A stretch of DNA of 64,000 nt, from positions 329,174 through 393,173 of the forward strand of contig JASKOM010000001.1 in assembly GCA_030152305.1 (NCBI GenBank). The letters are read 5' to 3'. The stretch comes from Campylobacterota bacterium (GTDB taxonomy: Bacteria > Campylobacterota > Campylobacteria > Campylobacterales > Thiovulaceae). Below the pieces are notes generated by a model, which did no database searches, was not told where the DNA came from, and saw nothing but the letters and a program-made list of their open reading frames with translations. The number at the start of each line of letters is the position of its first letter. Position 1 is the first letter of the stretch. Made by a program: the position numbers and the translations under genes. This document shows, one piece after another, positions 1-64,000 of this stretch.

Positions 1-769
1 TATCACTTAAGAAACCGCCACTTTTTAATTCAGAAGTCGTGATATTAAAATCTAATAATTCTTTATCTCGCAACACTTCAAAATTAAAAACAGTGCCTAT
101 TTTAGACATTAAAATATCTTTTAAAAACAATTCAATAGATTTTGGTCTTTCACCATTAAAATATAATATTTGATCATCTTGAACGAATTTATTATCAACA
201 AAAAAGGGATTTGAATATTTAACAAAAATGGAACCGTTAATTTCTTCGAATCTTGCACCAATATCTGAAAACAGTCCATCTTTACTATGTAAAAAAAATT
301 TTACAAAATCGATATCAATAAATTTATTATCACCGACAGTAATACCAGTTGTAAAACAACAGCCAGAAACAATTCTTAAATTATCATCAATACTTTCACT
401 ATATTCAGCAAATTGAAGTCCAATTTGAGGTTTTGAAATATATCCAGAGGAATAGACAGATTCATTCATGACGAATCTATTTGGCTTTTTTGGAGTTTTT
501 ATTTTAATAGGTTCTTTGCCAATAATCAAATCTTTACTTTCAAACATAGAAAGTCCAAAAATAGAATTTCTTTTAATTAAATTTACACCAGTTGGAAGAT
601 GTAAATTTAATTGATTTGGAACAAAGGCAAAAGAACGGTTTTGATCAACTATCCAAGTTTTATAGCCATCGACTAAAAATTGCTCTTTTGCTATTTTTAA
701 TCTACACAACTGATTACTAATAAGTAGTTGAGATGAAATAAAAAAGATAGTTAATTGTTTTTTAACCAT
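1..769 (-). CDS. hypothetical exported protein (3' end runs off the window)
   Basis: Uninterrupted minus-strand frame from ATG (769-767) to position 2. It is absent from the ORF track only because no stop lies inside the window. The N-terminus MVKKQLTIFFISSQLLISNQLC looks like a signal or lipoprotein peptide. The ATG overlaps the ybaB stop (ATGGTTAA), suggesting an operon. Confidence 0.5.
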   Translation of the reverse strand, partial: MVKKQLTIFFISSQLLISNQLCRLKIAKEQFLVDGYKTWIVDQNRSFAFVPNQLNLHLPTGVNLIKRNSIFGLSMFESKDLIIGKEPIKIKTPKKPNRFVMNESVYSSGYISKPQIGLQFAEYSESIDDNLRIVSGCCFTTGITVGDNKFIDIDFVKFFLHSKDGLFSDIGARFEEINGSIFVKYSNPFFVDNKFVQDDQILYFNGERPKSIELFLKDILMSKIGTVFNFEVLRDKELLDFNITTSELKSGGFLSD

Positions 770-1079
770 TGAACTTAAATGAACTCATTCCAGTTACAAT
801 ATTTGTAGCACTCTTTTTTTTGAATTCAGCAACTTTTACATTTGCATCATTAACAGCGGCGACAACAAAAACTTGAATAGCATCAAGATCACCAGAAAGA
901 GCGGAGTCAATTTTAAGATCTGTCATTTCACCTTTACCGTTCATATAAGCTGTAACGATTCCGCCACCACTTTTACCGATAAACTGTTTAATTTGACTTT
1001 CATCTTCATATTTTTTTGCTTGTTCTTGCATTGCAGCTAAAGCTTTTTCAAGCTCTTTAGGATCAAAATTTCCAAACAT
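762..1079 (-). CDS. ybaB: nucleoid-associated protein, YbaB/EbfC family
   Basis: 105 aa. MFGNFDPKELEKAL...GKSGGGIVTAYMNGKGEMTDLKID is a typical YbaB pattern. I moved the start to ATG 1079 (GAGG about 11 nt upstream) because the longer ORF-track start overlaps panD. Confidence 0.8.
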   Translation of the reverse strand: MFGNFDPKELEKALAAMQEQAKKYEDESQIKQFIGKSGGGIVTAYMNGKGEMTDLKIDSALSGDLDAIQVFVVAAVNDANVKVAEFKKKSATNIVTGMSSFKFNG

Positions 1080-1083
1080 TTTA

Positions 1084-1449
1084 TTAAACCTCGTATTTAA
1101 CATCAATTATATTATTATTTTTATCAACTAAAACAACTGTTGGCTGATAATTTATTAATTCGTGTTCAGAAAAAGAAGCATATGCGACAATGATAATTAC
1201 ATCACCGATATGAACTTTTCGGGCTGCTGCACCATTTAAACAGATATCTCGTTTGCCTCGTTCGCCACGAATAGCATAAGTCGAGAATCGTTCGCCATTA
1301 TTAACATTTAATATTTCAACTTTTTGACCAACTCTTAATTTAGCTTTTTCTAAAAGTTCATCATCAATCGTAATCGATCCAACATAATTTAAATTAGCAT
1401 CAGTAACAGTGGCTCGATGAATTTTGCTATATAACATATCAATATTCAT
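1084..1449 (-). CDS. panD: aspartate 1-decarboxylase
   Basis: 121 aa. Contains SKIHRATVT and the self-processing Gly-Ser site in NYVGSITID. Size and pattern are typical of PanD. Confidence 0.9.
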
Positions 1450-1453
1450 AAAT

Positions 1454-1831
1454 TTATAGCCTGCCCATTTGTCTCAACATATCAGCTGGTTGAATAGCTT
1501 TATCCCAAAAAGTATCTTTAATTAAAAGCTCTTCAACAGGTTTACCACCGATAATATGTTCATTAACAATTTTATCAATAGCGATTTTATCAACAGCGAC
1601 ATACATAAAATGCCCAGGTTCAACTAACATGACTGGACCAAGATTACATCGTCCAAGACAACTAGTTTGAATTGGTTGAACGGTTGCAATTATTCCTTTT
1701 TGCATTAGTGTTTGAGCCAAATATTGAAAATGATCTCTAGTGTCAGCTCTTACACAGCTAGGTTTTGGCATTCCTGGAGGGCTTGACTGTTGGCACTTAA
1801 ACATGTAAAAGGCTGGTTGTGGTTGTCCCAT
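1454..1831 (-). CDS. thioredoxin-like (2Fe-2S) ferredoxin domain protein
   Basis: 125 aa with four spaced Cys. The [17 protein letters not shown] segment is typical of the (2Fe-2S) ferredoxin / NuoE-like fold. Confidence 0.6.
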
Positions 1832-1990
1832 AAACTCTCCTCATATTTGGCTTAACTTTTTATTTAAGCTTTTAAAAGAATTCTACCAAAGTTTAATATT
1901 AAATATTTCTTTATTTTATAAAAAAGAGAAAAAAGCTTTATCAAAACACGGAATGACGAATTTGCCCGTTTTGTGTGAAGTTATGTTTTG

Positions 1991-2683
1991 TTAATCTTGA
2001 TATTCGTAGTTTACGATCATGTTTGATAATTTGATTAAATCTGTTGTTTTGAATTGAGAAATTATCATTTCAGCGAAGATTTGAAGTTTTGCAATTCGAT
2101 CTAATTCTAATTTTTCGAAATAATCTCGAGTTAATTCGTTTGCTTGAATATGTCTTTCTTCGCGAATATCTTTTGCCTTTTGTTGAGTAACTCGTAAATT
2201 TATAAAATTTGCAATTTACCCATAAATAATATCCGCTTTTGTTTTCGTATTTGCTGGAACAACATATTTTTTTATTGCACTTGTGAGAGGCAAATAATCT
2301 TTTTTTGTCTTATTTCGAATTTCATTCCAAGCAACACCGTCATTAACAAGTTCTAATATTTTTTTCGAAATCCAAATTGAGAACTTAGGATCAAGCCATT
2401 CTGTATATTTAATCGCTAAATCTCGATGAATCCAAGTTCCTGTTAAACTTTTATCATCACCACCTCGTTTTACATCAATTAAGCCAATTTCTTTTAATAA
2501 CTTTTGTAGTTTATTGTCTTCAGATTTTGTCAAGGCTTCTAAATTTATGCCCAGCGATTTGGATTTATTGTGAGATATTACTTCAGAAAATAAATTTAAA
2601 TCTAATTTATTCCCAACTGGGTCAGCAACCCATTTGGTGATTATCACCGATTTATCGATATTTTCTTCATTAGCCCATTGCAT
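1991..2683 (-). pseudogene. KilA-N domain protein gene interrupted by an in-frame TAA
   Basis: ORF 2216..2683 carries the KilA-N core (GTWIHRDLAIKYTEWLDPKFSIWISKKILEL) and ends at TAA (2218-2216). The same frame stays open for 74 more codons to TAA at 1993-1991 (IANFINLRVTQQKAKDIREERHIQANELTRDYFEKLELDRIAKLQ...). That continuation resembles the usual C-terminal region of KilA-N/antirepressor-type proteins. Confidence 0.6.
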
Positions 2684-2694
2684 AATAATTTTTT

Positions 2695-2943
2695 CTAATT
2701 TTTTTCTTTTTCGTCTAATTTGATATTAATCAAAGCAGAAATAAAAGCTTTCGTCGAAGATATTCTAAACCAGTCTCGAGAATCTTTTCCAAAATGTTTG
2801 GAAATTTCTGTTACTTTTAACATGACTTTTGGATTAGTTTTTTCGCCTGATAATAAAAAATCAGAAACAAGTTTATAACTCTCTGTCGAGTATTGGAACG
2901 ATTTCAGCACAGATTCATATTTATATGCCATAATTTCAGCCAC
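2695..2943 (-). CDS. 82-aa ORF, possibly an N-terminal fragment of the same decayed KilA-N-type gene
   Basis: Contains VTEISKHFGKDSRDWFRISSTKAFISAL, resembling the N-terminal half of KilA-N domains. It ends at TAG inside the A-rich tract GACGAAAAAGAAAAAAATTAG. The downstream ORF frame is already open about 30 nt before that stop (-1 relationship). Confidence 0.35.
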   Translation of the reverse strand: MAEIMAYKYESVLKSFQYSTESYKLVSDFLLSGEKTNPKVMLKVTEISKHFGKDSRDWFRISSTKAFISALINIKLDEKEKN

Positions 2944-3106
2944 TTTCGTTTGGATTTTTCATTTCTCATAAAGTGTCAGAATATGAGGAATGAATTTTTC
3001 GAATTATAACTCAATGCCTCCTTTTCAAATAAATTAAAATTAAATAAGTTAATAAAAAATAATAAAAATATGTTTGTGGAATTTAAAAAAAAAGAAGATT
3101 TTCGTC

Positions 3107-3143
3107 ATCCCGAAGCGGTAGCTCCTGTAATTCATTTCGGGAT
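3107..3143 (-). terminator. hairpin downstream of the 3202..3456 gene
   Basis: ATCCCGAA (3107-3114) pairs with TTCGGGAT (3136-3143) around a 21-nt loop. On the minus strand a T-run follows about 14 nt later. The large loop and distant T-run make this weak. Confidence 0.3.
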
Positions 3144-3201
3144 CTTTTGATTATTTTAGGTTTTGTATTTTGTGTAGTTTGTTAAAAAGAGGAAAACCTC
3201 A

Positions 3202-3456
3202 TCATTTCCATCTTTTATCTCTTTCTTCTTGTATTTTTATTTCTTGTTTTTCTCTTTGTTGTCTTTCTGCTTTTTCCATATAATAATCTTGCATTATGGC
3301 TTTTTTCTCGTTGCTGTCATATCCTTTACCTGTCAAATTAGGTGGACCTCCATAAGGGTCTTGCTTATATCCAAATTCTTTATACCCATACCCCCACAAG
3401 TTAGAACTTAATCCAACTGCAACAAAGCCTAAAAAGGCTAACTTTTTTATTTCCAT
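3202..3456 (-). CDS. small exported protein, hypothetical
   Basis: 84 aa. Signal-peptide-like N-terminus (MEIKKLAFLGFVAVGLSSNLWG), a Gly/Tyr-rich middle and a charged K/E/Q-rich tail. Confidence 0.5.
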   Translation of the reverse strand: MEIKKLAFLGFVAVGLSSNLWGYGYKEFGYKQDPYGGPPNLTGKGYDSNEKKAIMQDYYMEKAERQQREKQEIKIQEERDKRWK

Positions 3457-3671
3457 TTTTCAAACTCCTATTTGTTAAAAGAAATTTTTTTCACCCGTCA
3501 CAAAACGAGCTGTCAAATTGTAAAAAAAAAAACGGTTTTGTCAAATAATGTTTTAAAATAGAAATTAGGCATAATTTTTCGTGATCAGCTGTTTATAAAT
3601 TTATTTTTAAGTTTGATATTCGCGGTTTTTCTCGATGTTTGATAGAATTTTAAAAATAGAGATTTTTAGGA

Positions 3672-4610
3672 GTGTTCAGTTTGATTAAAAAGAAATATAG
3701 ACTTGTTACTCGTAGCGATATGGACGGGTTAGTCTCTGCTGTTTTATTAAAAGAGATTGGAATTATAAATAGCATTAAGTTTGTTCATCCAAAAGATATG
3801 CAAGATGGCAGAATAGAAATTACTGAAAATGACATAACTACGAATTTGCCTTATAACTCAAAGGCTTATTTAGTTTTTGATCATCACGAAAGTGAAGCTC
3901 AACGAAATAAACGAGCTGATAATTATATTATCGATGCAAAAGCACCTTCGGCGGCAAGAATTGTTTATGATTATTATGGCGGTAAATCGGCTTTTCCTCG
4001 AATTTCAAATGAAATGATGATTGCCGTTGATAAAGCTGATTCAGCTCAATTTACGATGGACGATGTTTTAAATCCAAAAGGTTGGGAACTTTTAAGTTTT
4101 TTAATGGATTCACGAACAGGTTTAGGTAGATTTCGAGAATTCAGAATTGCAAATTACGAATTAATGATGAACCTCATCGATTATTGTGTAACTCATTCGA
4201 TTGATGAAATTCTTGCTCTTCCAGATGTAAAAGAGCGAGTTGATTTATATAAAAAATATGAGAAAGATTTTAAAGATCAAATTTTAAGATGTTCAAAAGT
4301 TTATAAAAATTTAGTTGTTCTTGATTTGCGAAACGAAGAAGTTATTTTCCTAGGGAATAGATTTATGATTTATGCACTTTTTCCAAAAACGAATATTTCG
4401 ATTCATCATATTTGGGGATTTAGACAACAAAATCAGGTTTTTGCAACTGGCAAATCGATATTTAATCGAACTTCTAAAACAAATATTGGTAATTTAATGC
4501 TTAAATATGGCGGTGGTGGTCATGCGAATGCTGGAACTTGCCAAATTGATAGCGATAAAGCCGATGAGGTTTTAGGTGAATTAATTTCTCAAATTACGAT
4601 TGATGGTTGA
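3672..4610 (+). CDS. DHH-family phosphoesterase (exopolyphosphatase-related)
   Basis: Contains SDMDG, DHH (VFDHHESE) and GGGGHANAG motifs. AGGAG (3668-3672) overlaps the GTG at 3672, so the in-frame TTG at 3681 is the more likely start. Confidence 0.7.
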   Translation: MFSLIKKKYRLVTRSDMDGLVSAVLLKEIGIINSIKFVHPKDMQDGRIEITENDITTNLPYNSKAYLVFDHHESEAQRNKRADNYIIDAKAPSAARIVYDYYGGKSAFPRISNEMMIAVDKADSAQFTMDDVLNPKGWELLSFLMDSRTGLGRFREFRIANYELMMNLIDYCVTHSIDEILALPDVKERVDLYKKYEKDFKDQILRCSKVYKNLVVLDLRNEEVIFLGNRFMIYALFPKTNISIHHIWGFRQQNQVFATGKSIFNRTSKTNIGNLMLKYGGGGHANAGTCQIDSDKADEVLGELISQITIDG

Positions 4611-4646
4611 GAAAATAAAAAAATAACAAATAACTAAAAGGTTTAT

Positions 4647-5990
4647 ATGAAAAATCCACAAAGTGCTACTCCAAGCGAAATTGTTAAATATCTTGACGAA
4701 TATGTAATCGGACAAGATCAGGCAAAAAGAACGATTGCTCTTGCTTTGAGAACTCGTTATCGACGAATGAAGTTATCGCCAGAAATTCGCGACGATGTTA
4801 TGCCAAAAAATATTTTGATGATCGGTTCAACAGGTGTCGGTAAAACAGAAATCGCTCGTCGTCTTGCGAAAATTATGAATTTTCCATTTATAAAAGTTGA
4901 AGCATCGAAATATACAGAAGTCGGTTATGTTGGTCGTGATGTCGAATCGATGATTCGCGATTTAGTTAGCTTTTCGTTTAATATGGTCAAAACTCAAATT
5001 CAACAAGAAAAAAGCGAGGCAATCGAAAATTATATAGCTGAAAAAATTCTTGACAAACTTGTTCCACAACCGCCAAAAAGTAATTATTCGAACATGGATG
5101 ATAAATATGATTCAGTTCGCGAAAAAATGCGAATTCGTTTAAAAAATGGTGAATTAGATGACCGAAAAATAAATATCGAAATTGCAAAAACTCCAAGTAA
5201 TTATGGTTCTGGTGAAGATGGTGTATCTCATGTCGAAATTATTAAAATTCAAGAATCTTTGACTTCGATGTTTGATTCGATGGGAAATCGCAAAGAATCA
5301 AAAGAAGTTACTGTTAAAGAAGCTCGAGAATTATTAAGACATGAAGGTTCAGAATCTATTCTTGATAAAGAAGAAATTCGAAAAGAGGCACTTCGAAAAG
5401 CAAGTGAAGAAGGAATCGTATTTATTGACGAAATCGATAAAATCGCTGGTTCTGGAACAAATCGAAATGATCCAAGTAAAGAAGGTGTTCAACGAGATTT
5501 ATTGCCAATCGTCGAAGGTAGCACAGTTAATACGAAATTAGGTCAAATAAAAACTGATCATATTTTATTTATTTCGGCTGGAGCTTTTCATGTTAGTAAA
5601 CCAAGTGATTTAATTCCTGAACTTCAAGGTAGATTTCCTCTTAGAGTCGAACTTGAAAATTTAACTGAAGAAATTTTATATAAAATATTAACTCAACCAA
5701 AAAATTCGTTGTTAAAACAGTATGTAGCTTTGTTAGAAGTCGAAGGTGTAAATTTAACTTTTAACGATTCAGCGATTAGATCAATTGCAAAAATTGCACA
5801 AAGAGCAAATGAAAAAACTGAAGATATCGGAGCAAGACGATTACATACGATTATCGAAAAAGTTCTTGAAAAAATTAGCTTTAAAGCTAACGAATTAACA
5901 GGTCAAAATATCGAAATCAGTTCTGATCTAGTTGAAAATGAGTTAAACGACTTTTTAACTAACGAAGATGTAGCTCATTATATTTTATAA
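4647..5990 (+). CDS. hslU: ATP-dependent protease ATPase subunit HslU
   Basis: 447 aa. Has the N-terminal TPSEIVKYLDEYVIGQDQAKR, Walker A GSTGVGKTEIARRLA, IVFIDEIDKI, and the C-terminal GARRLHTIIEKVLE... Confidence 0.92.
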   Translation: MKNPQSATPSEIVKYLDEYVIGQDQAKRTIALALRTRYRRMKLSPEIRDDVMPKNILMIGSTGVGKTEIARRLAKIMNFPFIKVEASKYTEVGYVGRDVESMIRDLVSFSFNMVKTQIQQEKSEAIENYIAEKILDKLVPQPPKSNYSNMDDKYDSVREKMRIRLKNGELDDRKINIEIAKTPSNYGSGEDGVSHVEIIKIQESLTSMFDSMGNRKESKEVTVKEARELLRHEGSESILDKEEIRKEALRKASEEGIVFIDEIDKIAGSGTNRNDPSKEGVQRDLLPIVEGSTVNTKLGQIKTDHILFISAGAFHVSKPSDLIPELQGRFPLRVELENLTEEILYKILTQPKNSLLKQYVALLEVEGVNLTFNDSAIRSIAKIAQRANEKTEDIGARRLHTIIEKVLEKISFKANELTGQNIEISSDLVENELNDFLTNEDVAHYIL

Positions 5991-5995
5991 AAATA

Positions 5996-7276
5996 ATGGA
6001 ACGGATTTTAAATAATAAAAAAGTTCTTCTCGCTGTTACTGGAAGTATTGCGATTTATAAAAGTTTAGAATTAATTAGACTTTTGACAAAAAGCGGTGCT
6101 TCTGTTCGAGTTATTATGACTGAACATGCAAAAAAATTTATCACTCCGCTAACTTTCGAAACTCTTTCATCAAATTTAGTTTTGCATGAAAATAGCGAAA
6201 GTTGGGCTTCTGATATGAATCATATAAATATTTCACGATGGGCTGATATTTTTGTTATTGCTCCAGCAACGGCAAACACGATAAATAAATTAGCAAATGG
6301 CATCGCTGATAATATTTTATTACAAACGGCTCTAGCTTATAATCGAGAAATTATTATTTCGCCATCGGCAAATACGAACATGATTCATAATACGATTACT
6401 CAAACAAGCTTAAAATTATTGGCTTTGTCTAATTATAAAATTATCTCAACTCAAACGAAAGAACTTGCTTGTAAAACTGAAGGCGATGGTGCAATGGCTT
6501 CACCTGAAGAAATTTTTTTAAATATCGCTAGATCATTATTAAAAAAAGATTTTTGGACAAATCGTCGAGTCGTTATTACTGGAGGCGGAACAATCGAGAA
6601 AATCGATGAGGTTCGATATATTTCTAATTTTTCAAGCGGTAAAATGGGTTCAGCGATAGCAAAAGCTTTATATTTTCGTGGAGCTGATATCTGTTTTATT
6701 TCGAGTCGTTTTCCTGATAATTTGCCAAATGAAAGCTGTAAAATCGAGGTTCAATCAGCTGACGAAATGAACAAATATTTAATCGATTCGATTCGAATTG
6801 CAAAAAAAGGTTTAATTATTAAACCGAAATTAGGCGAAAACGGCGATACGAAATTAATTCAAAAAATGCCATATTTATTTATGAGTTCGGCTGTTGCTGA
6901 TTATAAACCTAAAATACAACATGATGGCAAATTAAAATCGCACCTCATCGGCAATAATTGGAATCTTGAATTAATCGAAAATATCGATATTTTAGAAAAT
7001 TTAGATAAAAACGGAATTCGAGCAATTGGCTTTAAAGCTGAAACAGATAAAAATCGCGGTTCGGAATATGCAAAAAATATGTTAATCAAAAAAGATTTAT
7101 ATGCAGTTTGTTTAAATATTCTCGAAAATAGCGAAAGTTTTGGAACAGATACGAATAAAATCGATATATTTATGCGAAACGGTTTTGAAGAAAGTTTTCC
7201 ATCGCTTTCTAAACTTGAACTTTCATTGCAAATTTTAGATTATTTGGAGGAGATCGAAAAAGATGATAAAAGATAA
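5996..7276 (+). CDS. coaBC: bifunctional phosphopantothenoylcysteine decarboxylase / phosphopantothenate-cysteine ligase
   Basis: 426 aa. N-terminal flavoprotein half (VLLAVTGSIAIYKS, APATANTINKLANGIADN) and a C-terminal CoaB half (ITGGGTIEKIDEVRYISNFSSGKMG). Confidence 0.88.
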   Translation: MERILNNKKVLLAVTGSIAIYKSLELIRLLTKSGASVRVIMTEHAKKFITPLTFETLSSNLVLHENSESWASDMNHINISRWADIFVIAPATANTINKLANGIADNILLQTALAYNREIIISPSANTNMIHNTITQTSLKLLALSNYKIISTQTKELACKTEGDGAMASPEEIFLNIARSLLKKDFWTNRRVVITGGGTIEKIDEVRYISNFSSGKMGSAIAKALYFRGADICFISSRFPDNLPNESCKIEVQSADEMNKYLIDSIRIAKKGLIIKPKLGENGDTKLIQKMPYLFMSSAVADYKPKIQHDGKLKSHLIGNNWNLELIENIDILENLDKNGIRAIGFKAETDKNRGSEYAKNMLIKKDLYAVCLNILENSESFGTDTNKIDIFMRNGFEESFPSLSKLELSLQILDYLEEIEKDDKR

Positions 7277-7850
7277 AAATGAGGCTTTAGATATTATAAG
7301 CGACAAAAATAGCGATTTGAATATTTTGCTTGAAATTTTGCAAAATTTTAAAAATGATAAAGAAATCGCTGGTGGAATTGCGATAAATATTTCACAAAGA
7401 ACTTCAGTTTATAATTTAGAATTAGGGCGAAGTGCAGTTTTGATAAAAATCTTAGAAGAATTATCAGAAGTTGAAGATATGAGCAGTCGATGGGCAGTTG
7501 CAAAAAATAGACATACTCCTGTAAATATTCTTGAAAAATTATCTCAAGATAATATAAATTTAGTTCGGGCATTAGTTGCAACAAATCCAAATACTCCAAA
7601 AGAGATTTTGACTAAATTATTTAGTGATGAAAAAATCGTTCGAGACGGTTTATCAGGAAATCCATCGACACCAGCTAAATTATTACGAGTTCTTGCAGAC
7701 GATAAAGACAAAATGGCTAGATTGCGAGTTGCAGAAAATCCATCGACACCAATAGATGTCTTAGAAAGATTATTAAAAGATAGTGATGTGAATGTTCAAA
7801 AAGCTTCAGAAATATCTATCAAACATCGAGATATCGAAGAAAAAAGATAA
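7263..7850 (+). CDS. leucine-rich-repeat-variant / HEAT-like repeat protein
   Basis: 195 aa with reiterated NP-x-TP-x3-L-x2-L units (NPNTPKEILTKL, NPSTPAKLLRVL, NPSTPIDVLERL). Overlaps the coaBC end by 14 nt. Confidence 0.55.
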   Translation: MIKDKNEALDIISDKNSDLNILLEILQNFKNDKEIAGGIAINISQRTSVYNLELGRSAVLIKILEELSEVEDMSSRWAVAKNRHTPVNILEKLSQDNINLVRALVATNPNTPKEILTKLFSDEKIVRDGLSGNPSTPAKLLRVLADDKDKMARLRVAENPSTPIDVLERLLKDSDVNVQKASEISIKHRDIEEKR

Positions 7851-7868
7851 TTGGAGAAATAAATAAAC

Positions 7869-8486
7869 ATGGAAAATTTACATGATTTAAATTTAATATT
7901 TTATATAACATCTTATTTATTAGGATCTATTCCTTTTGGATTGATTCTTGCAAAAACTTTTGCAGGAATAGATGTTAGAAATAGTGGCAGTGGAAATATC
8001 GGAGCTACAAATGTTCTTAGAGTTGTAAAAGAAAAAGATCCAATATTAGCAGGAAAATTGTCTTTTTTTACATTGATATTAGATGCATTAAAAGCATCGA
8101 TTCCTATTTTAATAGCAAAATATATTTTTGAAATGCCAGAAGCATCGCTTTGGGCAATCGGAGTTTTAGCAGTTATAGGACACACTTTTTCTCTGTTTTT
8201 ATGGTTCGATGGTGGCAAAGGTGTAGCAACAGGTCTCGGTGTATCAGCTGTAATGTTGCCTCTTGAAAGTTTAATAGCATTTGTTGTTTGGGTGTTTGTT
8301 AGTAAAGCATTGAAAATATCATCGTTATCTTCAATTGTTGCTTTGATAACTTTATATATTAGCAGTTTATATATTTCTCCAGAAACAACATTAGTTCCTA
8401 TTGGAATTATTGGCTTTTTTATTATATATAAACATCTTCCAAATATAAAAAGATTAATATTTGGTGAAGAAACAAGAGTAGCATAA
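7869..8486 (+). CDS. plsY: glycerol-3-phosphate acyltransferase PlsY
   Basis: 205 aa polytopic membrane protein with GSIPFGLILAK...SGSGNIGATNVLR and GGKGVATG motifs. Confidence 0.88.
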   Translation: MENLHDLNLIFYITSYLLGSIPFGLILAKTFAGIDVRNSGSGNIGATNVLRVVKEKDPILAGKLSFFTLILDALKASIPILIAKYIFEMPEASLWAIGVLAVIGHTFSLFLWFDGGKGVATGLGVSAVMLPLESLIAFVVWVFVSKALKISSLSSIVALITLYISSLYISPETTLVPIGIIGFFIIYKHLPNIKRLIFGEETRVA

Positions 8487-8488
8487 CT

Positions 8489-9307
8489 ATGAAAAAGATT
8501 TTTTTAGGTTCAGCCGTAATATTATTTATGTCTGGTTGTAATCTTGAAAATGAATTAGATATCGAAGAAGGAACTGAAACTCTTTCATGGTTTAAACCAA
8601 GCATGGAAAACAGTTGGCGAATACAAGAAAATGGTGTTTTAAATAATAAAAATAGTGATATTCAGATTATTGACTTGTTTAAATATAATCAATCTGATAT
8701 TTACGATTTAAAACAACGAGGCTCGAAAGTTATATGTAGTTTTTCAGCTGGTGAATTCAATTCTAAAATTAATTTAGATGCCAATAAATTTCCTGCAATC
8801 GCAGTCGGAAATATTAAAAGCGATAATATTAGTTGGATTGATATTAATGATCCAATTGTAAAAGAAATTATGTTAAGTCGAATTGATTATGCAAAAAGTA
8901 GTTCATGCGATGGTGTAAGAATTAAAAATGCTGATTTATATAATGATATTAATACAGGATTTAACATCTCGATTATGAATCAAATTAGTTTTAATTTGGC
9001 TTTAATAGAAAAAGCTCATAAAATAGGTTTGTCAATTGGTTTTAATAATGTAAATGAACAAATTGAAAATTTAAAAAATAGTGCTGATTTCTTGACTTCT
9101 GAAGAATGTCATATTAATGATATTTGTAATAAATATGAAACTTTTACAAAACTTCAAAAACCAGTTTATAATATAGAATATAACGAAATTTATTCAACAA
9201 GTAACGAAGAATTAAATAAATTATGTTTAACTTCAAAAGCTTTTGATGTTCAGACTGTTGTTACTTCTGTAGATTTAAACGGTTCATATAAATATATTTG
9301 TGAATAA
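8489..9307 (+). CDS. lipoprotein, endo-alpha-1,4-polygalactosaminidase-like (GH114-type TIM barrel)
   Basis: Lipobox MKKIFLGSAVILFMSGC. The pattern IQIIDLF...KQRGSKVICSFSAGEF...WIDIND...SSSCDGVRIKNADLY...TGF...AHKIGLSIGFNN matches my memory of GH114 proteins. Confidence 0.55.
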   Translation: MKKIFLGSAVILFMSGCNLENELDIEEGTETLSWFKPSMENSWRIQENGVLNNKNSDIQIIDLFKYNQSDIYDLKQRGSKVICSFSAGEFNSKINLDANKFPAIAVGNIKSDNISWIDINDPIVKEIMLSRIDYAKSSSCDGVRIKNADLYNDINTGFNISIMNQISFNLALIEKAHKIGLSIGFNNVNEQIENLKNSADFLTSEECHINDICNKYETFTKLQKPVYNIEYNEIYSTSNEELNKLCLTSKAFDVQTVVTSVDLNGSYKYICE

Positions 9308-9313
9308 AAAATA

Positions 9314-9904
9314 ATGTTTAATATAGAAAATTTTAAAACTCAACCTTTAGAAGAGCCAAAATATGCTCTTCCTCTTAGAATTACATATACTCAAAACGGT
9401 GTTGATAAAAATTGGGAAGCCGTTAAAAGTCATAATAGTGTCGCTATTTTGCTTTATCATCGAGAAAAAGATGCCTTTTTAGTTGTTAAACAGTTTCGAC
9501 CTCCAGTTTATATGAATGATAAAAATAAATTAATGACTTGGGAACTTTGTGCTGGAATTATCGATAAAGATAAATCTATTGAAGAAATCGCTCAAGATGA
9601 AATTCTCGAAGAATGCGGTTTTCATGTTGATTTAAATAAAATCGAAAAAATTAGTGCTTTTTTTACAAGTGTTGGAATCACTGGTTCAAAACAGTTTTTA
9701 TTTTATGCTGAAATTGATGAAAGTATGAAAGTTAGTAACGGTGGCGGAATTAATGACGAAATGATAATTCTTGAATATTTACCAGTAAAAAATAGTCTCG
9801 AATTTATTTATGATGATAATTTTGCAAAAACCGCTGGATTAATGTTTGCTTTTATTTGGTTTCTAGAATATAAAAATAAAAAACAACCAATAATAATTAA
9901 TTAA
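9314..9904 (+). CDS. NUDIX hydrolase (UDP-sugar/ADP-sugar diphosphatase-like)
   Basis: 196 aa. Nudix-box-like segment ELCAGIIDKDKSIEEIAQDEILEECGF. Confidence 0.6.
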   Translation: MFNIENFKTQPLEEPKYALPLRITYTQNGVDKNWEAVKSHNSVAILLYHREKDAFLVVKQFRPPVYMNDKNKLMTWELCAGIIDKDKSIEEIAQDEILEECGFHVDLNKIEKISAFFTSVGITGSKQFLFYAEIDESMKVSNGGGINDEMIILEYLPVKNSLEFIYDDNFAKTAGLMFAFIWFLEYKNKKQPIIIN

Positions 9905-9976
9905 TTAAAAATTCTAGAATATCTTTAAGTTCTGTTTTGATAGGATTATATTAAATAAATTTAGAGGAAAAATTTA

Positions 9977-10363
9977 ATGCCAAAAATTAACCGATATGTT
10001 GATATTGACACTGTTGAACGAGAAGCTAGAAAAGATTATATTGATCGACATTCACCTTTTGTTTCAGTTAATGACGAAGCAAAAAAAGGTCAAAAACTTG
10101 CTGTAAAAGTTAAAGTTGGTAATGCATATTCTCATCCTGATGATTTTGATCATTATATTTCAAATGTTGCTTTATATAATGGCGAAACACTTCTTGCACG
10201 AGCTGATTTTGTTCCTGGAACTTTAGGTAACGAAAAAAGTCAAGTAGAAGTAATTTTTTATATTATTCCTAAATCAAACAAATTAACACTTGTTGCTCAA
10301 GCATATTGCACAAAACACGGTGTTTGGGAATCAGATCCTGTTATCGTAGAAGTTACTGAATAA
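9977..10363 (+). CDS. superoxide-reductase-like (desulfoferrodoxin ferrous-iron-binding domain) protein
   Basis: 128 aa. Has His ligand-like positions (DRHSP, HPDDFDHYI) and a C-terminal CTKHGVWES resembling the SOR C-x2-H motif. Confidence 0.5.
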   Translation: MPKINRYVDIDTVEREARKDYIDRHSPFVSVNDEAKKGQKLAVKVKVGNAYSHPDDFDHYISNVALYNGETLLARADFVPGTLGNEKSQVEVIFYIIPKSNKLTLVAQAYCTKHGVWESDPVIVEVTE

Positions 10364-10519
10364 TTAAAAAACTCTTTTAATCTCAAACAAAATACCTCGC
10401 CTGAACTTCATCAGAGCGAGATCTTAATAAAAATATTTTTTTATTAATTCTTAAAAATTATCCTGTTTCCAAAAAGTAATTATAATTCGATATCAAAAAT
10501 TTTTGGAGGTTCAACTCGG

Positions 10520-12262
10520 GTGTTTTTAAGAATACTCTTTTTTGCCATTTTAGGCTATATTCTTGTCAGTTTTGACAATATTCAAACTATCGTAGCAGGT
10601 ATTGCTATTTTTATCGTCGGTATGTTTTTTATGGAAGAAGGTTTCAAAAATTTTGCTGGTGGAACTATGCAAAATATTTTACGAAACTGGACAAATTCTA
10701 CTCCAAAAGCAATTGCAACAGGTTTTATTGCAACAACGGCTGTTCAAAGTTCTTCTCTTTTAAGTTTAATTATTATCTCGTTTTTATCAGCTGGAATATT
10801 AACTTTAACTCAAAGTGTTGGTGTTATTTTTGGTTCTAATATCGGAAGCACAACAACGGCATGGATCGTTTCGTTATTAGGTGTAAAAATTGATATCGCT
10901 CATTATGCTTATATGATTGTTGTTTTTGGTGTAGCTTCTAAATTTATAAAAGGCAAAACTGCTCAAGGTGTCGGCGATGCTTTATTAGGTATCGGTTTTG
11001 TATTTTTAGGAATCGACTTAATGAAAGATGGTTTCGAAAGTATGAAAGAAGGCATTAATTTAGCTCAATATCATATCGATGGCATTCTTGGAGTTATAAC
11101 TTATGTTTTTGTCGGAATCATTATTACGATAGTTATTCAAAGTAGTGCTGCGACAATGACACTTGTAATCGTTGCTATTTCTTCTGGACAAATTCAATAT
11201 ATTGACGGTGTTGCTCTTGCAATTGGTGCAAATATCGGAACAACGATTACGGCTGTAATTGGTGCAATTGGTTCAAATGCTGATGGCAAACGATTGGCTC
11301 TTATTCACTTCTCTTTCAATGTCGTTACGGCTATTATTGTTGTAATTTTAATTAATCCTGTTATGTCAATAGTTGATATGTTAGCTCCAATGATCGGAAT
11401 TGGAAATACAGATTTAGCCATGAAAATTTCTCTTTTTCATACTGTGTTTAATATAACTGGTGTATTAATTTTATCTCCGTTTATTCCATATTTTGTAAAA
11501 ATATTAGAAAATAGTTTTAATGATCCAAAATTAAAAAATGGACAACCAAAATATTTAAATATGCAACTTATCGATACTCCTGTTACGGCAATTACTGGAA
11601 TTAAAAAAGAAAGCGAACATTTATATCACAATAGTCTTGAAATAATTATTCACGGTTTATCGCTTCATCGAAAAGATGTTTTTTCAGATAAAGCTATTCA
11701 ACAAATTATTTCTGAATCTAAAAAACCAATTGAAATTGACATCGATCGAATGTATCAAGTTACAGTTAAAAGTTTATACGGCGAAATAATTAAATATTCG
11801 TCATTGGCTCAAGAAAAAATGGCTGTTGCTGATTCGAAATATATTTATTCGTTAAAAATCGTTAATCGTGGAATGGTTCGAGCTATTAAAGACATCGAAA
11901 AAATTCAAGAAAACATGAATACATTTATTAATCACGAAAATAATTATGTCCGTCATGAATATAATTTTTTACGAGAAAAAATTATAAAAATATTGCGAGA
12001 GTTAAAACAAGTCAAAGAAAGTAAAAATTTTACTGAATCGCTTTTAGCTATCGAAATTCTTAAAGGTGAAATGGCTGATATTGACATTATTGCAAATGGT
12101 CGTCTTGATGGAATGATTCGAGCAGGTCAAGTTGATACAAAAATGGCAACTTCATTAATTAACGACAGTATTTATATTTATAATGTCGCTAATCGATTAT
12201 TAGAATTCGCTGAAACAGTTTGGGCAGACAACGAAATTCTTCGAGAATATAATAATAATTAA
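10520..12262 (+). CDS. Na/Pi cotransporter family protein with PhoU-like C-terminal region
   Basis: 580 aa with a GTG start. Duplicated TAxxQSSSA-type segments (TTAVQSSSLLSLIII; IVIQSSAATMTLVI) in a polytopic N-terminal half, followed by a soluble helical C-terminal half. Confidence 0.75.
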   Translation: MFLRILFFAILGYILVSFDNIQTIVAGIAIFIVGMFFMEEGFKNFAGGTMQNILRNWTNSTPKAIATGFIATTAVQSSSLLSLIIISFLSAGILTLTQSVGVIFGSNIGSTTTAWIVSLLGVKIDIAHYAYMIVVFGVASKFIKGKTAQGVGDALLGIGFVFLGIDLMKDGFESMKEGINLAQYHIDGILGVITYVFVGIIITIVIQSSAATMTLVIVAISSGQIQYIDGVALAIGANIGTTITAVIGAIGSNADGKRLALIHFSFNVVTAIIVVILINPVMSIVDMLAPMIGIGNTDLAMKISLFHTVFNITGVLILSPFIPYFVKILENSFNDPKLKNGQPKYLNMQLIDTPVTAITGIKKESEHLYHNSLEIIIHGLSLHRKDVFSDKAIQQIISESKKPIEIDIDRMYQVTVKSLYGEIIKYSSLAQEKMAVADSKYIYSLKIVNRGMVRAIKDIEKIQENMNTFINHENNYVRHEYNFLREKIIKILRELKQVKESKNFTESLLAIEILKGEMADIDIIANGRLDGMIRAGQVDTKMATSLINDSIYIYNVANRLLEFAETVWADNEILREYNNN

Positions 12263-12285
12263 AAAATAAATCTTCTTTTTCTTCT

Positions 12286-12316
12286 ACCTCATCGATAATA
12301 TTTTTTTCGATGAGGT
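12286..12316 (+). terminator. perfect 10-bp inverted repeat hairpin built from two copies of the over-represented motif
   Basis: ACCTCATCGA (12286-12295), an 11-nt loop, then TCGATGAGGT (12307-12316), 24 nt after the transporter stop. There is no clear T-tract after the stem, so terminator function is uncertain. Confidence 0.45.
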
Positions 12317-12411
12317 TAATAATCTCCAATACAATTCTTAATATTTATAATTTGTAAAAATATTTTTTGTTTTTATAATATGTTATATTCTCAAAAAATC
12401 TTTAGGACAAA

Positions 12412-13215
12412 ATGATAAACGAAAATTTAAAACAAATTATTTTAGAAGCTGGTGAAATTCTCAAAACTGGTTTTTATAGTGAAAAACAAATTAATTTTAA
12501 AGGCAAAGTTGATTTAATTACAGAATACGATTTGAAAATTGAACTGTTTTTAAAAGAAAAGCTAGTAAAAATATATCCAGATTTTGAAATTATTGGTGAA
12601 GAAACAGCAGTGAATTTTTCTACATCGTCGAAAAAAATTTATATCGATCCAATCGATGGAACAACGAATTTCGTTCATTCACTTCCGTTTGTAGCTATTT
12701 CAATTGGTTTTTGGGTTAATAACGAACCGATTGAAGGCATTGTTTATAATCCAATTATGAATGAGTTTTTTTATGCAAAAAAAGATTTTGGTGCTTTTTT
12801 AAACGATAAAAAATTATCGATTTCGAATCGTCGAGAACTTCAAAATAGTTTGATTTCAACAGGTTTTCCATATTCAAAAACAGAAAAAGGTGCTGATTAT
12901 TTATGGACAATTAAAATATTTGAAACTATTTTGCCTGTAACTCGTGATGTTCGTCGCTACGGTTCAGCTTCTCTTGATCTTTCGTATATTGCTTCAGGTC
13001 GATACGACGGCTATTTTGAATTAAATCTAAAACCATAGGATGTTTCAGCTGGAATTCTTATTGTTCTAGAATCAGGCGGAAAAATATCAAATCATCTTGG
13101 ACATAAATATGTTATCGAACAAGACAGAGTTATTGTTGCATCAAATGGTCATATTCATAACGAATTAATAAATATTATAAAAAAAGAAAAAGAATTATTA
13201 ATCGAATCATTTTGA
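12412..13215 (+). pseudogene. inositol monophosphatase family gene (SuhB/CysQ-like) with in-frame TAG
   Basis: ORF 12412..13038 (EETA, IDPIDGTTNF motifs) stops at TAG 13036-13038. The frame continues as DVSAGILIVLESGGK... to TGA 13213-13215. The TAG sits where the family has the conserved Trp of the W-D-x-A-A-G motif (TGG to TAG). Confidence 0.7.
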
Positions 13216-13247
13216 TAAAATGAATAAAATTTTTATAAGGAAAATGT

Positions 13248-14042
13248 TTGTCGAAAATATTAGATGAAATAATCGAAAAAACTTTAAAAGATGTTCGTGT
13301 TCGTGAAAAGAAATTTCCAGAAGAGTGGCTTGGTCGAAGTTTGGCTTTTAATCCGTATGTTCCTCGAGATGTGAAAAAGTTTTTGCAACGAACAGACGAC
13401 GAGCCAATTAGAATTATTGCTGAAATCAAAAAATCAAGTCCAAGCAAAGGCTTAATTCGAGCTGATTTTGATCCTATTAATATCGCTCAAGCTTATGAAA
13501 AAGGCGGGGCGAATATGCTTTCTGTTCTTACAGAACCTCATTATTTTGGCGGAAATATCGAATATTTAACTCAAGTTCGTCGATATTCGGCTCTTCCTAT
13601 TTTGCGAAAAGATTTCATCGTAACTAAATATCAAATCTTAGAAGCTCTTGTTTATGGTGCAGATATTATTTTATTAATCGCAAAAGCTTTGTCTCGATCA
13701 GAATTAACAGATTTATATGAATATGCTCTTCATTTGGGTTTAAATGTTCTTGTTGAAATTCATGACAAAAGCGATTTAATTAAAGCTTCGTTTGCAGGTG
13801 CTGACATAATTGGCATTAATCACAGAAATCTTGATACTTTTGAAATGGACATGAATTTATCTAAGAATTTAATTCCGTCTATACCAAATGGCAAAATTAT
13901 AGTTGCAGAAAGCGGTTTGACAAATCATGAACAATTAATCGAATTAAGTAAAATTGGTGTTGATGCTTTTTTAATTGGCGAACATTTTATGCGACAAGAT
14001 AATTTAATTGATGCTGTTAAAAAAATAAAATTTGGAGAATAA
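13248..14042 (+). CDS. trpC: indole-3-glycerol phosphate synthase
   Basis: 264 aa with a TTG start and AAGGA upstream. Contains [25 protein letters not shown] and ILRKDFI motifs. Confidence 0.88.
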
Positions 14043-14048
14043 AAATTA

Positions 14049-15032
14049 ATGAAAAATCGATTAGTTAGCGGAATGCGACCAACTGGAAAATTACATTTGG
14101 GTCATTATGTCGGAGTTCTTGAAAAATGGAAAGATTTGCAAAATTCACGAGATAGTCTGTTTTTTGTTGCTGATTGGCATGCACTTTCAACAAGTTATGA
14201 AGATCGTTTAAATTTAAAAAATTTATCGATTGATCTTGTTCGAGATTGGATTTCAAGTGGAATTGACCCAGAAAAAGCTTCGTTGTTTATTCAAAGTCAA
14301 GTAAAAGAACATGCTGAATTATATTTAATATTAAATATGATTACTCCGTTGGGTTGGCTTGAACGAAATCCGACTTATAAAGATCAGCTTCAGCAATTAT
14401 CAGGCAAAGATATTAATAGTGCTGGTTTTTTAACTTATCCTGTTTTACAATCGGCTGATGTTTTATTATACGATGCAATCGAAGTCCCAATCGGTGAAGA
14501 TCAACGACCTCATCTAGAAATTTCTCGTGAAATCGCAAGACGATTTAATTTTTTATACGGTTCAAATATTTTTATTGAGCCAAAAGAAGTTTTAAGTGAA
14601 ACTTCAAAATTAAATGGGCTTGACGGTCGAAAAATGAGCAAAAGTTACGGAAACAGTATTTATTTGTCTGATAATAAAGATGAAGTTTTAATTAAATTAA
14701 AAGCTGGAAAAACTGACCCAAATCGAATTAAAAAAACTGATTTAGGAAATCCCGAAGTTTGTATTATTTTTTCGTATCATAAAGAATTTTCAAATATCGA
14801 TGAGGTAAATGAAATTGCTGAAAGTTGCAAAACTGGAAAAATAGGTTGTGTTGATTGCAAAAAAAGATGTTCTGTTTCGATAAATAATTTGCTTGAACCA
14901 ATGCGAGAACGACAAATTAATTTAAATGATAATTATATTATTGATGTTATAGAAAATGGCAAAAATCGAGCAAGTCAAATTGCAAAAAATAAAATGAACG
15001 AAATAAATAAAATAGTTTTTGATGGAAAATAA
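14049..15032 (+). CDS. trpS: tryptophan--tRNA ligase
   Basis: 327 aa. HIGH-type GKLHLGHYVG, KMSKS (GRKMSKSYGN), and the GEDQRPHLEISREIA segment. Confidence 0.9.
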   Translation: MKNRLVSGMRPTGKLHLGHYVGVLEKWKDLQNSRDSLFFVADWHALSTSYEDRLNLKNLSIDLVRDWISSGIDPEKASLFIQSQVKEHAELYLILNMITPLGWLERNPTYKDQLQQLSGKDINSAGFLTYPVLQSADVLLYDAIEVPIGEDQRPHLEISREIARRFNFLYGSNIFIEPKEVLSETSKLNGLDGRKMSKSYGNSIYLSDNKDEVLIKLKAGKTDPNRIKKTDLGNPEVCIIFSYHKEFSNIDEVNEIAESCKTGKIGCVDCKKRCSVSINNLLEPMRERQINLNDNYIIDVIENGKNRASQIAKNKMNEINKIVFDGK

Positions 15033-15035
15033 AAT

Positions 15036-16376
15036 ATGGCTTCTCAAATAATTGATATTGAAAATATGTTTAATAAACGACTTGGCGAACTAAATGTTGT
15101 TTTTCGTCCGCTAACTATTGAAACTATTCAGCTTGGCAGACTTGTCGCTTTTGAACTTGTTAAAGATGCCGATGGCATCAGATTTTATACTTCAACTAAT
15201 ATTCAAGAAGAATTAGGCTATTCGTTAGAAGAATTTTATCTCGATGTTAAAGTTAAAGACTTTTTGGATTTTGAAACTTTCTCGTCGATTATTTCTAAAT
15301 TTGATAAACATGTTAAAAAAATGGAAACCGATTTTATTGATGAATTCAAATTTAAAGATAGTTTCGGTGAAATTCGTTGGGGACATTTATATGTAAATAT
15401 ACAATATCAACGAAGAAGTTGGTCTTCTTTATCAGGCTATGCTCTTGATATAACTAATAAAAAAGTAGAAGAAGAAAAACATAAAGAAGATAAAGCTCAT
15501 CTTGAACGATTGAATAGTTATATCGAAATGCGAATTTCTGATGAGGTCGAACGACGAATGATTCAAGAAAAAATCAGTGAAGCTTCTAAACGACATGTTG
15601 CTGTTAGTGAAACCGTTGAAAAAATTGCTCATCAATGGCGACAACCTTTAAATATAATTTCCTTGCTTTTACAAGATCTTTATTTTAAATTAAATCTCGG
15701 TAATTTATATCCAAAAGGGGAACATGATGCCGAAGTTATTAAAAGTTTATTTTTAACTAAATATAACGAAGTTTATGAAAAAACAAATAATTATATTCAG
15801 TATCTTTCTGAAACTGTTGATGATTTTCGAAAACAGATCTCTCGCAAAGACGAAGAACGAGAATATTTTAATATTAAAGAATTTTTTGATGAAATAGAAG
15901 AATTCGTTGGTCCTTCGTTGGATCGAGGCAAAATCAAATTTGTTAATAATATTCGTTTTGATTATATCGAATTGCACGGTGTTAGAAATAATTTAAAACA
16001 AAGTGTTATTAATGTTATTCATAATGCTTTTGATATTTTTCGAGAAAGAAATATTAATAATCGAGAATTAATCGTTGGTGCATATTTTAATCAACTAAAT
16101 AGAATCGTTATTACTATTGTAGATAATGCAGGTGGAATTCCAAAAGATATTGTTTCGAAAATATTTGATCCATATTTCACAACAAGACATGAAACTCAAG
16201 GCACTGGTTTAGGTTTATATATGTCTCGTGAAATGATTCAACGAGGTTTTGATGGAAATATTTTTGCTTTTAATAGATCTACTTGTTCAAGTTGTCGTGA
16301 AAATTGTTCATCTCGAGAATTAAAGCGAGATGGTGCCTGTTTTTCAATCGAAATCCCTAAATATAAAGAAATATAA
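15036..16376 (+). CDS. sensor histidine kinase (cytoplasmic, PAS-like N-terminus)
   Basis: 446 aa. H-box IAHQWRQPLN, N-box VINVIHNAFD, and G-boxes DNAGGIP and GTGLGLYMS. There is an unusual Cys-rich insertion near the C-terminus. Confidence 0.75.
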   Translation: MASQIIDIENMFNKRLGELNVVFRPLTIETIQLGRLVAFELVKDADGIRFYTSTNIQEELGYSLEEFYLDVKVKDFLDFETFSSIISKFDKHVKKMETDFIDEFKFKDSFGEIRWGHLYVNIQYQRRSWSSLSGYALDITNKKVEEEKHKEDKAHLERLNSYIEMRISDEVERRMIQEKISEASKRHVAVSETVEKIAHQWRQPLNIISLLLQDLYFKLNLGNLYPKGEHDAEVIKSLFLTKYNEVYEKTNNYIQYLSETVDDFRKQISRKDEEREYFNIKEFFDEIEEFVGPSLDRGKIKFVNNIRFDYIELHGVRNNLKQSVINVIHNAFDIFRERNINNRELIVGAYFNQLNRIVITIVDNAGGIPKDIVSKIFDPYFTTRHETQGTGLGLYMSREMIQRGFDGNIFAFNRSTCSSCRENCSSRELKRDGACFSIEIPKYKEI

Positions 16377-16381
16377 ATTAT

Positions 16382-18061
16382 ATGAACACCTCTATCATTC
16401 TGATTATTATTCTAATTATTATTCTAATTATTTTTATCGTTTCGATTTATCACAGAACTAATAAACAATTTCGAGAACAACGAGATAAGTTAAAAGAACT
16501 TGTTGATGTTTTTGATAAAAATATAATCATGTCCGAAACAGATTTGTACGGTCGAATTACTTATGTCAGTGAAGCTTTTATACAAATTAGCGGTTTTTCT
16601 CATGAAGAATTAATTGGAAAACCTCATCGAATCGTTCGACATGAACATATGCCAAAAGAAGCTTTTAAAGATTTATGGGAAACAGTTCAAAGTGGTAAAA
16701 CATGGAATGGAGAGGTAAAAAATAAACGAAAAGATGGTTCTAACTATTGGGTAAAAAGTTCCGTTTCACCAAAATTGAAAAAAGGCAAAATAATCGGATA
16801 TACATCGATTAGGTCAGATATAACTGCTCAAAAAGTTTCGGAAGAACTTACAAAAGATAATATCGAAAAACAGAAATTTCTAGGTCGATTAATCGATTCT
16901 CTTGAACAAATTGTTGTTGTTACAAACGGTTTAAAAATAAATCAAGTTAATCAAAAGTTTCTTGAATTTTTTGAAATAAAAAATTTAGAAGAATTTAGCA
17001 AACATGGTTTTAATTGTATTTGTGATGTCTTTGAAGGAGATCCGAAAAGTTATATTCAAAAAAAAATAGATGGAACTGATTGGACAGATTATATTTTAAC
17101 TCATCGAGATCAAGAAAATAGTGTTCAAATTTCTCGTCATGACATTGTTCATATTTTTGCCGTAACTGTTACAGCTGTTTTTCATGAAGGCGAAATTAAA
17201 TATGTTGCTATTTTTTCTGATATTACTGAACGAGAAAAACGAGAACGAGAACTTTTAGAAAAACAGAAAATTATTAGCGATTCGCTTACTTATGCTTCAT
17301 ATATTCAAAATGCAATTTTGCCTGATGGTAATTTAAATAATCTGTTTTTTAAAGATAGCTTTTTTTTATGGGAACCTCGAGAATCTGTCGGTGGCGACAT
17401 ATTTTTTATCGATGCATTATCAAGCGATGAGGTGTTATTAATCGTTGCTGATTGCACAGGTCATGGAGTTCCGGGGGCTTTTATTACGATGTTAATTAAA
17501 GCAATTCAGAAACAATTATTAACAGATATTCGCGACGGAATAATTAATCAATCAAAAACTGGTGAAATTCTTTCATATTTTAACCGTGAAATTAAATTAT
17601 TATTAAATCAGGTTGATGGAAAAGTTAGCACAACAAATGTAGGTTTTGATGGAGGAGTCTTTTATTATAATCGAAGTCATGATTTTATAAGCTATTCTGG
17701 AGCGGAAACTCCGCTATTTTATGTCGAATCTGGAACAGTAAAAATGATAAAAGGAGACCGCCAATCAATTGGTTATACAGTCAGCGATGCAAATTTTATT
17801 TTTAAAGAACATTCGTTTTTTACTGGAAAAGTAAATCAATTTTATATTTCGACTGACGGTTTTTATGATCAAGTTGGAGGAGCGAAAAAATTAATGTTCG
17901 GTAAGAAAAAATTACTTGCAATGATCGAAGAACACAAAGATAAACATATGCTTCAACAAAGAGAAATTTTTCATGAAATATTAGTAACTCATCAAGGCAA
18001 ACATGATCGACTTGATGATGTAACTTTTATTGGATTGAAAGTTTTTAATCCCAATATTTAA
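16382..18061 (+). CDS. membrane-anchored PAS domain / PP2C (SpoIIE-type) phosphatase
   Basis: 559 aa. N-terminal TM helix, a PAS S-box (GRITYVSEAFIQISGFSHEELIGKPHRIVRHEHMP...NGEVKNKRKDGSNYWV), and a C-terminal SpoIIE-like region (VGGDIFFID...VADCTGHGVPGAF...DDVTFIGL). Confidence 0.75.
   Translation: MNTSIILIIILIIILIIFIVSIYHRTNKQFREQRDKLKELVDVFDKNIIMSETDLYGRITYVSEAFIQISGFSHEELIGKPHRIVRHEHMPKEAFKDLWETVQSGKTWNGEVKNKRKDGSNYWVKSSVSPKLKKGKIIGYTSIRSDITAQKVSEELTKDNIEKQKFLGRLIDSLEQIVVVTNGLKINQVNQKFLEFFEIKNLEEFSKHGFNCICDVFEGDPKSYIQKKIDGTDWTDYILTHRDQENSVQISRHDIVHIFAVTVTAVFHEGEIKYVAIFSDITEREKRERELLEKQKIISDSLTYASYIQNAILPDGNLNNLFFKDSFFLWEPRESVGGDIFFIDALSSDEVLLIVADCTGHGVPGAFITMLIKAIQKQLLTDIRDGIINQSKTGEILSYFNREIKLLLNQVDGKVSTTNVGFDGGVFYYNRSHDFISYSGAETPLFYVESGTVKMIKGDRQSIGYTVSDANFIFKEHSFFTGKVNQFYISTDGFYDQVGGAKKLMFGKKKLLAMIEEHKDKHMLQQREIFHEILVTHQGKHDRLDDVTFIGLKVFNPNI
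16409..16432 (+). repeat. tandem 12-nt repeat (attctaattatt x2) inside the TM-helix codons
   Basis: Two exact adjacent copies encode the ILIIILIIILII stretch. Confidence 0.6.
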
Positions 18062-18109
18062 ATCAAAAGCATAAAATATTTTAAATATTGGTTATTGTTA
18101 AAATATATT

Positions 18110-18400
18110 TTATTTTTGTCTTTGCCAAGAAGCCAAGCTTCTAATTTTTCTTTTTCCAGATTCGATTAATTCATCTTTTCTTTCGTTGTCAATATTAAAT
18201 TTTGCAACAACATCATCGTTATTTTCTTTGCGATTGACATAAATATATAAAAGAACCTTTAATTCTTTTTTTGTCAATCGACGGCGAAGTTCTAAGCGAA
18301 GTTCTTCAGCACTTAATGGAACAGTTATAAACTGTGCATCAACTATAAATTCTATAAATTTAAGATAATCTATCTCTTTTTCTTCTGGTTCCAAATTCAT
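18110..18400 (-). CDS. hypothetical protein
   Basis: 96-aa ORF 10 nt downstream of the GNAT gene on the same strand. No motif recognised. Confidence 0.4.
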   Translation of the reverse strand: MNLEPEEKEIDYLKFIEFIVDAQFITVPLSAEELRLELRRRLTKKELKVLLYIYVNRKENNDDVVAKFNIDNERKDELIESGKRKIRSLASWQRQK

Positions 18401-18409
18401 TTTTCCTTT

Positions 18410-18868
18410 TTATTTTTTATTAAAACATTTGAACATTCGATAAGCTCCGACATTATCTGGATAATAATTATGAATTTCTTTCCAAATGATATAGCCCATA
18501 TTTTTATATCTTCGAAACAAAGCTTTATTATCTTGACGAATTTCAAGAATAACAGTATCAAAATTTCGTTCTTTTGCCGAATCTTCAATTTTTTTAAATA
18601 ACTCTTTGGCATATTCACCAGTTTGATATTCTCGTAAAACAGCCAATGAATTAAACCAAATAGCATGATTATTTACATCGATGCCGAGTGCATAACCGAC
18701 TATTTCATTATTGTCATTTAATGACAAAAAAAACTTTGTCGAATTTTTGTTCAACAATTTTTTTATATCATCTCGACTCAAACGGAAATAAATCGATTCG
18801 TCAAACATTTTATTTTCTATATTTAATATTGCTTCTAAATCATCTTTTTGAGCTAATCTAATTAACAT
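18410..18868 (-). CDS. GNAT family N-acetyltransferase
   Basis: 152 aa. The layout IRLAQKDDLEAILNIE...VGYALG...LAVLREYQTGEYAKELF is typical of RimI-like GNAT proteins. Confidence 0.7.
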   Translation of the reverse strand: MLIRLAQKDDLEAILNIENKMFDESIYFRLSRDDIKKLLNKNSTKFFLSLNDNNEIVGYALGIDVNNHAIWFNSLAVLREYQTGEYAKELFKKIEDSAKERNFDTVILEIRQDNKALFRRYKNMGYIIWKEIHNYYPDNVGAYRMFKCFNKK

Positions 18869-18877
18869 AATAATAAG

Positions 18878-19858
18878 TTACCTAACACTAATCGTATATT
18901 TTGGTGGCAAACATTGAGGACGATAAGACATTTTGACTCTTTTTAAGTTTTCAAATCCCATGTCATCACCAGCATTTATATATTCAGATCCGTAAACATC
19001 TTTTAAAATTTTCGAAAACTCTTTAAAAATATATTGAGCAGATCCAGAAATATCAAAATCTGTTTTTTCAAAAATGACAGATGCTACTTTTTTGTTAATT
19101 TTTTCACCAATCGAAAAACCGACAACATCGTCATTGACATACAAAACAATACCTATTAAATCAAGTTGATGATATTCATTTAACATAATTTTAATAGCAC
19201 TGTGTTCGAACATGATACCGTCTAAATATTTACCAACATTTTCTTCTGCAATCGTTGAAATTCTCCCTTTTGACCATTTATAAAATAATTTCAAGATTTT
19301 TTCTTTATCTCTCAATGGATCAAGCGGTTCAATTCTATGATTAGGATAAGTTTTTAAAAATTTATTTATTTCTGTTCTTTTAGTATGATAATTATTGCCT
19401 TTCAATTCAATAAGATTATCAGTTTTATAAATATAATCAATTAGAGGTTTTTCTATAAGAAATTTATCAAAACTATTAAATAATTCAAGAGAAGAACCAT
19501 AAAATTTAAGAAAAATTTCAACTATTTTTTCATCGACATAATCAATTCTAAGAGATTCTTTTGATCCGTTATTTTTTAACATGATTTCAAAAGATTTTTC
19601 TATGGCAACTGGAATTTTTTCTAATTCACCCAACGGCGGTAACATTAGACTTAATTCACCACCGTTCATGGCAAAAAGAACAAAAGTATCGTTAATAATT
19701 GCATAAAACGGACTCATGTAAGAGAACCAAATGTAATTAGCAACAAATGTGTAGTCGCTGAGATCTACATCTAGTTTTTGGAGATAATTCTCCATCAGCG
19801 GTTTAGTATTTATATCTAGTGGAAGGATATCCACACCACAAATTTTTAGATTGGTCAA
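18878..19858 (-). CDS. DUF2156-type protein (phosphatidylglycerol lysyltransferase C-terminal-like domain)
   Basis: 326 aa with a TTG start and AAGGA 9 nt upstream. The pattern YTFVANYIWF...NYHTKRTEINKF...GFENLKRVKMSYRP matches my memory of this family. Confidence 0.55.
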   Translation of the reverse strand: MTNLKICGVDILPLDINTKPLMENYLQKLDVDLSDYTFVANYIWFSYMSPFYAIINDTFVLFAMNGGELSLMLPPLGELEKIPVAIEKSFEIMLKNNGSKESLRIDYVDEKIVEIFLKFYGSSLELFNSFDKFLIEKPLIDYIYKTDNLIELKGNNYHTKRTEINKFLKTYPNHRIEPLDPLRDKEKILKLFYKWSKGRISTIAEENVGKYLDGIMFEHSAIKIMLNEYHQLDLIGIVLYVNDDVVGFSIGEKINKKVASVIFEKTDFDISGSAQYIFKEFSKILKDVYGSEYINAGDDMGFENLKRVKMSYRPQCLPPKYTISVR

Positions 19859-20007
19859 ACTCTCATTCCTTGAGAAAATTGCGAGGAATTTTACCGAAAT
19901 ATTAAACTGTATTATTTAATGATTAAAAATAAACAATAAAAAAAAGTGAAAATATTTAATAAAACTATTTAATTTAAATTGGACATTATATTAAAAAAAT
20001 TTAAATT

Positions 20008-20030
20008 TCTCTTGGTCTTTCGACCAGAGA
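20008..20030 (-). terminator. rho-independent terminator after the P-II gene
   Basis: On the minus strand, TCTCTGGTC-gaaa-GACCAAGAGA (one bulge) is followed by a T-rich run. It lies 37 nt downstream of the P-II stop. Confidence 0.55.
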
Positions 20031-20066
20031 TTTTTCAGGAGAGATAAACGAGTTTAATAAAAGATT

Positions 20067-20432
<366 letters not shown>

Positions 20433-20439
20433 TCAAATT

Positions 20440-21660
20440 CTATCGAAAGTTTTTCGAGAATTCTGGATAAGCTTCAACACCAGCTTCATGTTGATCAAGA
20501 CCGTCATATTCGACCTCATCGCTAACTCTAATACCAACAGTAATTTTTAAAATATACCAGACGATAAAAGATGTTACGAAAACGAATAAACCAACTAAAA
20601 CAATACCTTTTAATTGAGCAACAATCGTAACAGAAGGATTAAATATCGCAACTGCAATTGTTCCCCAAATGCCATTTACTAAATGAACAGATAAAGCACC
20701 AACTGGATCATCAATTTTTAATTTATCAAATAATGGAACAGCTAAATAAATTAAAATAGCGGCAACAACACCTTCGATAGTTGCAGCAATCATTCCATTT
20801 GTTGGATCGGCTGTAACAGCAACCAAACCGCCTAAAGCACCATTAAGAACCATTGTTAAATCTACTTTTGCTGTTCGAACATATGTGATTATCATCATTG
20901 CAACAGCACCAGCTGCCGCTGCCATATTTGTTGAAGCAACAACTAAACCGATTGCATCGATGTCAGCTTTTGAACCCATTGCCAATTGACTTCCACCGTT
21001 GAAACCAAACCAGCCGACCCATAAAATAAAAGTTCCAAGAGTTGCTAATGGAAGATTTGAACCTTGAATAGCTCTAATATTTCCATTTTTGCCATATTTA
21101 CCGTTTCTTGCTCCAAGTAATAAAACACCTGCAAGTGCGGCCCAGCCACCAACTGAATGAACAAGAGTTGAACCAGCGAAATCTTTAAATCCTTCGAGAA
21201 TTCCACCTGCTGAAGTTAAAGAAGTTCCCCATATCCAATGTCCTTGAATTGGATAAATAATTCCTGCAAGAATTAAAGTAAAAAACAAAAACGGAATTAA
21301 TTTCATTCGTTCAGCAACAGCTCCAGAAACAACAGAAGCAGAAGTTGCAACAAAAACAACTTGAAAAAAGAAATCAGCATAAACAGAGTGATTTGCATTT
21401 GTAATATCACTCATCATAAAACCTGAACCGATAAAAGCATTTCCTGTGCCATACATTAAGTTATAGCCTAAGAAATAATAAACAACAACAGATATAGCAT
21501 AAATTGCTATATTTTTTAATAACACAACAGAGTTATTTTTTGTTCTTGTTAAACCAGCTTCCAACATTGCAAAACCAGCCGCCATCCACATAACGAGAGC
21601 GGCCATCATGATAAGCAGAAAACTGTCTAAAATATATTTGACATCGGCGAAATTTTCCAT
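20440..21660 (-). CDS. amt: ammonium transporter
   Basis: 406 aa polytopic protein. Has FAGSTLVHSVGGWAAL and the ALSVHLVNGIWGT twin-His signature. AAGGAGG RBS. Confidence 0.9.
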   Translation of the reverse strand: MENFADVKYILDSFLLIMMAALVMWMAAGFAMLEAGLTRTKNNSVVLLKNIAIYAISVVVYYFLGYNLMYGTGNAFIGSGFMMSDITNANHSVYADFFFQVVFVATSASVVSGAVAERMKLIPFLFFTLILAGIIYPIQGHWIWGTSLTSAGGILEGFKDFAGSTLVHSVGGWAALAGVLLLGARNGKYGKNGNIRAIQGSNLPLATLGTFILWVGWFGFNGGSQLAMGSKADIDAIGLVVASTNMAAAAGAVAMMIITYVRTAKVDLTMVLNGALGGLVAVTADPTNGMIAATIEGVVAAILIYLAVPLFDKLKIDDPVGALSVHLVNGIWGTIAVAIFNPSVTIVAQLKGIVLVGLFVFVTSFIVWYILKITVGIRVSDEVEYDGLDQHEAGVEAYPEFSKNFR

Positions 21661-21791
21661 AAAGCCTCCTTGAGATTCTTAATCGAATTTTAATTTTAAA
21701 TTAATAAAAAATAGCTTAATCGATAAAATCGAGTTTGTTAATATTAAGTTAATAAGTTTTTAAGTTTAATTTAAATTAATTTTGAGAAAAC

Positions 21792-21825
21792 TTATTTGCT
21801 AATTCAAAACAGCTTTCTAATGTTT
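21792..21825. repeat. 34-bp direct repeat, copy 1 (orphan copy of the hemD 3' end)
   Basis: ttatttgctaattcaaaacagctttctaatgttt is identical to 27404-27437. On the minus strand it reads TLESCFELANK followed by FSQN-stop. Confidence 0.9.
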
Positions 21826-21838
21826 TTTAGAAATAAAA

Positions 21839-24800
21839 TTAATAATTTTTAATAAATTCAAATTTACATAAAGTTTGTAGCCAATTACCTTCTGGACTAT
21901 TTGGATATTTAGAATCTTCTTTTATAAAATAATATATTTGAGCATCAATTTCTATCTCTGAAATATAATATGCATTATTTAATAATTTGTTTATTTCTAT
22001 TTCGAATTTACCAGATAAATATGCTATTAGTTTGTTGTTATATAATAAAGAATTCCCAACAAGTTGTAATTTAGAACCTGCAAAAATCTTATTGTTTATA
22101 ATTGTAGTTTGGAATTTATGACTATGTCCTAAGTTAATACTGTTTAATCCCATATATAAAATCTTTTTCTTTGGTTCTGGACAACTTGATTGATGAGGTG
22201 AGACAAAATCATATTTCAAATTTATAAATAAAGAATCTTCAAAATTTGAAATAATTGTTAAACCTTTTTTAGCTCGAGTCATGGCTACATAATATTTTCT
22301 TCTGATTGAATCTGTATTATATTCGTTTGGTTTGATGATTGAAGCTTTGTGTTCCATTACAACTACATAATCAAATTCCCTACCTTTTGATTTATGAATT
22401 GTTGTGATAATTATTTTATGATTATTATGATTTTTATCAAAAAAATTATCATCAAGTTCATTAACAAAATTATTAAATAAGCTATAACTATATTCATTGT
22501 CAATAATAATATTTTCAAATTCTTCAATAACTTGTTTTAATTTATCAATATTTTTTGAATTTTCAAACATTTGAAAAATAGAATCTTTAGCTTTAATAAA
22601 TGTTTCTTTTGTAACTATTTGTTCATTATGTAAAATTTCCATAAATGTGTATATTTCGAGTAAATTACTCCATTCAAATCGTGGTCTATCTTGAATTAAA
22701 TGAGATTTTATTTGATGATTTGTTAAAAGAGATTGCATTGTTAAAGCTTCATCATTTGTGTTTGTTAATATAGCTATTGTTGATTCTGTATGATTTGAAA
22801 TAATTGATGAAACTTCTTGACGAACATCTGCATATAAATAAGAACATTCATCTGAAGGACTAAAAATTAATTTTGTAAAAGATTCGATTTTAGATATTTT
22901 ATCTTTTGAAACTTTTGCAGGAACTTTTAATTTTTCTGATTTTTTTCTTGTTGTAATAAAAGAAGCAAATTTATTAGCAAATTCAATTATTTTTTTAGAA
23001 CTTCTGTAATTTTCAATTAGTTCATAATTTATTTTATGTTTATTATCGTTAAGATTAAAATCTTGCCAAAAATCATCAAAAAATTTAACATTGGCTCCAG
23101 CAAAATCTAATATTAGCTGATCATCATCACCAACTGCTACAATTTTTTTAATATTTTGATATTTAACAAGATTATAAATTAAATCAAAAGCATCTTGAGA
23201 AATATCTTGAAATTCATCAAGATATAAAGCTGTGATCGGTTTTATATGTTCTTGATATTGTTGAAATTTTTGATTGAAATTTTTCAAATACAGATTTTGA
23301 ATATTTGACTCATTTTTTAATTCTTCGCCAGTTATTTTGCCAACAAAACTATGAAATGTATGAATGTCAAGATTATATGCAATTTGTCCGCCAAGCATTT
23401 TTACAAGTCGGCTTTTAAATTCATTAACTGCTGTTCTTGTGTAAGTTAACATTAAGAAATTTTCTGGTTTAACTGAAGGATCATTTTTAATAGTATGTGC
23501 TATTTTTTGAACAAGTGTATGAGTTTTTCCACTTCCAGGACCAGCTAAAACTAAAATAGAATTATCTTTACTTGTCATAATTCGTCGTTGTTCATCACTT
23601 AAATCTTTACCAAATTGACTATCTTTTGTTTGAAAATTAACAAATAATTCTTTTAAATAACTAAAATATTTATCAATAAATTCTGAAATATCCATTTTAA
23701 AATATTCAGACAATAAATTTTCTTGTTTATTAATGCTATTTTTTTCTAACATGGTTTGAAGATATTCATTCATGATATGAGTTCTTTTTCTTCGATATTC
23801 ATAATATTCATGTTTTTCTGATAAATAATCTTTTTTTAAATATTCACGATTGACTTGATTTTGTATTTCAATTTGAAATTTTTGTTTTATTGGTGAGATA
23901 ACATCAAGTAATTTAATAGCTCCAACATCTTGAAGAAGTAACAAAAAATATTCTATTGACAAATCATTAATTAAATCGAATTTGCTTTTTAAAAAAATAA
24001 TATCAATATATTTTTTATCTTTAATTTCTTCAAAAATCTCTTTGGCTATTTTGATTTTTATATGAATTCGTTCTTTAAATTCATTAAAATTTGTTGCTTC
24101 AAAAGTCCAAACAGAATATTGTTTATTTTTTCGTTTAATCGTTATAGAATTATTTTTATGAGTTTCAATCCAATCTAATAAAATAGCTTCTAAAATATTA
24201 AGAAACTTTCTTTTATCTTTAAGTTCATTAGAACTATTTACAAAATCTTTTAATCTTAATTCGCTATTTTTTTCAGCATAATTTAAAAGTTTTTCTTCTA
24301 TGTCAAAATAATATGAATGAAATTCAAGTAATTCAATTCGTGTGGTATTAAAACCAGAAATTAAATTTAACTCATATAATTTTATAAAAGCTTGATTAAT
24401 ATCATTGATTGCAAAATCAAGTGAATCATACATATTTTCTGGTTTGCCATTTTGGAGATATTTAATAACAGCAATTGCGATTTTGTCATTACCAAGAACA
24501 TCTTTTGATTCAGAGATAGTAGCCGTTGAAAAAGATTCTCCAATTGATTTAACAAGATTTGTATTTCGTTTGATTAATTTAACTCTTTCGAGTTCAGACA
24601 AAATTGTGTTAATTTTTAATTCTTGAATTTCAAATTTCTTTTGTGTTTGTATTTCCCATTTTGCCTCTTTGAGAATTTCTCTAGTTGAAGCAATAACTTG
24701 ATTATTATAAGCCAATAATTTTATAGCTTTATAAATTTGCTCAATTTCTTCAAAAGTATCAATTGATTTTTTTAATCTTGATAAATTAAAATCTAAGTCA

Positions 24801-26764
24801 TCATATTTATAAAAAGTAATTGATTGTGAAAGTTGACCGTCCCTCCCAGCTCGTCCAGATTCTTGTAAAAAATCTTCTATATTGCTTGACGGTTTATAAT
24901 GAATAACTGTTCTAATATTGGGCTTATCAATTCCCATTCCAAAAGCTGAAGTTGAAACAATCACATCAATATTATTAGCTATAAATTCACTTGAAATAGT
25001 TTCTCTGTTTTTAACTTTTGAATGAAAAGGTTTAATAATAAGATCTGTAAAATCTTTTTGAAGTTCTTTTGATATTTCGTTACATGCTGAAATACTATTT
25101 GTTATATAAATTACTGCTGGAAGATTTTTTTTATCTTTTAAAATTTCAATAGCTTTTGAATATCTTTCTTGATCGTTTTTTACATCGATAACAGAATAAT
25201 TTATATTACTTCGTTTATTTATTGCCAAATATTCATCAAAATTAGCTAAATCTTTAAAAAAATTTCTCAAATCATTTAAAATATATTTAGTTGCAGTTGC
25301 TGTAAAACAAGAAATCGGTGGTTTATAATCTAAATATTCTTTAAAGAATGTTGAGATATATCTATAATCTGGACGAAAATCTTTACCCCAAGTTGAAATA
25401 ATATGAGCTTCATCTAAAACAATTCTCGAAATATATCTTTCGTCTAATATATTTCTAATAGTTTTATATCTTAACGATTCAGGAGCTATATATAAAAGAT
25501 CGATTTTACCGTCATTAACATCTTGAATAACTTTATTTTTTTCTATTGAAGTTAAATAGCTACTTAACGATCCTGCTTTAATATTTATAAATTTTTTATT
25601 AAAACTATCGACTTGATCTTTCATTAATGCTCTAAGAGGAGAAATAATAATAGTTAAACCTTTAAAAGTTTCAGCATCATAAATTGCTGGTATTTGATAA
25701 CAAATACTTTTTCCTCCGCCAGTTGGTAAAACCGCTAAAACATCTTTTTGCTCAATACAAGCTTGAATAATATTTAATTGTGAAATATTACTTTTTCCAA
25801 TTTCTAAATTTTGAAATTCTTTAAAATTAAATTTTTGATCTGACAAATGATCTCGTGCAAAATTTAAAATATTTATTTGTTTATTAAACATAGTTTTTAT
25901 TTTTGGAAAATTCTTGAAAGTATAATTTGCTGGTCTATAATTAAAATATCTTGAAAATAAAAGTAACATTATTTCAATTGGAATTTCTTCAATTTGTGAT
26001 TCTTGAATTTCTGGAATATATTTATTAATTGTTGTTAATGCAATTTGATGATATAAATCATATTGTGTTAATCCAATATATTCTATAAAAGTTTGATAAT
26101 ATGGGCTATTATGTGCAAGATACGAAAAACTTTTTTTTATGTCTATTGGTAATTCTCTAAAAATTTCTAACTCATCTTGAAATAAATAAAAACTTTCTTC
26201 AGAATCTTTAATAGGATCGTTTTTATCGTTCTCACTATTTTTATAATATTTTTCTAACTTATGATTTTGTAAATCTCTTAAAATAATTGAAAGGTAAAGA
26301 GTATCTATATATTTTTGATTTTTAGCGAAATTACATTGTTCTTCTAATATTATTTTGTCATAATTTATAATATTATGTCCTGCTAAAATATTTGCATTTA
26401 AATAATTTTGAAATTCATTAAAAGATAATGAAATATTGCTTGGAAAAACACCTATTTTTCTTTCGTCAATATCAATAAATAATAAATTCGTTTCAAAGTA
26501 AATTAAATTTTTAATAAATTTATTAAGTTCTAATTCTGACTCTAATCCAAACATTTCACAATTTAAGCAATCAATAATTAACTCATTATTTATTAAAAAT
26601 TCTACATTCCAATCTTTTTCAAACTGAAAATATTTATTTTGTTTTAAAACCTCTAATTCAAAGAAATTTATATTTAATTTTATCTTCATCAACCACCAAA
26701 CTTTTCTCGATATTTCGATATTATAATAAAAAATAGGAAGTTTGATTATGTTTGAATCGATCAC
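21839..26764 (-). CDS. giant fusion protein: DEDD-like 3'-5' exonuclease domain + RecQ-family helicase core + UvrD/PcrA-family helicase core + unassigned C-terminal domain
   Basis: 1641 aa.
- Exonuclease-like: FIDIDE (aa 96-101), GHNIINYD (129-136).
- RecQ: LPTGGGKS (346-353), DEAH (451-454), FTATAT, SGRAGRDG (636-643).
- UvrD: AGPGSGKT (1074-1081), DEFQD (1183-1187), GDDDQ (1212-1216), NYRS (1252-1255), TIHKSKGREFD (1455-1465), YVAMTRAK (1492-1499).
The start is uncertain (Met1 at 26764 or Met26 at 26689). Confidence 0.8.
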   Translation of the reverse strand: MIDSNIIKLPIFYYNIEISRKVWWLMKIKLNINFFELEVLKQNKYFQFEKDWNVEFLINNELIIDCLNCEMFGLESELELNKFIKNLIYFETNLLFIDIDERKIGVFPSNISLSFNEFQNYLNANILAGHNIINYDKIILEEQCNFAKNQKYIDTLYLSIILRDLQNHKLEKYYKNSENDKNDPIKDSEESFYLFQDELEIFRELPIDIKKSFSYLAHNSPYYQTFIEYIGLTQYDLYHQIALTTINKYIPEIQESQIEEIPIEIMLLLFSRYFNYRPANYTFKNFPKIKTMFNKQINILNFARDHLSDQKFNFKEFQNLEIGKSNISQLNIIQACIEQKDVLAVLPTGGGKSICYQIPAIYDAETFKGLTIIISPLRALMKDQVDSFNKKFINIKAGSLSSYLTSIEKNKVIQDVNDGKIDLLYIAPESLRYKTIRNILDERYISRIVLDEAHIISTWGKDFRPDYRYISTFFKEYLDYKPPISCFTATATKYILNDLRNFFKDLANFDEYLAINKRSNINYSVIDVKNDQERYSKAIEILKDKKNLPAVIYITNSISACNEISKELQKDFTDLIIKPFHSKVKNRETISSEFIANNIDVIVSTSAFGMGIDKPNIRTVIHYKPSSNIEDFLQESGRAGRDGQLSQSITFYKYDDLDFNLSRLKKSIDTFEEIEQIYKAIKLLAYNNQVIASTREILKEAKWEIQTQKKFEIQELKINTILSELERVKLIKRNTNLVKSIGESFSTATISESKDVLGNDKIAIAVIKYLQNGKPENMYDSLDFAINDINQAFIKLYELNLISGFNTTRIELLEFHSYYFDIEEKLLNYAEKNSELRLKDFVNSSNELKDKRKFLNILEAILLDWIETHKNNSITIKRKNKQYSVWTFEATNFNEFKERIHIKIKIAKEIFEEIKDKKYIDIIFLKSKFDLINDLSIEYFLLLLQDVGAIKLLDVISPIKQKFQIEIQNQVNREYLKKDYLSEKHEYYEYRRKRTHIMNEYLQTMLEKNSINKQENLLSEYFKMDISEFIDKYFSYLKELFVNFQTKDSQFGKDLSDEQRRIMTSKDNSILVLAGPGSGKTHTLVQKIAHTIKNDPSVKPENFLMLTYTRTAVNEFKSRLVKMLGGQIAYNLDIHTFHSFVGKITGEELKNESNIQNLYLKNFNQKFQQYQEHIKPITALYLDEFQDISQDAFDLIYNLVKYQNIKKIVAVGDDDQLILDFAGANVKFFDDFWQDFNLNDNKHKINYELIENYRSSKKIIEFANKFASFITTRKKSEKLKVPAKVSKDKISKIESFTKLIFSPSDECSYLYADVRQEVSSIISNHTESTIAILTNTNDEALTMQSLLTNHQIKSHLIQDRPRFEWSNLLEIYTFMEILHNEQIVTKETFIKAKDSIFQMFENSKNIDKLKQVIEEFENIIIDNEYSYSLFNNFVNELDDNFFDKNHNNHKIIITTIHKSKGREFDYVVVMEHKASIIKPNEYNTDSIRRKYYVAMTRAKKGLTIISNFEDSLFINLKYDFVSPHQSSCPEPKKKILYMGLNSINLGHSHKFQTTIINNKIFAGSKLQLVGNSLLYNNKLIAYLSGKFEIEINKLLNNAYYISEIEIDAQIYYFIKEDSKYPNSPEGNWLQTLCKFEFIKNY

Positions 26765-27389
26765 ATTAATATTTATTATATTTTTATCTTTTACTTTATA
26801 TAAAAAAATAAAAGAGTTAAATCAAGTTAAAGAACTATCATTAAAATTACATAAGTCTTTCAATTTCAATAATGAGCTTTTAAGATTAAATGTTGATTTA
26901 AAAGAATTGGAGCAAAATTTGAAAAATAAACATGAAGAAAAAAATTATTTAATATCACAAATTGAACAAGAGCAAATTATTACTGAAAATTTACAAACAA
27001 AACTTAATGAAGAAAATTTAATTAATGCTTCTTTGCAACTTGAAATTCAAAAATTACAAGAACAAAATTCTAAGTTTTTCAATGAATTAACTCAAAATCA
27101 ACAAACATTTTTGTTAAACAGAACCGCAAATTCTCAAGTTTATCAATTACAAAAAGAGAACAATAAACTTAAACAAGAAAATTTATTTTTGATAAATAAT
27201 AGTAATCAAATATTACTTGATAAAAATAACGAATTATCTTTAAAAATCAATGAATTGAATATAAAAATAGAAGAATTAGAAAACGACTTGAAAAAATATA
27301 AAGAACAAAGAAACATAAACATATCGAATAAACTTGATATTCTTGATGTTGAGCAAGACGAAGATGAATATGAAAATTCAGAAGAATAA
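26742..27389 (+). CDS. membrane-anchored coiled-coil protein, hypothetical
   Basis: 215 aa. N-terminal TM helix (ITLIFIIFLSFTLY), a long Q/N/E/L/K heptad-like region and an acidic tail (DVEQDEDEYENSEE). The likely start is ATG 26748 (AGGAAG 26735-26740). It is divergent from the helicase gene and overlaps that gene's longest ORF. Confidence 0.6.
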   Translation: MIMFESITLIFIIFLSFTLYKKIKELNQVKELSLKLHKSFNFNNELLRLNVDLKELEQNLKNKHEEKNYLISQIEQEQIITENLQTKLNEENLINASLQLEIQKLQEQNSKFFNELTQNQQTFLLNRTANSQVYQLQKENNKLKQENLFLINNSNQILLDKNNELSLKINELNIKIEELENDLKKYKEQRNINISNKLDILDVEQDEDEYENSEE

Positions 27390-27393
27390 AAAC

Positions 27394-28062
27394 TTAATTT
27401 ATTTTATTTGCTAATTCAAAACAGCTTTCTAATGTTTGTTCTTGAGAAATATATTTATTATATTTTTCTGGAATTGCTTTAAAAGTCGTTTTGCCAATCG
27501 TTATAAAAATAAAATTATTTGAAATTTCGATTTGATTTATTTGCAAATATTTTAAAAAACAGTTAAAAATTGAAGGTGATGAAATTATAAAAATATGCTT
27601 TTGATTTATTAAAAAGTTTATTTTTGTGTGAGATAAATTGCAAACTGTTTTATATAAAATTAATTCGATGAGGTCAATATTTGCTTTTTTTAATATTTCA
27701 CCAATATTCGATTCTACTTTTTCAGGTCGAACATAAAGCATTTTGATATTTTTAAAATTTTTTAAAATTTCATTTGCAAAATTATCACCGTGAGAATCGA
27801 CGGCTTCAAATATTAATTTTCCACCTAATTTTTTTATTGTTTCTCCCGTTTTTTTGCCAATTGCAACAGAATCTATTTTTTGCCAATCCATCCAAAAATT
27901 ATTTAAATAATTAACAGCTTTTGCAGAAGTAAAAATAATTAAATTTATATTTTCGTTTTGAATTTGAGAAATTTTTTGTGATAGATTTTCGATAAGAACC
28001 GTCTGAATCATCGGAATATTAACAACTCCTTTGATTTCAGTCGGTGATAAATTATATATCAA
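27394..28062 (-). CDS. hemD: uroporphyrinogen-III synthase
   Basis: 222 aa with a TTG start. The HEM4-like layout (IIFTSAKAVNYL...AIGKKTGETIKKLGG...LILYKT...IGKTT) was recognised by pattern only. Confidence 0.55.
   Translation of the reverse strand: MIYNLSPTEIKGVVNIPMIQTVLIENLSQKISQIQNENINLIIFTSAKAVNYLNNFWMDWQKIDSVAIGKKTGETIKKLGGKLIFEAVDSHGDNFANEILKNFKNIKMLYVRPEKVESNIGEILKKANIDLIELILYKTVCNLSHTKINFLINQKHIFIISSPSIFNCFLKYLQINQIEISNNFIFITIGKTTFKAIPEKYNKYISQEQTLESCFELANKIN
27404..27437. repeat. 34-bp direct repeat, copy 2 (functional 3' end of hemD)
   Basis: Identical to 21792-21825. It encodes TLESCFELANK followed by IN-stop of the intact hemD ORF. Confidence 0.9.
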
Positions 28063-28073
28063 ATTAATAATTT

Positions 28074-28868
28074 TTATATTTTTTTTGTAAAAAACTTGTC
28101 TATTACGATAAATTTGCTACCGTCTTGAGTATTTCTGACTTTAACATATTTATCTTTATAACGATCTCGTAATTTTTTTATTGCTAATTTAACCGCAACA
28201 TCATCGAGAATTTTTGTTTCGAAAGTTCCGTTTTTTTCAACTTCTAAAAAAACTTCATTTTCAAGATATCGTTCAATTTGCTCATTCTGTTTTTTTATAA
28301 ATTCACCTATTTCAAGCTGAAGTTTCAAATTATATTTTGACGATAACCAATCAGATAAAATGTATAACATAGCTTTATATCGATAACCTTCTCTACCAAT
28401 TAATAACGGAACATCTTTACCATCTAATAAAATAAAAATCGTTTCGCTATTTAATAACGAAATCGCGATCATATCTATTTCAAAACATGTCTTTTTTAAT
28501 AAATTAGTTAAAGTTGTTCGCACCTCATCGACGATTTCATTATCATTTCGTTTAACAGGTTCAACATATTCATCATTTTTAACTAAACCTATTTTTTTAG
28601 AAAATTGTTTAATAATTCCAGATGGTTTTTCGAGGATCGAATTAACTAAACTTTCCTCTTTTTCTTTGATGATAATTTGTTGATTTTGTGCTTGAGCAAT
28701 TGAAATTTTAATAGAAGCAATAATAATTGCAGGTTTTTTACCTACTCCAAAAATGCCACTAAGTGGTTCTTGCAAAACAAAATAATCTACTTGATCATGA
28801 GAACAACCAAGTCGTTCAGAAGCTTCACGAATGGCTGTTTCTAGATCAATAGCTTCTATTTGTAACAT
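28074..28868 (-). CDS. jag: Jag-family RNA-binding protein (Jag_N + KH-like)
   Basis: 264 aa immediately downstream of yidC. N-terminal MLQIEAIDLETAIREASERLGCSHDQVDYFVLQEP is typical of Jag_N. Confidence 0.65.
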   Translation of the reverse strand: MLQIEAIDLETAIREASERLGCSHDQVDYFVLQEPLSGIFGVGKKPAIIIASIKISIAQAQNQQIIIKEKEESLVNSILEKPSGIIKQFSKKIGLVKNDEYVEPVKRNDNEIVDEVRTTLTNLLKKTCFEIDMIAISLLNSETIFILLDGKDVPLLIGREGYRYKAMLYILSDWLSSKYNLKLQLEIGEFIKKQNEQIERYLENEVFLEVEKNGTFETKILDDVAVKLAIKKLRDRYKDKYVKVRNTQDGSKFIVIDKFFTKKI

Positions 28869-28874
28869 TATTTT

Positions 28875-30461
28875 TTATCTCTTATTTTTAGCAAAATGTT
28901 TATTGACAAAATATTGTTGAGAAATCGAAAATAGATTATTAACAAACCAATAAAGAGTCAAACCTGCTGGAAATGTTATAAAGAAAAATGTAAAAATAAG
29001 TGGTAAAAACTTAAATATTTTTTCTTGCATTGGATCAGTAAAATTTGTTGGAGTTATATATTGTTGCCAAAACATCGTTCCACCCATAAGAATTGGAAGA
29101 ATAAAATATGGATCCATTTTTGCTAAATCTTCAATCCAGAATATCCAGCCTTCACCTTGAAGTTCAACGGCATTTAATAAAACTCGATAAATTGCAAAGA
29201 AAATTGGAATCTGTAATAAAATTGGCAAACAACCACCCATAGGATTCGCACCATTTTTCGAATAAAGTTCCATCATTTTTACTTGAAGTTGTTGCGGATT
29301 ATCTTTATATTTTCGTTGGATTTCTTTCATATCTGGAGCTAAATCTTTTAATTTTTGCATTGAAACCATACCTTTGTGAGTCAAAGGATATAAAACAAAT
29401 CTAATTAAAATTGTTAAAACAACGATAGCCCAACCCCAGTTTCCAAATAACGAATGAAGCCAATTTAGAACTAAAAATATAGGTTTTGCAATCATCGTAA
29501 TTAAGCCGTATTCAATTGCAGAAGTTAAATCTTCATTTAATGTTTTTAAAACTTTGTGATCTTTTGGACCAATATAACCACTAAATTTAAGATTATCTAA
29601 ACCTTCTAAATAAATAGTTGGGTTTTTATTTGAATCAGCTTCGACAATTGCATTTATATTTTTATCGATGTTATAAAACATAGAAGCATAATATCTATCA
29701 AATGATGAAACAAAAGTTAAATTTCTAAAAATTGAGCTACCTACAACATCGCCGTCTTCAAAAATTGTGCTTTCTTCGGCAACTCGAATCATTCCACCTT
29801 GAACAACAAAACCGTATTCACTTGCTTCTGGTCTCATTCCATTCGATACAAAAAATCGTTTTGGTTTAGAAACAGAAATTTCAATATCATAATTGCCAAT
29901 TGGATAAAAAGTTAATTTTTTTGTTACGACGATTCCGTCAGATAAATTTTGAGTTAAAATTAATTCTTCTTTTGATGAGTTTGAGATATTTATCTCATTT
30001 CGATTTGTGTTATACGAAGTTGAAAAAGCCTCTGAATTAAGTTTTGCATCTTCGAATCTAATTTCTAACGGTTTTGGTGAACCAGCGGAAACAGAAACTA
30101 ATTGAGCTTGAATTCCTGAACTATTTTTATGTTTTTCATCTAATAATATTTTTGATGAGATTCGACCAAACTTATCGATTGTCATCGAAGCATCAGATCC
30201 ATATTTAATCGAAACAAGAGCTTCTTCTTGTTTAGTTTGAGTTGTTGGTGATGAGGTCATTGCTGACGAAACAGTCGGAGCAGAATTAATATTCTCTTGT
30301 GTTTTATTTTCAGAACTATTTTGAATATTTAAATTGGAGCTATTTTGTTCTAAAGTTTTAATATTTTTAGGTGGAAAAACAGCTGAATAGCCAATAAAAA
30401 ATAAAATAGATATAGCAGTCGCAAGGAGTAATCGCTGTTGAGCAGACATTTTTTCTAACAT
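28875..30461 (-). CDS. yidC: membrane protein insertase YidC
   Basis: 528 aa. N-terminal TM, a large periplasmic domain, and the conserved C-terminal core (GWAIVVLTILIRFVLYPL...GGCLPILLQIPIFFAIY...LYWFVNNLFSI). Confidence 0.92.
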   Translation of the reverse strand: MLEKMSAQQRLLLATAISILFFIGYSAVFPPKNIKTLEQNSSNLNIQNSSENKTQENINSAPTVSSAMTSSPTTQTKQEEALVSIKYGSDASMTIDKFGRISSKILLDEKHKNSSGIQAQLVSVSAGSPKPLEIRFEDAKLNSEAFSTSYNTNRNEINISNSSKEELILTQNLSDGIVVTKKLTFYPIGNYDIEISVSKPKRFFVSNGMRPEASEYGFVVQGGMIRVAEESTIFEDGDVVGSSIFRNLTFVSSFDRYYASMFYNIDKNINAIVEADSNKNPTIYLEGLDNLKFSGYIGPKDHKVLKTLNEDLTSAIEYGLITMIAKPIFLVLNWLHSLFGNWGWAIVVLTILIRFVLYPLTHKGMVSMQKLKDLAPDMKEIQRKYKDNPQQLQVKMMELYSKNGANPMGGCLPILLQIPIFFAIYRVLLNAVELQGEGWIFWIEDLAKMDPYFILPILMGGTMFWQQYITPTNFTDPMQEKIFKFLPLIFTFFFITFPAGLTLYWFVNNLFSISQQYFVNKHFAKNKR

Positions 30462-30471
30462 TGCTGTTACC

Positions 30472-30822
30472 TTATAAATTTTGAAGATATATATTTTTTG
30501 AAAAATTTTTTATAATAAAGTATTTATTTTTTTCTCCTATTAATGGAACAAGCCAAAATATTATTTTTTTAGGCTTTTGAGAAAAATTTAAATTAACTTT
30601 ATAAATAATAGGGTGATCGATTCCACCCTGAAAAAGTTGATTACAACTTAAGATTCGTTTAAAAGAATAAAAAGAAGCTTTAAAAAAGCTGTTTCCACGA
30701 TATTGAAGTTTTGCATATTCGGAACAAGTCGGATAATAACGACAACTTCCATAGCTAAAATGAGTTAAAAATTTTTGATAAAAAGATATCAAGTTAGATA
30801 AAAGAGTATTGCCAAACATCAC
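30472..30822 (-). CDS. yidD: membrane protein insertion efficiency factor YidD
   Basis: Contains YQKFLTHFSYGSCRYYPTCSEYA, the YidD signature. Positioned between rnpA and yidC. Confidence 0.8.
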   Translation of the reverse strand: MMFGNTLLSNLISFYQKFLTHFSYGSCRYYPTCSEYAKLQYRGNSFFKASFYSFKRILSCNQLFQGGIDHPIIYKVNLNFSQKPKKIIFWLVPLIGEKNKYFIIKNFSKNIYLQNL

Positions 30823-30919
30823 TTTTTATATGCCAATATTATTAATAATTATTATATTGTTTTTGAGCTGACATACATTTTTTCCTTTTATTATTTATTA
30901 ATCAAGTAGAGCATATCAG

Positions 30920-31258
30920 CTACTTTTGGAAAGCCTTTAAATATTTTATTCCAAATTTAAAATCAGTGATAAGCTGATCAAATTCGATATCGTGAATAGC
31001 TTCTTTTGCAACAAGAATATAAGCACCGCTTTCAAGTTTATTACAAAATTGTAATAAAACAGCTTTCAGAAGTCTTTTACTACGATTACGATGAACAGCA
31101 TTGCCGACTTTTTTACTAGCGACAAAGCCGAAACTTGTTACTTCGTTTTGGAGATAAAAAAGTGCAAAGGCTTGTTTATGAAACTGCCTACCACTTTTAT
31201 AGATATGCTGAAAAATTGAGTTTTCTTTTATTCTGTTTGTATGTTTTAAACAGTTAAT
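30920..31258 (-). CDS. rnpA: ribonuclease P protein component (no canonical start codon)
   Basis: Not in the ORF track. The frame is open from 31258 to TAG 30922-30920 and encodes ...[21 protein letters not shown]...[24 protein letters not shown]..., an RnpA signature, directly after rpmH. It has no in-frame ATG/GTG/TTG. The candidate start is ATT 31258-31256, with AAGGAAG 6 nt upstream. Confidence 0.75.
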
Positions 31259-31380
31259 TTAGCTCTTCCTTTTCGTCGTCTTGCACTTAAAATAGCTCTA
31301 CCGCTTTTAGTAGCCATTCTTAATCTAAAACCATGTGTTCTCTTTCGAGGAGTGTTATGTGGTTGATATGTTCGTTTCAT
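31246..31380 (-). CDS. rpmH: 50S ribosomal protein L34
   Basis: The 44-aa [47 protein letters not shown] falls below the ORF-track length cutoff. Textbook L34 sequence. Confidence 0.92.
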
Positions 31381-31657
31381 ATAAATGTCCTTTAATATTT
31401 TACTTGCTTAAAATTTAGTTATTTATTAATTTATATAACTACTTATTTAACTATATTTTAATAAGTATTAGCCTTTTGGCTATTTTGATAATAGCCGAAA
31501 TTATATCACAAGAAATTTTTTATTAAATAATATAAATACTAGCCATATTAACAATTCTTAAATTTAGCAAATTAATTAAAATTAATAATTTATATAATAA
31601 AATAATTTTATCGTGATAAACTATCAAGAAATTTTTTAGAAAGAAGGAACTTTTCTT

Positions 31658-33016
31658 ATGCCATATGCCTATAAAAGATATGTCATGTATATTTTTGCAA
31701 CTTTAATTGCATTAACTATGCCGTTTATTACGATAGACGGTAATCACTTTTTTTTATTAAACTTTGATCAAAAGCAGTTACATTTGCTATTTACAAAGTT
31801 TGATATGCAAGAACTTTATCTTATGCCATTTTTATTAATTATGCTGTTTTTAGGCATTTTTTTAACAACGGTTATGGGTGGTCGAGTTTTTTGTGGTTGG
31901 GCTTGTCCGCAAACTATTTTTCGAGTTGTTTTTCGTGACCTCATCGAAACAAAGATTTTACGACTTCGACGATCAATAAAAAATAAACAAAAAGAACCAG
32001 ATTATTCGCTAACAATAAATAAAATTAAAAAAGCTGTTGCAATATTAATTTGGACTGTTTTAGCATTAATTGCGGCTTCAGATTTTGCTTGGTATTTTGT
32101 TCCGCCAGAAACATTTTTTGAATATTTGAAAGATCCAATGGAACATACAATATTATTTGGTTTCGTCGGAATTTTGACTCTGTTTTTAGTTTATGATGTT
32201 ATTTGGCTAAAAGAAAATTTCTGTGTTTATATTTGTCCTTATTCAAGAGTTCAATCTGTTTTATATGACAACGAAACTATTATGGCAATTTATGATAAAA
32301 CTCGAGGCGGTGAAATTTATAATAGCTCAAAAGAAAAAATAGCTAATAAACAAAAAGAGCTTCCAGCTGGTTCAGAATGCACAACCTGTGAAAGCTGTGT
32401 TACAGTTTGTCCAACTCATATTGATATTCGAAAAGGGTTACAACTTGAATGTATAAATTGTCTCGAATGTGTTGATGCTTGTACGACAGTTATGGGAAAA
32501 TTAAATAAACCGACTCTTGTTAATTGGTCAAGTGTAAAAGAAATCGATGATAAAACAGGCAAAACTCAATATTTTAGACCTAAAACAATTGGCTATATTG
32601 CAATCATGATTTTAATGCTCTTTATTTTAATCAAAATGGGTTCAGAAAAAGAACATATGCTTTTAAATATAAATAAAGAAACTCGCTTATATTCGATTGA
32701 AGAAAATAACAGAGTAACAAATAGCTATATTTTCTTGTTCCAAAATACTGACCATGTCGATCACGAATATTATTTCAAGGTTGATAACGAAAGTATAAAA
32801 ATTAAAACTCCGACTCAACCTTTTACAATTAAAGCTGGACATAGCCTGAAAAAAATTGTTGTTTTATATACTGATGAGGTTCTCGGAATTGACGATCGAA
32901 AAGATATTACGATACCAATTCACATAAATGCCTATGCAACAGATTCAGAAGAAAAAATAAAAGTTCAACGAGAAGCTATTTTCGTTTATCCTAAAACTAC
33001 TTCTACTATAAAATAA
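31658..33016 (+). CDS. ccoG: cytochrome c oxidase accessory protein CcoG (FixG-type 4Fe-4S protein)
   Basis: 452 aa. Contains CGWACPQT, a ferredoxin-type CTTCESCVTVCP and CINCLECVDAC, and TM segments. Confidence 0.8.
   Translation: MPYAYKRYVMYIFATLIALTMPFITIDGNHFFLLNFDQKQLHLLFTKFDMQELYLMPFLLIMLFLGIFLTTVMGGRVFCGWACPQTIFRVVFRDLIETKILRLRRSIKNKQKEPDYSLTINKIKKAVAILIWTVLALIAASDFAWYFVPPETFFEYLKDPMEHTILFGFVGILTLFLVYDVIWLKENFCVYICPYSRVQSVLYDNETIMAIYDKTRGGEIYNSSKEKIANKQKELPAGSECTTCESCVTVCPTHIDIRKGLQLECINCLECVDACTTVMGKLNKPTLVNWSSVKEIDDKTGKTQYFRPKTIGYIAIMILMLFILIKMGSEKEHMLLNINKETRLYSIEENNRVTNSYIFLFQNTDHVDHEYYFKVDNESIKIKTPTQPFTIKAGHSLKKIVVLYTDEVLGIDDRKDITIPIHINAYATDSEEKIKVQREAIFVYPKTTSTIK
32938..32998. 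repeat. 61-bp direct repeat, copy A (functional 3' end of ccoG)
   Basis: aacagattcagaagaaaaaataaaagttcaacgagaagctattttcgtttatcctaaaact matches 36169-36229 at 60/61 positions. Confidence 0.9.
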
Positions 33017-33025
33017 TTTTTTATA

Positions 33026-33054
33026 CTCTCCAAATTTAATTGTAATTTGGAGAG
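33026..33054. terminator. bidirectional rho-independent terminator between convergent genes
   Basis: A perfect 11-bp stem, CTCTCCAAATT (33026-33036) with AATTTGGAGAG (33044-33054), around a 7-nt loop. T-run downstream on the plus strand and A-run upstream. Confidence 0.75.
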
Positions 33055-33071
33055 TTGTAATTTTTTTGAGA

Positions 33072-35306
33072 TTAATTTGTAGGTGTATTGATTGTTTTGC
33101 TAACAAATGAATAAGTTATTTCTAATTTATCACCGCTTGTTAATTTTCTGCCAACTATAATAATTGAATTACTACTTTCTTCATATTTCCAGCCATTTGT
33201 TTCACTCATATTTATAATAGAACCGTTTAGTTTAACTGAAATAGTTGATACAACAACAGAATCTTTATCTAATTTTATGCCGATTGTGTCTCCAGAAATA
33301 CCAGAAGCGATTTTTGACATAATATCTTTAAAGTCTAAGTGACCTTTAGGATCTCTATTATTTATATTGCCAACAAAACCGCCAGTTGCATCTGCTAAAT
33401 CATCATATTGACCTGGATTGAACCAAATGTTACCATTATCATCAGTAGAAACAACAACATGAACTTTCCAATTATTTTTAACAAAAATATTATTTTTTGG
33501 ATCAAATTCAATGCCTCCAGATCGATCAGTATATTGACTTGGTTCATCACTAATTATAATAATACTCATTTGAGATTTATCATCGATGCCAAATGTTTCT
33601 CTAGCCAAACCACCAACAGACAGCGAATATTCGGAGTTATAAATTCCTGTTTCTATTCCGCTACCGCAAATACCAACAATACTTTTTTCTTTTAACAATT
33701 CAAGATCGTTAATAATACCTGAATTAATTAAAACATTATTAGCTGTATCATTAGAATAATAATAACCATAAGAACTATACCCGTTATTTGATGACAAAGA
33801 ATTATTTTTTATTCCATCACCAGTTGTGATAATTCCAGCTCTAAAACCTAGATTTGCTTTTTCGAATTCTGTTCCAAAATCAGAAATTGCTTGTTTAACA
33901 GCATCTTGATCATCACTCATACTTCCAGAATCATCAATAACAAAAAGAACATTTGCATTGAGTTTAGTTCCATTTGATTCAAAATATTGTGAATGATTTA
34001 AAATATTATATTCTTTCTGTTGGAAGTTATTACATGATGTAATCGTTTTCATTTTTCCAGCAAATTCGCTGTAAAGCGAGTTATCGACAACAGAAACAGA
34101 GGCAAATATTTTACCATTTACTTCAGTGACAACTATTCTAGCTTTAAAAAAATCAGCAAGAGTTGTTGTATTAGAATTAATCGTAATATTTGATGTTCCT
34201 AGAATAATTTTTAATATGTCATTTAAAACGATTTTTGCATCTGTTTTTTCTTGATTTAAAATAGTTATTTCCGTAGCAATCGAACTATCGCAATTATTTG
34301 ACTTTTGAGTGGAAACTTCAGAAACTTTACCATTAGAAGCATTTTTAATATCTTTACTGATACTATCAGCAATATTTTCAACTGAATCATTAGATTCTAA
34401 TTTAATAACTGCCGAAGGTAAATTTGGAGTTTCGATTACAACAAGATTGTCGTTAATTTGTTTAACAGGAATTTCTGGAGCAACAATAAAAGATACCTCA
34501 TCAGAAATAGATGTTTTAGCAATAGGTTTTTTATTAAATCCAGAATTACAAGATAATTGATACCATGACTCATTAATATCATCTCCATTTTTAGTTGACC
34601 CTATTTTTTGGGAAAATATAGTTTTATTACCTCCATTTGGACAACTTGTATTACCTACAGGTAAAGAAATATTATATTCAACAATATTTCCTAAATCACT
34701 ATTTTTTGAATAAGTTACATATGAATTACATTCTTTATTAGTCCAACGATCTATTTCAATATTATCAATTGTTTTAATATATTCTATTGATTTACCACCG
34801 TAAAAACATTGTGAATCACCTTTAGCAAGTGTTGAAACAGTTGATGAAATTACAGGAGTTAAACCTTTGTTAATTGCAATAGATTCAGCTGTGTTGCAAA
34901 TATGATTTCTATCAACAGATAAATTATGTTCTCCTGCAAATAAGCCAACACTTTTTACAGTAATTACTTTTGTTCCACCTAATTTACAAACAGGATCACC
35001 TACCGCAATAGTTTCATTAAATTCATTTGAGAATTCTTGATAATTATTTATTGTTAAATATTCAATATAACTTAAGCATTTTGTATTTTTTATTAAAGAA
35101 CCATCGACTAATGAGATATTATATTCTCCTCCGTATGAACAAATCGATGAATTAGAATCACTAATTATATAATTACCTGTTGAACAATCGACACAAGGAC
35201 AAGAATTACTTGTATAGCTATATGCTAAATCTCCATCAGCATAAGAAACAACATTATTGTAAGTTTTACAAATTGAGCCATTGGAATCTGTATATGTGCC
35301 TACCAA
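33072..35306 (-). CDS. Cys-rich repeat / von Willebrand factor A domain surface protein
   Basis: 744 aa from the first TTG. The MIDAS-like VLFVIDDSGSMSDD lies in the C-terminal half and the N-terminal half has Cys-containing repeats. There is no signal peptide or SD at the TTG. The frame is actually open up to 35495, overlapping the end of the upstream ORF. Confidence 0.6.
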   Translation of the reverse strand: MVGTYTDSNGSICKTYNNVVSYADGDLAYSYTSNSCPCVDCSTGNYIISDSNSSICSYGGEYNISLVDGSLIKNTKCLSYIEYLTINNYQEFSNEFNETIAVGDPVCKLGGTKVITVKSVGLFAGEHNLSVDRNHICNTAESIAINKGLTPVISSTVSTLAKGDSQCFYGGKSIEYIKTIDNIEIDRWTNKECNSYVTYSKNSDLGNIVEYNISLPVGNTSCPNGGNKTIFSQKIGSTKNGDDINESWYQLSCNSGFNKKPIAKTSISDEVSFIVAPEIPVKQINDNLVVIETPNLPSAVIKLESNDSVENIADSISKDIKNASNGKVSEVSTQKSNNCDSSIATEITILNQEKTDAKIVLNDILKIILGTSNITINSNTTTLADFFKARIVVTEVNGKIFASVSVVDNSLYSEFAGKMKTITSCNNFQQKEYNILNHSQYFESNGTKLNANVLFVIDDSGSMSDDQDAVKQAISDFGTEFEKANLGFRAGIITTGDGIKNNSLSSNNGYSSYGYYYSNDTANNVLINSGIINDLELLKEKSIVGICGSGIETGIYNSEYSLSVGGLARETFGIDDKSQMSIIIISDEPSQYTDRSGGIEFDPKNNIFVKNNWKVHVVVSTDDNGNIWFNPGQYDDLADATGGFVGNINNRDPKGHLDFKDIMSKIASGISGDTIGIKLDKDSVVVSTISVKLNGSIINMSETNGWKYEESSNSIIIVGRKLTSGDKLEITYSFVSKTINTPTN

Positions 35307-35470
35307 AATATTTTGTTCATTTAAACCACATAAAGTCGTATTTGTTTCACTGTCAAAAATAGAATCAATAAATTTTTTAGTTGAAGTAATTTTTCCACCA
35401 TTAATACAAACTGGGTTATTTACTAAAAGTAATTTTGTTGAATTATATTCTTCGATTGGTTCATAAATGT

Positions 35471-36073
35471 CTATTTTATAGTTGATTCGGATCCATTATT
35501 GAGCAACCAATATGCTGAACCTCGTTCAATATATGAAACAGATCTTTGATAACTTGTTTTCATTAAATTATTTAGTGAGCTTTTATTACTGTAAGCTCCC
35601 CAACTTTGTGTAGCATTATCAAAAGTCCAAATAATTTCAATATTATTTTTTGAACCAAAAGTTTTTATTAAATCAATCTTTGAGTTTCCAGCAGACAATA
35701 AATTCCAATTTTTTGCAATTTGAATTTGATTGTTTGAAGCAGATGAGTTTGATAAGTTAATTTCGATATTTGAATTTCCATTATTGTTAATCCAAAAACC
35801 ACTATTACTTTGAACATGTGAAACAGATGTTAGATTACTATCTATGATTTTTTGTTTTGAAGATGAGTTATTGCCATAAGCATTCCACTTGCCATTATAA
35901 TATGTCCAAACATATGAAATATCTTGATATTGAGAAAATGTGCTTGAAAGATCAATTGAAGAATCGCCAGAACCTAAAAGATTCCAACCTTTATAAACAG
36001 TTACCGAGCCTTGCATAACTGTAGCTATCAATAAAGGAGAAGAAACTAACAGAGCTAATTTGTTTTTGCTCAT
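35471..36073 (-). CDS. exported protein with two ~80-aa internal repeats
   Basis: Start at ATG 36073 (AGGAA 8 nt upstream) gives MSKNKLALLVSSPLLIATVMQG, a signal peptide. Repeats: YKGWNLLGSGDSSIDLSSTF...GFWINNNG and AKNWNLLSAGNSKIDLIKTF...AYWLLNNG. Confidence 0.6.
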   Translation of the reverse strand: MSKNKLALLVSSPLLIATVMQGSVTVYKGWNLLGSGDSSIDLSSTFSQYQDISYVWTYYNGKWNAYGNNSSSKQKIIDSNLTSVSHVQSNSGFWINNNGNSNIEINLSNSSASNNQIQIAKNWNLLSAGNSKIDLIKTFGSKNNIEIIWTFDNATQSWGAYSNKSSLNNLMKTSYQRSVSYIERGSAYWLLNNGSESTIK

Positions 36074-36168
36074 ATAATAATTCCTATAAAATAAATTAAA
36101 GTATAAAAACTTTGCTAAAAATCTTAACATAATTATTACTATTTATCAAGATAATATTAAAAATATTT

Positions 36169-36229
36169 AACAGATTCAGAAGAAAAAATAAAAGTTCAAC
36201 GAGAAGCTATTTTCGTTTATCCAAAAACT
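36169..36229. repeat. 61-bp direct repeat, copy B (orphan copy of the ccoG 3' end)
   Basis: 60/61 identical to 32938-32998 (mismatch 36223 a versus 32992 t). It would read ...TDSEEKIKVQREAIFVYPKT followed by GNK-stop. Confidence 0.9.
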
Positions 36230-36350
36230 GGGAATAAATAATTAATTTATCTTGAATTTTTTAAAAAAAGATGTAATAATCACAAGACAATCACTCTTTA
36301 ATAAATAAGCAATTAAAGAGTTTTAAAATATATTTTTAGGAACAAATCAC

Positions 36351-36887
36351 ATGCTAGAAGCAATTATTAGAGAAAGTATTGGTAAAAAAGCTACAAAAGC
36401 TTTAAGACAAGATGGTTATCTAATTGGAAACATTTACGGTAAAGGTCTACAAAATTTATATGTAGCATTCAAAATGAATGATTATATTAGAGCAGTTAAA
36501 TCAAAAGAAACAATCGCTTTTGATATTAAAGTTGGTAACGAAGTTTTAAAAGTTGTTGTTCAAGATTATCAAAGCGAACCTGTAACAGGAAAACTTCTTC
36601 ATGTTGATTTAATGGTCGCTCAAGCTGATGTAGTCGCTGTTTATCATGTTCCTGTTAAAACAGTTGGAACACCTGTTGGTTTAAAAAATAAAGGTGTTAT
36701 GATTGTTTCTACAAACAGAGTTCCAGTAAAAACTAGCATCGAAAAACTTCCAAATAATATTACTATTGATGTTTCAAATGTTGATGTAGGCAGTGCTATT
36801 CTTGTTCGAGATCTTCCAGAAAGACAAACTTTAGATATTCGACTTTCTGATAGAGTTGCAATCTTAAGTATGATTAAAGCAAACTAA
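36351..36887 (+). CDS. rplY: 50S ribosomal protein L25/general stress protein Ctc
   Basis: 178 aa. RESIGKKATKALRQDGYLIGNIYGKG...LLHVDL pattern. Located upstream of pth as in many bacteria. Confidence 0.85.
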   Translation: MLEAIIRESIGKKATKALRQDGYLIGNIYGKGLQNLYVAFKMNDYIRAVKSKETIAFDIKVGNEVLKVVVQDYQSEPVTGKLLHVDLMVAQADVVAVYHVPVKTVGTPVGLKNKGVMIVSTNRVPVKTSIEKLPNNITIDVSNVDVGSAILVRDLPERQTLDIRLSDRVAILSMIKAN

Positions 36888-36892
36888 TATTA

Positions 36893-37462
36893 ATGACTCT
36901 TATTGTTGGACTTGGAAATATAGGTAATAAATATCTCGAAACTCGACATAATATTGGTTTTTTAGTTATTGATAAACTATTAAAAGAGTTCAACACAAAG
37001 AAAATCTCAAATCCCTCTTTTAAGGGGGATTTATATAAAGACGGTGATCTTTTATTTCTTAAACCTTCAACTTATATGAATCTTTCTGGTGAAAGCATAA
37101 TCGCAGTTAAAAATTTTTATAAACCTGATAACTTAATAATTATTCATGATGATTTAGATCTTCCATTTGGTGCTATTCGTTTTAAAATTGGCGGTGGCAC
37201 TGGCGGACATAATGGATTAAAATCTCTTGATGAGGTTTCAAAAAATAGTGGATTGCGAGTCAGAATGGGAATTGGCAAACCAATTAATAATAATATTGAA
37301 ATTGCTGATTTTGTGCTTTCCAACTTTTCAGAATCTGAACAAAAATGTTTAAATAATTGGATTGATCTTTGCAAAGATGCAATATTATCGATCATTCAAA
37401 ACGGTTGGGAACGAACGGCTTCATTACATTCTAAAAAACATGTAGCTGATTTTTGTAAATAA
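36893..37462 (+). CDS. pth: aminoacyl-tRNA (peptidyl-tRNA) hydrolase
   Basis: 189 aa. Contains LIVGLGNIGNKYLETRHNIGF, YMNLSGES and GGHNGLKS motifs. Confidence 0.92.
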   Translation: MTLIVGLGNIGNKYLETRHNIGFLVIDKLLKEFNTKKISNPSFKGDLYKDGDLLFLKPSTYMNLSGESIIAVKNFYKPDNLIIIHDDLDLPFGAIRFKIGGGTGGHNGLKSLDEVSKNSGLRVRMGIGKPINNNIEIADFVLSNFSESEQKCLNNWIDLCKDAILSIIQNGWERTASLHSKKHVADFCK

Positions 37463-37471
37463 AAATATTTC

Positions 37472-38542
37472 ATGAAAAATTTATATATTTTAAAATTTTT
37501 TATTAAATATTTTTTAATGACCCTTGGTGGATTAAGTTTATTTTTCGTGATTCTTGATTTCTCAAATGTTTCTAAAGAATTGCCTCAATCTGTAAATTTA
37601 AAAATTTTATATTTTTATTATCAATTTTTATATGCTTCTTCGATTATGTATCCAATTTCATTGGTTTTTGGAGCAATAATTACATTTGGTAAATTAGTCA
37701 AAGATAACATGTTAATAGCATTATATTCTGTTGGTTATTCAAATCGAGATATTTTAACACCTATTTTTTTATCATCAATTGCAATTGTTTTATTATTTAT
37801 TTCTATGCACACAACAGAATATGCTTATGCAAAAAGTAGTGCTGATGATATTTTAAATCGTGGCTCATTGCGAAATACTAATAATTTATTTTTTAAATAT
37901 GATCATAAAAATAAACAAGGTGTTAATTTAGCAAATTATTATGTCTTTTTTTCAAGACTTTATCCATTTCAAAAAGTCTCAAAAGGTGTTCGAATATTTA
38001 GAATAGAAGATGGCAAAATCGCAGAAATTATTCGAGCTGGAAATGCTTATTATAATAATAATAATTGGGTTGTTTCATCTGCTAGAGTTTTAAAAAATGT
38101 TAAAACTTTACAATTGCAACAAGAAGCTATAAAAATGGAAGACAAAAATGAATTTGTCATATTAAAAGGATTTAAACCTGCAATTTTAGAAAGACTTTTT
38201 GAAAGTGAAATCGAATTTAATTTAATTGACCTCATCGAAGCGATGAAACTTTTAAGTCTTCAAGGTTTTTCAACTGATAAAACAAAGGTTTCTTTATATA
38301 ATATTGTTTCTTATCCATTTTTTGCTCCAATATTAATTTTAATAATTTTTAAATTTTTTCCAGTCAGTGGTAGATTTGCAAATCTTAGCTTAGTAATTTT
38401 TTCAGCAATAATAGTTTCATTGTTAATTTGGGGCTTGTTATTTGCAATGGTGAAATTATCTTTTTCTGGAACTTTGATCGGCGAATTTGCAATTAATTTA
38501 CCCGTTATTTTAATGTCAATAATTGCTTTATTTACTGTTTAA
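37472..38542 (+). CDS. LptF/LptG family permease (YjgP/YjgQ)
   Basis: 356 aa. Three N-terminal TMs, a periplasmic beta-jellyroll-sized middle and three C-terminal TMs. The N-terminal pattern is typical of the family. Confidence 0.7.
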   Translation: MKNLYILKFFIKYFLMTLGGLSLFFVILDFSNVSKELPQSVNLKILYFYYQFLYASSIMYPISLVFGAIITFGKLVKDNMLIALYSVGYSNRDILTPIFLSSIAIVLLFISMHTTEYAYAKSSADDILNRGSLRNTNNLFFKYDHKNKQGVNLANYYVFFSRLYPFQKVSKGVRIFRIEDGKIAEIIRAGNAYYNNNNWVVSSARVLKNVKTLQLQQEAIKMEDKNEFVILKGFKPAILERLFESEIEFNLIDLIEAMKLLSLQGFSTDKTKVSLYNIVSYPFFAPILILIIFKFFPVSGRFANLSLVIFSAIIVSLLIWGLLFAMVKLSFSGTLIGEFAINLPVILMSIIALFTV

Positions 38543-38548
38543 TTTTTA

Positions 38549-40900
38549 ATGAAAGTTTTTTCAAATCAACGAAGCAAACGAGAACATATAAAAACTTTGC
38601 ATTCTGGCTCAATTCTTGAAAAAATAATTACAATTGAAGAATTTAAAAAGAGAATTTTAATTGTTGAAGATTATAAAAATATAAGTGAACTTGAACGAGA
38701 AATATTATTTAATATAACTTTTAGAGAAATTCAAGGTGATAAAGTTTTACATATCGATAAAAATTTATTAAACTTTTTAGCTTATAGCCAGAACTTTTTT
38801 TCCTTTTTTAAAGAATTAGCTCTTGAAGAAATTAATATAAAAGATCTTGAATCTGCGGATTATTATTTAGATTTTAAAAAGCATATTCGTTTTTTATCAG
38901 ATCTACGAGAAAAATATAATAAAAAAATAACCGAATTAAAATTAGTCGATGAGATTTTTATTCCTGAATTATATAAAATTAATTTTAATTATTTAAAAAC
39001 AATTGATAAAATCGAAGTTTTTATAGACGGACAAATAAGTAAATTTGATATAAAAATATTCTTAGAAATTGCAAAAATAGTAGATTTTCAGTTGATTTTT
39101 TCGCGAAGTAATTTTTATAATAGAATCGATTCGTTTTTAAATAATAAACTTGAACCAGATATTCGATACAGTGTAAATATTTCAACAGGCGAAATTAAAG
39201 AACTAAGAAAATTGCAATTTTCTAAAAATATACAAATATTTGGTTTTAAACATAGATTTTCACAAATTGGTTTTGTAAAAGAACGAATATATTATTTTAA
39301 TAAAAGACATAATATTTCACTTGAACGAATTGCTGTTGTTTTACTTGATGAAAATTTCTCAATTTCGCTGTATAACTTTTTACAAAAAAATAATAAAGCT
39401 CTTTTAAATTTTGCAATGGGTTTGCCAATTAATGATACGATTTTTTGGCATAAAATTCATACGATATATAATTTTTTAAATAAACCAGAACTTGAAGAAA
39501 ATAAAATACGAATAAATAAATTTATTGCTCAATATGGCGAATATTTTAGTAATGTTCTTGAATTATTTAAAAATAATTGGAATCGTCAAAATATGATATC
39601 TGTTTTAAGAGATGGCATTCAGATTTTACTACAAAATTCAAAATTAAATGATAAAACTTCTATGCGAATTATTGAATTATTATCAGAATTTTATAATAGT
39701 CAATATATTTCAGATCTTGAATTTAAAATTTTATTTACGATGTTTTATCGTCGTCTTGAAAAAATTAGAATTATTGATATTCAAGGTGGTTCTGTAACTG
39801 CTCTCGGTCTTCTTGAAACTCGTGGAATATCTTTTGATGCTGTAATTGTTCTTGATTTTAATGATGAGGTGTTTCCAAAACAAGAAGAAAAAGATTTATT
39901 TATAAATAGCGAATTACGACGAGATGTTGGATTGCCATTAAAAACAGATCGAGAAGGACTTCAAAAGTTGTATTTGCAACAACTTTTACAAACATCTGAA
40001 CATGTTTCGATTTCGTATATTAATAACGATAATACGAAAATATCAAGATTTTTTCACGATTTTAATTTAACAATCGAAAATTATAATGAAAATTATGAAA
40101 ATAATTTAATTGAAATAAATATAAATAAAAAATTAGACAATCAAGTTTATGTGCCATGGCAAAATGAAATATCAAGAAAATTTAAATTTAGCGATTCGTC
40201 AATATCAAATCATAAATTTACTCATTTTTTTGATTGTCGTCGAAGATTTTTTTATAAATATATTTTAAAAATAACAGAACACGATTTATTCAAATCAGAA
40301 CATTTAACTATGGGAATTAATTTTCATGAAATTATGAAAATATTATTTGGTCATAAAAAATATTCATCACAAGATGAACTAAAAAAACAAATCGATCTTA
40401 TTCTTGAATCAAAAGATCTTTTTTCGTTCAACGATTTTGATAGAAAATCAAATCAAAATATTTTATATAAAATAATTGACTTAGAAATGAATAATTTTCA
40501 GCTCGATAATCTTGAAACTGTTGCAACAGAACTTTCGCTTTCTGTTGAAAATTATAGAGGTTTTAAACTTGAAGGAAAAATTGATAGATTAATTCGTAGA
40601 AAAAATGATGGTTCTCATATCGTAATTGATTATAAAACAGGCAATTCAAATATAAATAATGATAATTATCAGTTGATTTTTTATTATATTTTATTACGAG
40701 AAAATGGATATAAAATATATATAGAAGATTTATATTTTTATTTAATTATCGAACAAAAATTACATAAAAATTCTGCTTTAATTAATGACTTGAATGATAA
40801 ACTTGATTTATTATATAAATATAACGACGAAGAAATCTCTTTTTTTAAAAAAGAAAAATGCGATAAAGAATTTTGTAATTATCGTTTGCTTTGCCAATGA
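38549..40900 (+). CDS. addB: PD-(D/E)XK nuclease family protein, AddB-like
   Basis: 783 aa with no Walker A. The C-terminal nuclease module (GKIDRLI...IVIDYKTG) is flanked by one upstream Cys (FFDCRRRFFYKYIL) and three terminal Cys (CDKEFCNYRLLC), as in the Fe-S AddB nuclease domain. Confidence 0.6.
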   Translation: MKVFSNQRSKREHIKTLHSGSILEKIITIEEFKKRILIVEDYKNISELEREILFNITFREIQGDKVLHIDKNLLNFLAYSQNFFSFFKELALEEINIKDLESADYYLDFKKHIRFLSDLREKYNKKITELKLVDEIFIPELYKINFNYLKTIDKIEVFIDGQISKFDIKIFLEIAKIVDFQLIFSRSNFYNRIDSFLNNKLEPDIRYSVNISTGEIKELRKLQFSKNIQIFGFKHRFSQIGFVKERIYYFNKRHNISLERIAVVLLDENFSISLYNFLQKNNKALLNFAMGLPINDTIFWHKIHTIYNFLNKPELEENKIRINKFIAQYGEYFSNVLELFKNNWNRQNMISVLRDGIQILLQNSKLNDKTSMRIIELLSEFYNSQYISDLEFKILFTMFYRRLEKIRIIDIQGGSVTALGLLETRGISFDAVIVLDFNDEVFPKQEEKDLFINSELRRDVGLPLKTDREGLQKLYLQQLLQTSEHVSISYINNDNTKISRFFHDFNLTIENYNENYENNLIEININKKLDNQVYVPWQNEISRKFKFSDSSISNHKFTHFFDCRRRFFYKYILKITEHDLFKSEHLTMGINFHEIMKILFGHKKYSSQDELKKQIDLILESKDLFSFNDFDRKSNQNILYKIIDLEMNNFQLDNLETVATELSLSVENYRGFKLEGKIDRLIRRKNDGSHIVIDYKTGNSNINNDNYQLIFYYILLRENGYKIYIEDLYFYLIIEQKLHKNSALINDLNDKLDLLYKYNDEEISFFKKEKCDKEFCNYRLLCQ

Positions 40901-41018
40901 AATATTTAAGAATTTATTAATTTATTTCACAAATTATTTAATTTAATGTTAAATTAACAAAGACATCATATTTTAGATAAAATAGTCTTGAAAATTTCAT
41001 AGTTAAAGGAAAAACTAT

Positions 41019-42524
41019 ATGAAAACTTTAGGATTATCTCTCGTTGCATCAACTTTATTACTTTCACAAGTTGTTGTTGCTGGTGATACAAAAAATACAC
41101 AAAAACGAACTCTTGACAACAGTATGAATGTTGAATATAAAATTCTTCCAAGTGATGTTGAACAAATTGGCGATCTTTTCACCAAAGGTATGGTTTATGG
41201 TCGTTTAAGAATTCATGCTTTTCAATGGGATTGGAAAGATGAAAATTTCGAAACTGGTGGCGAACAAAAAAACAACTATGCTTTAGGCATTGGCGGAAGT
41301 TTAATTTTCAAAACAGCTAGATTTCACGGTTGGAGCGGAACAATTGGATTATATACTTCACAAAACCCTTTCTCAACAATGGAACCTGAAAATATGAAAT
41401 ATATCAAAGCAGGTAAAGATACTTTATCGAGATATGCTGTTAAAAATAGCACTGATAACGAAATTGGTATGACTGTTATTGGTGAAAGCTATTTACAATA
41501 TGACGGTGTAACAACAAAATATCGATTAGGTCGCCAACTTTTCGAATCGCCTTTTACAGCTTCAAACGATACAAAAATGATTCCAAACTCATTTGATGGT
41601 TTAACTGTTGAATCAAAAATTATTAAAGATTCTGAAATTCAACTTGCATATTTTCAACGACAGAAATTACGAGATCATACCTCATCACATGATGTCTTAA
41701 CTTTTGGAGATGAAAAAGCTAATAACTGGGGAAATCAAGATGATTCAGCTGTTCATAAAGGTTTATCATATGCAAATTTCGTAAAAGCTGGTGAAGATCC
41801 AGATAACGAATTAGTTATTGCAACTGTTAAAAATAAATCTTTAAAAAATCTCGAATTATCAGCTGGTTATTTAGCAGTTCCTGAAGTTTTAAATCAAACA
41901 GTTGTTGAAGCTAATGCAAAAATAGATCTTGGTTCTGTTAAACTTGGAGCAGGTGCAAGATATATGATTCAAGGCGATGACGGTGCTGGTGATATCGGCG
42001 GTGCAAGTATCAGCGGAAAACTTGCTGGTTGGACAACAGGCGATAAAAGAGGCTATGTAGACCCAAAAAATTTAGAATCTTCGTTATTTGCCGTTAAATT
42101 AACAGCTGGTTTATTAAATAATGCTTTAAATTTACATTATGGTTATTCACAAGTTAGCGACGATGCTGACTTTGTTTCACCTTGGAGAGGTTTTCCAACT
42201 GCTGGTTATACTCGACCAATGGCTCTTCTTAACTGGTATGCAAATACAAAAACAAGTATGCTTCAAGCAAATTTTGATTTAGGCAAATTGAATATTATCG
42301 ATGGAACACAAATCTTAATGAGATATGCAATGGTTGATAATGATGAAGAAAAACCTGATGTTGAATCAGATCGAAATGTCATCGAAGTTACAACAACTAA
42401 AAACTGGAAATCTTTCCCAAATTTCCAAAGCAAAATTCGATTAGGTTTTGTTGATGCTGACGAAAAAAATAGTATCGATAGCTCTTATAACGAATATCGC
42501 TTAGAATTAAATTATTTATTTTAA
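41019..42524 (+). CDS. outer membrane porin, OprD family-like
   Basis: 501 aa. Signal peptide, beta-strand periodicity, and a terminal ...YRLELNYLF with C-terminal Phe. Confidence 0.65.
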   Translation: MKTLGLSLVASTLLLSQVVVAGDTKNTQKRTLDNSMNVEYKILPSDVEQIGDLFTKGMVYGRLRIHAFQWDWKDENFETGGEQKNNYALGIGGSLIFKTARFHGWSGTIGLYTSQNPFSTMEPENMKYIKAGKDTLSRYAVKNSTDNEIGMTVIGESYLQYDGVTTKYRLGRQLFESPFTASNDTKMIPNSFDGLTVESKIIKDSEIQLAYFQRQKLRDHTSSHDVLTFGDEKANNWGNQDDSAVHKGLSYANFVKAGEDPDNELVIATVKNKSLKNLELSAGYLAVPEVLNQTVVEANAKIDLGSVKLGAGARYMIQGDDGAGDIGGASISGKLAGWTTGDKRGYVDPKNLESSLFAVKLTAGLLNNALNLHYGYSQVSDDADFVSPWRGFPTAGYTRPMALLNWYANTKTSMLQANFDLGKLNIIDGTQILMRYAMVDNDEEKPDVESDRNVIEVTTTKNWKSFPNFQSKIRLGFVDADEKNSIDSSYNEYRLELNYLF

Positions 42525-42547
42525 AAATTATTTAGGAAAAAATTAAT

Positions 42548-43063
42548 ATGGCTAAATTAGAAGGCAAAGTCTGGACTTTTGGCGATAATATCGATACAGA
42601 TTTAATTATTGCCGCAAGATATTTAAATACTTCTGATCCTGTGAAACTTGCTCAAAGTGTCATGGAAGATTCACGACCTGAATTTGCAAAATTAGTTCAA
42701 AAAGGTGATATTATTGTTGCTGGTTCTAATTTTGGTTCAGGTAGTTCAAGAGAACATGCACCAATCGCTCTTAAATATGCTGGTGTTTCGGCAGTTGTTG
42801 CAAAAAGTTTTGCACGAATTTTTTATCGAAACTCGTTTAATATGGGTTTGCCAATTTTTGAAATTGATGAAGCCGATGAGGTCGCTGAAAATTCAAGATT
42901 AGCTATCGATATGGATAATGGCGAAATAATTAATTTAGAAAATGGCAAAGTTTATAAATTTAAACCGATTCCTGAATTTATGCAAAAATTAGTCAAATCA
43001 GGTGGCTTAATGAATTATGCTCGTGAAAAAATAGGAGGAAGCTTTGGGAAACAAGCAATATAA
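42548..43063 (+). CDS. leuD: 3-isopropylmalate dehydratase small subunit
   Basis: 171 aa, short archaeal-like type. Contains [15 protein letters not shown] and [14 protein letters not shown]. Confidence 0.88.
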
Positions 43064-44126
43064 AATTACGGTTATTCGTGGTGATGGAATTGGTCCAGAA
43101 ATAGTTGATGAAGCTATAAAAGTTCTTGATGCAGTTAGTCATTTAAAAGGTTTTGAATTAAAATATACTGATGCTCTTCTTGGTGGAATCGCTTATGATA
43201 TCACAGGTGTTCCACTTCCAATTGATACGATTACAAGTGCAAAAAATTCTGATGCTGTTTTGTTTGGTGCAATTGGTGGCTATCAATGGGATAATTTACC
43301 TCGAGAATTAAGACCAGAAACTGGATTATTAGGACTTAGAAAAGCAATGGGAGTTTATGCAAATATTCGACCTGTGCGAGTTTATAACGAATTAATTCGA
43401 GCTTCGACTTTAAAAGAAGATACGATTAGAGGTGTTGATTTAGTTGTTGTTCGAGAATTAATCGGTGGAATTTATTTCGGCGAACCAAAAGGTCGAGATG
43501 GCGATCGAGCTTTTAATACGATGGTCTATTCAGTTCCTGAAATTGAACGAATTGCTCATGTTGCTTTTAAAATGGCTATGAAACGACATAAAAAAGTATG
43601 TTCAGTTGATAAAGCAAATGTTCTCGATTCTTCTCAATTATGGCGAGATACAGTGATTAGAGTTAGCAAAAGTTATCCTGAAGTTGCTTTGACTCACATG
43701 TATGTCGATAATGCCGCAATGCAATTAATTCGTGATCCAAAACAGTTTGATGTTATCGTAACATGTAATATTTTTGGTGATATTTTAAGCGATGAGGCAA
43801 GTATGCTTTCTGGTTCAATCGGAATGTTGCCGTCGGCTTCAATTGGTGATAAAGTCGGACTTTATGAACCAATTCATGGATCAGCTCCTGATATTGCTGG
43901 TAAAGGAATTGCGAATCCGTTGGCTACGATTTTAAGTGCTTCGATGATGCTTAAATATGCTTTTAATGAAATTGAAGCAAGTGAATGTATCGAATGGGCA
44001 ATTGCTCAAGCTTTAAAAGATGGCTATCGAACAAAAGATATGAGTCAATATGATGCAAAAGAAATATGTTCGACAAGTGTTATCGGTTCAGTTGTTGCTA
44101 ATTATGTCGGAAAATGCAAAAAGTAA
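43044..44126 (+). CDS. leuB: 3-isopropylmalate dehydrogenase
   Basis: 360 aa. TTG start with AGGAGGA 4-5 nt upstream. Contains [23 protein letters not shown] and [14 protein letters not shown] motifs. Confidence 0.92.
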
Positions 44127-44207
44127 ATATTAATTTGCCAATGTTAGAAATTTTTATCGAAATGGAAACAGAAGAAGAATTTTTTGAATTTGAACGGTGG
44201 CTTTTAA

Positions 44208-44699
44208 GTGAATGATAAATTTTTAAAAGATACAATTCTTTCGACAATTGCTGAAATCGAAGGTGATATAGACAATAATATTTCTTCGTCCGATGATAAT
44301 AATAAAAGTTTTGAGTCAAAACGAGAAATTCGACCAATTATTAACAACGATAAAAATTTCACAACTCAAAATTTTAATTCTAATTCAGTTGCACCGTTAA
44401 ATTTAGTTATTAATGAAGTTGAAAATGATAGTGAAATTGAAATAAAATCAATAACAATTGATACAACGAATGTTTCGTTAAATAATCAAAAAACAGCTTC
44501 GTCATATAATTATAAAAATAATAGTATTGTCGCTGAAGAGGAAGAGTTTCTTTCTAGTATATTACAAAAAATAAATGTTTTATTTGAAGGCTTAAAGTCA
44601 GATAAATTAAAAAAACGAGAAGAAAAAACTGATCTCGTTATAAAATATCTTCAAGTTCTTCAATTATCAATCGAAGATCGATTAAAAAAAATAAAATAA
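44208..44699 (+). CDS. hypothetical protein
   Basis: 163 aa with a GTG start, low-complexity N/S-rich middle and a helical C-terminus. It is preceded by a 33-codon ORF (44114..44215) whose stop overlaps this start. Confidence 0.45.
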   Translation: MNDKFLKDTILSTIAEIEGDIDNNISSSDDNNKSFESKREIRPIINNDKNFTTQNFNSNSVAPLNLVINEVENDSEIEIKSITIDTTNVSLNNQKTASSYNYKNNSIVAEEEEFLSSILQKINVLFEGLKSDKLKKREEKTDLVIKYLQVLQLSIEDRLKKIK

Positions 44700-44745
44700 A
44701 ACTCACAAGCAAAGTCTTTATAAAAGACTTTGCTCAAATAATTAA

Positions 44746-45078
44746 TTATTCACCTTTGATTACTGTTGTAAATTTGCCATAAAATGGATAAATAATTGTT
44801 TCATATTCGACTGATCTGATTTTTGTAATTCCACTATCTCTTTGAGCTTCTTCAATTGTGCAATCACCAAGAGCTACAAGTCCAGCATATGATTGACAAA
44901 TCGAATAACCTTCTTTTGTAGGTTGCACACCATCGTTTATAATTCCACCTGTTCCTAAACCAGAATGTTTTATATCCGAATAAATCATCCCCGCTACTGG
45001 AGTATTTTGAACACATCCTGTATAAAAAAATGTTAGTGAAACAACACTTGTTATTTTTACTAATTTTAAGAATCGCAT
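44746..45078 (-). CDS. TRL-like lipoprotein
   Basis: 110 aa. Lipobox LTFFYTGC. The C-terminal pattern ...GITKIRSVEYETIIYPFYGKFTTVIKGE matches my memory of the TRL-like family. Confidence 0.5.
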   Translation of the reverse strand: MRFLKLVKITSVVSLTFFYTGCVQNTPVAGMIYSDIKHSGLGTGGIINDGVQPTKEGYSICQSYAGLVALGDCTIEEAQRDSGITKIRSVEYETIIYPFYGKFTTVIKGE

Positions 45079-45129
45079 TTATTTTTCCTTTAATAATTTA
45101 GCTTATAAAATATTTTATCGAAATAATTT

Positions 45130-45822
45130 TTATTTTTTACTTCCAAATGAAGCAATTAATGCTTCTAAGTCGTCTTCATCTACAAGATCTTCATTTTTAT
45201 CTCCTGCAATATGTTTCGCCGATGAAACTCGTTTTGAATCATCAACAGAACTACTAAATAAATGATTCATATAAGAAGCTAATGATCTCATTACATTTAT
45301 GACTCGTTCTATTTTTTGACGATGAATATCTTGATATTGCATTTTGTCCATAATTGCCATTATTTCATCTTGAATAGTTAATATCGAATCTAAATCACTT
45401 TCTGCTATTTCAAGTAATTCTTTATTTTTATCTAATCCTTTTTGAAATACTTCTATTCGTGGAAAATTCGAAGATAATTGTTCAAAAGTTTTTATATTAA
45501 ATTTAACTGCTTTTTTTAAATTTTTTAAATTGCTTTCTAGGTCGCTTATTGTTGAATTAATGCCTTCGATTGCATCAAAAATTTCGGATGCTTTTTTTTC
45601 AGAATCTCTAGTAACATCATCTAATTGATCAACCATTCTGCTGTCATCATTTGGAGGAGGTGGATTTGGAAGAGTTTTATCATTTTTTTTATTTGCATTA
45701 TGTTTTTTATCATCATCATTATTTGATGATTTTGACGACGAAGCCTTTGGACTTTCTTCTATTTCAATCGAATCTAAATCTAGACCACCACTCATAAGAG
45801 CTTCTAATTCTTCATTTGTCAT
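45130..45822 (-). CDS. CheZ-like chemotaxis phosphatase (epsilonproteobacterial type)
   Basis: 230 aa. Acidic/proline-rich N-terminal half. The C-terminal MDKMQYQDIHRQKIERVINVM resembles the CheZ catalytic D-x3-Q helix (QD..RQ). Confidence 0.5.
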   Translation of the reverse strand: MTNEELEALMSGGLDLDSIEIEESPKASSSKSSNNDDDKKHNANKKNDKTLPNPPPPNDDSRMVDQLDDVTRDSEKKASEIFDAIEGINSTISDLESNLKNLKKAVKFNIKTFEQLSSNFPRIEVFQKGLDKNKELLEIAESDLDSILTIQDEIMAIMDKMQYQDIHRQKIERVINVMRSLASYMNHLFSSSVDDSKRVSSAKHIAGDKNEDLVDEDDLEALIASFGSKK

Positions 45823-45840
45823 TATTTGCCTCCAAAATTT

Positions 45841-47994
45841 CTATTTTTCTATAATTGAATTTTTAATTTTTTCTGGTGTCCATTCTGATATTTTGCCAAT
45901 TTCCATTTTTGTCAAATCGATATTATCTAAACCTTTTGCTCTAACATCATCTATCAAGTCTTCTATTTCTTGATCTAAGCCAAAAAGTTTTAAATAATTC
46001 TGAATTCCTCTTTGTAAAAGCACGGCTACTATTATTAATCCGTCTATATTATCAGCTACCGTATTATGTAAATCTGATAAATAAGCTATTTTAAAAATAT
46101 TCGCCATTTTATTATATCTACTTGTTATTTTATAAAATTCAGATAATAAATTATCTATTTTATCTATTTCACCATGAGAGGCTAATTCTTGTGTTTCAAA
46201 GACAACTTCGTTCCAATGTTTTTCAAGATTTTGAACAATCGGATAATTATTTAAATATGGATATTTATCAACCATTGCAAAAATCTGACTTAAATCATTT
46301 TTTTTAGCAATAATTAAAAATTGTTTATGTATTTCTATTTCTGCAAAACTTTCAGAAACATCTTCTATATAAACTCCAACTGTTCTTAAAAAATCTGCTT
46401 TTTCTTTTGCAACATCAAGAGTTCCTTTTTTTATTCCAAGTTTCATATCTATATAAACTTTATCAATCGTATTTATTACTTCTTGATATTCTGGATTTGT
46501 TTCTAGAAATCTATTTTTTGCTACGAGATCTAATAACATTCCATATTTTTTAGTTTTTAAGAAATTTTGAAAAGCCAAATAGCTATTTTTTTGAAGAAAC
46601 AAGTTTTTTATCGTATAAGCTTTATCGTTAATACCGCTAAATTTCGAAAGCATTTCTCTGGCTTCATTTTCACCATTTTTTTCAAATAGTTTTATTTTTG
46701 CTCGTCTAAAATAATCTTGCCAAATTGTATCTAATTTTTTATATGCTTTTGTTTTTTCAAGCGATGGATATTTCGAAACAATGTCATATGCCAAATAATA
46801 ATTTTCTTTTTCGATAAATTTATTTAACATTTCATACTGTTTAAAATCGTTAATTATTACATTTATGATCTCTTTTTTTTCTGGAACTATTTTAAACGGT
46901 TCTAAAAGTAATTCTATTTTTAAAATATCTCCACTGTCGGTATCTAACATTTCTTTACTTGTTTGAAGAGCTTTTTTCCAAACTAGTTCTAGAACTTCAG
47001 CTTCTTTTGTAAATTTCAACATATCATTTTGCATAATCATTCGATAAGCTTCTTGATATTTTTTTGCTTTTATATATTTACTTAAAGCCTGTTGTTCTTC
47101 ACTTGATGAATAAAAATAGATATGTCCTTTTATATCGGAAACGATGAGGTCGCCACTATTTTTTATCGTGATTACATTTGTTATCGATAAAGCATTATTA
47201 ACCGTTATATAACTAAAATTAACTATTTTATGATCTGTTAAATTATATAAAATAACTGTTCCTTTGACGGTTGATAAAAACAAAAACTTTTCATCAGCTG
47301 ATAGGCTCATTTTTGTAATAGTTATATTATTTTCAATCATTATTTTTACTTGTTTGCCATCAGCAGTTCGCCATAAAATAACTCGATCTTCTTTATCAAG
47401 TGAAACAATATATTTATTTCCGATAAATAACATTGCTCTAATTGGTTTTTCATTTTTTATAGTTTGAGCTAATTTCATAGTTAATATATTATAAAGTTGA
47501 ATTATTCCATCTTCACCACCAAAAGCGACAACTATACCTTCTGAATCGAAACGGGCAATATTTATAGATTGGTCTCGTTTTGGAAACGAAAAAACATGAT
47601 TACCTGTTTGTAAATTCCATAAAAAAGCTCGACCGTCTTTACTTGTTGAAACAAAATATTTATTAAAATCATCTGTAACAGTTGAAATAACATGTCCTTG
47701 ATGATAGCCTTTGCTAATTTTATATTTTAGTTCTTTTGATATTGTCGAATATACATCTATGTCTGTCGTATCTGGAACACCATAAACGATAAATTCTCCA
47801 TTTGTAGAAAAAGACACTCTTCGATTCCAAATAGAATTTTCAACAGTTGTCTTTAAGCTATTTAATAATTTATAATCAGCAAGGGAATATTCACGATAAT
47901 TACCACTTTCGTCAATCGTTAGCAATGTTCCATTACTGCTAAGATCCATCGATACAATTCCTTTACTTAATTCAATTTTATTTGTTAAAGTCAT
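45841..47994 (-). CDS. WD40 beta-propeller (N-terminal) plus helical-repeat (C-terminal) protein
   Basis: 717 aa. The first ~300 aa show WD-like blades (e.g. STSKDGRAFLWNLQTG, GGEDGIIQLYNI, DKEDRVILWRT). The remainder is alpha-helical and TPR-like. It lies 18 nt upstream of the CheZ-like gene. Confidence 0.55.
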   Translation of the reverse strand: MTLTNKIELSKGIVSMDLSSNGTLLTIDESGNYREYSLADYKLLNSLKTTVENSIWNRRVSFSTNGEFIVYGVPDTTDIDVYSTISKELKYKISKGYHQGHVISTVTDDFNKYFVSTSKDGRAFLWNLQTGNHVFSFPKRDQSINIARFDSEGIVVAFGGEDGIIQLYNILTMKLAQTIKNEKPIRAMLFIGNKYIVSLDKEDRVILWRTADGKQVKIMIENNITITKMSLSADEKFLFLSTVKGTVILYNLTDHKIVNFSYITVNNALSITNVITIKNSGDLIVSDIKGHIYFYSSSEEQQALSKYIKAKKYQEAYRMIMQNDMLKFTKEAEVLELVWKKALQTSKEMLDTDSGDILKIELLLEPFKIVPEKKEIINVIINDFKQYEMLNKFIEKENYYLAYDIVSKYPSLEKTKAYKKLDTIWQDYFRRAKIKLFEKNGENEAREMLSKFSGINDKAYTIKNLFLQKNSYLAFQNFLKTKKYGMLLDLVAKNRFLETNPEYQEVINTIDKVYIDMKLGIKKGTLDVAKEKADFLRTVGVYIEDVSESFAEIEIHKQFLIIAKKNDLSQIFAMVDKYPYLNNYPIVQNLEKHWNEVVFETQELASHGEIDKIDNLLSEFYKITSRYNKMANIFKIAYLSDLHNTVADNIDGLIIVAVLLQRGIQNYLKLFGLDQEIEDLIDDVRAKGLDNIDLTKMEIGKISEWTPEKIKNSIIEK

Positions 47995-48098
47995 TTATTT
48001 AATCCTAAATAGTTATATATACATATTTAATAATATATATAACTTTTATTTAATATCTATTTCAGTGTTATTTTGACACAAGTTAAAAAAATTTTATA

Positions 48099-49304
48099 TT
48101 ATAAAACTTTAAATTTGTATCCATTGATAGCTAAATTATCTTCAATTTCTTTACGATGTTCAAGACCTTTTATTTCTAAATCAACAGAAACATTAGCATC
48201 GCCATAAGAAATCGATGTAGCTGTGCGATCATAACCTATTTGAACGATATTGGCTCTTAAATCACTAAATATTTTTGTCAAACCCATTAAAGCTCCATGT
48301 TTATCAATCAAAGTTACGATTAATTTTAATTTTCTATTACTTTTAATCAAACCTTTTTCGATAATAATCGATAACATCGTAACATCGATATTTCCACCAC
48401 TAACAACGATTGCAATATTTTTATATTTCGAAATATCAATTTTTCCATATAAAATAGATGCTACACCAACGGCTCCAGCACCTTCAACTACGATTTTGCT
48501 ATTTTCTAATAAATATAATATTGCACCAGCTATTTCTTCGTCATCAACAGAAATTACCTCATCAACATATTTTTTTAAATATTCGAGAGTTATTTTTGAT
48601 CCATTTTTTACAGCAATGCCATCAGCAATAGTTTTTACAGGTCGAGAAACTGGTTCACCAAGTTCAAAACTTTCTTTTAAAGCAGTTGCTCCAGCTGAAA
48701 CGACACCGATAATTTTTACATGAGGTTTAAGATTTTTAATAGCTGAAGCGACACCACTAATTAAACCGCCACCACCAACGGGAACGATAACAGCATCAAA
48801 ATTAACACCACTATTAATAATTTCAATACCGATTGAACCTTGACCAGCGATAACATCGTGATCTTCAAAAGGATGAACAAAAATGGAACTTTGTTCTTCG
48901 GCAAGTTTTAAAGCAAATTTATAAGCATCATCATAAATAGATCCATGTAAAATAACATCAGCACCGTAACTTTTAACACCGTTAATTTTGGTCAAAGGAG
49001 TATTTTCAGGCATAACAATAGTTGTCGGAATAGAATAATATTGACCAGCGAAAGCAACACCTTGAGCATGATTTCCTGCACTTGCTGCAACGATACCTTT
49101 ATTTTTATCGATTTGACTTAAATTAGTAATTCGATTAAAAGCACCTCGTAATTTAAACGAACCTGTATTTTGAAGATTTTCTTTTTTTAAATAAACTCCG
49201 ACACCTGTTCGACTTGAAAGTTTGCTATCGAGCGATAACGGAGTTTCGGCAATAACTTTTGATAAATTTTCTCTAGCTAAGCAAATATCTTGAATAGTTA
49301 TCAA
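48099..49304 (-). CDS. ilvA: threonine ammonia-lyase
   Basis: 401 aa. PLP site NTGSFKLRGA, a GGGGLISG loop and a single C-terminal ACT-like domain. Confidence 0.88.
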   Translation of the reverse strand: MITIQDICLARENLSKVIAETPLSLDSKLSSRTGVGVYLKKENLQNTGSFKLRGAFNRITNLSQIDKNKGIVAASAGNHAQGVAFAGQYYSIPTTIVMPENTPLTKINGVKSYGADVILHGSIYDDAYKFALKLAEEQSSIFVHPFEDHDVIAGQGSIGIEIINSGVNFDAVIVPVGGGGLISGVASAIKNLKPHVKIIGVVSAGATALKESFELGEPVSRPVKTIADGIAVKNGSKITLEYLKKYVDEVISVDDEEIAGAILYLLENSKIVVEGAGAVGVASILYGKIDISKYKNIAIVVSGGNIDVTMLSIIIEKGLIKSNRKLKLIVTLIDKHGALMGLTKIFSDLRANIVQIGYDRTATSISYGDANVSVDLEIKGLEHRKEIEDNLAINGYKFKVL

Positions 49305-49738
49305 TTTGATATATTCCGATGTTCAACCATAGTGCAAAGATTTTGAACAAATTTAATATTATTTGCAACGGCTTTTTCACCAGCTTCGTTATTAACGATA
49401 CCTTTTTGAGCCCAAACAGTTTGAACATCACCTCGTTTAATCGATTGATCAACAACATCCATAACCATAGAAGCTTTTCTAAACACATCAACTAAATCAA
49501 CTTTATGCGGAATATCAAGAAGAGATCTATAAACTTTTTCACCTAATATTAAATCTTCTTTTGGATAAACTGGATATATTTTATAGCCTACATTTTGTAA
49601 ATATTTAGCTACTCGATGACTATCTTTTGTTTCATCTGGAGAAAGACCAATAATCGCGATACTTTTTGTGTTTAATAATATCTCTTTGATTTCTTCTTTT
49701 GTGCTGTTAATCGTTGGAAATTCACATTCGATATCCAT
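49301..49738 (-). CDS. CoA-binding domain protein
   Basis: 145 aa. KSIAIIGLSPDETKDSHRVAKYLQNVGYKIYPVYP is typical of the YccU/YneT family. 4-nt overlap with ilvA. Confidence 0.7.
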   Translation of the reverse strand: MDIECEFPTINSTKEEIKEILLNTKSIAIIGLSPDETKDSHRVAKYLQNVGYKIYPVYPKEDLILGEKVYRSLLDIPHKVDLVDVFRKASMVMDVVDQSIKRGDVQTVWAQKGIVNNEAGEKAVANNIKFVQNLCTMVEHRNISN

Positions 49739-49935
49739 AATTTACCTTTAATATTTAATTTACAAAATTTTACCAAGATTAAACGATTGCTTCTTAGATA
49801 ACTATATATTTTATTTTTAATTGTAATTTAGTTTATTATGTATCGATGAGGTAATTTTTTCACTTCAAAATAAATTAGATTTTATAATTCCGTTATAATA
49901 AATAAAAATATTATTTATTAAATATAGGAATAATT

Positions 49936-50325
49936 TTGAATCAAAAAATGCTTTTATTATTTAGTCATAAATTAACAAATAATCAAAAAATAGATGTTGA
50001 AAAGAATTTAAATATTTACAATTTTTTATATTTACCTGAAGATTTACAAAAAATATGGTCTCAAGTTCCAGCAGAATTAACAAAAGAAGAATTACAAGAA
50101 TTTTTAAAACCTATAAAAAATTGGATTAAAGAACATTATATTAAAAATGATGTTGTTTTAGCTCAAGGTGATTTTGGTGCAACTTATATAATTGTTGAAT
50201 TTTGTAAAAGTGTTAATATTAAAACTTATTATTCAACAAATCGAAGAGTTGCACAAGAAAATCATGAAGGAAATAAAGTTCATGTGTCGCATATATTTGA
50301 ACATGTTATGTTTCGCGAGTTTTGA
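49936..50325 (+). CDS. small conserved hypothetical protein (possibly the family annotated as Csx20; low-confidence recollection)
   Basis: 129 aa. LLLFSHKLTNNQ...VLAQGDFGATYIIVEF...STNRR...HIFEHVMFREF. No cas genes or CRISPR array are nearby. Confidence 0.45.
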   Translation: MNQKMLLLFSHKLTNNQKIDVEKNLNIYNFLYLPEDLQKIWSQVPAELTKEELQEFLKPIKNWIKEHYIKNDVVLAQGDFGATYIIVEFCKSVNIKTYYSTNRRVAQENHEGNKVHVSHIFEHVMFREF

Positions 50326-50344
50326 TTAAAAAACCACGAAACAT
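50308..50344. terminator. hairpin between convergent genes
   Basis: ATGTTTCG (50308-50315) pairs with CGAAACAT (50337-50344) around a 21-nt loop. It overlaps the last codons of the plus-strand gene and sits just before the mogA stop. Confidence 0.3.
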
Positions 50345-50359
50345 AAACAAAACCAATAG

Positions 50360-50902
50360 TTAATTTTTCGGACGAAATGCTTTAATTACGGATTCATTTG
50401 TTTCTAATTTATATCCACCTATTAAATCGATACAATAAGGCACTGCTGGAAATACTGCATCTAAACATTCTCGTATTGCTTTTGGTTTACCTGGTAAATT
50501 AATAATTAACGAAGAATTTGAACTTTCTCGAATACAAGCAATTTGACGAGATAAAATTGCTGTTGGAACAAATTTCAAACTAGCTCTTCTCATTTCTTCT
50601 CCAAAACCGTGCATAATTTTATGGCAAACTTTTTCAGTTGCTTCTGGAGTAATATCTCTTTTTGCTGGACCTGTTCCACCTGTTGTTACGATTAAATTGC
50701 AATTTTGTTGATCACAAAGTTCAATAATTGCATTAGAAATTTCGTCTATTTCATCTGGAACAAGACGATATTCGGCTGTCCAATCGTTCGTTAAATATTC
50801 TCGAAGAGTATTAATAATCGATTGTCCAGAAATATCTTCATATATTCCTGCACTTGCTCTATCTGAAACTGTTATGACACCTATTTTTATATTTGACATC
50901 AA
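50360..50902 (-). CDS. mogA: molybdopterin adenylyltransferase MogA
   Basis: 180 aa. Contains IGVITVSDRASAGIYEDISG and TTGGTGPAKRDITPEAT. Confidence 0.82.
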   Translation of the reverse strand: MMSNIKIGVITVSDRASAGIYEDISGQSIINTLREYLTNDWTAEYRLVPDEIDEISNAIIELCDQQNCNLIVTTGGTGPAKRDITPEATEKVCHKIMHGFGEEMRRASLKFVPTAILSRQIACIRESSNSSLIINLPGKPKAIRECLDAVFPAVPYCIDLIGGYKLETNESVIKAFRPKN

Positions 50903-50917
50903 AATCCTTTTATTAAA

Positions 50918-51658
50918 TTAATCTTTTATTGATTCGCCTTTTGAACTTACAGATCTTTTTTGTTCCATATTCATTTCTATAAGAGATGGTATTTCCCGAA
51001 TTGATGCTATCGTTCCTTCTCGAACCTTTTCATGTTTATAACTATATATTTTAAATCCGTTTTCATGTAATGCAAGTCTTACAGGTGTTGATGTTGAATA
51101 TGTTGTTAATATGCCGTCGCAACTCATTGATTTTTTTATTAATGCAAAATATTCAACACTCCATAATCGCGGTGATTTATTCGGTGAAAAAGCATCTTGA
51201 TACACGATGTCAAACTTTATATTTTCTAATTTTTCTAGAAATTCTCTTGTGTCGCCAATATATAAATTAACTTTAAATTTTCCATTATCATAATTTTCTC
51301 CATTCGAAATCTTTTCGATTATATCTTTGAGTTCGTTAAATATTTTTGGATATGGAAAATTTTTTAATTTACTAATTAACTCTTTATCAATTTCGGTTGA
51401 ATAAATTTCTACTTTTCTATCGCTATTAAATAACGAATATATCGTTGTCAAAGTGTTGAATCCAAGTCCAAAATTAGAATCAAAAATAATTAATTTTGAT
51501 TTATTATTAATAGACAATGCTGGAATAACATGTTTATACAACGATTCACTTAAAGCTCCATCTTTTACAGAATGATAATGTTCGCTGAATTCTTCTGAAT
51601 ACAAAGTAAAAGAACCATCTTTACTTTCAATTGGTTTTAGATCATCTATTTTATTCAT
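50918..51658 (-). CDS. mnmD: tRNA (mnm5s2U34)-methyltransferase MnmD-like SAM-dependent methyltransferase
   Basis: 246 aa. SKDGSFTLYSEEFSEHYHS at the N-terminus and YQDAFSPNKSPRLWSVEYF (the DAF-P-x-N-P-x-LW motif of the MnmC methyltransferase domain). Confidence 0.6.
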   Translation of the reverse strand: MNKIDDLKPIESKDGSFTLYSEEFSEHYHSVKDGALSESLYKHVIPALSINNKSKLIIFDSNFGLGFNTLTTIYSLFNSDRKVEIYSTEIDKELISKLKNFPYPKIFNELKDIIEKISNGENYDNGKFKVNLYIGDTREFLEKLENIKFDIVYQDAFSPNKSPRLWSVEYFALIKKSMSCDGILTTYSTSTPVRLALHENGFKIYSYKHEKVREGTIASIREIPSLIEMNMEQKRSVSSKGESIKD

Positions 51659-52085
51659 TGTTTCTTACACATTTTACATTATATTTAAATGTTAAATCTA
51701 GCCCAATATGACGACTTCCGTAAAATTTCTTCAACCAACCCTGAAATGAATTACTATGAAATTTCGTAATGCTCCAATACCAATCTTGACTAACATATTT
51801 AAAAGCTGGATTTATTGATGGATTGTATCTATTCCAATCGTGAATATTTTCTAATTCTTCTATAAACGGTAATCTCCAATTATCGAAACCTGCAAATTTT
51901 AAATTACGACAATATTCAACTGCCTCATTGCGATCTTTTATAATTATATTTTCTTGATCTTCCCACATTAGATTTTCTTCATAATCAATAACAATATTTT
52001 GTTCATCAATTCTATTAAATCGTTCATCCGAATTCAACGAACTAATTATCATTAAACTTAATATATATATTTTTTTATTTCTCAT
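51651..52085 (-). CDS. DUF1566 (Lcl C-terminal-like) domain exported protein
   Basis: 144 aa. Signal peptide, LMWEDQ and WRLPFIEELENI motifs. Confidence 0.55.
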   Translation of the reverse strand: MRNKKIYILSLMIISSLNSDERFNRIDEQNIVIDYEENLMWEDQENIIIKDRNEAVEYCRNLKFAGFDNWRLPFIEELENIHDWNRYNPSINPAFKYVSQDWYWSITKFHSNSFQGWLKKFYGSRHIGLDLTFKYNVKCVRNNE

Positions 52086-52467
52086 GATTATTTATCAAAC
52101 TTTTTGGAACTGCAATTAAAATAAAAAGTTCGCCATCATCATTTGTCCAACTATTTTCAACAAAACTTTCTTTGATGAGGTTGGCTGATTTTTGAGTAAC
52201 AACATAATCACCAAAAGTGCGACCATTTAAATTTGTATATTTTTCAAATTCACTTTTAATGTCAACAGAGATATTTTCACTTAATGAAGCTCGTGCGATC
52301 ATTTTTGCTATTTTTTCTTGTTGTTGAAAATTAATATTTTGGGAAGCTGAACCAATGCCATAAATATGATCCATTCGTTCGCCTTTACCTGTTTTTATCC
52401 AATTTGGAACAGTTTCACTAATTAAAAAATTCGATAAAAATAATGTTGAAAAAAATATATTTTTCAT
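52075..52467 (-). CDS. exported protein, LPP20-like (tentative)
   Basis: 130 aa. Signal peptide. The GIGSA...AKMIARASLSENISVDIKSE pattern is reminiscent of LPP20-family proteins. Confidence 0.35.
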   Translation of the reverse strand: MKNIFFSTLFLSNFLISETVPNWIKTGKGERMDHIYGIGSASQNINFQQQEKIAKMIARASLSENISVDIKSEFEKYTNLNGRTFGDYVVTQKSANLIKESFVENSWTNDDGELFILIAVPKSLINNHEK

Positions 52468-52471
52468 TTAT

Positions 52472-53311
52472 TTAGTTTAAAATTCCCAAAAGTTCGTCAG
52501 TATAAATAGAAAAACCGACTGAATTTAAGTTATCGATCGAATAAGATCCGCCTCTTGCATAAACTTTATTTTTGCTAATAAATTTAAAAATTAAGTCTCG
52601 ATAATATTCCATTTGTGTGTAATAAAGCGAGGCAACTTTGATATTTTTATAATCTAAACTTTCACCTAATAAAACAAGATCTTGAAGATCTTTTTTTAAA
52701 AAAACAGGAACAGTTTCAATAAGTTTTTTGACCTCATCAATAGTTTCGAGATATAAAAGAGAATTCAACCAAGAAATATTAAGCGATAAAATTTTGCGAA
52801 TTTCTATATTTTTAAACATAGAAATAGGTAAATTTAATTCAGATGCGATTTTGCGAGGAATTGCAATATTTGACAACTGTAAAAAAGGCTGAAAATCAAC
52901 TTGATTAAATATCGAAATAGAAAGATCTAAAATTTCTTTTAAATCAGAACTACCAATATGTTCAGCACCGATTTGATGTTGTTCAATAGACGGATATCGA
53001 TAAATAGGTTGAATATAAAACCAACGATTATTTTTAGAATTTTTATCAATTCGTTTTAAGGCTAATTTAACAACATCAATAGTCGAATCAGCTCTTAAAT
53101 TCATAGGATAATTATCTCGATTAGTTAAATGAATTAACTTGGTTGATTCGATAGATGCAATTTGATGATATGAAAAAATCGGTGTAACCATTTCTTCGAA
53201 CTTATATTTATAAAATATTTCAGATGCGATTTGTTCAAGTTTTCTTTTTTGTCTTGCCATAGAACCAAAATAAATTTTACTACCTTCAGGAATTTCGTGT
53301 TCAAAAATCAT
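52472..53311 (-). CDS. hisZ: ATP phosphoribosyltransferase regulatory subunit
   Basis: 279 aa, class-II aaRS-like. The N-terminal FEHEIPEGSKIYFGSMARQKRKLEQIASEIF...FEEMVTPIFSY is typical of short HisZ proteins. Confidence 0.55.
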   Translation of the reverse strand: MIFEHEIPEGSKIYFGSMARQKRKLEQIASEIFYKYKFEEMVTPIFSYHQIASIESTKLIHLTNRDNYPMNLRADSTIDVVKLALKRIDKNSKNNRWFYIQPIYRYPSIEQHQIGAEHIGSSDLKEILDLSISIFNQVDFQPFLQLSNIAIPRKIASELNLPISMFKNIEIRKILSLNISWLNSLLYLETIDEVKKLIETVPVFLKKDLQDLVLLGESLDYKNIKVASLYYTQMEYYRDLIFKFISKNKVYARGGSYSIDNLNSVGFSIYTDELLGILN

Positions 53312-53457
53312 AACAGATCCTCTTTTTTGTGAATTTATAAAATTTTACCAGTAAATATACTGTTCTATTTATTATAAACAAAAAAAATAAGTTCATAACT
53401 AAATGTATAATTCCGAAAAAATTAATATAGCTGATAAGCTGTAAATTTTAGGGATAA

Positions 53458-54036
53458 ATGTTGTTCAAAAAAACTATTTCTAAATTGGCTTTGCCAATAA
53501 TATTATTATCTGGGCAAACACTTTTTGCTGAACCAGCAAAACAAATTACAACAGAAGAAATAAAACAAGCACAAAAAGAATGGGCAAATGCAATTGTAAC
53601 AATCGGTAAAGTTTATGATTCAAAAGGTGATTATAAAGCCGAAGCGAGTAAAGCCATAGACAAATTATATGGCTATTCTGAAGGTTCTGTTTTGTTTAAA
53701 CCTACAAAAGCATCAGTTGATCAATTTAGAGAAACAAAAGAAGAAGCACTTTCCTATTTTGTTGCAACAGGTATAGAAAAAGAAGATCATGGTTTTGCGA
53801 TAAAACCTTGGACAAAAGTAAGATTTGATGAACAAGAAAAAATTGTTATCGATTCTGATTCGGCAATAGCAATGGGTAATTATTATTTTACAGATAAAGC
53901 TGGACAAGAAACAAAAGTTGAGTTTTCATTTGGTTACAAAAGAGCTGAAGATTCAAGATTAGTAATTTTCTTACATCATTCATCAATGCCTTTTAATCCA
54001 GAACCTGTAAAAACAAAAAATAAACATCACGATTAA
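53458..54036 (+). CDS. periplasmic hypothetical protein
   Basis: 192 aa with a signal peptide (LPIILLSGQTLFA). No catalytic motif recognised. Confidence 0.45.
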   Translation: MLFKKTISKLALPIILLSGQTLFAEPAKQITTEEIKQAQKEWANAIVTIGKVYDSKGDYKAEASKAIDKLYGYSEGSVLFKPTKASVDQFRETKEEALSYFVATGIEKEDHGFAIKPWTKVRFDEQEKIVIDSDSAIAMGNYYFTDKAGQETKVEFSFGYKRAEDSRLVIFLHHSSMPFNPEPVKTKNKHHD

Positions 54037-54168
54037 AACTTAAAAAATAAGCATGATATAATTAAAATAAAATTGACGACTAGTTTTATTAAATAATAAA
54101 TAGATTATTAAAACTATGTTATCAAGCAATCTATTTTTCAATCTAAAATAGAAAGTGGGTAATGTTAA

Positions 54169-54381
54169 GTGCCAGGTATTATGCTTCGACCAGATGATAA
54201 TTTTGATATTGCTTATAGAAGATTTAAAAAGCAAGTTGATCGAAATCTCGTTGTTACTGAATCAAGAGCTAGACGGTTTCATGAAACAGCAACAGAAAAA
54301 CGAAAAAAAGATAAAATCAATGCTAGAAAAAAAATTCTCAAACGACTATATATGATGAAACGATACGAGTCAAAACTCTAA
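54169..54381 (+). CDS. rpsU: 30S ribosomal protein S21
   Basis: 70 aa with a GTG start. Contains [25 protein letters not shown]... Confidence 0.9.
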
Positions 54382-54417
54382 TCTTCAGCTCATCAAAAAC
54401 TAAAAAATTAAATTTTT

Positions 54418-54439
54418 CACTCGAGATTAAAATCGAGTG
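54418..54439 (+). terminator. hairpin after rpsU
   Basis: CACTCGA (54418-54424) pairs with TCGAGTG (54433-54439) around an 8-nt loop, followed by ttcccttttaaaa. Confidence 0.5.
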
Positions 54440-54452
54440 TTCCCTTTTAAAA

Positions 54453-54492
54453 CAAATCTCAAATTAATTTAAATCTCTTAAATTGAGATTTG
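54453..54492 (+). terminator. second hairpin with T-run, in the rho leader
   Basis: CAAATCTCAA (54453-54462) pairs with TTGAGATTTG (54483-54492) around a 20-nt loop, followed by ttaatattttttt. Confidence 0.45.
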
Positions 54493-54586
54493 TTAATATT
54501 TTTTTAATAATTATTTTATTAAACTGCTTTTCTACAAACTAAAAAAACTTCAAAATAACTTCTAAACACCAAAGGTTTTATTATTA

Positions 54587-55951
54587 ATGAACAATGACGA
54601 ACTAATCGAAATAGATGATTCTAGCGAACAATATCGAGGGAGTCGTGAAAAACGAACAAAACATCGAACACACATACCAGCTAGTGGCTATACACTAGAT
54701 GATCTTCGGGCTTTTCCAATAAATGAATTAATTGCAATTGGAATTAATTTTGATGTTGAAAATCCAAATGAACTAAAACGAAATGAATTAATATTTGAAA
54801 TTTTAAAAGCCCAAGTTAAAAAAGGTGGCTTTATTTTATTTACAGGTATTCTTGAAACAATGCAAGAAGGTTACGGTTTTATCAGATCAATTGATAAAAA
54901 TTTTTCTGATAGTAATAACGATGCCTATGTTTCAAATACACAGATTAAAAAATTTGCTCTTCGAAATGGTGATATCGTAACTGGTCAAGTTCGAGCTCCA
55001 AAAGATCAAGAAAAATATTATGCTCTTTTGAAAATTGAGGCAATTAATTATCGTTCAATTGCTGAAAATAAAAATAGACCTCTGTTTGAAAATTTAATAC
55101 CGATTTTTCCAACTGAACAACTTAAATTAGAATATAATCCTTTGAAAATTACTGGTCGAATGCTTGATTTATTTTCTCCAATCGGAAAAGGACAACGAGC
55201 TTTAATTGTCGCTTCACCAAAAAATGGTAAAACTGAATTAATGAAAGAACTTGCAAATGGTTTAAAAAGAAACCATCCTGAAATCGAATTAATCGTTTTA
55301 TTAATTGATGAACGACCTGAAGAAGTTACTGATATGGAACGATCCGTTAATGGCGATGTTTATAGTTCGACTTTTGACCAACCTGCAAAAAATCATGTCA
55401 AAGTTGCTGAATTAGTTATTGAACTTGCAAAACGAAAAGTCGAAATGGGCGAAGATGTCGTTATTTTATTAGATTCGATTACAAGATTAGCACGAGCTTA
55501 TAATACGATAACTCCAGCAAGTGGCAAAGTTTTATCTGGTGGTGTTGATGCAAATGCTCTTCATAAACCAAAACGATTTTTTGGTGCTGCACGAAATATC
55601 GAAAATGGTGGAAGTTTAACGATTATTGCAACTGCTCTTATCGACACAGGAAGCCGAATGGATGATGTAATTTTTGAAGAATTCAAAGGCACAGGAAACT
55701 CTGAAATTGTTCTTTCTCGAGCTGTTGCTGAACGACGAATTTTTCCAGCGATCGATCTTCTCAAATCTGGCACACGAAAAGATGAGTTACTTCTTGGCAA
55801 AGATGCACTTCAAAAAGTTTGGGCTTTACGAAATGCTCTTAGCGATATTAATGACGAAATCGAAGCTCTTCGATTTTTATATAACAAAATGTTTCAAACT
55901 AAAAATAACGAAGAATTTTTAAATCTTATGAACAAAGAACGGAATAGTTAA
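54587..55951 (+). CDS. rho: transcription termination factor Rho
   Basis: 454 aa. N-terminal RNA-binding domain (GYGFIRS...), Walker [13 protein letters not shown], and the [13 protein letters not shown] and [15 protein letters not shown] motifs. Confidence 0.93.
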
Positions 55952-55954
55952 TTT

Positions 55955-56434
55955 TTGTTCCACCTCATCACAGATAAAATTAAATTATTAAATTTTTTTT
56001 TATATTTAATAATATTTATTGGTTGTTCAACTCGAGATTATTCAGTTAAAAGTTTATATCTTGTTACGATAAAATCTCCAGAATTAAAATATTCTGATTT
56101 AGGAACTATCTCAAAAAGTGGTGAGGATGTTGCCATAGAATTATTTGCATTTGGCAATAAAATATTAGATTTAAAATTAGAAAAATTAATAACGATCAAC
56201 GGTAATATTTTGCCACCGTCGATATTTTATTCGAAATATTTAAAAACAGATTATCCAGATGAAACGATAAAACAGATATTTTTAGGAAAACCTATATTTG
56301 ACGAAAAAAATATTCAAACAGGTGAAGGTTGGTTTAGTCAAAATATAGAATCTATTTCTTATCGAGTCTCAAATAAAGAGACCCTTTTTAAAGATAGTTC
56401 AAAAAATATAATTATTCGTTTTGTGAAACAGTAA
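55955..56434 (+). CDS. lipoprotein, hypothetical
   Basis: 159 aa with a TTG start. Lipobox LIIFIGCS. Confidence 0.45.
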   Translation: MFHLITDKIKLLNFFLYLIIFIGCSTRDYSVKSLYLVTIKSPELKYSDLGTISKSGEDVAIELFAFGNKILDLKLEKLITINGNILPPSIFYSKYLKTDYPDETIKQIFLGKPIFDEKNIQTGEGWFSQNIESISYRVSNKETLFKDSSKNIIIRFVKQ

Positions 56435-56951
56435 TTAAATCAGTTCTGAAATTATTAACATTGTAATTTGTTCCATATTGTTTATTAAATTCAGAGATAC
56501 AATTTTTACAAGCTAATAAATGTTGATTTTGATTTTTATAAACAATAGATCCAGAATTATTCACGAACGAATATTTAAAAAATCCATTAAAATTTGCAGT
56601 AGCTGATAATTCAGCCCCTTTTTGAATAAGATTACTTAAATTTTGACATTGATAAAAATGATATCTATTTAAATTTTCAATTAAAATTTCTTGAGGTGAA
56701 AAAAATCTCGGAACAATCTGTTTTTCAACATAAATAATCGATCTAAAAATTTCACCGTTTGATAATTTAACAAAAGTTGCACCTATATTATTAATCATAA
56801 TAGGGTTTATATTAAAATCTAGTTTTAATGACTTTTCTAATAATATTAATCTATCAAATGATATTTTGCTATTTGTGAAAATTTCAACTTCTGTTAAAAA
56901 TTCATTAAATGTTGATAACTTTAAAATATTACCAAAACCAAAAATAGTCAT
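56412..56951 (-). CDS. hypothetical protein
   Basis: 179 aa. The start ATG overlaps the upstream stop (TAATG). Cys pairs at YQCQ and ACKNC. No family recognised. Confidence 0.45.
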   Translation of the reverse strand: MTIFGFGNILKLSTFNEFLTEVEIFTNSKISFDRLILLEKSLKLDFNINPIMINNIGATFVKLSNGEIFRSIIYVEKQIVPRFFSPQEILIENLNRYHFYQCQNLSNLIQKGAELSATANFNGFFKYSFVNNSGSIVYKNQNQHLLACKNCISEFNKQYGTNYNVNNFRTDLITVSQNE

Positions 56952-57199
56952 TAAAAATCAAAATCTCCATCTTCGTTATTTGACATTTTTTTATAAACCA
57001 AATTAACATAACTAGTTCTAATCATGCATTTTTCCCAAGTATTACACTTAAAACAGCTGTTTAAATTTAGCTCTTTTTGACAATTTTGTAAGTTTGCTAA
57101 AGCTAATTCTGAATCAGATTTCATTTTAGTTGATTCATCAAAATTTTCACCTTCGCCGTCAAAAAAATTATCGTTACTGAAATTTTTATTTAATTCCAT
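56951..57199 (-). CDS. small Cys-containing hypothetical protein
   Basis: 82 aa with an acidic N-terminus and the cluster CQKELNLNSCFKCNTWEKC. Overlaps the fbp end by 14 nt. Confidence 0.4.
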   Translation of the reverse strand: MELNKNFSNDNFFDGEGENFDESTKMKSDSELALANLQNCQKELNLNSCFKCNTWEKCMIRTSYVNLVYKKMSNNEDGDFDF

Positions 57200-58034
57200 A
57201 ATATTCTTTTACAAGACTTATTTCGTTATTTGAACCAAAAAATACAGACGATGTGTCATGAAGATGTTCTGTTTTTAAGTCTAAAATAAATTTGCCGTTT
57301 TTATCAATTGCTCCACCGTTTGCTACTTTAAAAACTAAAGCAAATGGCATTATTTCGAATAAAAGTCTTAATTTACCTTTTGGTTGTTCATGTGTTGCTG
57401 GATACGAAAAAAGACCGCCACCTTTTAATAAAATATGATGTAAATCTGGAACCATTCCGCCTGAATATCTTAATCTATAACCATTTTGAAATAATTTATT
57501 TATCAAATTTTTATGATTCTCTGACCAATCTTTTTGAGTTCCACCAGTTGCATTTATTTTGCCTTGTTTATTAAGTTTTAATTCTCTAACAAATTTAAAT
57601 TCTCCCTGAATTAGTCTATATAATCTTGCAGTTGAATCAGCGACGACCATTTCAACACGAGGACCATAAACAGCATAAACAGAAGCCATTAAATTTCTTC
57701 CACTAAAACTATATTTATAAATGCCAAAAATAGAACCTACACTTAGATTTACATCAATTAAACTTGAGCCATCAAGAGGATCATAAGCTACTAAATATTC
57801 GGCTTTATCATTTTCGAAATATATAATATCTTCTCGTTCTTCGGATGCAATTCCTTGAACAATCGTAAGTTTTCTTAAATTTTGTTCAATGATTTTGTCG
57901 CTTTCAAGATCAAGTTTAAGTTGTTGATCTCCAGAACTATTTTTATTGTCTGAATAACTAAAATCACCAGATGACGAGATTAATTTTGATATTTCAAGTA
58001 TAGAATTTTCTATTGCTTTCAAAACAGCTAACAT
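57186..58034 (-). CDS. fbp: class 1 fructose-1,6-bisphosphatase
   Basis: 282 aa. Contains ASEERED, VAYDPLDGSS and LRYSGGMVPDLHHILLKGGG motifs. Confidence 0.85.
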   Translation of the reverse strand: MLAVLKAIENSILEISKLISSSGDFSYSDNKNSSGDQQLKLDLESDKIIEQNLRKLTIVQGIASEEREDIIYFENDKAEYLVAYDPLDGSSLIDVNLSVGSIFGIYKYSFSGRNLMASVYAVYGPRVEMVVADSTARLYRLIQGEFKFVRELKLNKQGKINATGGTQKDWSENHKNLINKLFQNGYRLRYSGGMVPDLHHILLKGGGLFSYPATHEQPKGKLRLLFEIMPFALVFKVANGGAIDKNGKFILDLKTEHLHDTSSVFFGSNNEISLVKEYYGIK

Positions 58035-58528
58035 TATTTGTTTATTCCATTTCTATTAATCCAATCAATAATTTCAATTGGATCATTTAAATTTAAGACT
58101 TTCATCTCATTTGATATTTTATATTTTTTTAAATCAATCGAATCATCAATTGCAATACAATTAATAAAATCCAAATAATCTAAATCTATTTCGTTTCTGA
58201 ATATGCCTATTCTTGGCAACTGAAGATATTTCAATCCTTCGACTAATAAATAATCATATTTATTTTTTTCAAGTTCAATAATATTCATTGTATCTGTTGG
58301 CGAGTGTTTAAAACTTGTTGTTCGTATTGAAGACAATACATAAACATCTGAACCTGTTTTAAAAAATTTATCACTATCTTTTCCAGAAACATCAAAGACG
58401 GCTTTATCTTTTGGATCGTTTTTTATAATTAAAACTTTATATTTATTTTTTATTAAAATATTTGCTATTTTTTCTATTAATGTTGTTTTTCCGCTATTTG
58501 AGCGACCTGTAAAAGCAACAGCTATCAA
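58034..58528 (-). CDS. mobB: molybdopterin-guanine dinucleotide biosynthesis protein B
   Basis: 164 aa. The P-loop FTGRSNSGKTTLIEKI is typical of MobB. Confidence 0.75.
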   Translation of the reverse strand: MIAVAFTGRSNSGKTTLIEKIANILIKNKYKVLIIKNDPKDKAVFDVSGKDSDKFFKTGSDVYVLSSIRTTSFKHSPTDTMNIIELEKNKYDYLLVEGLKYLQLPRIGIFRNEIDLDYLDFINCIAIDDSIDLKKYKISNEMKVLNLNDPIEIIDWINRNGINK

Positions 58529-58611
58529 AATTTCAACCTTTTTTTTGAGTTGTTTAATTTTAACAGAAAAATTAAAATAGTTTTTGTGTGTTGAATAAGT
58601 TTTTTATACCT

Positions 58612-58641
58612 ACTTCAAAAGTTTAAATATACTTTTGAAGT
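58612..58641 (-). terminator. perfect 11-bp hairpin downstream of the MCP gene
   Basis: ACTTCAAAAGT (58612-58622) pairs with ACTTTTGAAGT (58631-58641) around an 8-nt loop. The flanking T-tract is poor on the minus strand. Confidence 0.45.
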
Positions 58642-58691
58642 GTTCGGTATTTGTATTTAATTGTTAGTTAAATTAAATGTGAGATTAAATA

Positions 58692-60305
58692 TTAATGTTT
58701 ATGATTATGTTCATCGTTTTGCGATGAGGTTTCATTTGATTGTGTAGCATTGGCTTGTTCTTTTGCTCTTTCTTCAGCTCGTTTTAGTTTTTCTCGCTCA
58801 AGTCTCGAACTTGCCATTACCATTTTTTCGTTAGCTATTCTTTGGGCATCTTCTGCTCGGCTTTCTTCAAGCATTTTGTCCATAAGTTGGAATAACTGTT
58901 CACTTGCTTCTTCAACTTCTGTAAATAAACTAATTAATTTTTTTCGTTGAGGAATTTCAACAGTTCCACCAGCAAGTTCTATTGCTTTCAATATATGAAT
59001 AACTTCATGAACATGATCATGAATTGTTTTATGCGGATTAATAATTAATTTATATGATTCAGTATTTCCTAATCTAATTAAACCCTCACTTGAATACCAT
59101 CTACCAAAACGACAATTCATATGATCTGTAAAATGAGCATGATTATTTTTTTCAACAATTACATCAAATGCGGCTCGTTTAAATAATAAATGGTCAATTT
59201 TTGCAAGAATCAAGAATACTTTATTTTCCATTTTATTTGTTTCGTGAAGAATATAAGCTGTTTTAGTATCAAAAATATTTAATTGATTTTTAAATTTAGA
59301 AATTTCACCAGATGAGAATTCAGCAATTTCAGTCATTTTTTCTGAAGCCTGTTGAATTCGACCTGTTTCTTGTTGAAGTGTTTGAATAGAAATAGAAATT
59401 TCAGCTGTTGCTTTTTGAGTTTTTTCAGCAAGTTTTCGAACCTCATCAGCAACAACGGCAAAACCTCTACCATGTTCGCCAGCTCGTGCGGCTTCAACAG
59501 CAGCATTTAAAGCTAATAAGTTAGTTTGTTCAGCAACATCTTTAATTAATTTAACAACGGCATCAATATCAACAGCTTTTTGAACAAGACTATCAACAGT
59601 ATTATCATTTTCTTGAATATAACCAATTAATACACCTAAATCAGAAGCTATTTTTTCGATAATAAGCATATTTTTAGCTGAATCTTCGACCATGCTTTTT
59701 GATTCAAAGCCCAAAATAGATATTTCGCTTGTTGTTTCAGCTAATTGAGTTTGAATAGTTGTAAAGTTTTGAATAAATTTTTGTCCGCCACTTGAAACAT
59801 CACTTAAATGAGAAATAAATTTTGAATTAATTTCATCAGAAAATTCTCGTTCCATGACATTAATAGATCGATTAATAAACATACCTGATCGAGCAAGAGC
59901 AGTATTTAAACCAGTGATTTGAACTTTTCTAAAGAAGAGTTGTCGCCCAGCATAATCAACGGCAGTATTGATTTCTCGCATAAAGCTTTCGATTTGGTCA
60001 AGAAGATTATTAACATTCCATGATAAATCACCAAGATGACCAGTAAGTTTTTCACCTGTGTCTCTAACTTCGAAATTACCACGAACGGCATTAGCGAGAA
60101 CACGAGATGTATTAGCAACTGTTTTTTGTTCTTTACTAATAAAATAAAAACCTAAAACAGCAACTAAAATATTTAAAAGATTAAAACTAAGGGATAATAT
60201 ATTAAATCCCTGAAGAGTATAAACAGAAATAGCTCCTGTAACAACAATTAAAATATGAGCTAAATTAACTTTAGCTGTATTGGAGATCGAAGATAAATTT
60301 GTCAT
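58692..60305 (-). CDS. methyl-accepting chemotaxis protein with C-terminal CZB (zinc-binding) domain
   Basis: 537 aa. Two N-terminal TMs, a HAMP-like region, the signalling hairpin ([38 protein letters not shown]), then H-x-containing helices with [10 protein letters not shown] (the CZB H..C..G.W motif). E/K-rich tail. GAAGGAG RBS. Confidence 0.82.
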
Positions 60306-60834
60306 AAGTAACTCCTTCTTTTTCTAAAAATGATTTTAAGACTGATTCGCTTTCTTTAATTCCACCAATAATTTCATGTTGTCTCAACTTATCATATATT
60401 GATTGAATCGCATTAAGTCCTCGTCTGTTAGGTCGTCGTCGAGTCGAGTGATAACCTGTAATATTATTATTAGCATCGAACGATGGTGTAACATTGGCAA
60501 AAACCCAATAATATTCACCACCTTTTGCTAAATTAACAACAAAAGCATTAACTTCTTTTCCACTTTTTATACCTTCCCATAATACTTTGAATATTATTTT
60601 TGGCATTTTTGGATGGCGAGTTATCGAATGTGGATGATCTAACAGATCTTCTTGGCTATATCCACTAATATCAACAAATTGAGCATTTGCATAAGTTATA
60701 ACACCTTTTAGATCTGTTTTTGAAACCAAAATTTCACCTTGTGAAAAAGTTTTTTCAACATCATTTGGTCGTGGTTTTCTAATCATAGATTTTAAACCGA
60801 ATTTTTTTAGAACATTTGAAAATACAAGTTTCAT
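60271..60834 (-). CDS. PAS domain protein (CetB/Aer-like sensor without output domain)
   Basis: 187 aa. Contains [45 protein letters not shown]...[20 protein letters not shown]. Overlaps the MCP start by 35 nt. Confidence 0.75.
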
Positions 60835-60852
60835 AGTTTCGTCCTTATATTG

Positions 60853-61500
60853 TTAAAGGTTATATTGAATATGATAAATAAGTTGTTCATAACTCATTTT
60901 ATGTTTTTCAAGAACTGAACCAAGAAGTTTGCCACTTTCATGCATTCCACCAATAACTTCGGCTTTACGAAGATCTTGATACAACGGTTTAATAATTTCT
61001 AATGCTTTAGAACTTGGTTGTCGTCTAACAGAATAATAACCGATTATATTATTATTTTTATCAAATGACGGAGTAACATTGGCAAAAACCCAATAATATT
61101 CACCGCCTTTTGCTAAATTAATAACAAAAGCATTAATTTCTTTACCTTGTGAAACAGTATCCCAAAGAGCTTTAAAAACGATTTTAGGCATTTCTGGATG
61201 ACGAATAATACTGTGAGGTTGTCCTAACATTTCGTCTTGAGAGTAACCTGCAAGTTTAACAAAGAGTGAATTACCATAAATTATATTACCTCTAACATCT
61301 GTTTTCGAAACGATAATTTCATCTCGTCCAAAAATTTTTTCAATATTAATAGGTTTTGGTCTCCAAATTTTAGCAAGTTCTTTTTTTTCAACTTCTTTTT
61401 GTTTTGGTTGCTGTGCTGAAGTATTATTTTGAGTTGTTGAAAATTTCACTGCCGAAACTTCACTCTTTTCACCTCGTTTAAAGAACTTTAAAAAATCCAT
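60853..61500 (-). CDS. PAS domain protein, paralog of 60271..60834
   Basis: Start moved to ATG 61500 (GAGGAG upstream). The core IIVSKTDVRGNIIYGNSLFVKLAGYSQDEMLGQPHSIIRHPEMPK...[20 protein letters not shown] is nearly collinear with the neighbour. Confidence 0.75.
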   Translation of the reverse strand: MDFLKFFKRGEKSEVSAVKFSTTQNNTSAQQPKQKEVEKKELAKIWRPKPINIEKIFGRDEIIVSKTDVRGNIIYGNSLFVKLAGYSQDEMLGQPHSIIRHPEMPKIVFKALWDTVSQGKEINAFVINLAKGGEYYWVFANVTPSFDKNNNIIGYYSVRRQPSSKALEIIKPLYQDLRKAEVIGGMHESGKLLGSVLEKHKMSYEQLIYHIQYNL

Positions 61501-61820
61501 AAAAATCTCCTCTAATCCTCTATTTGGCAAAAGCCATGTATTGACATACTTCTCATAGCTAAAGCTAGAGATTCTGTTTCAACGAAAGTTGCCTATAAAT
61601 TAGGTCTTATACTCTCTCAACAAGAGTTGATGCCCCAACTCGAAATTTATACCCAAGATTTTACCCTTCACGATATAAGTAATTGTAGCAAACTCTGATA
61701 GATATTTTTATTTAACTTAATATTTAAAATTTCATTTTCATTTAAAATTTTAAATAGTATAATTCCAAAAGTAATATATAAGTTATATTGCTAATAATTA
61801 TAAAAAAACAGGAAACGATC

Positions 61821-62210
61821 ATGTCAGAAATTACAATTACTGAAATCGAACAATTAAAAACAGAAGTAGAAAAAGCAGAAGTTGCTTATAAAGAAGCTAA
61901 AAAAAGACTTGCAGAACAAAAAGCAAACGAAATTAATATAATTGAAGAACAATTTGATGGATCAACAGATGCGATCTTAAATGCATTAAATACTCTTAAC
62001 GAACAGTTAGAAGTTGCATCAACAAAAGGTTCTATCAAAGCAAAACAAATAGTCGAAGGTTTTGGCGGTGAAAGTAAATTCAATGAATTTATCGTTAATC
62101 TAGCAGGATATATCGGTTCTACTGTTGCAACAGGTGGAACAATCGGTGCTATGCCAATGATTATTATGGCTGGTGCTGCTAGAGGTGTTTATCGAAAAAT
62201 CGTAGAATAA
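61821..62210 (+). CDS. hypothetical protein (coiled-coil N-terminus, Gly-rich hydrophobic C-terminus)
   Basis: Start at ATG 61821 (AGGAAA upstream) gives 129 aa. The C-terminal LAGYIGSTVATGGTIGAMPMIIMAGAARG looks membrane-embedded. Confidence 0.45.
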   Translation: MSEITITEIEQLKTEVEKAEVAYKEAKKRLAEQKANEINIIEEQFDGSTDAILNALNTLNEQLEVASTKGSIKAKQIVEGFGGESKFNEFIVNLAGYIGSTVATGGTIGAMPMIIMAGAARGVYRKIVE

Positions 62211-62599
62211 ACCTTAGATAAAAATCTAACAAAATTTTGCCTTGAGTGATTATGCTCAAAGGTTTTAGATAGCTATATAAATTAATAATTACAAATTAAT
62301 TAAATTTCATAAACAATAAGTAGAAAACTTTAAACTTACATTCTTCATAAAAAAATATAAATTGCACCGCCTTAATACAAGGCGGTAACGACAAAATCCA
62401 CAAAATAATCCTCATTATATAAATTATAAAAAAGCAATTTTTTAACAACGAATACTAATTTTAAATAACAATATGAACTAATTCACTATAATTTTTAGTA
62501 AAATTTATATTACAAATATATATATTTTAGTAGTTATGTATTCATGACGATTTGTTTAATAGCAAAGGCTATTTTGCATGGTTCGAATATAATTTATGA

Positions 62600-62628
62600 T
62601 TGACACATAAGTCTTTTTACTATACAAT
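62600..62628 (+). promoter_or_regulatory. sigma70-type promoter candidate for the surface-protein gene
   Basis: TTGACA (62600-62605), a 17-nt spacer, then TACAAT (62623-62628). It lies about 40 nt upstream of ATG 62667. AAGGA RBS at 62652-62656. Confidence 0.5.
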
Positions 62629-62666
62629 TCGAGCGAATATCTTTTAAAAAAAAGGACAAACATAAT

Positions 62667-64000
62667 ATGGGAAATAGAGTTTTAAATACGGCTCTCCTTA
62701 GTTTGGCGACAGCAAGTGTTCTTTCTACAAGTGCAATGGCAGAAGTTACAGTAACCTCTGAAGATCTATTGGATACTTTTACAGCAAAAGCTGGTAGATT
62801 AGATGTAACAAAATTAAGTTTAGCTGTTAATACAGTATCTAAACTTAACTCAATTGTTGTTAAAGTGTCTGACACAAATACATCTCATTTTACAGGTGAG
62901 TTAAACACAAATATTATCACAAGCTTGAAACTTTTCCAAAGAGGACTTGACTCTACTGATGTTGTTGGTAGTGTAAATGTTAGTGATGTAAATACAAGTG
63001 GCAAAGAATTTACAATTACTTTGTCAAAAGATGTTTTCTTTAAAACTCTTGACGATGTTAATCCAAATCAATTTTATGTATCAGCAATGTATGGAGATTT
63101 TCCAGCAAAAGAAGTTGTTCCGTACGATTCAAAAGTAAATTTTAAAATTACTCAAATCAATGTTACAGAGGAATATTATTCAGATGTAACAACTAAAACA
63201 GTTAATCAATCTGCTTTTACACACAATGTAACAAGTCTACCAATCGATCAAAACTTTACAATCGATAGAGCAGAACCTATATTAAAAAATATGACTGACT
63301 TGAATGATTCAAGAAAAGTTTATGACAATTTGTTTAACACAAACTATTATTACAATAATAACACTGTTATATTAGAATTTAACGAAGCAATGAACACAGG
63401 TCTTGTATCATTGAATTCAGCAAATAGTTCTTTTAAATTCAAAGATTCTCTTGATAAACAAATTCCAGTTACAGAAGCTACTTGGTTAGGAAATGCTTTA
63501 ACTTTAAAACTTAATAGTTTTGATTTGAATTCTAGTAGTGGTGGAATTACTATGACATATGCTGGTGGTATTATTCAAGATAAATTCGGTAATGAATTAG
63601 TTGTTGATAACACAAATGATGGTGTTGATGGCAACATTTCATCAAAAGTATTAGTTAAAGATACAGATCATCCACAACTTGCAAAATTTGTTCTTGATTT
63701 TGACAATAAATCAAAAGGAACACTTACTTTTTCTGAAGTAGTTTCGCCAAAAGTTTGGTCAGCAATTGAAGTAAAAAATGCTCTTGCAGAAGACAATGTT
63801 TCCATAGTTGGTAGTTCAATTGTTGCAACGAATAAACAGGATGATGCAAATAATAGTTCGTTAAGAACTGTTATTAGTTTTGATTTAAACAAAATTGTTT
63901 CTACTCCAAACTTAAAAGTAACATATACACAAAAAGCTGATGGAAACATTACTGATAAAGCAGGTAATGCTATTTCAAATAATTTATCAATTGATCATAA
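62667..64000 (+). CDS. large exported surface / S-layer-like repeat protein (5' part; runs off the window)
   Basis: Frame open from ATG 62667 to the window end. It is absent from the ORF track because no stop lies in the window. Signal peptide MGNRVLNTALLSLATASVLSTSAMA. T/S/N/V-rich beta-type sequence with no Cys. Confidence 0.65.
   Translation, partial: MGNRVLNTALLSLATASVLSTSAMAEVTVTSEDLLDTFTAKAGRLDVTKLSLAVNTVSKLNSIVVKVSDTNTSHFTGELNTNIITSLKLFQRGLDSTDVVGSVNVSDVNTSGKEFTITLSKDVFFKTLDDVNPNQFYVSAMYGDFPAKEVVPYDSKVNFKITQINVTEEYYSDVTTKTVNQSAFTHNVTSLPIDQNFTIDRAEPILKNMTDLNDSRKVYDNLFNTNYYYNNNTVILEFNEAMNTGLVSLNSANSSFKFKDSLDKQIPVTEATWLGNALTLKLNSFDLNSSSGGITMTYAGGIIQDKFGNELVVDNTNDGVDGNISSKVLVKDTDHPQLAKFVLDFDNKSKGTLTFSEVVSPKVWSAIEVKNALAEDNVSIVGSSIVATNKQDDANNSSLRTVISFDLNKIVSTPNLKVTYTQKADGNITDKAGNAISNNLSIDH

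Follow-up and report, generated by a model that had tools for sequence, protein, structure and literature searches.

An apparently clade-specific octamer of uncultured Campylobacterota as a candidate DNA uptake or self-recognition sequence

Introduction

Why does a single asymmetric word of 8 nucleotides, GATGAGGT, recur dozens of times in a 64-kb stretch of a Campylobacterota genome (hereafter, the window), and what could be reading it? The initial annotation of this DNA pointed to a DNA uptake sequence or another DNA-level signal, with a Chi-like site, a nucleoid-protein site and a methylation- or restriction-related word as alternatives. To our knowledge, sequence-specific DNA uptake is limited to two families, Pasteurellaceae and Neisseriaceae, where it has been studied for decades and where it is still disputed whether selfish drive or selection gave rise to the uptake sequences. 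No mention of GATGAGGT in any uptake or signal context was found in the literature searched. Here, we weigh the possible explanations using the window and related loci.

Results

The window contains 33 exact copies of GATGAGGT, of which 17 are plus-strand and 16 minus-strand, with coordinates identical to those listed originally. Dinucleotide-preserving shuffles of the window yield 0.53 copies on average and never more than 3, and Markov models predict 0.6–0.7 (orders 1–2), 1.4 (order 3) or 2.9 (order 4), corresponding to an 11–60-fold enrichment, depending on the null model; models of orders 5–6 come near the observed count because they absorb GATGAGGT itself. No other 8-mer in the window is nearly as over-represented (z = 27 for GATGAGGT under the order-3 model), and the word is found about once per 1–2 kb on both strands, also within genes.

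Enrichment of this magnitude bears directly on the proposal that GATGAGGT is the recognition word of a restriction-modification (R-M) or methylation system (Type III, IIG or IIL, or an orphan methyltransferase), possibly serving as an epigenetic or uptake-discrimination mark, of which RAATTY methylation in Campylobacter jejuni is an example. The asymmetry of the word and its strand-specific, orientation-dependent behaviour (see below) would suit such a system, and a related contig, L082, encodes a D12-class methyltransferase, but with no link to the word. However, R-M targets are normally avoided in genomes rather than enriched, a fully specified 8-base word is long for these enzymes, even spacing would be left unexplained and no R-M gene was found in the window. 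Given the strong enrichment and the lack of an R-M gene in the window, this proposal is without support, and we consider it highly improbable.

The word has sharp edges. Its truncated 7-mers number 34 (GATGAGG) and 35 (ATGAGGT) in the window, the information content of the flanks is limited to positions −2 to +2, and the 5′ base is C in 18, T in 14 and A in 1 of the 33 copies, in agreement with the pyrimidine preference described at the outset; with this preferred base, the word is written YGATGAGGT. One-mismatch variants of GATGAGGT are not enriched (28 observed vs ~24 expected), which argues against an uptake role and distinguishes the word from the USS of Pasteurellaceae (AAGTGCGGT / ACAAGCGGT), as does the lack of AT-rich flanking segments. 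For comparison, mismatched forms of the A. pleuropneumoniae uptake sequence number 947 vs 86 expected, an ~11-fold excess (PMC1939737).

The frames reported initially were recovered in full: 15 copies in the window are sense, all read as GAT-GAG-GTN (Asp-Glu-Val), 14 are antisense (8, 3 and 3 by frame) and 4 are intergenic or straddle a stop codon. Sense copies lie in the 312-aa gene 3672–4610 (4563–4570, +), coaBC (6605–6612, +), the tRNA-synthetase class Ib gene 14049–15032 (14799–14806, +), the histidine-kinase gene 15036–16376 (15540–15547, +), the PAS/phosphatase gene 16382–18061 (17426–17433, +), the ammonium-transporter gene 20440–21660(−) (20513–20520, −), the Jag-like gene 28074–28868(−) (28522–28529, −), the FixG-like gene 31658–33016 (32873–32880, +), the gene 33072–35306(−) (34495–34502, −), pth at 36893–37462 (37229–37236, +), an AddB-like nuclease gene (39863–39870, +), the leuD-like gene 42548–43063 (42875–42882, +), the PLP-enzyme gene 48099–49304(−) (48556–48563, −), the hisZ-like gene 52472–53311(−) (52731–52738, −) and the MCP gene 58692–60305(−) (59440–59447, −). 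Several of the same genes also carry antisense copies, namely, the 312-aa gene (4171–4178, −; xAC-CTC-ATC frame), coaBC (6942–6949, −; His-Leu-Ile, CAC-CTC-ATC), the tRNA-synthetase gene (14507–14514, −), the PAS/phosphatase gene (16621–16628, −), the FixG-like gene (31938–31945, −) and, at its 3′ end, the MCP gene (58723–58730, +). The other antisense copies are located near the 3′ end of the 1641-aa helicase gene 21839–26764(−) (22192–22199, +), in hemD at 27394–28062(−) (27667–27674, +), yidC at 28875–30461(−) (30250–30257, +), the lptF/G gene 37472–38542 (38229–38236, −), the porin-like gene 41019–42524 (41679–41686, −), the WD40 gene 45841–47994(−) (47143–47150, +), the gene 52075–52467(−) (52174–52181, +) and the very start of the ORF 55955–56434 (55962–55969, −). 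The helicase gene, with a GC content of 22%, has only this single copy. Outside genes, the copy at 3196–3203(−) straddles the end of a small minus-strand ORF (3202–3456) and is effectively intergenic, and that at 49845–49852(+) is intergenic; the remaining two form an inverted pair considered below.

Could GATGAGGT be a by-product of coding, resulting from codon-pair or peptide bias? A single frame, Asp-Glu-Val, does account for 15 of the 33 copies, and this tripeptide is itself 5-fold in excess (55 observed vs 11 expected). However, 50 of the 55 occurrences (91%) are spelled GAT-GAG-GTN, compared with 21% expected, and 20 of 115 [HNDY]-Leu-Ile tripeptides are spelled xAC-CTC-ATC, compared with ~0.9% expected, so that carrying the word imposes the minority codons GAG, CTC and ATC, the rare CTC and ATC stemming from the antisense copies. 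Furthermore, copies occur about equally in the sense (53) and antisense (49) direction, and the antisense ones occupy all three frames, whereas a coding-driven control word, GGCGG, is strongly sense-biased (26 of 30). The Asp-Glu-Val excess, the skewed spelling and the rare codons in antisense copies thus bear out the original contention that selection acts on the DNA word and not on a peptide: the word persists across core genes despite running counter to codon usage and entailing amino-acid changes. Frames, flanks, strand balance and codon spelling effectively refute both coding bias and a mobile-repeat remnant. A REP/MITE-type repeat is rejected, in particular, on the grounds that the uninformative flanks leave no extended or palindromic unit and that 90% of the copies reside within unrelated housekeeping genes. 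The intergenic share of the copies, ~10%, is barely above the 7% non-coding fraction, and this low value counts against the uptake reading.

Strand skew, measured locus by locus and thus below the replichore scale, was found in none of 8 independent loci, with 65 plus-strand and 63 minus-strand copies in total and a log-likelihood ratio of 9.6 favouring a 50:50 over a 70:30 split. The earlier observation of no Chi- or KOPS-type skew in the window therefore extends to all these loci. A KOPS or other architecture-imparting skewed octamer, characterized by strong polarity towards dif, is not indicated, given that each of the 8 loci is balanced. The copies are also evenly spaced: the normalized standard deviation (SD) of the gaps is 0.73 for all copies (0.86–0.93 for random placement) and drops to 0.48 and 0.53 when each strand is taken separately (random placement, 0.865 ± 0.10). 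Among pairs of GATGAGGT less than 500 bp apart, 3 are same-strand and 33 opposite-strand (p = 2e-7). Same-strand copies are thus self-avoiding whereas opposite-strand copies are not, and therefore the reader of the word would sense orientation. Together with the absence of near-miss enrichment, this orientation-dependent spacing is a property that a simple USS model does not predict: unlike GATGAGGT, with its same-orientation exclusion below 500 bp, 23% of the USS in H. influenzae have another copy no more than 100 bp away (PMC7811141), and uptake in this bacterium is reported to be orientation-independent (PMC1939737).

An orientation-sensing reader is central to the main rival explanation, a Chi-like regulatory sequence for the AddAB helicase-nuclease. 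Under this scenario, AddAB proceeding from a DNA end would read 5′-GATGAGGT-3′ on one strand and respond by curbing degradation and loading RecA; with even tiling both ways, either end of a two-ended break would soon meet a correctly oriented site, whereas word-less DNA would be degraded. The two strands indeed behave as independent self-avoiding series, exactly as predicted for a one-directional reader. Like the Chi sequences of RecBCD/AddAB (GCTGGTGG, GAAGCGG, GCGCGTG), which are over-represented, G-rich asymmetric words of 5–8 nt read in a single orientation, GATGAGGT is short, compact and purine/G-rich, without extended flanks. A candidate reader is at hand, given that the window encodes an AddB-like PD-(D/E)XK helicase-nuclease subunit (38549–40900, +); the window does not encode AddA. 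The papers searched described no Chi sequence for Campylobacterota AddAB. However, all characterized Chi sequences that we know of (E. coli, Bacillus, Staphylococcus and Lactococcus) are co-oriented with replication, whereas no such bias is seen in any of the 8 loci. Moreover, E. coli Chi, used as a control, is randomly spaced (0.93 and 1.03) and skewed 43:27 in 200 kb, and its over-representation is merely ~6–7-fold (PMC1939737), far below that of GATGAGGT. Neither are hairpin pairs after genes a Chi feature, and AddAB is general in Campylobacterota, yet the sister lineages lack a comparably dominant word. Thus, this alternative, raised already in the initial annotation, is favoured by the AddB-like gene and the orientation-specific spacing but weakened by the absent skew and the even spacing, and we regard it as rather unlikely.

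The spacing could alternatively reflect a site for a chromosome-organizing or DNA-tracking protein, selected independently of DNA exchange, such as an oriented site at which a translocase or SMC-type complex is blocked or loaded, or a site for a nucleoid protein. The even tiling of each orientation, the very sharp edges of the exact 8-mer and the conservation of the coaBC positions described below are all compatible with such a role, and Karlin and colleagues, as cited in PMC1939737, earlier suggested similar roles for evenly spaced USS. However, a chromosomal protein explains the post-gene inverted pairs and the restriction to one clade no better than uptake does, and no candidate protein was identified. 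Nor do we know of any bacterial system of this kind that employs a non-palindromic word about once per 2 kb without replichore polarity. A site of this type seems quite unlikely.

The inverted pair in the window, ACCTCATCGA ... TCGATGAGGT (12286–12316; copies 12286(−) and 12309(+)), lies 24 nt past the stop codon of a Na/Pi-cotransporter gene, and the hairpin originally ascribed to it is recovered, with a 10-bp stem and a predicted fold of −15.3 kcal/mol (z = −5.2). With two pairs in L082 (16558–16589 and 19106–19140), there are 3 independent inverted pairs directly past stop codons, all folding into hairpins at −15 to −18 kcal/mol; the T run that follows is weak or absent. Such terminator pairs make up ~5% of the GATGAGGT copies, compared with ~10% of uptake sequences that form inverted repeats (PMC1939737), and an excess of close opposite-strand pairs has been reported for USS as well (PMC1852404; PMC7811141).

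How widespread is the word? GATGAGGT is the top 8-mer in 7 independent related contigs (L082, L083, L084, L085, L089, L119 and L122), with 6–20 copies per 11–21 kb, and recurs in L086 and L090, which are close copies of L085 and L089. The 7 contigs have GC contents of about 28–39% and encode HslU proteins 66–82% identical to that of the window. By contrast, neither the word nor a comparable one is present in the sister and named Campylobacterota loci examined, including those of Sulfurovum, Sulfurimonas, Nitratiruptor, Campylobacter and Helicobacter, the boundary falling between HslU identities of at least 66% (word present) and at most 64% (word absent). In these comparisons, the carriers form an uncultured family of Campylobacterales to which the word is specific. 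No dialects were seen, the word being identical in every clade member examined. The related contigs derive from environmental metagenomes; in one of these, L085, a T2SS-F-like gene adjoins hslU.

Conservation among orthologs was also evident: both coaBC sites (6605 and 6942) are kept in position in 4 of 4 clade members. The local peptide at these sites is remodelled relative to the sister lineages, most of which have Asp-Asp-Val in place of Asp-Glu-Val at 6605; at 6942, their residues are unrelated. One of the two sites in the gene 3672–4610 (4171 or 4563) is shared with the L082 ortholog. Unlike the coaBC sites, those in hslU turn over through point substitutions.

Discussion

Taken together, these comparisons suggest that YGATGAGGT could be a clade-specific, DNA-level “self” tag, that is, an uptake or self-recognition sequence akin to USS/DUS, an explanation to which we assign about an even chance. 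This part of the initial annotation agrees with how densely, symmetrically and evenly the copies are placed on the two strands, with the hairpin pairs and with the confinement of the word to a single clade; the lack of one-mismatch enrichment and the orientation-dependent spacing do not follow from the simple USS model. As with the USS, a short exact core is enriched tens- to hundreds-fold at ~1 copy per 1–2 kb, equally on both strands and without replication skew; the copies are significantly evenly spaced and mostly intragenic, in preferred frames and with an effect on the proteome; inverted pairs form hairpins past genes; and the word is kept across a family, its positions being partly conserved. 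For USS/DUS, both even spacing and a lack of orientation bias have been recorded (PMC1939737; PMC7811141). The two words differ, however, in that GATGAGGT is unrelated in sequence and belongs to another phylum, Campylobacterota. The DUS of Neisseriaceae (GCCGTCTGAA, bound by the minor pilin ComP) resembles GATGAGGT in being a compact motif without extended flanks, confined to a single clade, strongly conserved in core genes, forming inverted pairs at terminators and spaced on the scale of recombination tracts (PMC2397512). By contrast, ~90% of the GATGAGGT copies are intragenic, compared with 35% in N. gonorrhoeae (PMC1939737), no dialects were observed and no ComP-like receptor was identified.

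Were the word a self tag of this type, a component of the natural transformation machinery would bind it, the candidates being a DNA receptor at the surface or in the periplasm (for instance, a minor pseudopilin) or a protein of the ComEA/ComH type, and conspecific DNA would therefore be preferentially taken up; the window itself contains no recognizable competence gene. Recombination of conspecific fragments would then spread and maintain the word, through molecular drive and/or selection for conspecific exchange, with the density settling at about one copy per recombination tract and redundant neighbouring copies decaying; for uptake sequences, even spacing on the scale of such tracts is documented (PMC1939737; PMC2397512). 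Inverted-pair copies after genes may act, additionally, as hairpin terminators. The spacing suggests that the reader would tell the two orientations apart, possibly because uptake or translocation starts at the site and is directional, in which case each orientation would be tiled independently.

Tentatively, GATGAGGT might represent a new class of chromosomal signal, distinct from both classical uptake sequences and classical Chi, in which the two orientations of an asymmetric 8-mer are tiled separately and evenly over the entire chromosome, without replication polarity, for a directional reader. Examples would be a ‘pac-like’ start for polar DNA uptake or translocation or, alternatively, a self-marker that halts a nuclease or translocase from either side of a two-ended break. 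The cyanobacterial HIP1 (GCGATCGC) is likewise an octamer without a known function that is lineage-specific, pervasive in genes and in excess by orders of magnitude; however, HIP1 is palindromic and overlaps a methyltransferase site, whereas GATGAGGT is asymmetric and its orientations behave as separate signals.

If the self-tag explanation is correct, GATGAGGT would mark a third, independently evolved uptake system, in a different phylum, in free-living bacteria and with an unrelated word, and would thus provide a natural replicate for the debate on drive versus selection. The sharpness of the motif, with no enriched near-misses, and the orientation-specific self-avoidance constrain models of how such words evolve and are read. 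If, instead, AddAB reads the word, Campylobacterota would gain their first Chi, which would also be the first to lack replication skew. In practice, GATGAGGT offers an easy k-mer diagnostic with which to bin and track this uncultured lineage, and it would aid the design of transforming DNA once isolates exist.

Abundance and coding context of the word

Our analysis revealed 33 exact copies of GATGAGGT in the window, 17 on the plus strand and 16 on the minus strand, reproducing in full the count, coordinates and strand assignment of the initial annotation. Dinucleotide-preserving shuffles of the window contained 0.53 copies on average and 3 at most, and Markov models trained on the window predict 0.6–0.7 copies at orders 1–2, 1.4 at order 3 and 2.9 at order 4; the expectation comes near the observed count at orders 5–6 only because models of such orders already contain the word. 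Thus, the over-representation claimed initially holds within the window (33 copies versus 0.5–2.9 expected from shuffles and Markov orders 1–4), where no other 8-mer deviates nearly as much as GATGAGGT (z = 27). Its edges are sharp, the sub-words GATGAGG and ATGAGGT occurring 34 and 35 times, respectively, and its one-mismatch variants are not enriched (28 in total versus about 24 expected). In the window, C precedes 18 of the copies, T 14 and A one, as the annotated pyrimidine in 32 of the 33 copies had implied. In a pool of 113 clade copies, G never occurs at position −1 and T is favoured at −2 and +1; beyond these positions, the flanks carry no information and include no AT-tracts. Two other words are moderately over-represented in the window, namely, the palindrome CAATTG (100 versus 47 expected) and CTATTTT/AAAATAG (97 versus 43).

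The window is 92% coding and its gene content is that of an ordinary chromosome, including hslU, coaBC, a trpS-type synthetase gene, amt, yidC, hemD, pth and lptF/G, along with addB-like and leuB/leuD-like genes, rho, fbp, and chemotaxis and two-component genes; neither Rfam nor tRNA searches gave a match in it. Fifteen copies of GATGAGGT lie in sense orientation, every one framed GAT-GAG-GTN, 14 are antisense (8, 3 and 3 by frame), and the remaining 4 are intergenic or span a stop codon, in exact agreement with the earlier tally. In six clade loci taken together, 55 Asp-Glu-Val tripeptides are present versus 11 expected from amino-acid frequencies, and 50 of them are spelled GAT-GAG-GTN, whereas codon usage predicts 21%; likewise, xAC-CTC-ATC accounts for 20 of the 115 [HNDY]-Leu-Ile tripeptides, with about 0.9% expected. 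The word GGCGG, present 33 times in the window versus 5.6 expected and balanced between strands, served as an internal control: it shows the pattern of a coding-driven word (26 of 30 sense, mostly GGC-GGN) and, with 24 of 33 copies in the sense frame GGC-GGN, reflects a Gly-Gly codon-pair effect rather than a DNA-level signal. Given the tripeptide excess, the skewed spelling and the contrast with this control, selection acts on GATGAGGT as DNA and reshapes the proteins, which upholds the original proposal of selection on a DNA word rather than a peptide. An origin of the word as a coding or repeat artefact can accordingly be given almost no credence.

Distribution, conservation and turnover

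Clade contigs were gathered by protein homology search and retrieval of the encoding contigs, complemented by one metagenome scan with CoaBC. The HslU of the window is 60–65% identical to those of Sulfurovum, Nitratiruptor, Hydrogenimonas, Wolinella and Helicobacter, and a scan of genome contigs yielded no relative above 61% identity. Metagenomes provided relatives with HslU 66–82% identical to that of the window, the sole name among them being "Campylobacterales bacterium", and in every contig retrieved from this set GATGAGGT is again the top 8-mer. These contigs comprise L082 (HslU 82% identical; GC 28%; 15 copies in 19.2 kb), L083 (71%; GC 29%; 20 in 21.3 kb), L084 (70%; GC 30%; 14 in 21.3 kb), L122 (70%; GC 34%; 9 in 14.4 kb), L085 (69%; GC 35%; 15 in 14.6 kb), L086, with the same HslU as L085 (69%; GC 34%; 6 in 5.9 kb), and L119 (66%; GC 30%; 6 in 11.2 kb). 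Contig L089 (CoaBC 67% identical; GC 38%) carries 16 copies in 13.9 kb and its close relative L090 (CoaBC 66%; GC 39%) 7 in 4.6 kb. By contrast, the sister contigs L087 and L088 (HslU 64%) contain 1 and 0 copies, L091–L099 (CoaBC 52–65%) 0–2, and nine named Campylobacterota loci essentially none; no 8-mer as strong as GATGAGGT was found in any of these sister sequences. Carriage by all retrieved clade contigs and near-absence in sisters mark GATGAGGT as a trait conserved in a single family-level clade regardless of GC content. As for phages of this clade, a KilA-N protein of the window gave no relative in viral contigs. The inverted-pair pattern of the word had 42 matches in viral contigs, with no more than 6 copies each and none both low-GC and word-dense (the best 15 of the 42 being mostly high-GC contigs), and these matches are likely due to chance.

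Individual sites are long-lived yet able to move, judging from aligned genes. In coaBC, both copies occupy identical alignment columns in all 4 clade members. The sense copy reads I-D-E-V-R, where most sisters have D-D-V and one has D-E-V spelled otherwise; the antisense copy specifies S-H-L-I-G, to which the residues of the sisters bear no relation. In hslU, by contrast, the window and L082 carry no copy, and L083, L084 and L085 carry copies at differing positions that arose via point substitutions altering amino acids, often in variable linkers. The single copies in the hslU genes of L083 and L084, whose products are 89% identical, differ in position, which suggests compensatory relocation that keeps the overall spacing. 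Comparison of reciprocal-best pairs showed 12 of about 27 sites in common.

Strand balance and orientation-specific spacing

For spatial analyses, we pooled eight independent loci (180 kb, 128 copies), leaving out L121, which is 99.95% identical to L084, and L086 and L090, close copies of L085 and L089. The absence of Chi/KOPS-like skew noted initially extends from the window (17:16) to the pool, with 65 plus and 63 minus copies and balance in each locus; the data favour a 50:50 model over a 70:30 skew of unspecified direction by a natural-log likelihood ratio of 9.6. Chi, KOPS and other skewed octamers are defined by their polarity, and this balance speaks against any such polarity here. Orientation switches between adjacent copies in 88 of 120 cases (63.3 ± 5.4 by chance, z = 4.6). 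Strict alternation as the primary feature was rejected: circular shifts of the minus series in six loci gave 73.4 ± 3.6 switches versus 78 (p = 0.13), so that alternation merely follows from the regular spacing within each strand. The primary feature is that each orientation, taken by itself, is evenly spaced: normalised same-strand gaps have SDs of 0.48 and 0.53, versus 0.865 ± 0.10 for random placement, an evenness attained in none of 5000 simulations; in the window, same-strand gaps average 3.4–3.75 kb with a coefficient of variation of 0.47–0.49. Furthermore, pairs less than 500 bp apart in the eight loci include 3 in the same orientation versus 33 in opposite orientations (p = 2e-7). The copies thus behave as two independent, self-avoiding signals, and the spacing implies that whatever reads GATGAGGT reads direction too.

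A directional reader such as AddAB would account for this orientation dependence, and an addB-like gene lies in the window; nevertheless, we regard a skew-less, Chi-like signal as unlikely. Besides lacking skew and being evenly spaced, the word departs from classical Chi in its strength of enrichment and its hairpin pairs, and AddAB-bearing sisters have no comparable words. In 200 kb of Escherichia coli MG1655, Chi shows same-strand gap SDs of 0.93 and 1.03, equivalent to random placement, and a 43:27 skew. A search of the window for a second, skewed Chi candidate found none. In sisters, GCTGGATT (L087/L088, strands 5:1 and 3:1), TCTCACGC (L092, 6:1) and TGAGGACG (L097, 0:7) are moderately over-represented and, on small counts, resemble classical Chi candidates more closely than GATGAGGT does. 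A chromosome-organising or tracking site of some kind, as an explanation for such regular tiling, seems slightly less likely still, and a modification target, another of the alternatives raised initially, is highly improbable.

Neighbouring genes

The 1641-aa protein encoded on the minus strand at 21839–26764 is a fusion of two helicases, one of the DEAD/DEAH-box and one of the UvrD/REP type. Its gene lies where the GC content of the window is lowest (22%), contains a sole copy of the word at its 3′ end, overlaps the motif-free stretch 22192–27667, and may be horizontally acquired and defence-like; such an origin of a word-poor gene would fit GATGAGGT as a marker of 'own' DNA. Positions 1–3195, possibly a prophage remnant, lack the word and encode the KilA-N domain protein (2216–2683, minus strand) beside small unannotated ORFs. 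A 717-aa WD40 beta-propeller protein (45841–47994, minus strand) has Pfam matches solely to eukaryote-type propellers; encoded nearby is a small protein whose C-terminal domain is CiaD-like (44208–44699, plus strand). In L084 (11435–13496), genes for a ZorA-like/MotA-ExbB protein and an OmpA-domain protein directly follow hslU and may form a Zorya-like defence pair or a motor/stator pair. In L082 (5750–6751), a D12-class (Dam-family) N6-adenine methyltransferase gene lies amid glycosyltransferase genes; CtsM, the uptake-discrimination methylase of Campylobacter jejuni, is likewise an N6-adenine methyltransferase.

Relationship to uptake sequences

Helicobacter and Campylobacter are naturally transformable, which makes a competence-linked signal plausible in this phylum. 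We give about an even chance to GATGAGGT being an uptake-type self-recognition sequence, possibly read directionally, with a putative reader that would tie it to transformation or recombination. Like the USS of Pasteurellaceae and the DUS of Neisseriaceae, it is a compact, exact, enriched word of comparable density that is balanced between strands, evenly spaced, restricted to one clade, partly conserved in position and found as inverted pairs at gene ends, and that occupies favoured frames within genes and affects the proteome. The post-gene hairpin annotated in the window (12286–12316) starts 24 nt past a stop codon, and two further inverted pairs occur in L082, between convergent genes (16558–16589) and after the IMPDH gene (19106–19140); all three fold into stems of 8–10 bp (−15 to −18 kcal/mol, z = −4 to −5), and such pairs hold 6 of the 11 intergenic copies. 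Known uptake sequences show no orientation bias, have 65% and 35% of copies in ORFs and about 10% as inverted repeats (PMC1939737), and are described as evenly spaced (Karlin 1996, as cited in PMC1939737), with gaps in line with conversion tracts (PMC2397512); hairpin-forming pairs are also on record, as is an over-abundance of opposite-strand copies lying near each other (PMC7811141, PMC1852404).

Thus, the USS/DUS paradigm invoked initially stands as regards density, strand symmetry and the hairpin pair, but not in two other respects. One-mismatch forms are enriched 11-fold for a pasteurellacean uptake sequence (PMC1939737), unlike those of GATGAGGT, and uptake by Haemophilus influenzae is reported to be orientation-blind, with many USS within 100 bp of another (PMC1939737, PMC7811141), whereas the spacing of GATGAGGT depends on orientation. 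The literature searched mentions GATGAGGT in no relevant context and describes no uptake sequences for environmental Campylobacterota. If GATGAGGT is an uptake sequence, it would make a third independent case, from a new phylum and with novel properties; if not, it would represent a new kind of chromosomal tag that is evenly tiled and read by orientation.

Follow-up and report, generated by a model that had tools for sequence, protein, structure and literature searches.

The cag island of Helicobacter pylori is a 40-kb segment that carries a secretion system and is described as compositionally foreign. Its flanking repeat matches the 3′ terminus of glr/murI, a housekeeping gene, and loss and gain of the island occur via host recombination and transformation. 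In CIMEs and decayed islands, the repeats likewise consist of a duplicated 3′ end of the target gene, which receives a replacement tail, and no internal recombinase is present. Homology-facilitated and Campbell-type integration require no enzyme of the incoming element and proceed from a short one-sided homology, with homology-facilitated events usually deleting recipient DNA rather than duplicating the anchor. The direct repeats that flank the cag island are 31 bp in length (PMC3266215).

Here we describe a 5,578-bp segment at the 3′ end of hemD in a Thiovulum bacterium, analysed in a window of 64 kb, by which we mean the whole stretch of DNA under study. Like the cag island, the segment belongs to a member of the Campylobacterota, has no integrase and lies between the copies of a short, perfect direct repeat (34 bp, compared with 31 bp for the island) (PMC3266215); it is a cag-island-like islet and a further case of a known kind. 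It differs from the island in its size and content (5.6 kb and two genes), in its host-like base composition, in adjoining a second, unrelated repeat-bounded cassette, and in being known from the filled site alone. The features of CIMEs and decayed islands named above are all present, although neither a cognate element nor an integrase was found and, unlike in those systems, two neighbouring cassettes have unrelated repeats. A short one-sided homology with no element enzyme, as in homology-facilitated or Campbell-type integration, is also what we propose for the hemD segment. A donor of the same genus and the scarcity of conserved gene order fit with such a route, whereas the duplication of the anchor sets the segment apart from the usual homology-facilitated event.

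The repeat, termed R1, is the 34-mer TTATTTGCTAATTCAAAACAGCTTTCTAATGTTT, which is present exactly twice in the window, at the positions that the earlier note had given (21792–21825 and 27404–27437). The two copies are identical at 34 of 34 positions and their borders are sharp, with the flanks differing from the first base on either side of both copies. No additional copy was detected in the window even when three mismatches were allowed, and 0 copies were expected from 100 shuffles. The proximal copy encodes TLESCFELANK, followed by IN and a stop codon, within an intact hemD. The distal copy is an orphan that reads in frame as …TLESCFELANKFSQN and a stop codon, that is, TLESCFELANK-FSQN-stop, with the stop at 21776–21778. 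The HEM4 domain and the reading register agree with the previous assignment of the right copy to the end of an intact hemD and of the left copy to an orphan with an FSQN tail.

The hemD product is 53% identical to that of Ca. Thiovulum stygium, in which the peptide EQTLESCF.LA is kept; this conservation indicates that R1 is really conserved hemD coding sequence. R1 corresponds to the 3′ end of a conserved chromosomal gene, which has stayed intact despite the putative insertion. The orphan is located between the helicase gene and amt, again as claimed, at 13 nt past the helicase stop (21839) and 131 nt ahead of the amt start (21660). The earlier note had also considered that the 34-mer might be a dispersed repeat, which would speak against an insertion; further copies were detected neither in the window nor in 84 other loci, the JGI metagenomes or viral contigs. 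Only 4 bp separate the stop codons of hemD and the convergent ORFan, and no terminator is present there; this tight packing, together with the 13 nt between the helicase stop and the orphan, looks unedited and recent. The region upstream of amt contains no strong hairpin and no Rfam match; a hidden RNA gene or riboswitch was rejected, given that no Rfam match was obtained.

Table 1 Features of the hemD and ccoG repeat loci, in window coordinates
Feature	Coordinates	Strand	Basis or remark
glnK/P-II, in operon with amt	20067–20405	−	ORF adjoining amt
amt, ammonium transporter, first gene past the orphan	20440–21660	−	Pfam Ammonium_transp, E 1.8e-99
Region upstream of amt, putative original hemD–amt intergenic spacer	21661–21775	−	Position ahead of amt
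Tail after the orphan, (K)FSQN + TAA (21776–21778)	21776–21791	−	Putative original hemD end
R1 orphan (distal) copy	21792–21825	−	Exact match; TLESCFELANK in hemD sense; no upstream gene body
Cargo gene 1, exonuclease–RecQ–UvrD fusion helicase, 1,616 aa	21839–26689	−	Pfam, NCBIfam, phrog_192; gene call P0002
Cargo gene 2, ORFan, 213–215 aa	26742–27389	+	Divergent from the helicase gene, convergent on hemD
New hemD tail: third base of K codon, I, N, TAA	27394–27403	−	Read from the first bases of the putative insert
hemD, uroporphyrinogen-III synthase, 222 aa, intact	27394–28062	−	Pfam HEM4, E 4.6e-26, domain to residue 215/222
R1 proximal copy	27404–27437	−	Inside intact hemD, residues about 210–220
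ccoG	31658–33016	+	Matches named CcoG/FixG
R2 proximal copy, 54 nt exact, 61 nt with one mismatch	32938–32998	+	Inside ccoG 3′ end
Second cassette, two genes (744 aa, 219 aa)	33072–36130	−	ORFs
R2 orphan (36169–36229) and in-frame tail GNK-stop (stop at 36239–36241)	36169–36241	+	Upstream of rplY–pth

The gene order of Thiovulum is scrambled down to single operons, with almost none of it common between genomes. In T. stygium, the closest genome, hemD is followed by a convergent gene for an LptF/G-family permease, neither by amt nor by the helicase gene, and no synteny with the locus is shared beyond hemD; in T. karukerense and T. imperiosus, no hemD is found after jag. The orphan tail and the next approximately 50 nt align with the T. 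stygium hemD 3′ flank with a score of 32, for which shuffling gives P = 0.009 and which falls in the top 0.2% of an empirical null built from 522 windows of equal AT-richness. This similarity is short, AT-rich and of low complexity; the flank after the intact R1 copy scores at the null mean. On this comparison, it is the orphan copy with its flank that resembles the original hemD end. Searches of related genomes and metagenomes detected neither a relative in which hemD adjoins amt nor an empty-site allele, and the cassette was not found a second time beside other genes; evidence of excision was likewise not obtained. In particular, the hemD protein matched nothing in the species-representative genomes, a hemD alignment matched nothing in the JGI metagenomes, and hemD recovered only itself from a 5.8-billion protein set. 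A wobble-degenerate form of the 34-mer gave 0 matches in the JGI metagenomes, and exact look-ups of Amt, GlnK, Jag and L25 returned only SRR24719468 or 1-kb contigs too short to contain the junction.

The larger cargo gene encodes a fusion helicase, the ORF of which itself reaches 26764 (1,641 aa). The N-terminus resembles a DnaQ-like exonuclease (phrog_192, ‘DNA polymerase exonuclease subunit’, E 7e-6). A RecQ-family SF2 core and a UvrD-family SF1 core comprise approximately residues 328–690 and 1052–1510 of the 1,641-aa ORF, with Pfam matches to DEAD, Helicase_C, UvrD-helicase and UvrD_C. Membership of the RecQ family is indicated by NCBIfam TIGR00614 (recQ_fam; 273.5 bits, cut-off of 219.8); the score against the equivalog RecQ model was below its threshold (300 versus 640). 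The layout of an exonuclease joined to RecQ recalls the Werner-syndrome helicase. Thousands of Campylobacterota and Bacteroidota proteins annotated ‘RecQ family ATP-dependent DNA helicase’ share this domain order and the length of about 1,600 aa, and proteins from Cyanobacteria are related at 58–66% query coverage. The nearest homologs (56% and 54% identity) are located at other loci, beside KilA-N/Bro-N/PemK genes and after truB; the nearest relative is from Thiovulum, identity to members outside Thiovulum is only 30–39%, and full-length relatives are found on megaplasmids.

The PADLOC matches to DpdF, PsyrT and GajB span single helicase cores only, either RecQ or UvrD, and no Dpd, PsyrA or GajA partner is encoded nearby, which argues against a defence helicase of these types. 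A phage origin of the cassette was discarded because phage records gave matches to the RecQ core only, and no close relative was detected in the viral contigs. The helicase was also dropped as a mobiliser of its own segment, as the second cassette has no helicase and neither an HUH nor a nuclease-integrase domain was detected.

The smaller cargo gene is an ORFan, the product of which combines a hydrophobic N-terminal helix with a long coiled coil and an acidic tail. It belongs to no Pfam, PADLOC, NCBIfam or PHROG family, has 0 matches at E ≤ 0.001 among 1.84 billion representative proteins, and is unlike the small genes that neighbour the helicase homologs of Thiovulum ES and the A. cibarius plasmid. 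Neither the segment nor the approximately 50 larger ORFs of the window scanned with Pfam yielded an integrase, transposase or tRNA, in agreement with the earlier note, which had reported two genes and none of these functions. Neither cargo gene contains a recombinase or transposase domain (Pfam, PADLOC, NCBIfam), and the segment contains no replication or partition gene. A transposon or insertion sequence was rejected on the grounds that there is no transposase, that no terminal inverted repeat is listed, and that the duplications, at 34 and 54–61 nt, are long and unequal.

The GC contents of the cargo genes, 0.20 and 0.229, compare with a mean of 0.291 (s.d. 0.038) for the genes of the window and 0.23 for hemD, with GC3 in range; an argument from foreign composition was dropped because these values are host-like. 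This composition and the nearest relative in Thiovulum indicate a closely related donor or an intragenomic source. That the cargo is accessory DNA, as previously proposed, is upheld by homologs of 54–56% identity at other loci, a family that occurs on megaplasmids and an ORFan without a homolog.

A second integrase-less cassette of the same design, which had been overlooked, is located 5.5 kb away at the 3′ end of ccoG, bounded by the repeat R2. Its two genes match no Pfam or PHROG family and encode no recombinase, and the R2 orphan is followed by a 10-bp hairpin with a U-run. The window contains no strong gene-end repeats other than R1 and R2, and nothing comparable was found in 1.37 Mb of related loci. 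The ccoG product ends in …KTTHK-stop in T. stygium, in …KTTSTIK-stop in the intact copy and in …KTGNK-stop in the orphan, so that the direction of the event is ambiguous, and neither flank of the ccoG repeat resembles the T. stygium flank. When R1 and R2 were aligned by hand, the best offset gave approximately 61% identity, which we estimate to be the chance level, and a recombinase motif shared by the two was rejected on this basis. As R1 and R2 are unrelated, the action of one site-specific recombinase is unlikely. Exploitation of Xer/dif was also rejected, because R1 and R2 differ from each other and are both located within coding sequence.

We propose that the 5,578-bp segment was inserted at the 3′ end of hemD, without an integrase, by host recombination, and assign this reading a probability of roughly 0.55; it is supported, not proven. 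The repeat, its coding register, the genes of the segment, the lack of recombinase genes and the parallel case at ccoG are shown directly; we infer the direction of the event (an insertion as opposed to another rearrangement), its recency and the route of recombination. A segment with the helicase gene and the ORFan would have entered the last few codons of a hemD that then preceded amt–glnK, with the join spanning about 34 nt of the 3′ coding sequence of hemD. Either the incoming DNA already had these 34 nt or the stretch was copied at the junction, and it would now stand at both ends. hemD would read through the proximal R1 copy and gain two codons and a stop from the insert (…ANK-IN-stop), while its old end (…ANK-FSQN-stop) and the downstream spacer would have been displaced by 5.6 kb and left as an orphan before amt. 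Recombination between the two 34-mers would excise the segment and restore the FSQN allele.

The functions responsible would be those of the host and not an integrase encoded by the element. One-sided homology and Campbell-type integration are both candidate routes, and either could follow DNA uptake, if Thiovulum is competent, or take place between copies of the chromosome; a shared stretch of 34 nt is barely long enough for RecA-type crossovers. The earlier note had read the locus as an attL/attR-like footprint. Insertion geometry at the hemD 3′ end and a replacement tail stand from that account, and its integrase component is weakened by the unrelated R2 cassette. It had offered three explanations, namely mobility functions that were lost, mobility functions that act in trans, or homology-facilitated recombination after DNA uptake; two integrase-less cassettes with unrelated repeats favour recombination mediated by the host over an element integrase that was lost or acts in trans.

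Site-specific integration would nevertheless leave much the same footprint. A decayed or cis-mobilisable element with an attP core equal to the last 34 nt of hemD, mobilised by a recombinase of the tyrosine or serine type whose gene lies elsewhere in the genome or has since been lost, would make the R1 copies attL and attR. It would account for the identical core at both ends, for a target at a conserved gene's 3′ end and for the replacement tail, and integrase-less att-flanked elements are known in the CIMEs of streptococci. We regard it as unlikely, given that no recombinase was detected in the segment or the other ORFs scanned, that neither repeat core occurs in viral contigs or JGI metagenomes, and that the ccoG cassette, which has an unrelated repeat (54–61 nt) and also lacks a recombinase, would require a second, different trans-acting enzyme. 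The same pair of repeats could instead mark one larger event, in which a segment of approximately 14.4 kb (21826–36168) replaced a resident core block and left 3′ stubs of hemD and ccoG. This segment would comprise the helicase cassette, the hemD…rpmH/ccoG core and the second cassette, with a related chromosome or a chromosome copy as donor; a replicative template switch would give the same outcome. The layout is symmetric (orphan R1, cassette 1, a core running from R1 to R2, cassette 2, orphan R2), and the two sole repeats of this kind in 64 kb bracket one 5.6-kb block. The scrambling of Thiovulum gene order is in keeping with such an event, as are contigs from other metagenomes, ERZ27245496 and JGI 3300025130, that are 99% identical over amt–glnK and in which homology ends right after the glnK stop codon and a different neighbour follows. 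Two illegitimate joints would, however, be required, both within the last 40–80 nt of genes, and an independent pair would be adjacent by chance in approximately 8% of cases (our own estimate, with about 25 operon ends in the window); we consider a single larger event quite improbable.

The raw reads bear on the remaining explanations. The data from this organism comprise one sequencing run, SRR24719468, the sole sample with the locus. Unitigs from its raw reads are 100% identical to the window, and those checked stop exactly 30 nt (k − 1) inside the R1 copies (L001, 4,379 nt; L002, 5,638 nt; L090, 5,560 nt), the length of L002 being equal to 5,578 + 30 + 30 nt. As unitigs from raw reads carry the repeat, R1 is present in the reads and is not a polishing artefact. 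Duplicative copy-and-paste is disfavoured by the same data, since L002 extends 30 nt into the repeat at both ends and no second copy of a cassette end with other flanks occurs in the sample. The k = 31 unitigs, which break exactly at the repeat, fit both an integrated segment and an empty hemD–amt site accompanied by a 5.6-kb circle with one 34-mer, which the assembler would have threaded in. An assembly artefact of this kind is very improbable: the final k-mers of commonly used assemblers exceed 34 nt, and the reads do so by far, so that the join would normally need spanning reads; the putative circle has no replication or partition gene; and the error would have to have happened twice, at R2 as well. 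The position of the orphan in the promoter-proximal region of amt could suggest that the second 34-mer is a regulator site, a terminator or a chance match instead of a scar. This has hardly any probability, because 0 copies are expected by chance, the sequence has no stable structure (z = −0.99), no Rfam family and no terminator-like site, and it matches coding sequence exactly, in the same register and between sharp borders, with an equivalent structure at ccoG.

By itself, the hemD segment adds another small genomic islet, with a scar of the textbook type, to those already known, and its value lies in the context: the host is an uncultured giant sulfur bacterium, and two fresh scars of the same design are 5.5 kb apart. 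The locus also flags the exonuclease–RecQ–UvrD fusion helicases of about 1,600 aa, widespread and little studied, on chromosomes and megaplasmids, as mobile cargo. Both cassettes could conceivably be scars of a general, host-driven acquisition or relocation of genes in Thiovulum, for example by overlap joining at an edge of homology after DNA uptake or between polyploid chromosome copies, although we hold this wider view to be doubtful. If it is true and such scars are common genome-wide, they would record the mechanism behind the extreme loss of gene order between Thiovulum species. The two cassettes provide a testable handle on how genes may be added and moved in Thiovulum without dedicated mobile-element enzymes.

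The 34-nt repeat occurs exactly twice in the window, where no near-copies were found and none is expected by chance, and its borders are sharp, the adjoining bases of the two copies diverging at once on either side. The right copy lies inside an ORF clearly identifiable as uroporphyrinogen-III synthase (hemD), where it codes for TLESCFELANK and leads into IN-stop. An orphan with no gene body, the left copy lies 13 nt past the helicase stop and 131 nt ahead of the amt start, and in the same register it reads TLESCFELANK-FSQN-stop. Both the perfect duplication and the two readings of its end thus stand as the earlier note described them. The 8-mer TTTCTCAA (hemD sense) stands in hemD 5 nt before the repeat (…ISQE…) and again 2 nt past the orphan copy (…FSQN-stop), a pairing with an estimated chance probability of roughly 0.03.

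Coordinates of the features in the window and, where named, in other contigs
Feature	Position	Strand	Remarks
34-mer, orphan copy	21792-21825
34-mer, intact copy	27404-27437
Orphan stop codon	21776-21778
8-mer, hemD; orphan	27443-27450; 21782-21789
hemD	27394-28062	minus	222 aa; Pfam HEM4, E 4.6e-26, match reaches residue 215
Helicase gene (P0002)	21839-26689		1,616 aa as called
Exonuclease-like N-terminus	25730-26689		~320 aa
Second repeat-bounded cassette, including ccoG	31658-36241
Second repeat, ccoG copy	32938-32998
Second repeat, orphan copy	36169-36229
amt-glnK	20067-20984		GC 0.36
amt-glnK contigs	L088 1-919; L089 124-800		ERZ27245496 (ENA); 3300025130 (JGI)
Small-ORF run	762-2683	minus
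KilA-N domain protein	2216-2683	minus	E 3.4e-10
Small ORF	1454-1831		GC 0.376
Tandem PAS-domain paralogs	60271-61530
PAS repeat	60431-60561; 61016-61146		131 nt
Split genes, T. stygium	L005 10639-11446; L085 5449-6272, 18124-20684		jag, lytB, lon
Repeats after ccoG, Ca. Thiovulum karukerense	L094 8065-9107		JAMJTX010000002.1
Tandem duplication, JGI contig	L003 4294-6448		~1.08 kb
Helicase relative, pACIB	L091 6782-11581		adjoins parAB

Raw-read unitigs (run SRR24719468) match the window at 100% identity, and three of them (L001, L002 and L090) stop exactly 30 nt (k-1) inside the 34-mer copies, with lengths as the window predicts (L002, 5,638 = 5,578 + 60; L090, 5,560), so the repeat is real at the read level. 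Because L002 enters the repeat at either end, the cassette ends do not recur with other flanks in this sample, which counts against a duplicative copy.

The source of the window is a Thiovulum-like member of the Campylobacterota. Compared with Ca. Thiovulum stygium (CP091137), identity is 80% over the whole YidC protein (95% in the C-terminal best segment), 87-88% for CcoG and 53% for HemD; gene order is almost wholly different, with only rnpA-yidD-yidC-jag-hemD, and ccoG alone, collinear. T. stygium hemD ends …EQTLESCFQLALSLKLKS-stop; next to it, in convergent orientation, comes an LptF/G-family permease, with neither amt nor a helicase there, and T. karukerense and T. imperiosus have wholly other genes after jag. 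Searches of genomes, protein sets and JGI metagenomes found no same-species genome or contig spanning the hemD-amt junction. In the complete T. stygium genome jag, lytB and lon lie in pieces, probably through assembly frameshift errors, so the protein search could have missed a 1,600-aa helicase ortholog in that genome.

Several observations indicate that the orphan copy is the old hemD end and the 5.6 kb the newcomer. Together with the ~50 nt beyond it, the orphan tail aligns to the end of T. stygium hemD and the spacer that follows, with a local score of 32 (p 0.009 by shuffling; reached by just 0.2% of 522 windows of equal AT-richness). Against the same flank, the stretch following the intact copy gives a score at the mean of the null. 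Given how short and AT-rich the sequence is, this evidence is modest. Only 4 bp, and no terminator, separate the hemD stop from that of the convergent ORFan, and the close packing of stops at both segment ends looks unedited. As the repeat is perfect, the event would be young.

A whole-window repeat search returned one other strong direct repeat (54 nt exact, 61 nt with one mismatch). One copy is the ccoG 3′ end, …REAIFVYPKTTSTIK-stop; the other, upstream of rplY-pth, is an orphan reading …REAIFVYPKTGNK-stop with its own in-frame tail, GNK-stop, and a separate hairpin follows each copy. The intervening DNA holds two genes on the minus strand, of 744 and 219 aa, that matched no known family. 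This structure shares the design of the one at hemD, but its cargo differs and its repeat sequence is unrelated. A single 5.6-kb core block (hemD…rpmH and ccoG) is enclosed by the two cassettes, with the orphans on the outer sides. No other gene of the window has its end copied in this way, and 1.37 Mb of related-genome loci showed no comparable structure. The ccoG 3′ flank differs in each Thiovulum genome examined; in T. karukerense it holds regular repeats, with recurring peptide strings in all frames, that look like a CRISPR array.

The helicase N-terminus resembles DnaQ-type exonucleases (phage family phrog_192, 'DNA polymerase exonuclease subunit', E 7e-6); after it come a RecQ-family core (NCBIfam recQ_fam, score over cut-off) and a UvrD-family core, making the protein an exonuclease-RecQ-UvrD fusion whose first two parts are reminiscent of Werner-type exonuclease-RecQ proteins. 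PADLOC matches (DpdF, PsyrT, GajB) cover single cores only. Many proteins of this architecture and length occur in Campylobacterota and Bacteroidota, and full-length relatives also lie on megaplasmids, such as Aliarcobacter cibarius pACIB. The nearest homologs, from Thiovulum-like organisms (54-56% identity), are at other loci: after truB in Thiovulum sp. ES, and beside KilA-N, Bro-N and PemK genes on a JGI contig. Next to the closest homolog (56%), on L003, a tandem duplication (84-93% identity) spans an HTH/KilA-N/Bro-N module adjoined by the PemK toxin gene. The product of the small divergent gene, with its hydrophobic N-terminus and long coiled coil, has no family match and no homolog among 1.84 billion representative proteins. 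Cassette GC (0.20 and 0.229) is low yet not outside host values, and GC3 is unremarkable, so any donor would be compositionally host-like.

Elsewhere in the window, amt-glnK, of nearly maximal GC, is 99% identical to contigs from two other metagenomes. Homology ends right after the glnK stop, which is followed by a convergent dapB there and by an LPG_synthase_C gene here; this could reflect strain-level rearrangement or a recently exchanged module. The small-ORF run at the left edge may be what remains of a phage or mobile element. The PAS paralogs share a repeat of 84% identity containing a 32-nt exact stretch.

The interpretation in the earlier note is supported in part. The best reading of the sequence is an insertion that brought accessory cargo and a replacement tail, with the empty site as the presumed prior state; of the routes to it, the attL/attR one with an integrase is less likely. 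We give a probability of about 0.55 to insertion at hemD by host recombination, in which DNA would have joined the chromosome across a short stretch shared at the gene's 3′ end, leaving that stretch on both sides and hemD with a new tail. A related donor's DNA could have integrated carrying its own hemD end beside the cassette, or an overlap join could have formed at the edge of homology, in either case after DNA uptake or between chromosome copies. The repeat of the Helicobacter pylori cag island is the 3′ end of glr, and that island is not known to carry an integrase. The hemD cassette is like it in having short direct repeats at both ends, those of cag being 31 bp long (PMC3266215).

An integrase acting in trans is an unlikely mover of the segment: the two repeat sequences are unrelated, and no integrase or transposase domain (among ~50 larger ORFs scanned) and no tRNA gene is found in the window. 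Two different repeats and no recombinase favour host recombination over a single site-specific enzyme. Somewhat more doubtful still is a single ~14-kb replacement or template-switch event behind both scars. A circle threaded into the assembly is improbable, although unitigs of k=31 fit an empty site plus circle as well as the integrated segment, and a functional motif or chance match, with no 34-mer copies expected by chance, is the most remote. Recombination across shared 3′ ends remains preferred, and the two scars may inform on how genes move in a lineage that conserves almost no gene order.

What the first reader, a model, noticed from the sequence alone, without database searches (positions are those of the whole stretch)
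21839..26764. 1641-aa single polypeptide combining a DEDD-like exonuclease, a RecQ helicase core and a UvrD helicase core: candidate novel defense or DNA-surveillance effector
Three nucleic-acid-processing modules lie in one ORF.
- A DnaQ-like segment (FIDIDE aa 96-101, GHNIINYD aa 129-136). The third Exo motif is not clear.
- A complete superfamily-2 RecQ motif set (LPTGGGKS, DEAH, FTATAT, SGRAGRDG; aa ~340-645).
- A complete superfamily-1 UvrD/PcrA motif set (AGPGSGKT, DEFQD, GDDDQ, NYRS, TIHKSKGREFD, YVAMTRAK; aa ~1070-1500).

Two more regions match nothing I recognise. One is a ~400-aa helical linker. The other is a ~120-aa beta-rich C-terminal domain (aa ~1520-1641).

Two helicase motors of opposite families plus a nuclease, carried on a repeat-bounded islet, resemble the logic of helicase-nuclease anti-phage or anti-plasmid systems rather than a housekeeping repair enzyme. 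I cannot say whether this exact fusion family has been described.
Basis: partly seen in the sequence, partly recalled or inferred. Interest (0 to 1): 0.85.

Follow-up and report, generated by a model that had tools for sequence, protein, structure and literature searches.

The report
Mobile exonuclease–RecQ–UvrD fusion helicase gene
A single 1,600-residue bacterial protein combines a probable DNA-trimming nuclease with two different DNA-unwinding motors; it belongs to a large, unstudied family that moves between genomes as a lone gene, often beside anti-virus genes, so it is a good but untested candidate for a one-protein defence or DNA-surveillance enzyme.

Summary
The ORF is real but lies on the minus strand (21839-26764). 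Its likely start is the ATG at 26689, giving 1616 aa. Profile searches confirm two complete helicase cores: a RecQ-family SF2 core and a UvrD/PcrA-type SF1 core.

The N-terminal segment is a very divergent DEDD-like, RNase H-fold domain. Its four acidic residues are conserved across the family, but Asn replaces the usual His/Tyr. The linker is made of tandem winged-helix domains. The C-terminal domain has no convincing structural relative.

The architecture is not a one-off. At least 449 species genomes carry relatives, across Campylobacterota, Bacteroidota, Clostridia and other phyla, nearly all about 1600 aa. They are labelled only "RecQ family helicase", and I found no paper on them.

The gene has no conserved partner. 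Between related species, DNA similarity stops at the gene's edges. Copies sit on plasmids, on prophage-like contigs and next to restriction-modification, SoFic, Hachiman and candidate defence genes, but also next to DNA repair genes. In this window it lies in a 5.6-kb low-GC islet bounded by an exact 34-nt duplication of the 3' end of hemD.

Best reading: a stand-alone mobile helicase-nuclease, most likely anti-mobile-element defence (confidence 0.45). The main rival is an accessory repair enzyme (0.3). It is a new variant of a known kind.

The parts
21839..26764 (-). Whole ORF (1641 codons from GTG 26764, stop 21839-21841). The probable real start is ATG 26689, giving 1616 aa.
   Evidence: (P0001 is 100% identical and 1616 aa)
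26120..26512 (-). DEDD-like (RNase H-fold) putative 3'-5' exonuclease domain, aa ~85-215. Exo I is D98-I-D100, Exo II is G129-H-N...D136, IDTL is at D154, and the Exo III-like motif is N182-x-P-x-x-D187.
   Evidence: Alignment invariants. Motif census in 74 homologues. AF2 model with pLDDT 85 and the secondary-structure order b1-b2-b3-aA-b4-aB-b5-aC...a(ExoIII). Weak hits only: PF18136 E=2.5e-4; PDB DEDD-type exonucleases E=0.03; Foldseek E. coli Pol II exonuclease region prob 0.99, E=0.19.
25865..26119 (-). Conserved helical domain between the exonuclease and the RecQ core, aa ~216-300. It leads into the RecQ motif-0 region.
   Evidence: AF2 helices; conserved LL..YF.GFF.Y and ELAYILA blocks. 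The N-terminal profile finds 918 clusters, and the listed ones are about 1600 aa or fragments.
24785..25864 (-). RecQ-family SF2 helicase core, aa ~301-660 (Walker A 347-352, DEAH 451-454, motif VI 634-641). No Zn-binding, RQC or HRDC profile match.
   Evidence: Pfam DEAD and Helicase_C; TIGR00614 273.5 bits against a cut-off of 219.8; PDB RecQ, BLM, RECQ1, RECQ5 and WRN cores at E 1e-50 to 1e-34
23630..24784 (-). Linker of tandem winged-helix domains plus a conserved helical connector (HIM-x-EY...DYF), aa ~661-1045.
   Evidence: Weak MarR, TrmB, HTH_36, Crp and RPA_C hits in 5-6 of 48 members; PDB MarR E=0.026; invariants L725, R733, N736, Y980, Y988, H996, Y1021, F1022
22235..23629 (-). UvrD/PcrA/Rep-type SF1A helicase core, aa ~1046-1510, with all motifs invariant.
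   Evidence: Pfam UvrD-helicase, UvrD_C and AAA_19; NCBIfam PcrA, helicase IV and UvrD partial hits below equivalog cut-offs; PDB PcrA 1PJR E=2e-26
21842..22234 (-). C-terminal alpha/beta domain with long beta-hairpins, aa ~1511-1641. No convincing known relative.
   Evidence: AF2 pLDDT 84. No PDB sequence hit. Foldseek PDB best hit is uL22 at E=0.02, TM 0.29. BFVD gives only weak hits, including a HIRAN-domain protein at E=0.11.
21792..21825 (.). Left copy of the exact 34-nt direct repeat. It is a duplicated remnant of the last 11 codons of hemD (TLESCFELANK), 13 nt beyond the fusion gene's stop.
   Evidence: (2 matches, 0 expected)
27404..27437 (.). Right copy of the 34-nt direct repeat, inside the 3' end of the intact hemD gene (27394-28062, minus strand).
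   Evidence: hemD identified by PDB 3P9Z at E=7e-13
21826..27403 (.). Inserted islet of about 5.6 kb. GC is 22.5% against 28.6% +/- 1.3% for all other equal-sized windows, the lowest in the 64 kb. It holds only the fusion gene and one divergent 215-aa ORF.
26742..27389 (+). 215-aa ORF that looks like a coiled coil (my reading of the sequence, no tool run), divergent from the fusion gene and the second gene of the islet. No family match, and not conserved next to homologues.
   Evidence: (also called on the twin contig)

Best explanation
The gene encodes a self-contained, horizontally mobile helicase-nuclease of a large uncharacterised family.

Architecture: DEDD-like exonuclease, helical domain, RecQ core, tandem winged-helix domains, UvrD core, novel C-terminal domain.

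Most likely role: a single-protein surveillance or defence effector against invading or abnormally replicating DNA (phage, plasmid or conjugative DNA).

Proposed mechanism (inferred, not shown):
1. The winged-helix array and the C-terminal domain dock the enzyme on DNA with a free 3' tail, nick, gap or fork.
2. The RecQ core translocates 3'->5' and unwinds the duplex.
3. The adjacent N-terminal domain trims the 3'-ended strand, as in WRN.
4. The UvrD-type SF1A motor, also 3'->5', either tracks the complementary strand or clears bound proteins such as recombinase filaments, SSB-like proteins and end-protection proteins.
5. Together the motors convert duplex into degradable single strands without any partner protein.

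What the computations show: both ATPase cores and the four acidic residues are conserved across the family; there is no conserved partner gene; the gene is mobile on its own; it recurs next to defence genes and on mobile elements.

What is inferred: polarity, nuclease activity, substrate choice and the defence phenotype.
For: Module integrity:
- Every catalytic motif of both helicases is invariant in 25 diverse homologues.
- Exo I DxE is present in at least 63 of 74 members, Exo II HN....D in all 74 members where the scan found it (no match in 2 further ORFs), and Exo III-like N-x-P-x-x-D in 69.

Stand-alone unit:
- Clustering the neighbours of 76 loci finds no partner gene. The largest cluster covers 4 loci.

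Mobility:
- This window's copy sits in a low-GC islet with a 34-nt target duplication.
- Between related Flavobacterium, Chitinophagaceae and other species, 70-96% nucleotide identity is confined to the gene plus about 60-180 bp, with no flank homology. The one exception is the Parapedobacter pair, whose flanks share rearranged segments.
- Full-length copies lie on Aliarcobacter, Bacteroides and Phocaeicola plasmids.
- About 16 IMG/VR contigs carry the gene beside integrases, ParB, methyltransferases and repressors.
- The nearest relative in the sampled set belongs to another phylum label in 19 of 75 cases. Three of these rest only on '?' or unknown labels, leaving about 16.

Defence association:
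- Among genes at +/-1 and +/-2 in about 70 loci, hits at E<=1e-10 include SoFic (4), type I R-M (3), MADS mad3 (2), AbiEii, HamB, PD-T4-2 and HNH.
- PADLOC candidate families also appear: PDC-S04, S05, S23, S24, S41 and M62.
- One McrBC neighbour was found by Pfam.
- Specific loci: directly after HamA/HamB, directly after PDC-M62A/B in an integrase/toxin-antitoxin island, and directly before SoFic.
- 0 of 10 ordinary genes in this window hit PADLOC.
Against: - No experiment exists, and the family is absent from PADLOC-DB v2 as a full-length model. Only RecQ-core hits to DpdF and PsyrT and UvrD-core hits to GajB were found.
- The neighbour analysis lacks a matched genome-wide control, and many PADLOC hits are to unvalidated 'PDC' candidates.
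- Most neighbours are ordinary metabolic genes.
- Several loci are next to DNA-repair genes: Ogt plus an HhH-GPD glycosylase, a DNA-alkylation repair protein, SbcCD and nfo.
- In this window the islet is flanked by hemD/yidC and amt/glnB, with no defence gene nearby.
- No self/non-self discrimination element is evident.
- The usual general-base His/Tyr of DEDD nucleases is Asn, so the nuclease could be weak, different or inactive.
- The DEDD assignment failed curated thresholds, and an hhalign test against DnaQ was negative.
- Presence on plasmids and prophage-like elements also fits an element-serving role.
Confidence: 0.45

Rival explanations
1. Accessory genome-maintenance enzyme. It would be a bacterial WRN-like exonuclease-RecQ joined to a UvrD/Srs2-like anti-recombinase. 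It would process stalled or reversed forks, gaps or recombination intermediates and help the host survive DNA damage. It would spread horizontally because it is useful, not because it fights mobile elements.
For: - RecQ and UvrD/PcrA are canonical repair and replication-restart helicases, and the closest solved structures are RecQ, BLM, RECQ1, WRN and PcrA.
- The exonuclease-plus-RecQ layout parallels WRN, and the exonuclease-plus-helicase layout parallels Bacillus DinG (PMC12525004, found).
- Several homologues sit next to repair genes: Ogt plus an HhH-GPD glycosylase, a DNA_alkylation protein, SbcCD and nfo.
- No toxin-like effector or sensor partner is present.
- The window copy lies among housekeeping genes.
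Against: - It is not at a fixed locus even within a genus, and homology ends at the gene borders.
- Distribution is patchy and crosses phyla.
- It occurs on plasmids and prophage-like contigs.
- It recurs next to R-M, SoFic, Hachiman and other defence genes.
- The RecQ accessory domains used in repair (Zn-binding, RQC, HRDC) give no profile match.
Confidence: 0.3
2. A function that serves a mobile element. The gene would be cargo of plasmids, ICEs or prophages that helps the element itself: replication or establishment of incoming DNA, removal of host proteins, counter-defence, or exclusion of competing elements.
For: - It lies next to parA/parB, Rep3, DnaB and TrwB on the Aliarcobacter cibarius 237-kb plasmid.
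- It is close to ParA/ParG and SSB genes on a Bacteroides finegoldii plasmid.
- ParA/ParB neighbours occur in 3 loci.
- IMG/VR contigs show integrase, invertase, ParB, methyltransferase and repressor neighbours.
- In Lebetimonas it lies in an integrase/toxin-antitoxin island.
Against: - Most of the 76 chromosomal loci have no element marker within +/-2 genes.
- The window islet carries no integrase, relaxase or replication gene.
- No GenBank phage carries the full fusion.
- Only about 16 of 2.9 million IMG/VR contigs carry it.
- Defence genes are themselves common cargo of such elements, so this context does not separate this reading from the defence reading.
Confidence: 0.15
3. A decaying or accidental gene fusion with no integrated function, or an assembly or annotation artefact.
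For: A split copy exists on Nostoc punctiforme pNPUN02, as three adjacent ORFs. A few loci carry shortened ORFs.
Against: - 76 of 88 loci examined carry an ORF of at least 1400 aa; all but one outlier ORF have the RecQ motif and nearly all have the UvrD motif, about 490 aa apart.
- All catalytic motifs are invariant.
- An identical protein was assembled independently in two sources.
Confidence: 0.01

Closest known systems
WRN (Werner syndrome protein): a 3'-5' exonuclease fused N-terminally to a RecQ helicase
   Same: The order is the same: an RNase H-fold exonuclease-like domain comes before a RecQ-family core in one polypeptide. The RecQ core matches WRN helicase structures at E about 1e-35.
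   Different: - By established knowledge the WRN exonuclease is the RNase D / DEDDy type. Here the scaffold is DnaQ-like (HN..D, IDTL) with Asn at the His/Tyr position, and no PF01612 match was found.
- WRN has RQC and HRDC domains. Here there are tandem winged-helix domains without Zn-binding, RQC or HRDC matches.
- WRN has no second motor. The resemblance is most likely convergent.
Bacterial RecQ (E. coli 1OYW, C. sakazakii 4TMU, D. radiodurans 4Q47)
   Same: The SF2 core has motif 0, I, DEAH, III and VI. It passes the TIGR00614 family cut-off and matches at E about 1e-50.
   Different: It fails the RecQ equivalog cut-off (300 bits against 640). It has no Zn-finger cysteines and no RQC or HRDC. 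It is embedded in a protein about 1600 aa long. It is not at a conserved locus.
UvrD / PcrA / Rep SF1A helicases, including the defence helicase GajB of Gabija
   Same: The complete SF1A motif set is present with the UvrD-helicase and UvrD_C Pfam domains. PcrA and GajB profiles hit at a similar level, about 140 bits.
   Different: Scores are far below every equivalog cut-off. No GajA-like OLD/TOPRIM partner or any other conserved neighbour is present. The core is fused to a RecQ core and carries a novel C-terminal domain instead of the UvrD/PcrA C-terminal tail.
DinG of Bacillus and Staphylococcus (DEDD exonuclease fused to an SF2 XPD-like helicase)
   Same: A bacterial polypeptide with an N-terminal DEDD-type exonuclease followed by a helicase. 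B. subtilis DinG degrades ssDNA 3'->5' (PMC12525004 abstract).
   Different: The helicase family differs (XPD/DinG with 5'->3' polarity against RecQ). DinG has a single motor. DinG is a chromosomal stress-response gene.
Single-gene or two-gene helicase-nuclease defence systems (Hachiman HamAB, Nhi, Hna, DdmDE, PsyrTA/RqlHI)
   Same: The logic is the same: a helicase motor coupled to a nuclease, carried in variable regions and on mobile elements. The RecQ core hits the PsyrT profile at E=2e-73. One homologue sits directly after HamA/HamB.
   Different: No full-length match to any PADLOC model. The nuclease type differs (DEDD-like rather than PD-(D/E)xK, HNH or TOPRIM). There are two motors instead of one. 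No antitoxin or partner is present. No phenotype is known.
RecBCD / AddAB dual-motor helicase-nucleases
   Same: Two helicase motors plus a nuclease act as one machine on DNA ends. They have a well-known role in degrading foreign linear DNA.
   Different: By established knowledge RecB (SF1A, 3'->5') and RecD (SF1B, 5'->3') have opposite polarity, so both move the same way along a duplex, and the nuclease is PD-(D/E)xK. Here both motors belong to 3'->5' families, they are in one chain, and the nuclease is DEDD-like.

Membership tests
RecQ-family helicases | SF2 core with RecQ motifs that scores above the curated family cut-off (TIGR00614) | tested here: met
   273.5 bits against a cut-off of 219.8, aa 327-707. 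Pfam DEAD and Helicase_C are above their cut-offs.
RecQ-family helicases | Orthology to bacterial RecQ (TIGR01389 or NF008279 equivalog cut-off) | tested here: not met
   300.3 bits against 640.2, and 234 against 1015
RecQ-family helicases | Zn-binding subdomain, RQC winged helix and HRDC domain | tested here: not met
   No RecQ_Zn_bind, RQC or HRDC Pfam hit at E<=0.1. No cysteines follow motif VI in the window protein. Generic winged-helix hits only.
UvrD/PcrA/Rep SF1A helicases | UvrD-helicase and UvrD_C domains with motifs I-VI | tested here: met
   99.3 and 72.1 bits, above cut-offs of 23 and 25.6. Motifs are invariant.
UvrD/PcrA/Rep SF1A helicases | Equivalog-level match to PcrA, UvrD, Rep or helicase IV | tested here: not met
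   Best is PcrA at 140 bits against 911. Helicase IV scores 110 against 543.
DEDD (DnaQ-like) 3'-5' exonucleases | Four acidic residues in Exo I (DxE), Exo II (..D) and Exo III (..D), in the canonical order and on the canonical secondary-structure elements | tested here: met
   D98, D100 (Glu in most homologues), D136 and D187. The census covers 74 members. Their placement on b1, aB and the Exo III helix is seen in the AF2 model.
DEDD (DnaQ-like) 3'-5' exonucleases | Fifth catalytic residue His (DEDDh, H-x4-D) or Tyr (DEDDy, Y-x3-D) | tested here: not met
   Asn182 sits at the H-x4-D position, and it is Asn in 69 of 74 members.
DEDD (DnaQ-like) 3'-5' exonucleases | Significant match to a curated exonuclease profile or a solved exonuclease | tested here: inconclusive
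   - PF18136 scores 20.8 bits, below the cut-off of 26.7.
- 2 of 17 members give any RNase H-like or exonuclease Pfam hit.
- PDB profile search: E=0.03.
- Foldseek: Pol II exonuclease region prob 0.99 but E=0.19, TM 0.36.
- hhalign against DnaQ is negative.
DEDD (DnaQ-like) 3'-5' exonucleases | Metal-dependent 3'-5' exonuclease activity | not testable with these tools
   Needs purified protein and D98A/D187A controls.
WRN-type exonuclease-RecQ proteins | RNase D / DEDDy exonuclease (PF01612) N-terminal to a RecQ core that has RQC and HRDC | tested here: not met
   The domain order matches, but there is no PF01612, RQC or HRDC hit.
Known anti-phage systems (PADLOC-DB v2.0.0) | Full-length match to a system protein, plus that system's partner genes nearby | tested here: not met
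   Only core-level hits: DpdF and PsyrT over aa 328-680, GajB over aa 1050-1510. No conserved neighbour in 76 loci.
Defence-island genes (guilt by association) | Homologues enriched near validated defence systems relative to background | tested here: inconclusive
   Many defence hits at positions +/-1 and +/-2, against 0 of 10 for ordinary window genes. No matched genome-wide control was possible, and per-locus counts were not returned by the tool.
RecBCD/AddAB-type bipolar dual motors | One SF1A (3'->5') and one SF1B (5'->3') motor plus a PD-(D/E)xK nuclease | tested here: not met
   The motors are SF2 RecQ and SF1A UvrD. No PD-(D/E)xK profile hit.

The most novel reading that the evidence does not exclude
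The family is a previously unrecognised single-protein immune system, a kind of 'bacterial WRN plus UvrD'. Two same-polarity motors from different superfamilies, a DEDD-type exonuclease with an unusual Asn active site and a new C-terminal DNA-end or sensor domain would cooperate to find and destroy foreign DNA. The gene would spread between phyla as a bare one-gene cassette, without any recombinase of its own.
Probability: 0.35. Interest if true: 0.8.

Novelty: new variant of a known kind. Interest (0 to 1): 0.62.

Why it matters
If the family is active as predicted, it would be the first described enzyme that joins an SF2 RecQ motor, an SF1A UvrD motor and an exonuclease in one chain.

- For helicase mechanism, it offers a natural test of how two 3'->5' motors cooperate on one substrate.
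- For phage and plasmid defence, it would add a compact one-gene system. The N-terminal domain profile finds 918 clusters at 50% identity, and at least 449 species genomes carry relatives. These include gut Bacteroidales and Clostridia and marine or vent Campylobacterota, groups where defence repertoires are poorly explored.
- For annotation, hundreds of proteins now labelled 'RecQ family ATP-dependent DNA helicase' would be recognised as a distinct accessory family rather than housekeeping RecQ.

The gene-only mobility without flanking repeats or a recombinase is also unexplained and worth study.

Tried and rejected
1. Curated profile support for the nuclease. Pfam on the N-terminal 318 aa and on 17 homologous N-domains gave only sub-threshold PF18136 and PF13482 hits. 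I keep 'DEDD-like' on the basis of motifs and predicted topology only.

2. Fold identification of the C-terminal domain. The PDB sequence profile search gave nothing. Foldseek against PDB gave uL22 at TM 0.29, which is not meaningful. BFVD gave weak DUF4236 and HIRAN-protein hits. A HIRAN-like 3'-end binder is an attractive lead, but it is not supported.

3. A conserved partner gene: none found. The islet's 215-aa ORF is unrelated to the small ORF next to the A. cibarius homologue.

4. Flanking direct repeats as a family-wide feature. The longest flank repeats in 62 loci (mean 9.5 nt, maximum 13) equal the shifted controls (mean 9.0, maximum 13). The 34-nt repeat is specific to this insertion.

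5. Empty-site evidence. Relatives with 77% identical Amt (Thiovulum sp. ES and a MAG) do not share the hemD-amt arrangement. Two exact-pattern scans of metagenome contigs found nothing.

6. Organism identity. The window's genome was not among the GTDB representatives returned. I can only say it is a Thiovulum-related member of the Campylobacterota.

7. Phage carriage. GenBank phages hold only RecQ-core-length matches.

8. Literature. Seven full-text searches found no description of a RecQ-UvrD or exonuclease-RecQ-UvrD fusion. I recall a study of Bacteroides fragilis RecQ paralogues, but I could not retrieve it or check whether one paralogue belongs to this family.

9. tRNA or structured-RNA integration targets: none in the window.


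Full report
**Observation**

The window holds one uninterrupted ORF at 21839-26764, but it is read on the minus strand. The plus strand of the same interval is full of stops.

From the GTG at 26764 the product is 1641 aa.
- That ATG has a GGTGG motif 6-10 nt upstream, and the GTG has nothing comparable.
- An identical database protein (P0001) is 1616 aa.
- The close homologues align from that Met.

**The two helicase cores are real**

- RecQ core. Pfam finds DEAD (aa 329-493, 112.8 bits) and Helicase_C (536-643, 74.1 bits).
- UvrD core. Pfam finds UvrD-helicase (from 1055, 99.3 bits), AAA_19 and UvrD_C (to 1506, 72.1 bits). All of these Pfam scores are above the curated cut-offs.
- NCBIfam places aa 327-707 in the RecQ family (TIGR00614, 273.5 bits against 219.8). 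It is far below the RecQ equivalog cut-off.
- The second core is also far below the PcrA, UvrD, Rep and helicase IV equivalogs.
- The nearest solved structures are RecQ, BLM, RECQ1, RECQ5 and WRN cores (E 1e-50 to 1e-34) and PcrA and Rep.
- In an alignment of 25 full-length homologues, all ATPase and helicase motifs of both cores are invariant. Both motors are therefore under selection.
- No RecQ Zn-binding, RQC or HRDC profile matches.

**The N-terminal domain**

The missing third motif is N182-x-P184-x-x-D187, preceded by an invariant IDTL (D154).

In 74 homologues recovered from genomes:
- Exo I is DxE in at least 63. The window's own clade has D-I-D.
- Exo II, HN....D, is present in all 74; the scan found no Exo II match in 2 further ORFs.
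- The Exo III-like motif has Asn in 69.

The AlphaFold model has mean pLDDT 85. Its secondary-structure order is that of DnaQ-type exonucleases. The acidic residues sit on strand 1, at the start of helix B and on the Exo III helix. A helical bundle follows.

Independent support is weak:
- PF18136 gives E=2.5e-4, below threshold.
- Only 2 of 17 N-domains give any RNase H-like Pfam hit.
- The PDB profile search finds small DEDD-type exonucleases at E=0.03.
- Foldseek finds the exonuclease region of family-B polymerases (E. coli Pol II, probability 0.99 but E=0.19, TM 0.36), then NrnC, oligoribonuclease and integrase cores.
- hhalign against DnaQ is negative.

I therefore call this a divergent DEDD-like RNase H-fold domain. 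It has a conserved metal-binding tetrad and Asn in place of the usual His/Tyr. Whether it cuts DNA is not known.

**Linker and C-terminal domain**

The roughly 400-aa linker is not a featureless helix.
- Across 48 members it gives repeated weak hits to winged-helix families: MarR, TrmB, HTH_36, Crp-like and RPA_C.
- It gives a weak PDB MarR hit.
- It contains an invariant R733/N736 pair and a conserved HIM-x-EY...DYF connector before the UvrD core.

The C-terminal 130 aa fold confidently (pLDDT 84) into an alpha/beta domain with long hairpins. It has no meaningful match in the PDB. Against viral models it gives only weak matches, one to a HIRAN-domain protein at E=0.11. That match is a lead, not a result.

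**Family and distribution**

The architecture is common.
- The first search returned more than 100 proteins of about 1600 aa with the same Pfam set. They come from Arcobacter, Aliarcobacter, Sulfurovum, Lebetimonas, Hydrogenimonas, Thiovulum and Prevotella, and are named at most 'RecQ family ATP-dependent DNA helicase'.
The best 80 span Campylobacterota, Bacteroidota, Clostridia, Mollicutes-like lineages, Desulfobacterota-type MAGs, Nitrospinota, Kiritimatiellia, Lentisphaerae and Gammaproteobacteria.
- 76 of 88 loci examined hold an ORF of at least 1400 aa. All but one outlier ORF have the RecQ motif VI, and nearly all have the UvrD Walker A about 490 aa further on.
- A profile of the N-terminal domain alone finds 918 clusters (50% identity) at E<=1e-10. 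The best 150 are all about 1600 aa or fragments, so among the best matches this domain appears only in this architecture.
- Seven literature searches found no description of the family.

**Context in this window**

The organism is a Thiovulum-related member of the Campylobacterota. Its Amt protein is 77% identical to that of Thiovulum sp. ES, and the partial Thiovulum homologue of the fusion is 54% identical.

The gene and one divergent 215-aa ORF that looks like a coiled coil (my reading of the sequence) and has no family match form a 5.6-kb block.
- The block's GC is 22.5%, against 28.6% +/- 1.3% for every other window of that size.
- It lies between amt-glnB and hemD-jag-yidC-yidD. HemD was checked against PDB 3P9Z; I named jag, yidC and yidD by eye from the translations and did not test them with a tool.
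- It is bounded by an exact 34-nt direct repeat, with two matches found and none expected.
- The right copy is the last 11 codons of hemD. The left copy is a duplicate of those codons, 13 nt past the fusion gene's stop.

This is the footprint of an insertion into the 3' end of hemD that preserved the gene. The block contains no recombinase.

**Context elsewhere**

Neighbours differ from locus to locus.
- Lebetimonas: an integrase and toxin-antitoxin island, directly after a PDC-M62A/B pair.
- Aliarcobacter cibarius: next to parAB, Rep3, DnaB and TrwB on a 237-kb plasmid.
- Arcobacter sp. 15-2: directly after SbcCD, HamA and HamB.
- A 2.7-Mb contig from a metagenome assembly (protein P0074; organism not named by the tools): between Ogt plus an HhH-GPD glycosylase and SoFic.
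- Prevotella: after a DNA-alkylation repair gene.
- One further locus: alone between atpE and pyrG.

Clustering all neighbours of 76 loci shows no conserved partner. The largest cluster covers 4 loci and is SoFic-like.

PADLOC and Pfam scans of the 238 genes at positions +/-1 and +/-2 find the following:
- SoFic (4), type I R-M (3), mad3 (2), AbiEii, HamB, PD-T4-2 and HNH.
- One McrBC neighbour, found by Pfam only.
- SLFN-type helicases (PDC-S41).
- Candidate families PDC-S04, S05, S23, S24 and M62.
- The rest are ordinary metabolic genes.

Ten ordinary genes of this window give no PADLOC hit. I could not run a matched genome-wide control. The enrichment is therefore suggestive, not proven.

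The most telling result concerns related species: four Flavobacterium, three Chitinophagaceae or Bacteroidetes, and other groups. Between them, 70-96% nucleotide identity is confined to the gene plus about 60-180 bp. With one exception, there is no homology in 7-9 kb of flank on either side. The exception is the Parapedobacter pair, whose flanks share rearranged segments. There are no flanking repeats beyond chance.

Full-length copies also lie on Bacteroides and Phocaeicola plasmids, and a split copy lies on a Nostoc plasmid. About 16 IMG/VR contigs carry the gene beside integrases, invertases, ParB, methyltransferases and repressors. No GenBank phage has it.

The nearest relative in the sampled set carries another phylum label in 19 of 75 cases. 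Three of these rest only on '?' or unknown labels, leaving about 16. Some of the remaining cases may be MAG contamination.

**Mechanism**

The computations show a partner-less, mobile protein with two conserved ATPase motors, a conserved acidic tetrad, a winged-helix array and a new C-terminal domain.

From established knowledge of the families, RecQ and UvrD/PcrA/Rep both move 3'->5' on single-stranded DNA.

My best model, which is inferred:
1. The winged-helix array and the C-terminal domain dock the enzyme on a 3' tail, nick, gap or fork.
2. The RecQ core unwinds the duplex.
3. The adjacent exonuclease-like domain trims the 3'-ended strand, as in WRN.
4. The UvrD motor works on the other strand or strips bound proteins.
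5. The result is degradable single strands, made without partner proteins.

Given the gene's mobility and the genes it sits beside, I think the target is foreign or aberrantly replicating DNA (0.45). An accessory repair or fork-processing role is the main rival (0.3). It is supported by the repair-gene neighbours and by the absence of any evident self/non-self device. A role serving the carrying element comes third (0.15).

**Novelty and verdict**

The sequences are already in databases. The parts are well known, and helicase-nuclease fusions are a known theme. What is new is the specific architecture and the recognition that it forms a large, mobile, uncharacterised family. It combines an SF2 RecQ motor, an SF1A UvrD motor, a DEDD-like domain with Asn and a C-terminal domain with no detectable relatives.

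I rate it a new variant of a known kind, with interest 0.62.

Noticed in passing
window 26742-27389 (+): The second gene of the islet is a 215-aa ORF rich in Glu, Lys, Asn and Gln that looks like a coiled coil (my reading, no tool run). It is divergent from the fusion gene and was also called on the independent twin contig. It has no Pfam or PADLOC match and is not found next to other family members.
   Followed up: partly
L002 6980-14962 (Lebetimonas sp. JH369): The fusion gene follows, after a 19-bp gap and on the same strand, a PDC-M62A (689 aa, AAA_21) and PDC-M62B (311 aa) pair inside an integrase and toxin-antitoxin island. A second locus also has a PDC-M62A-type neighbour. This may be a recurrent association with that candidate system.
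   Followed up: partly
L012 1782-14821 (Arcobacter sp. 15-2): SbcD, SbcC, an ORF6N-domain protein, HamA, HamB and the fusion gene lie head-to-tail on one strand with tiny gaps. This looks like a compact block of DNA-end-processing and defence genes.
   Followed up: no
Alignment A1 columns ~1-200 and ~418-430; proteins P0082, P0088, P0111: The family has architectural variants. P0082 (2020 aa) has an N-terminal HAD-type domain. P0088 and P0111 (about 1745 aa) have a Cys-rich N-terminal extension. Bacteroidales and Clostridia members carry a C-x-x-C-containing insert between the helical domain and the RecQ core that the window's clade lacks.
   Followed up: no
L094 6746-11764 (Nostoc punctiforme pNPUN02): The plasmid copy is annotated as three adjacent ORFs (RecQ family helicase, UvrD-helicase domain protein, '3'-5' exonuclease'). 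It is probably a frameshifted or decaying copy. It lies next to an ISNCY transposase and a methylase plus helicase pair.
   Followed up: no
L021, L046, L059, L074 against Bacteroidota loci: Fusion proteins from MAGs labelled Deltaproteobacteria, Actinomycetes and Lentisphaerae are 70-83% identical to Bacteroidota copies. This is either recent cross-phylum transfer or contamination of the MAG bins.
   Followed up: no
L088 11989-20523: A 2845-aa ORF lies directly downstream of the fusion gene in a Clostridia MAG. It was not characterised.
   Followed up: no
window 1-64000: No tRNA gene and no Rfam family at gathering score anywhere in the 64 kb. The insertion used a protein-gene 3' end (hemD) rather than a tRNA as its target.
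   Followed up: yes
L095 and the Thiovulum sp. ES contig holding P0003: In Thiovulum sp. ES the partial fusion homologue lies on a different contig from amt-glnB. The region upstream of amt carries Bro-N, HTH and ZorA-like genes instead of hemD. The amt neighbourhood is therefore variable in this lineage.
   Followed up: partly
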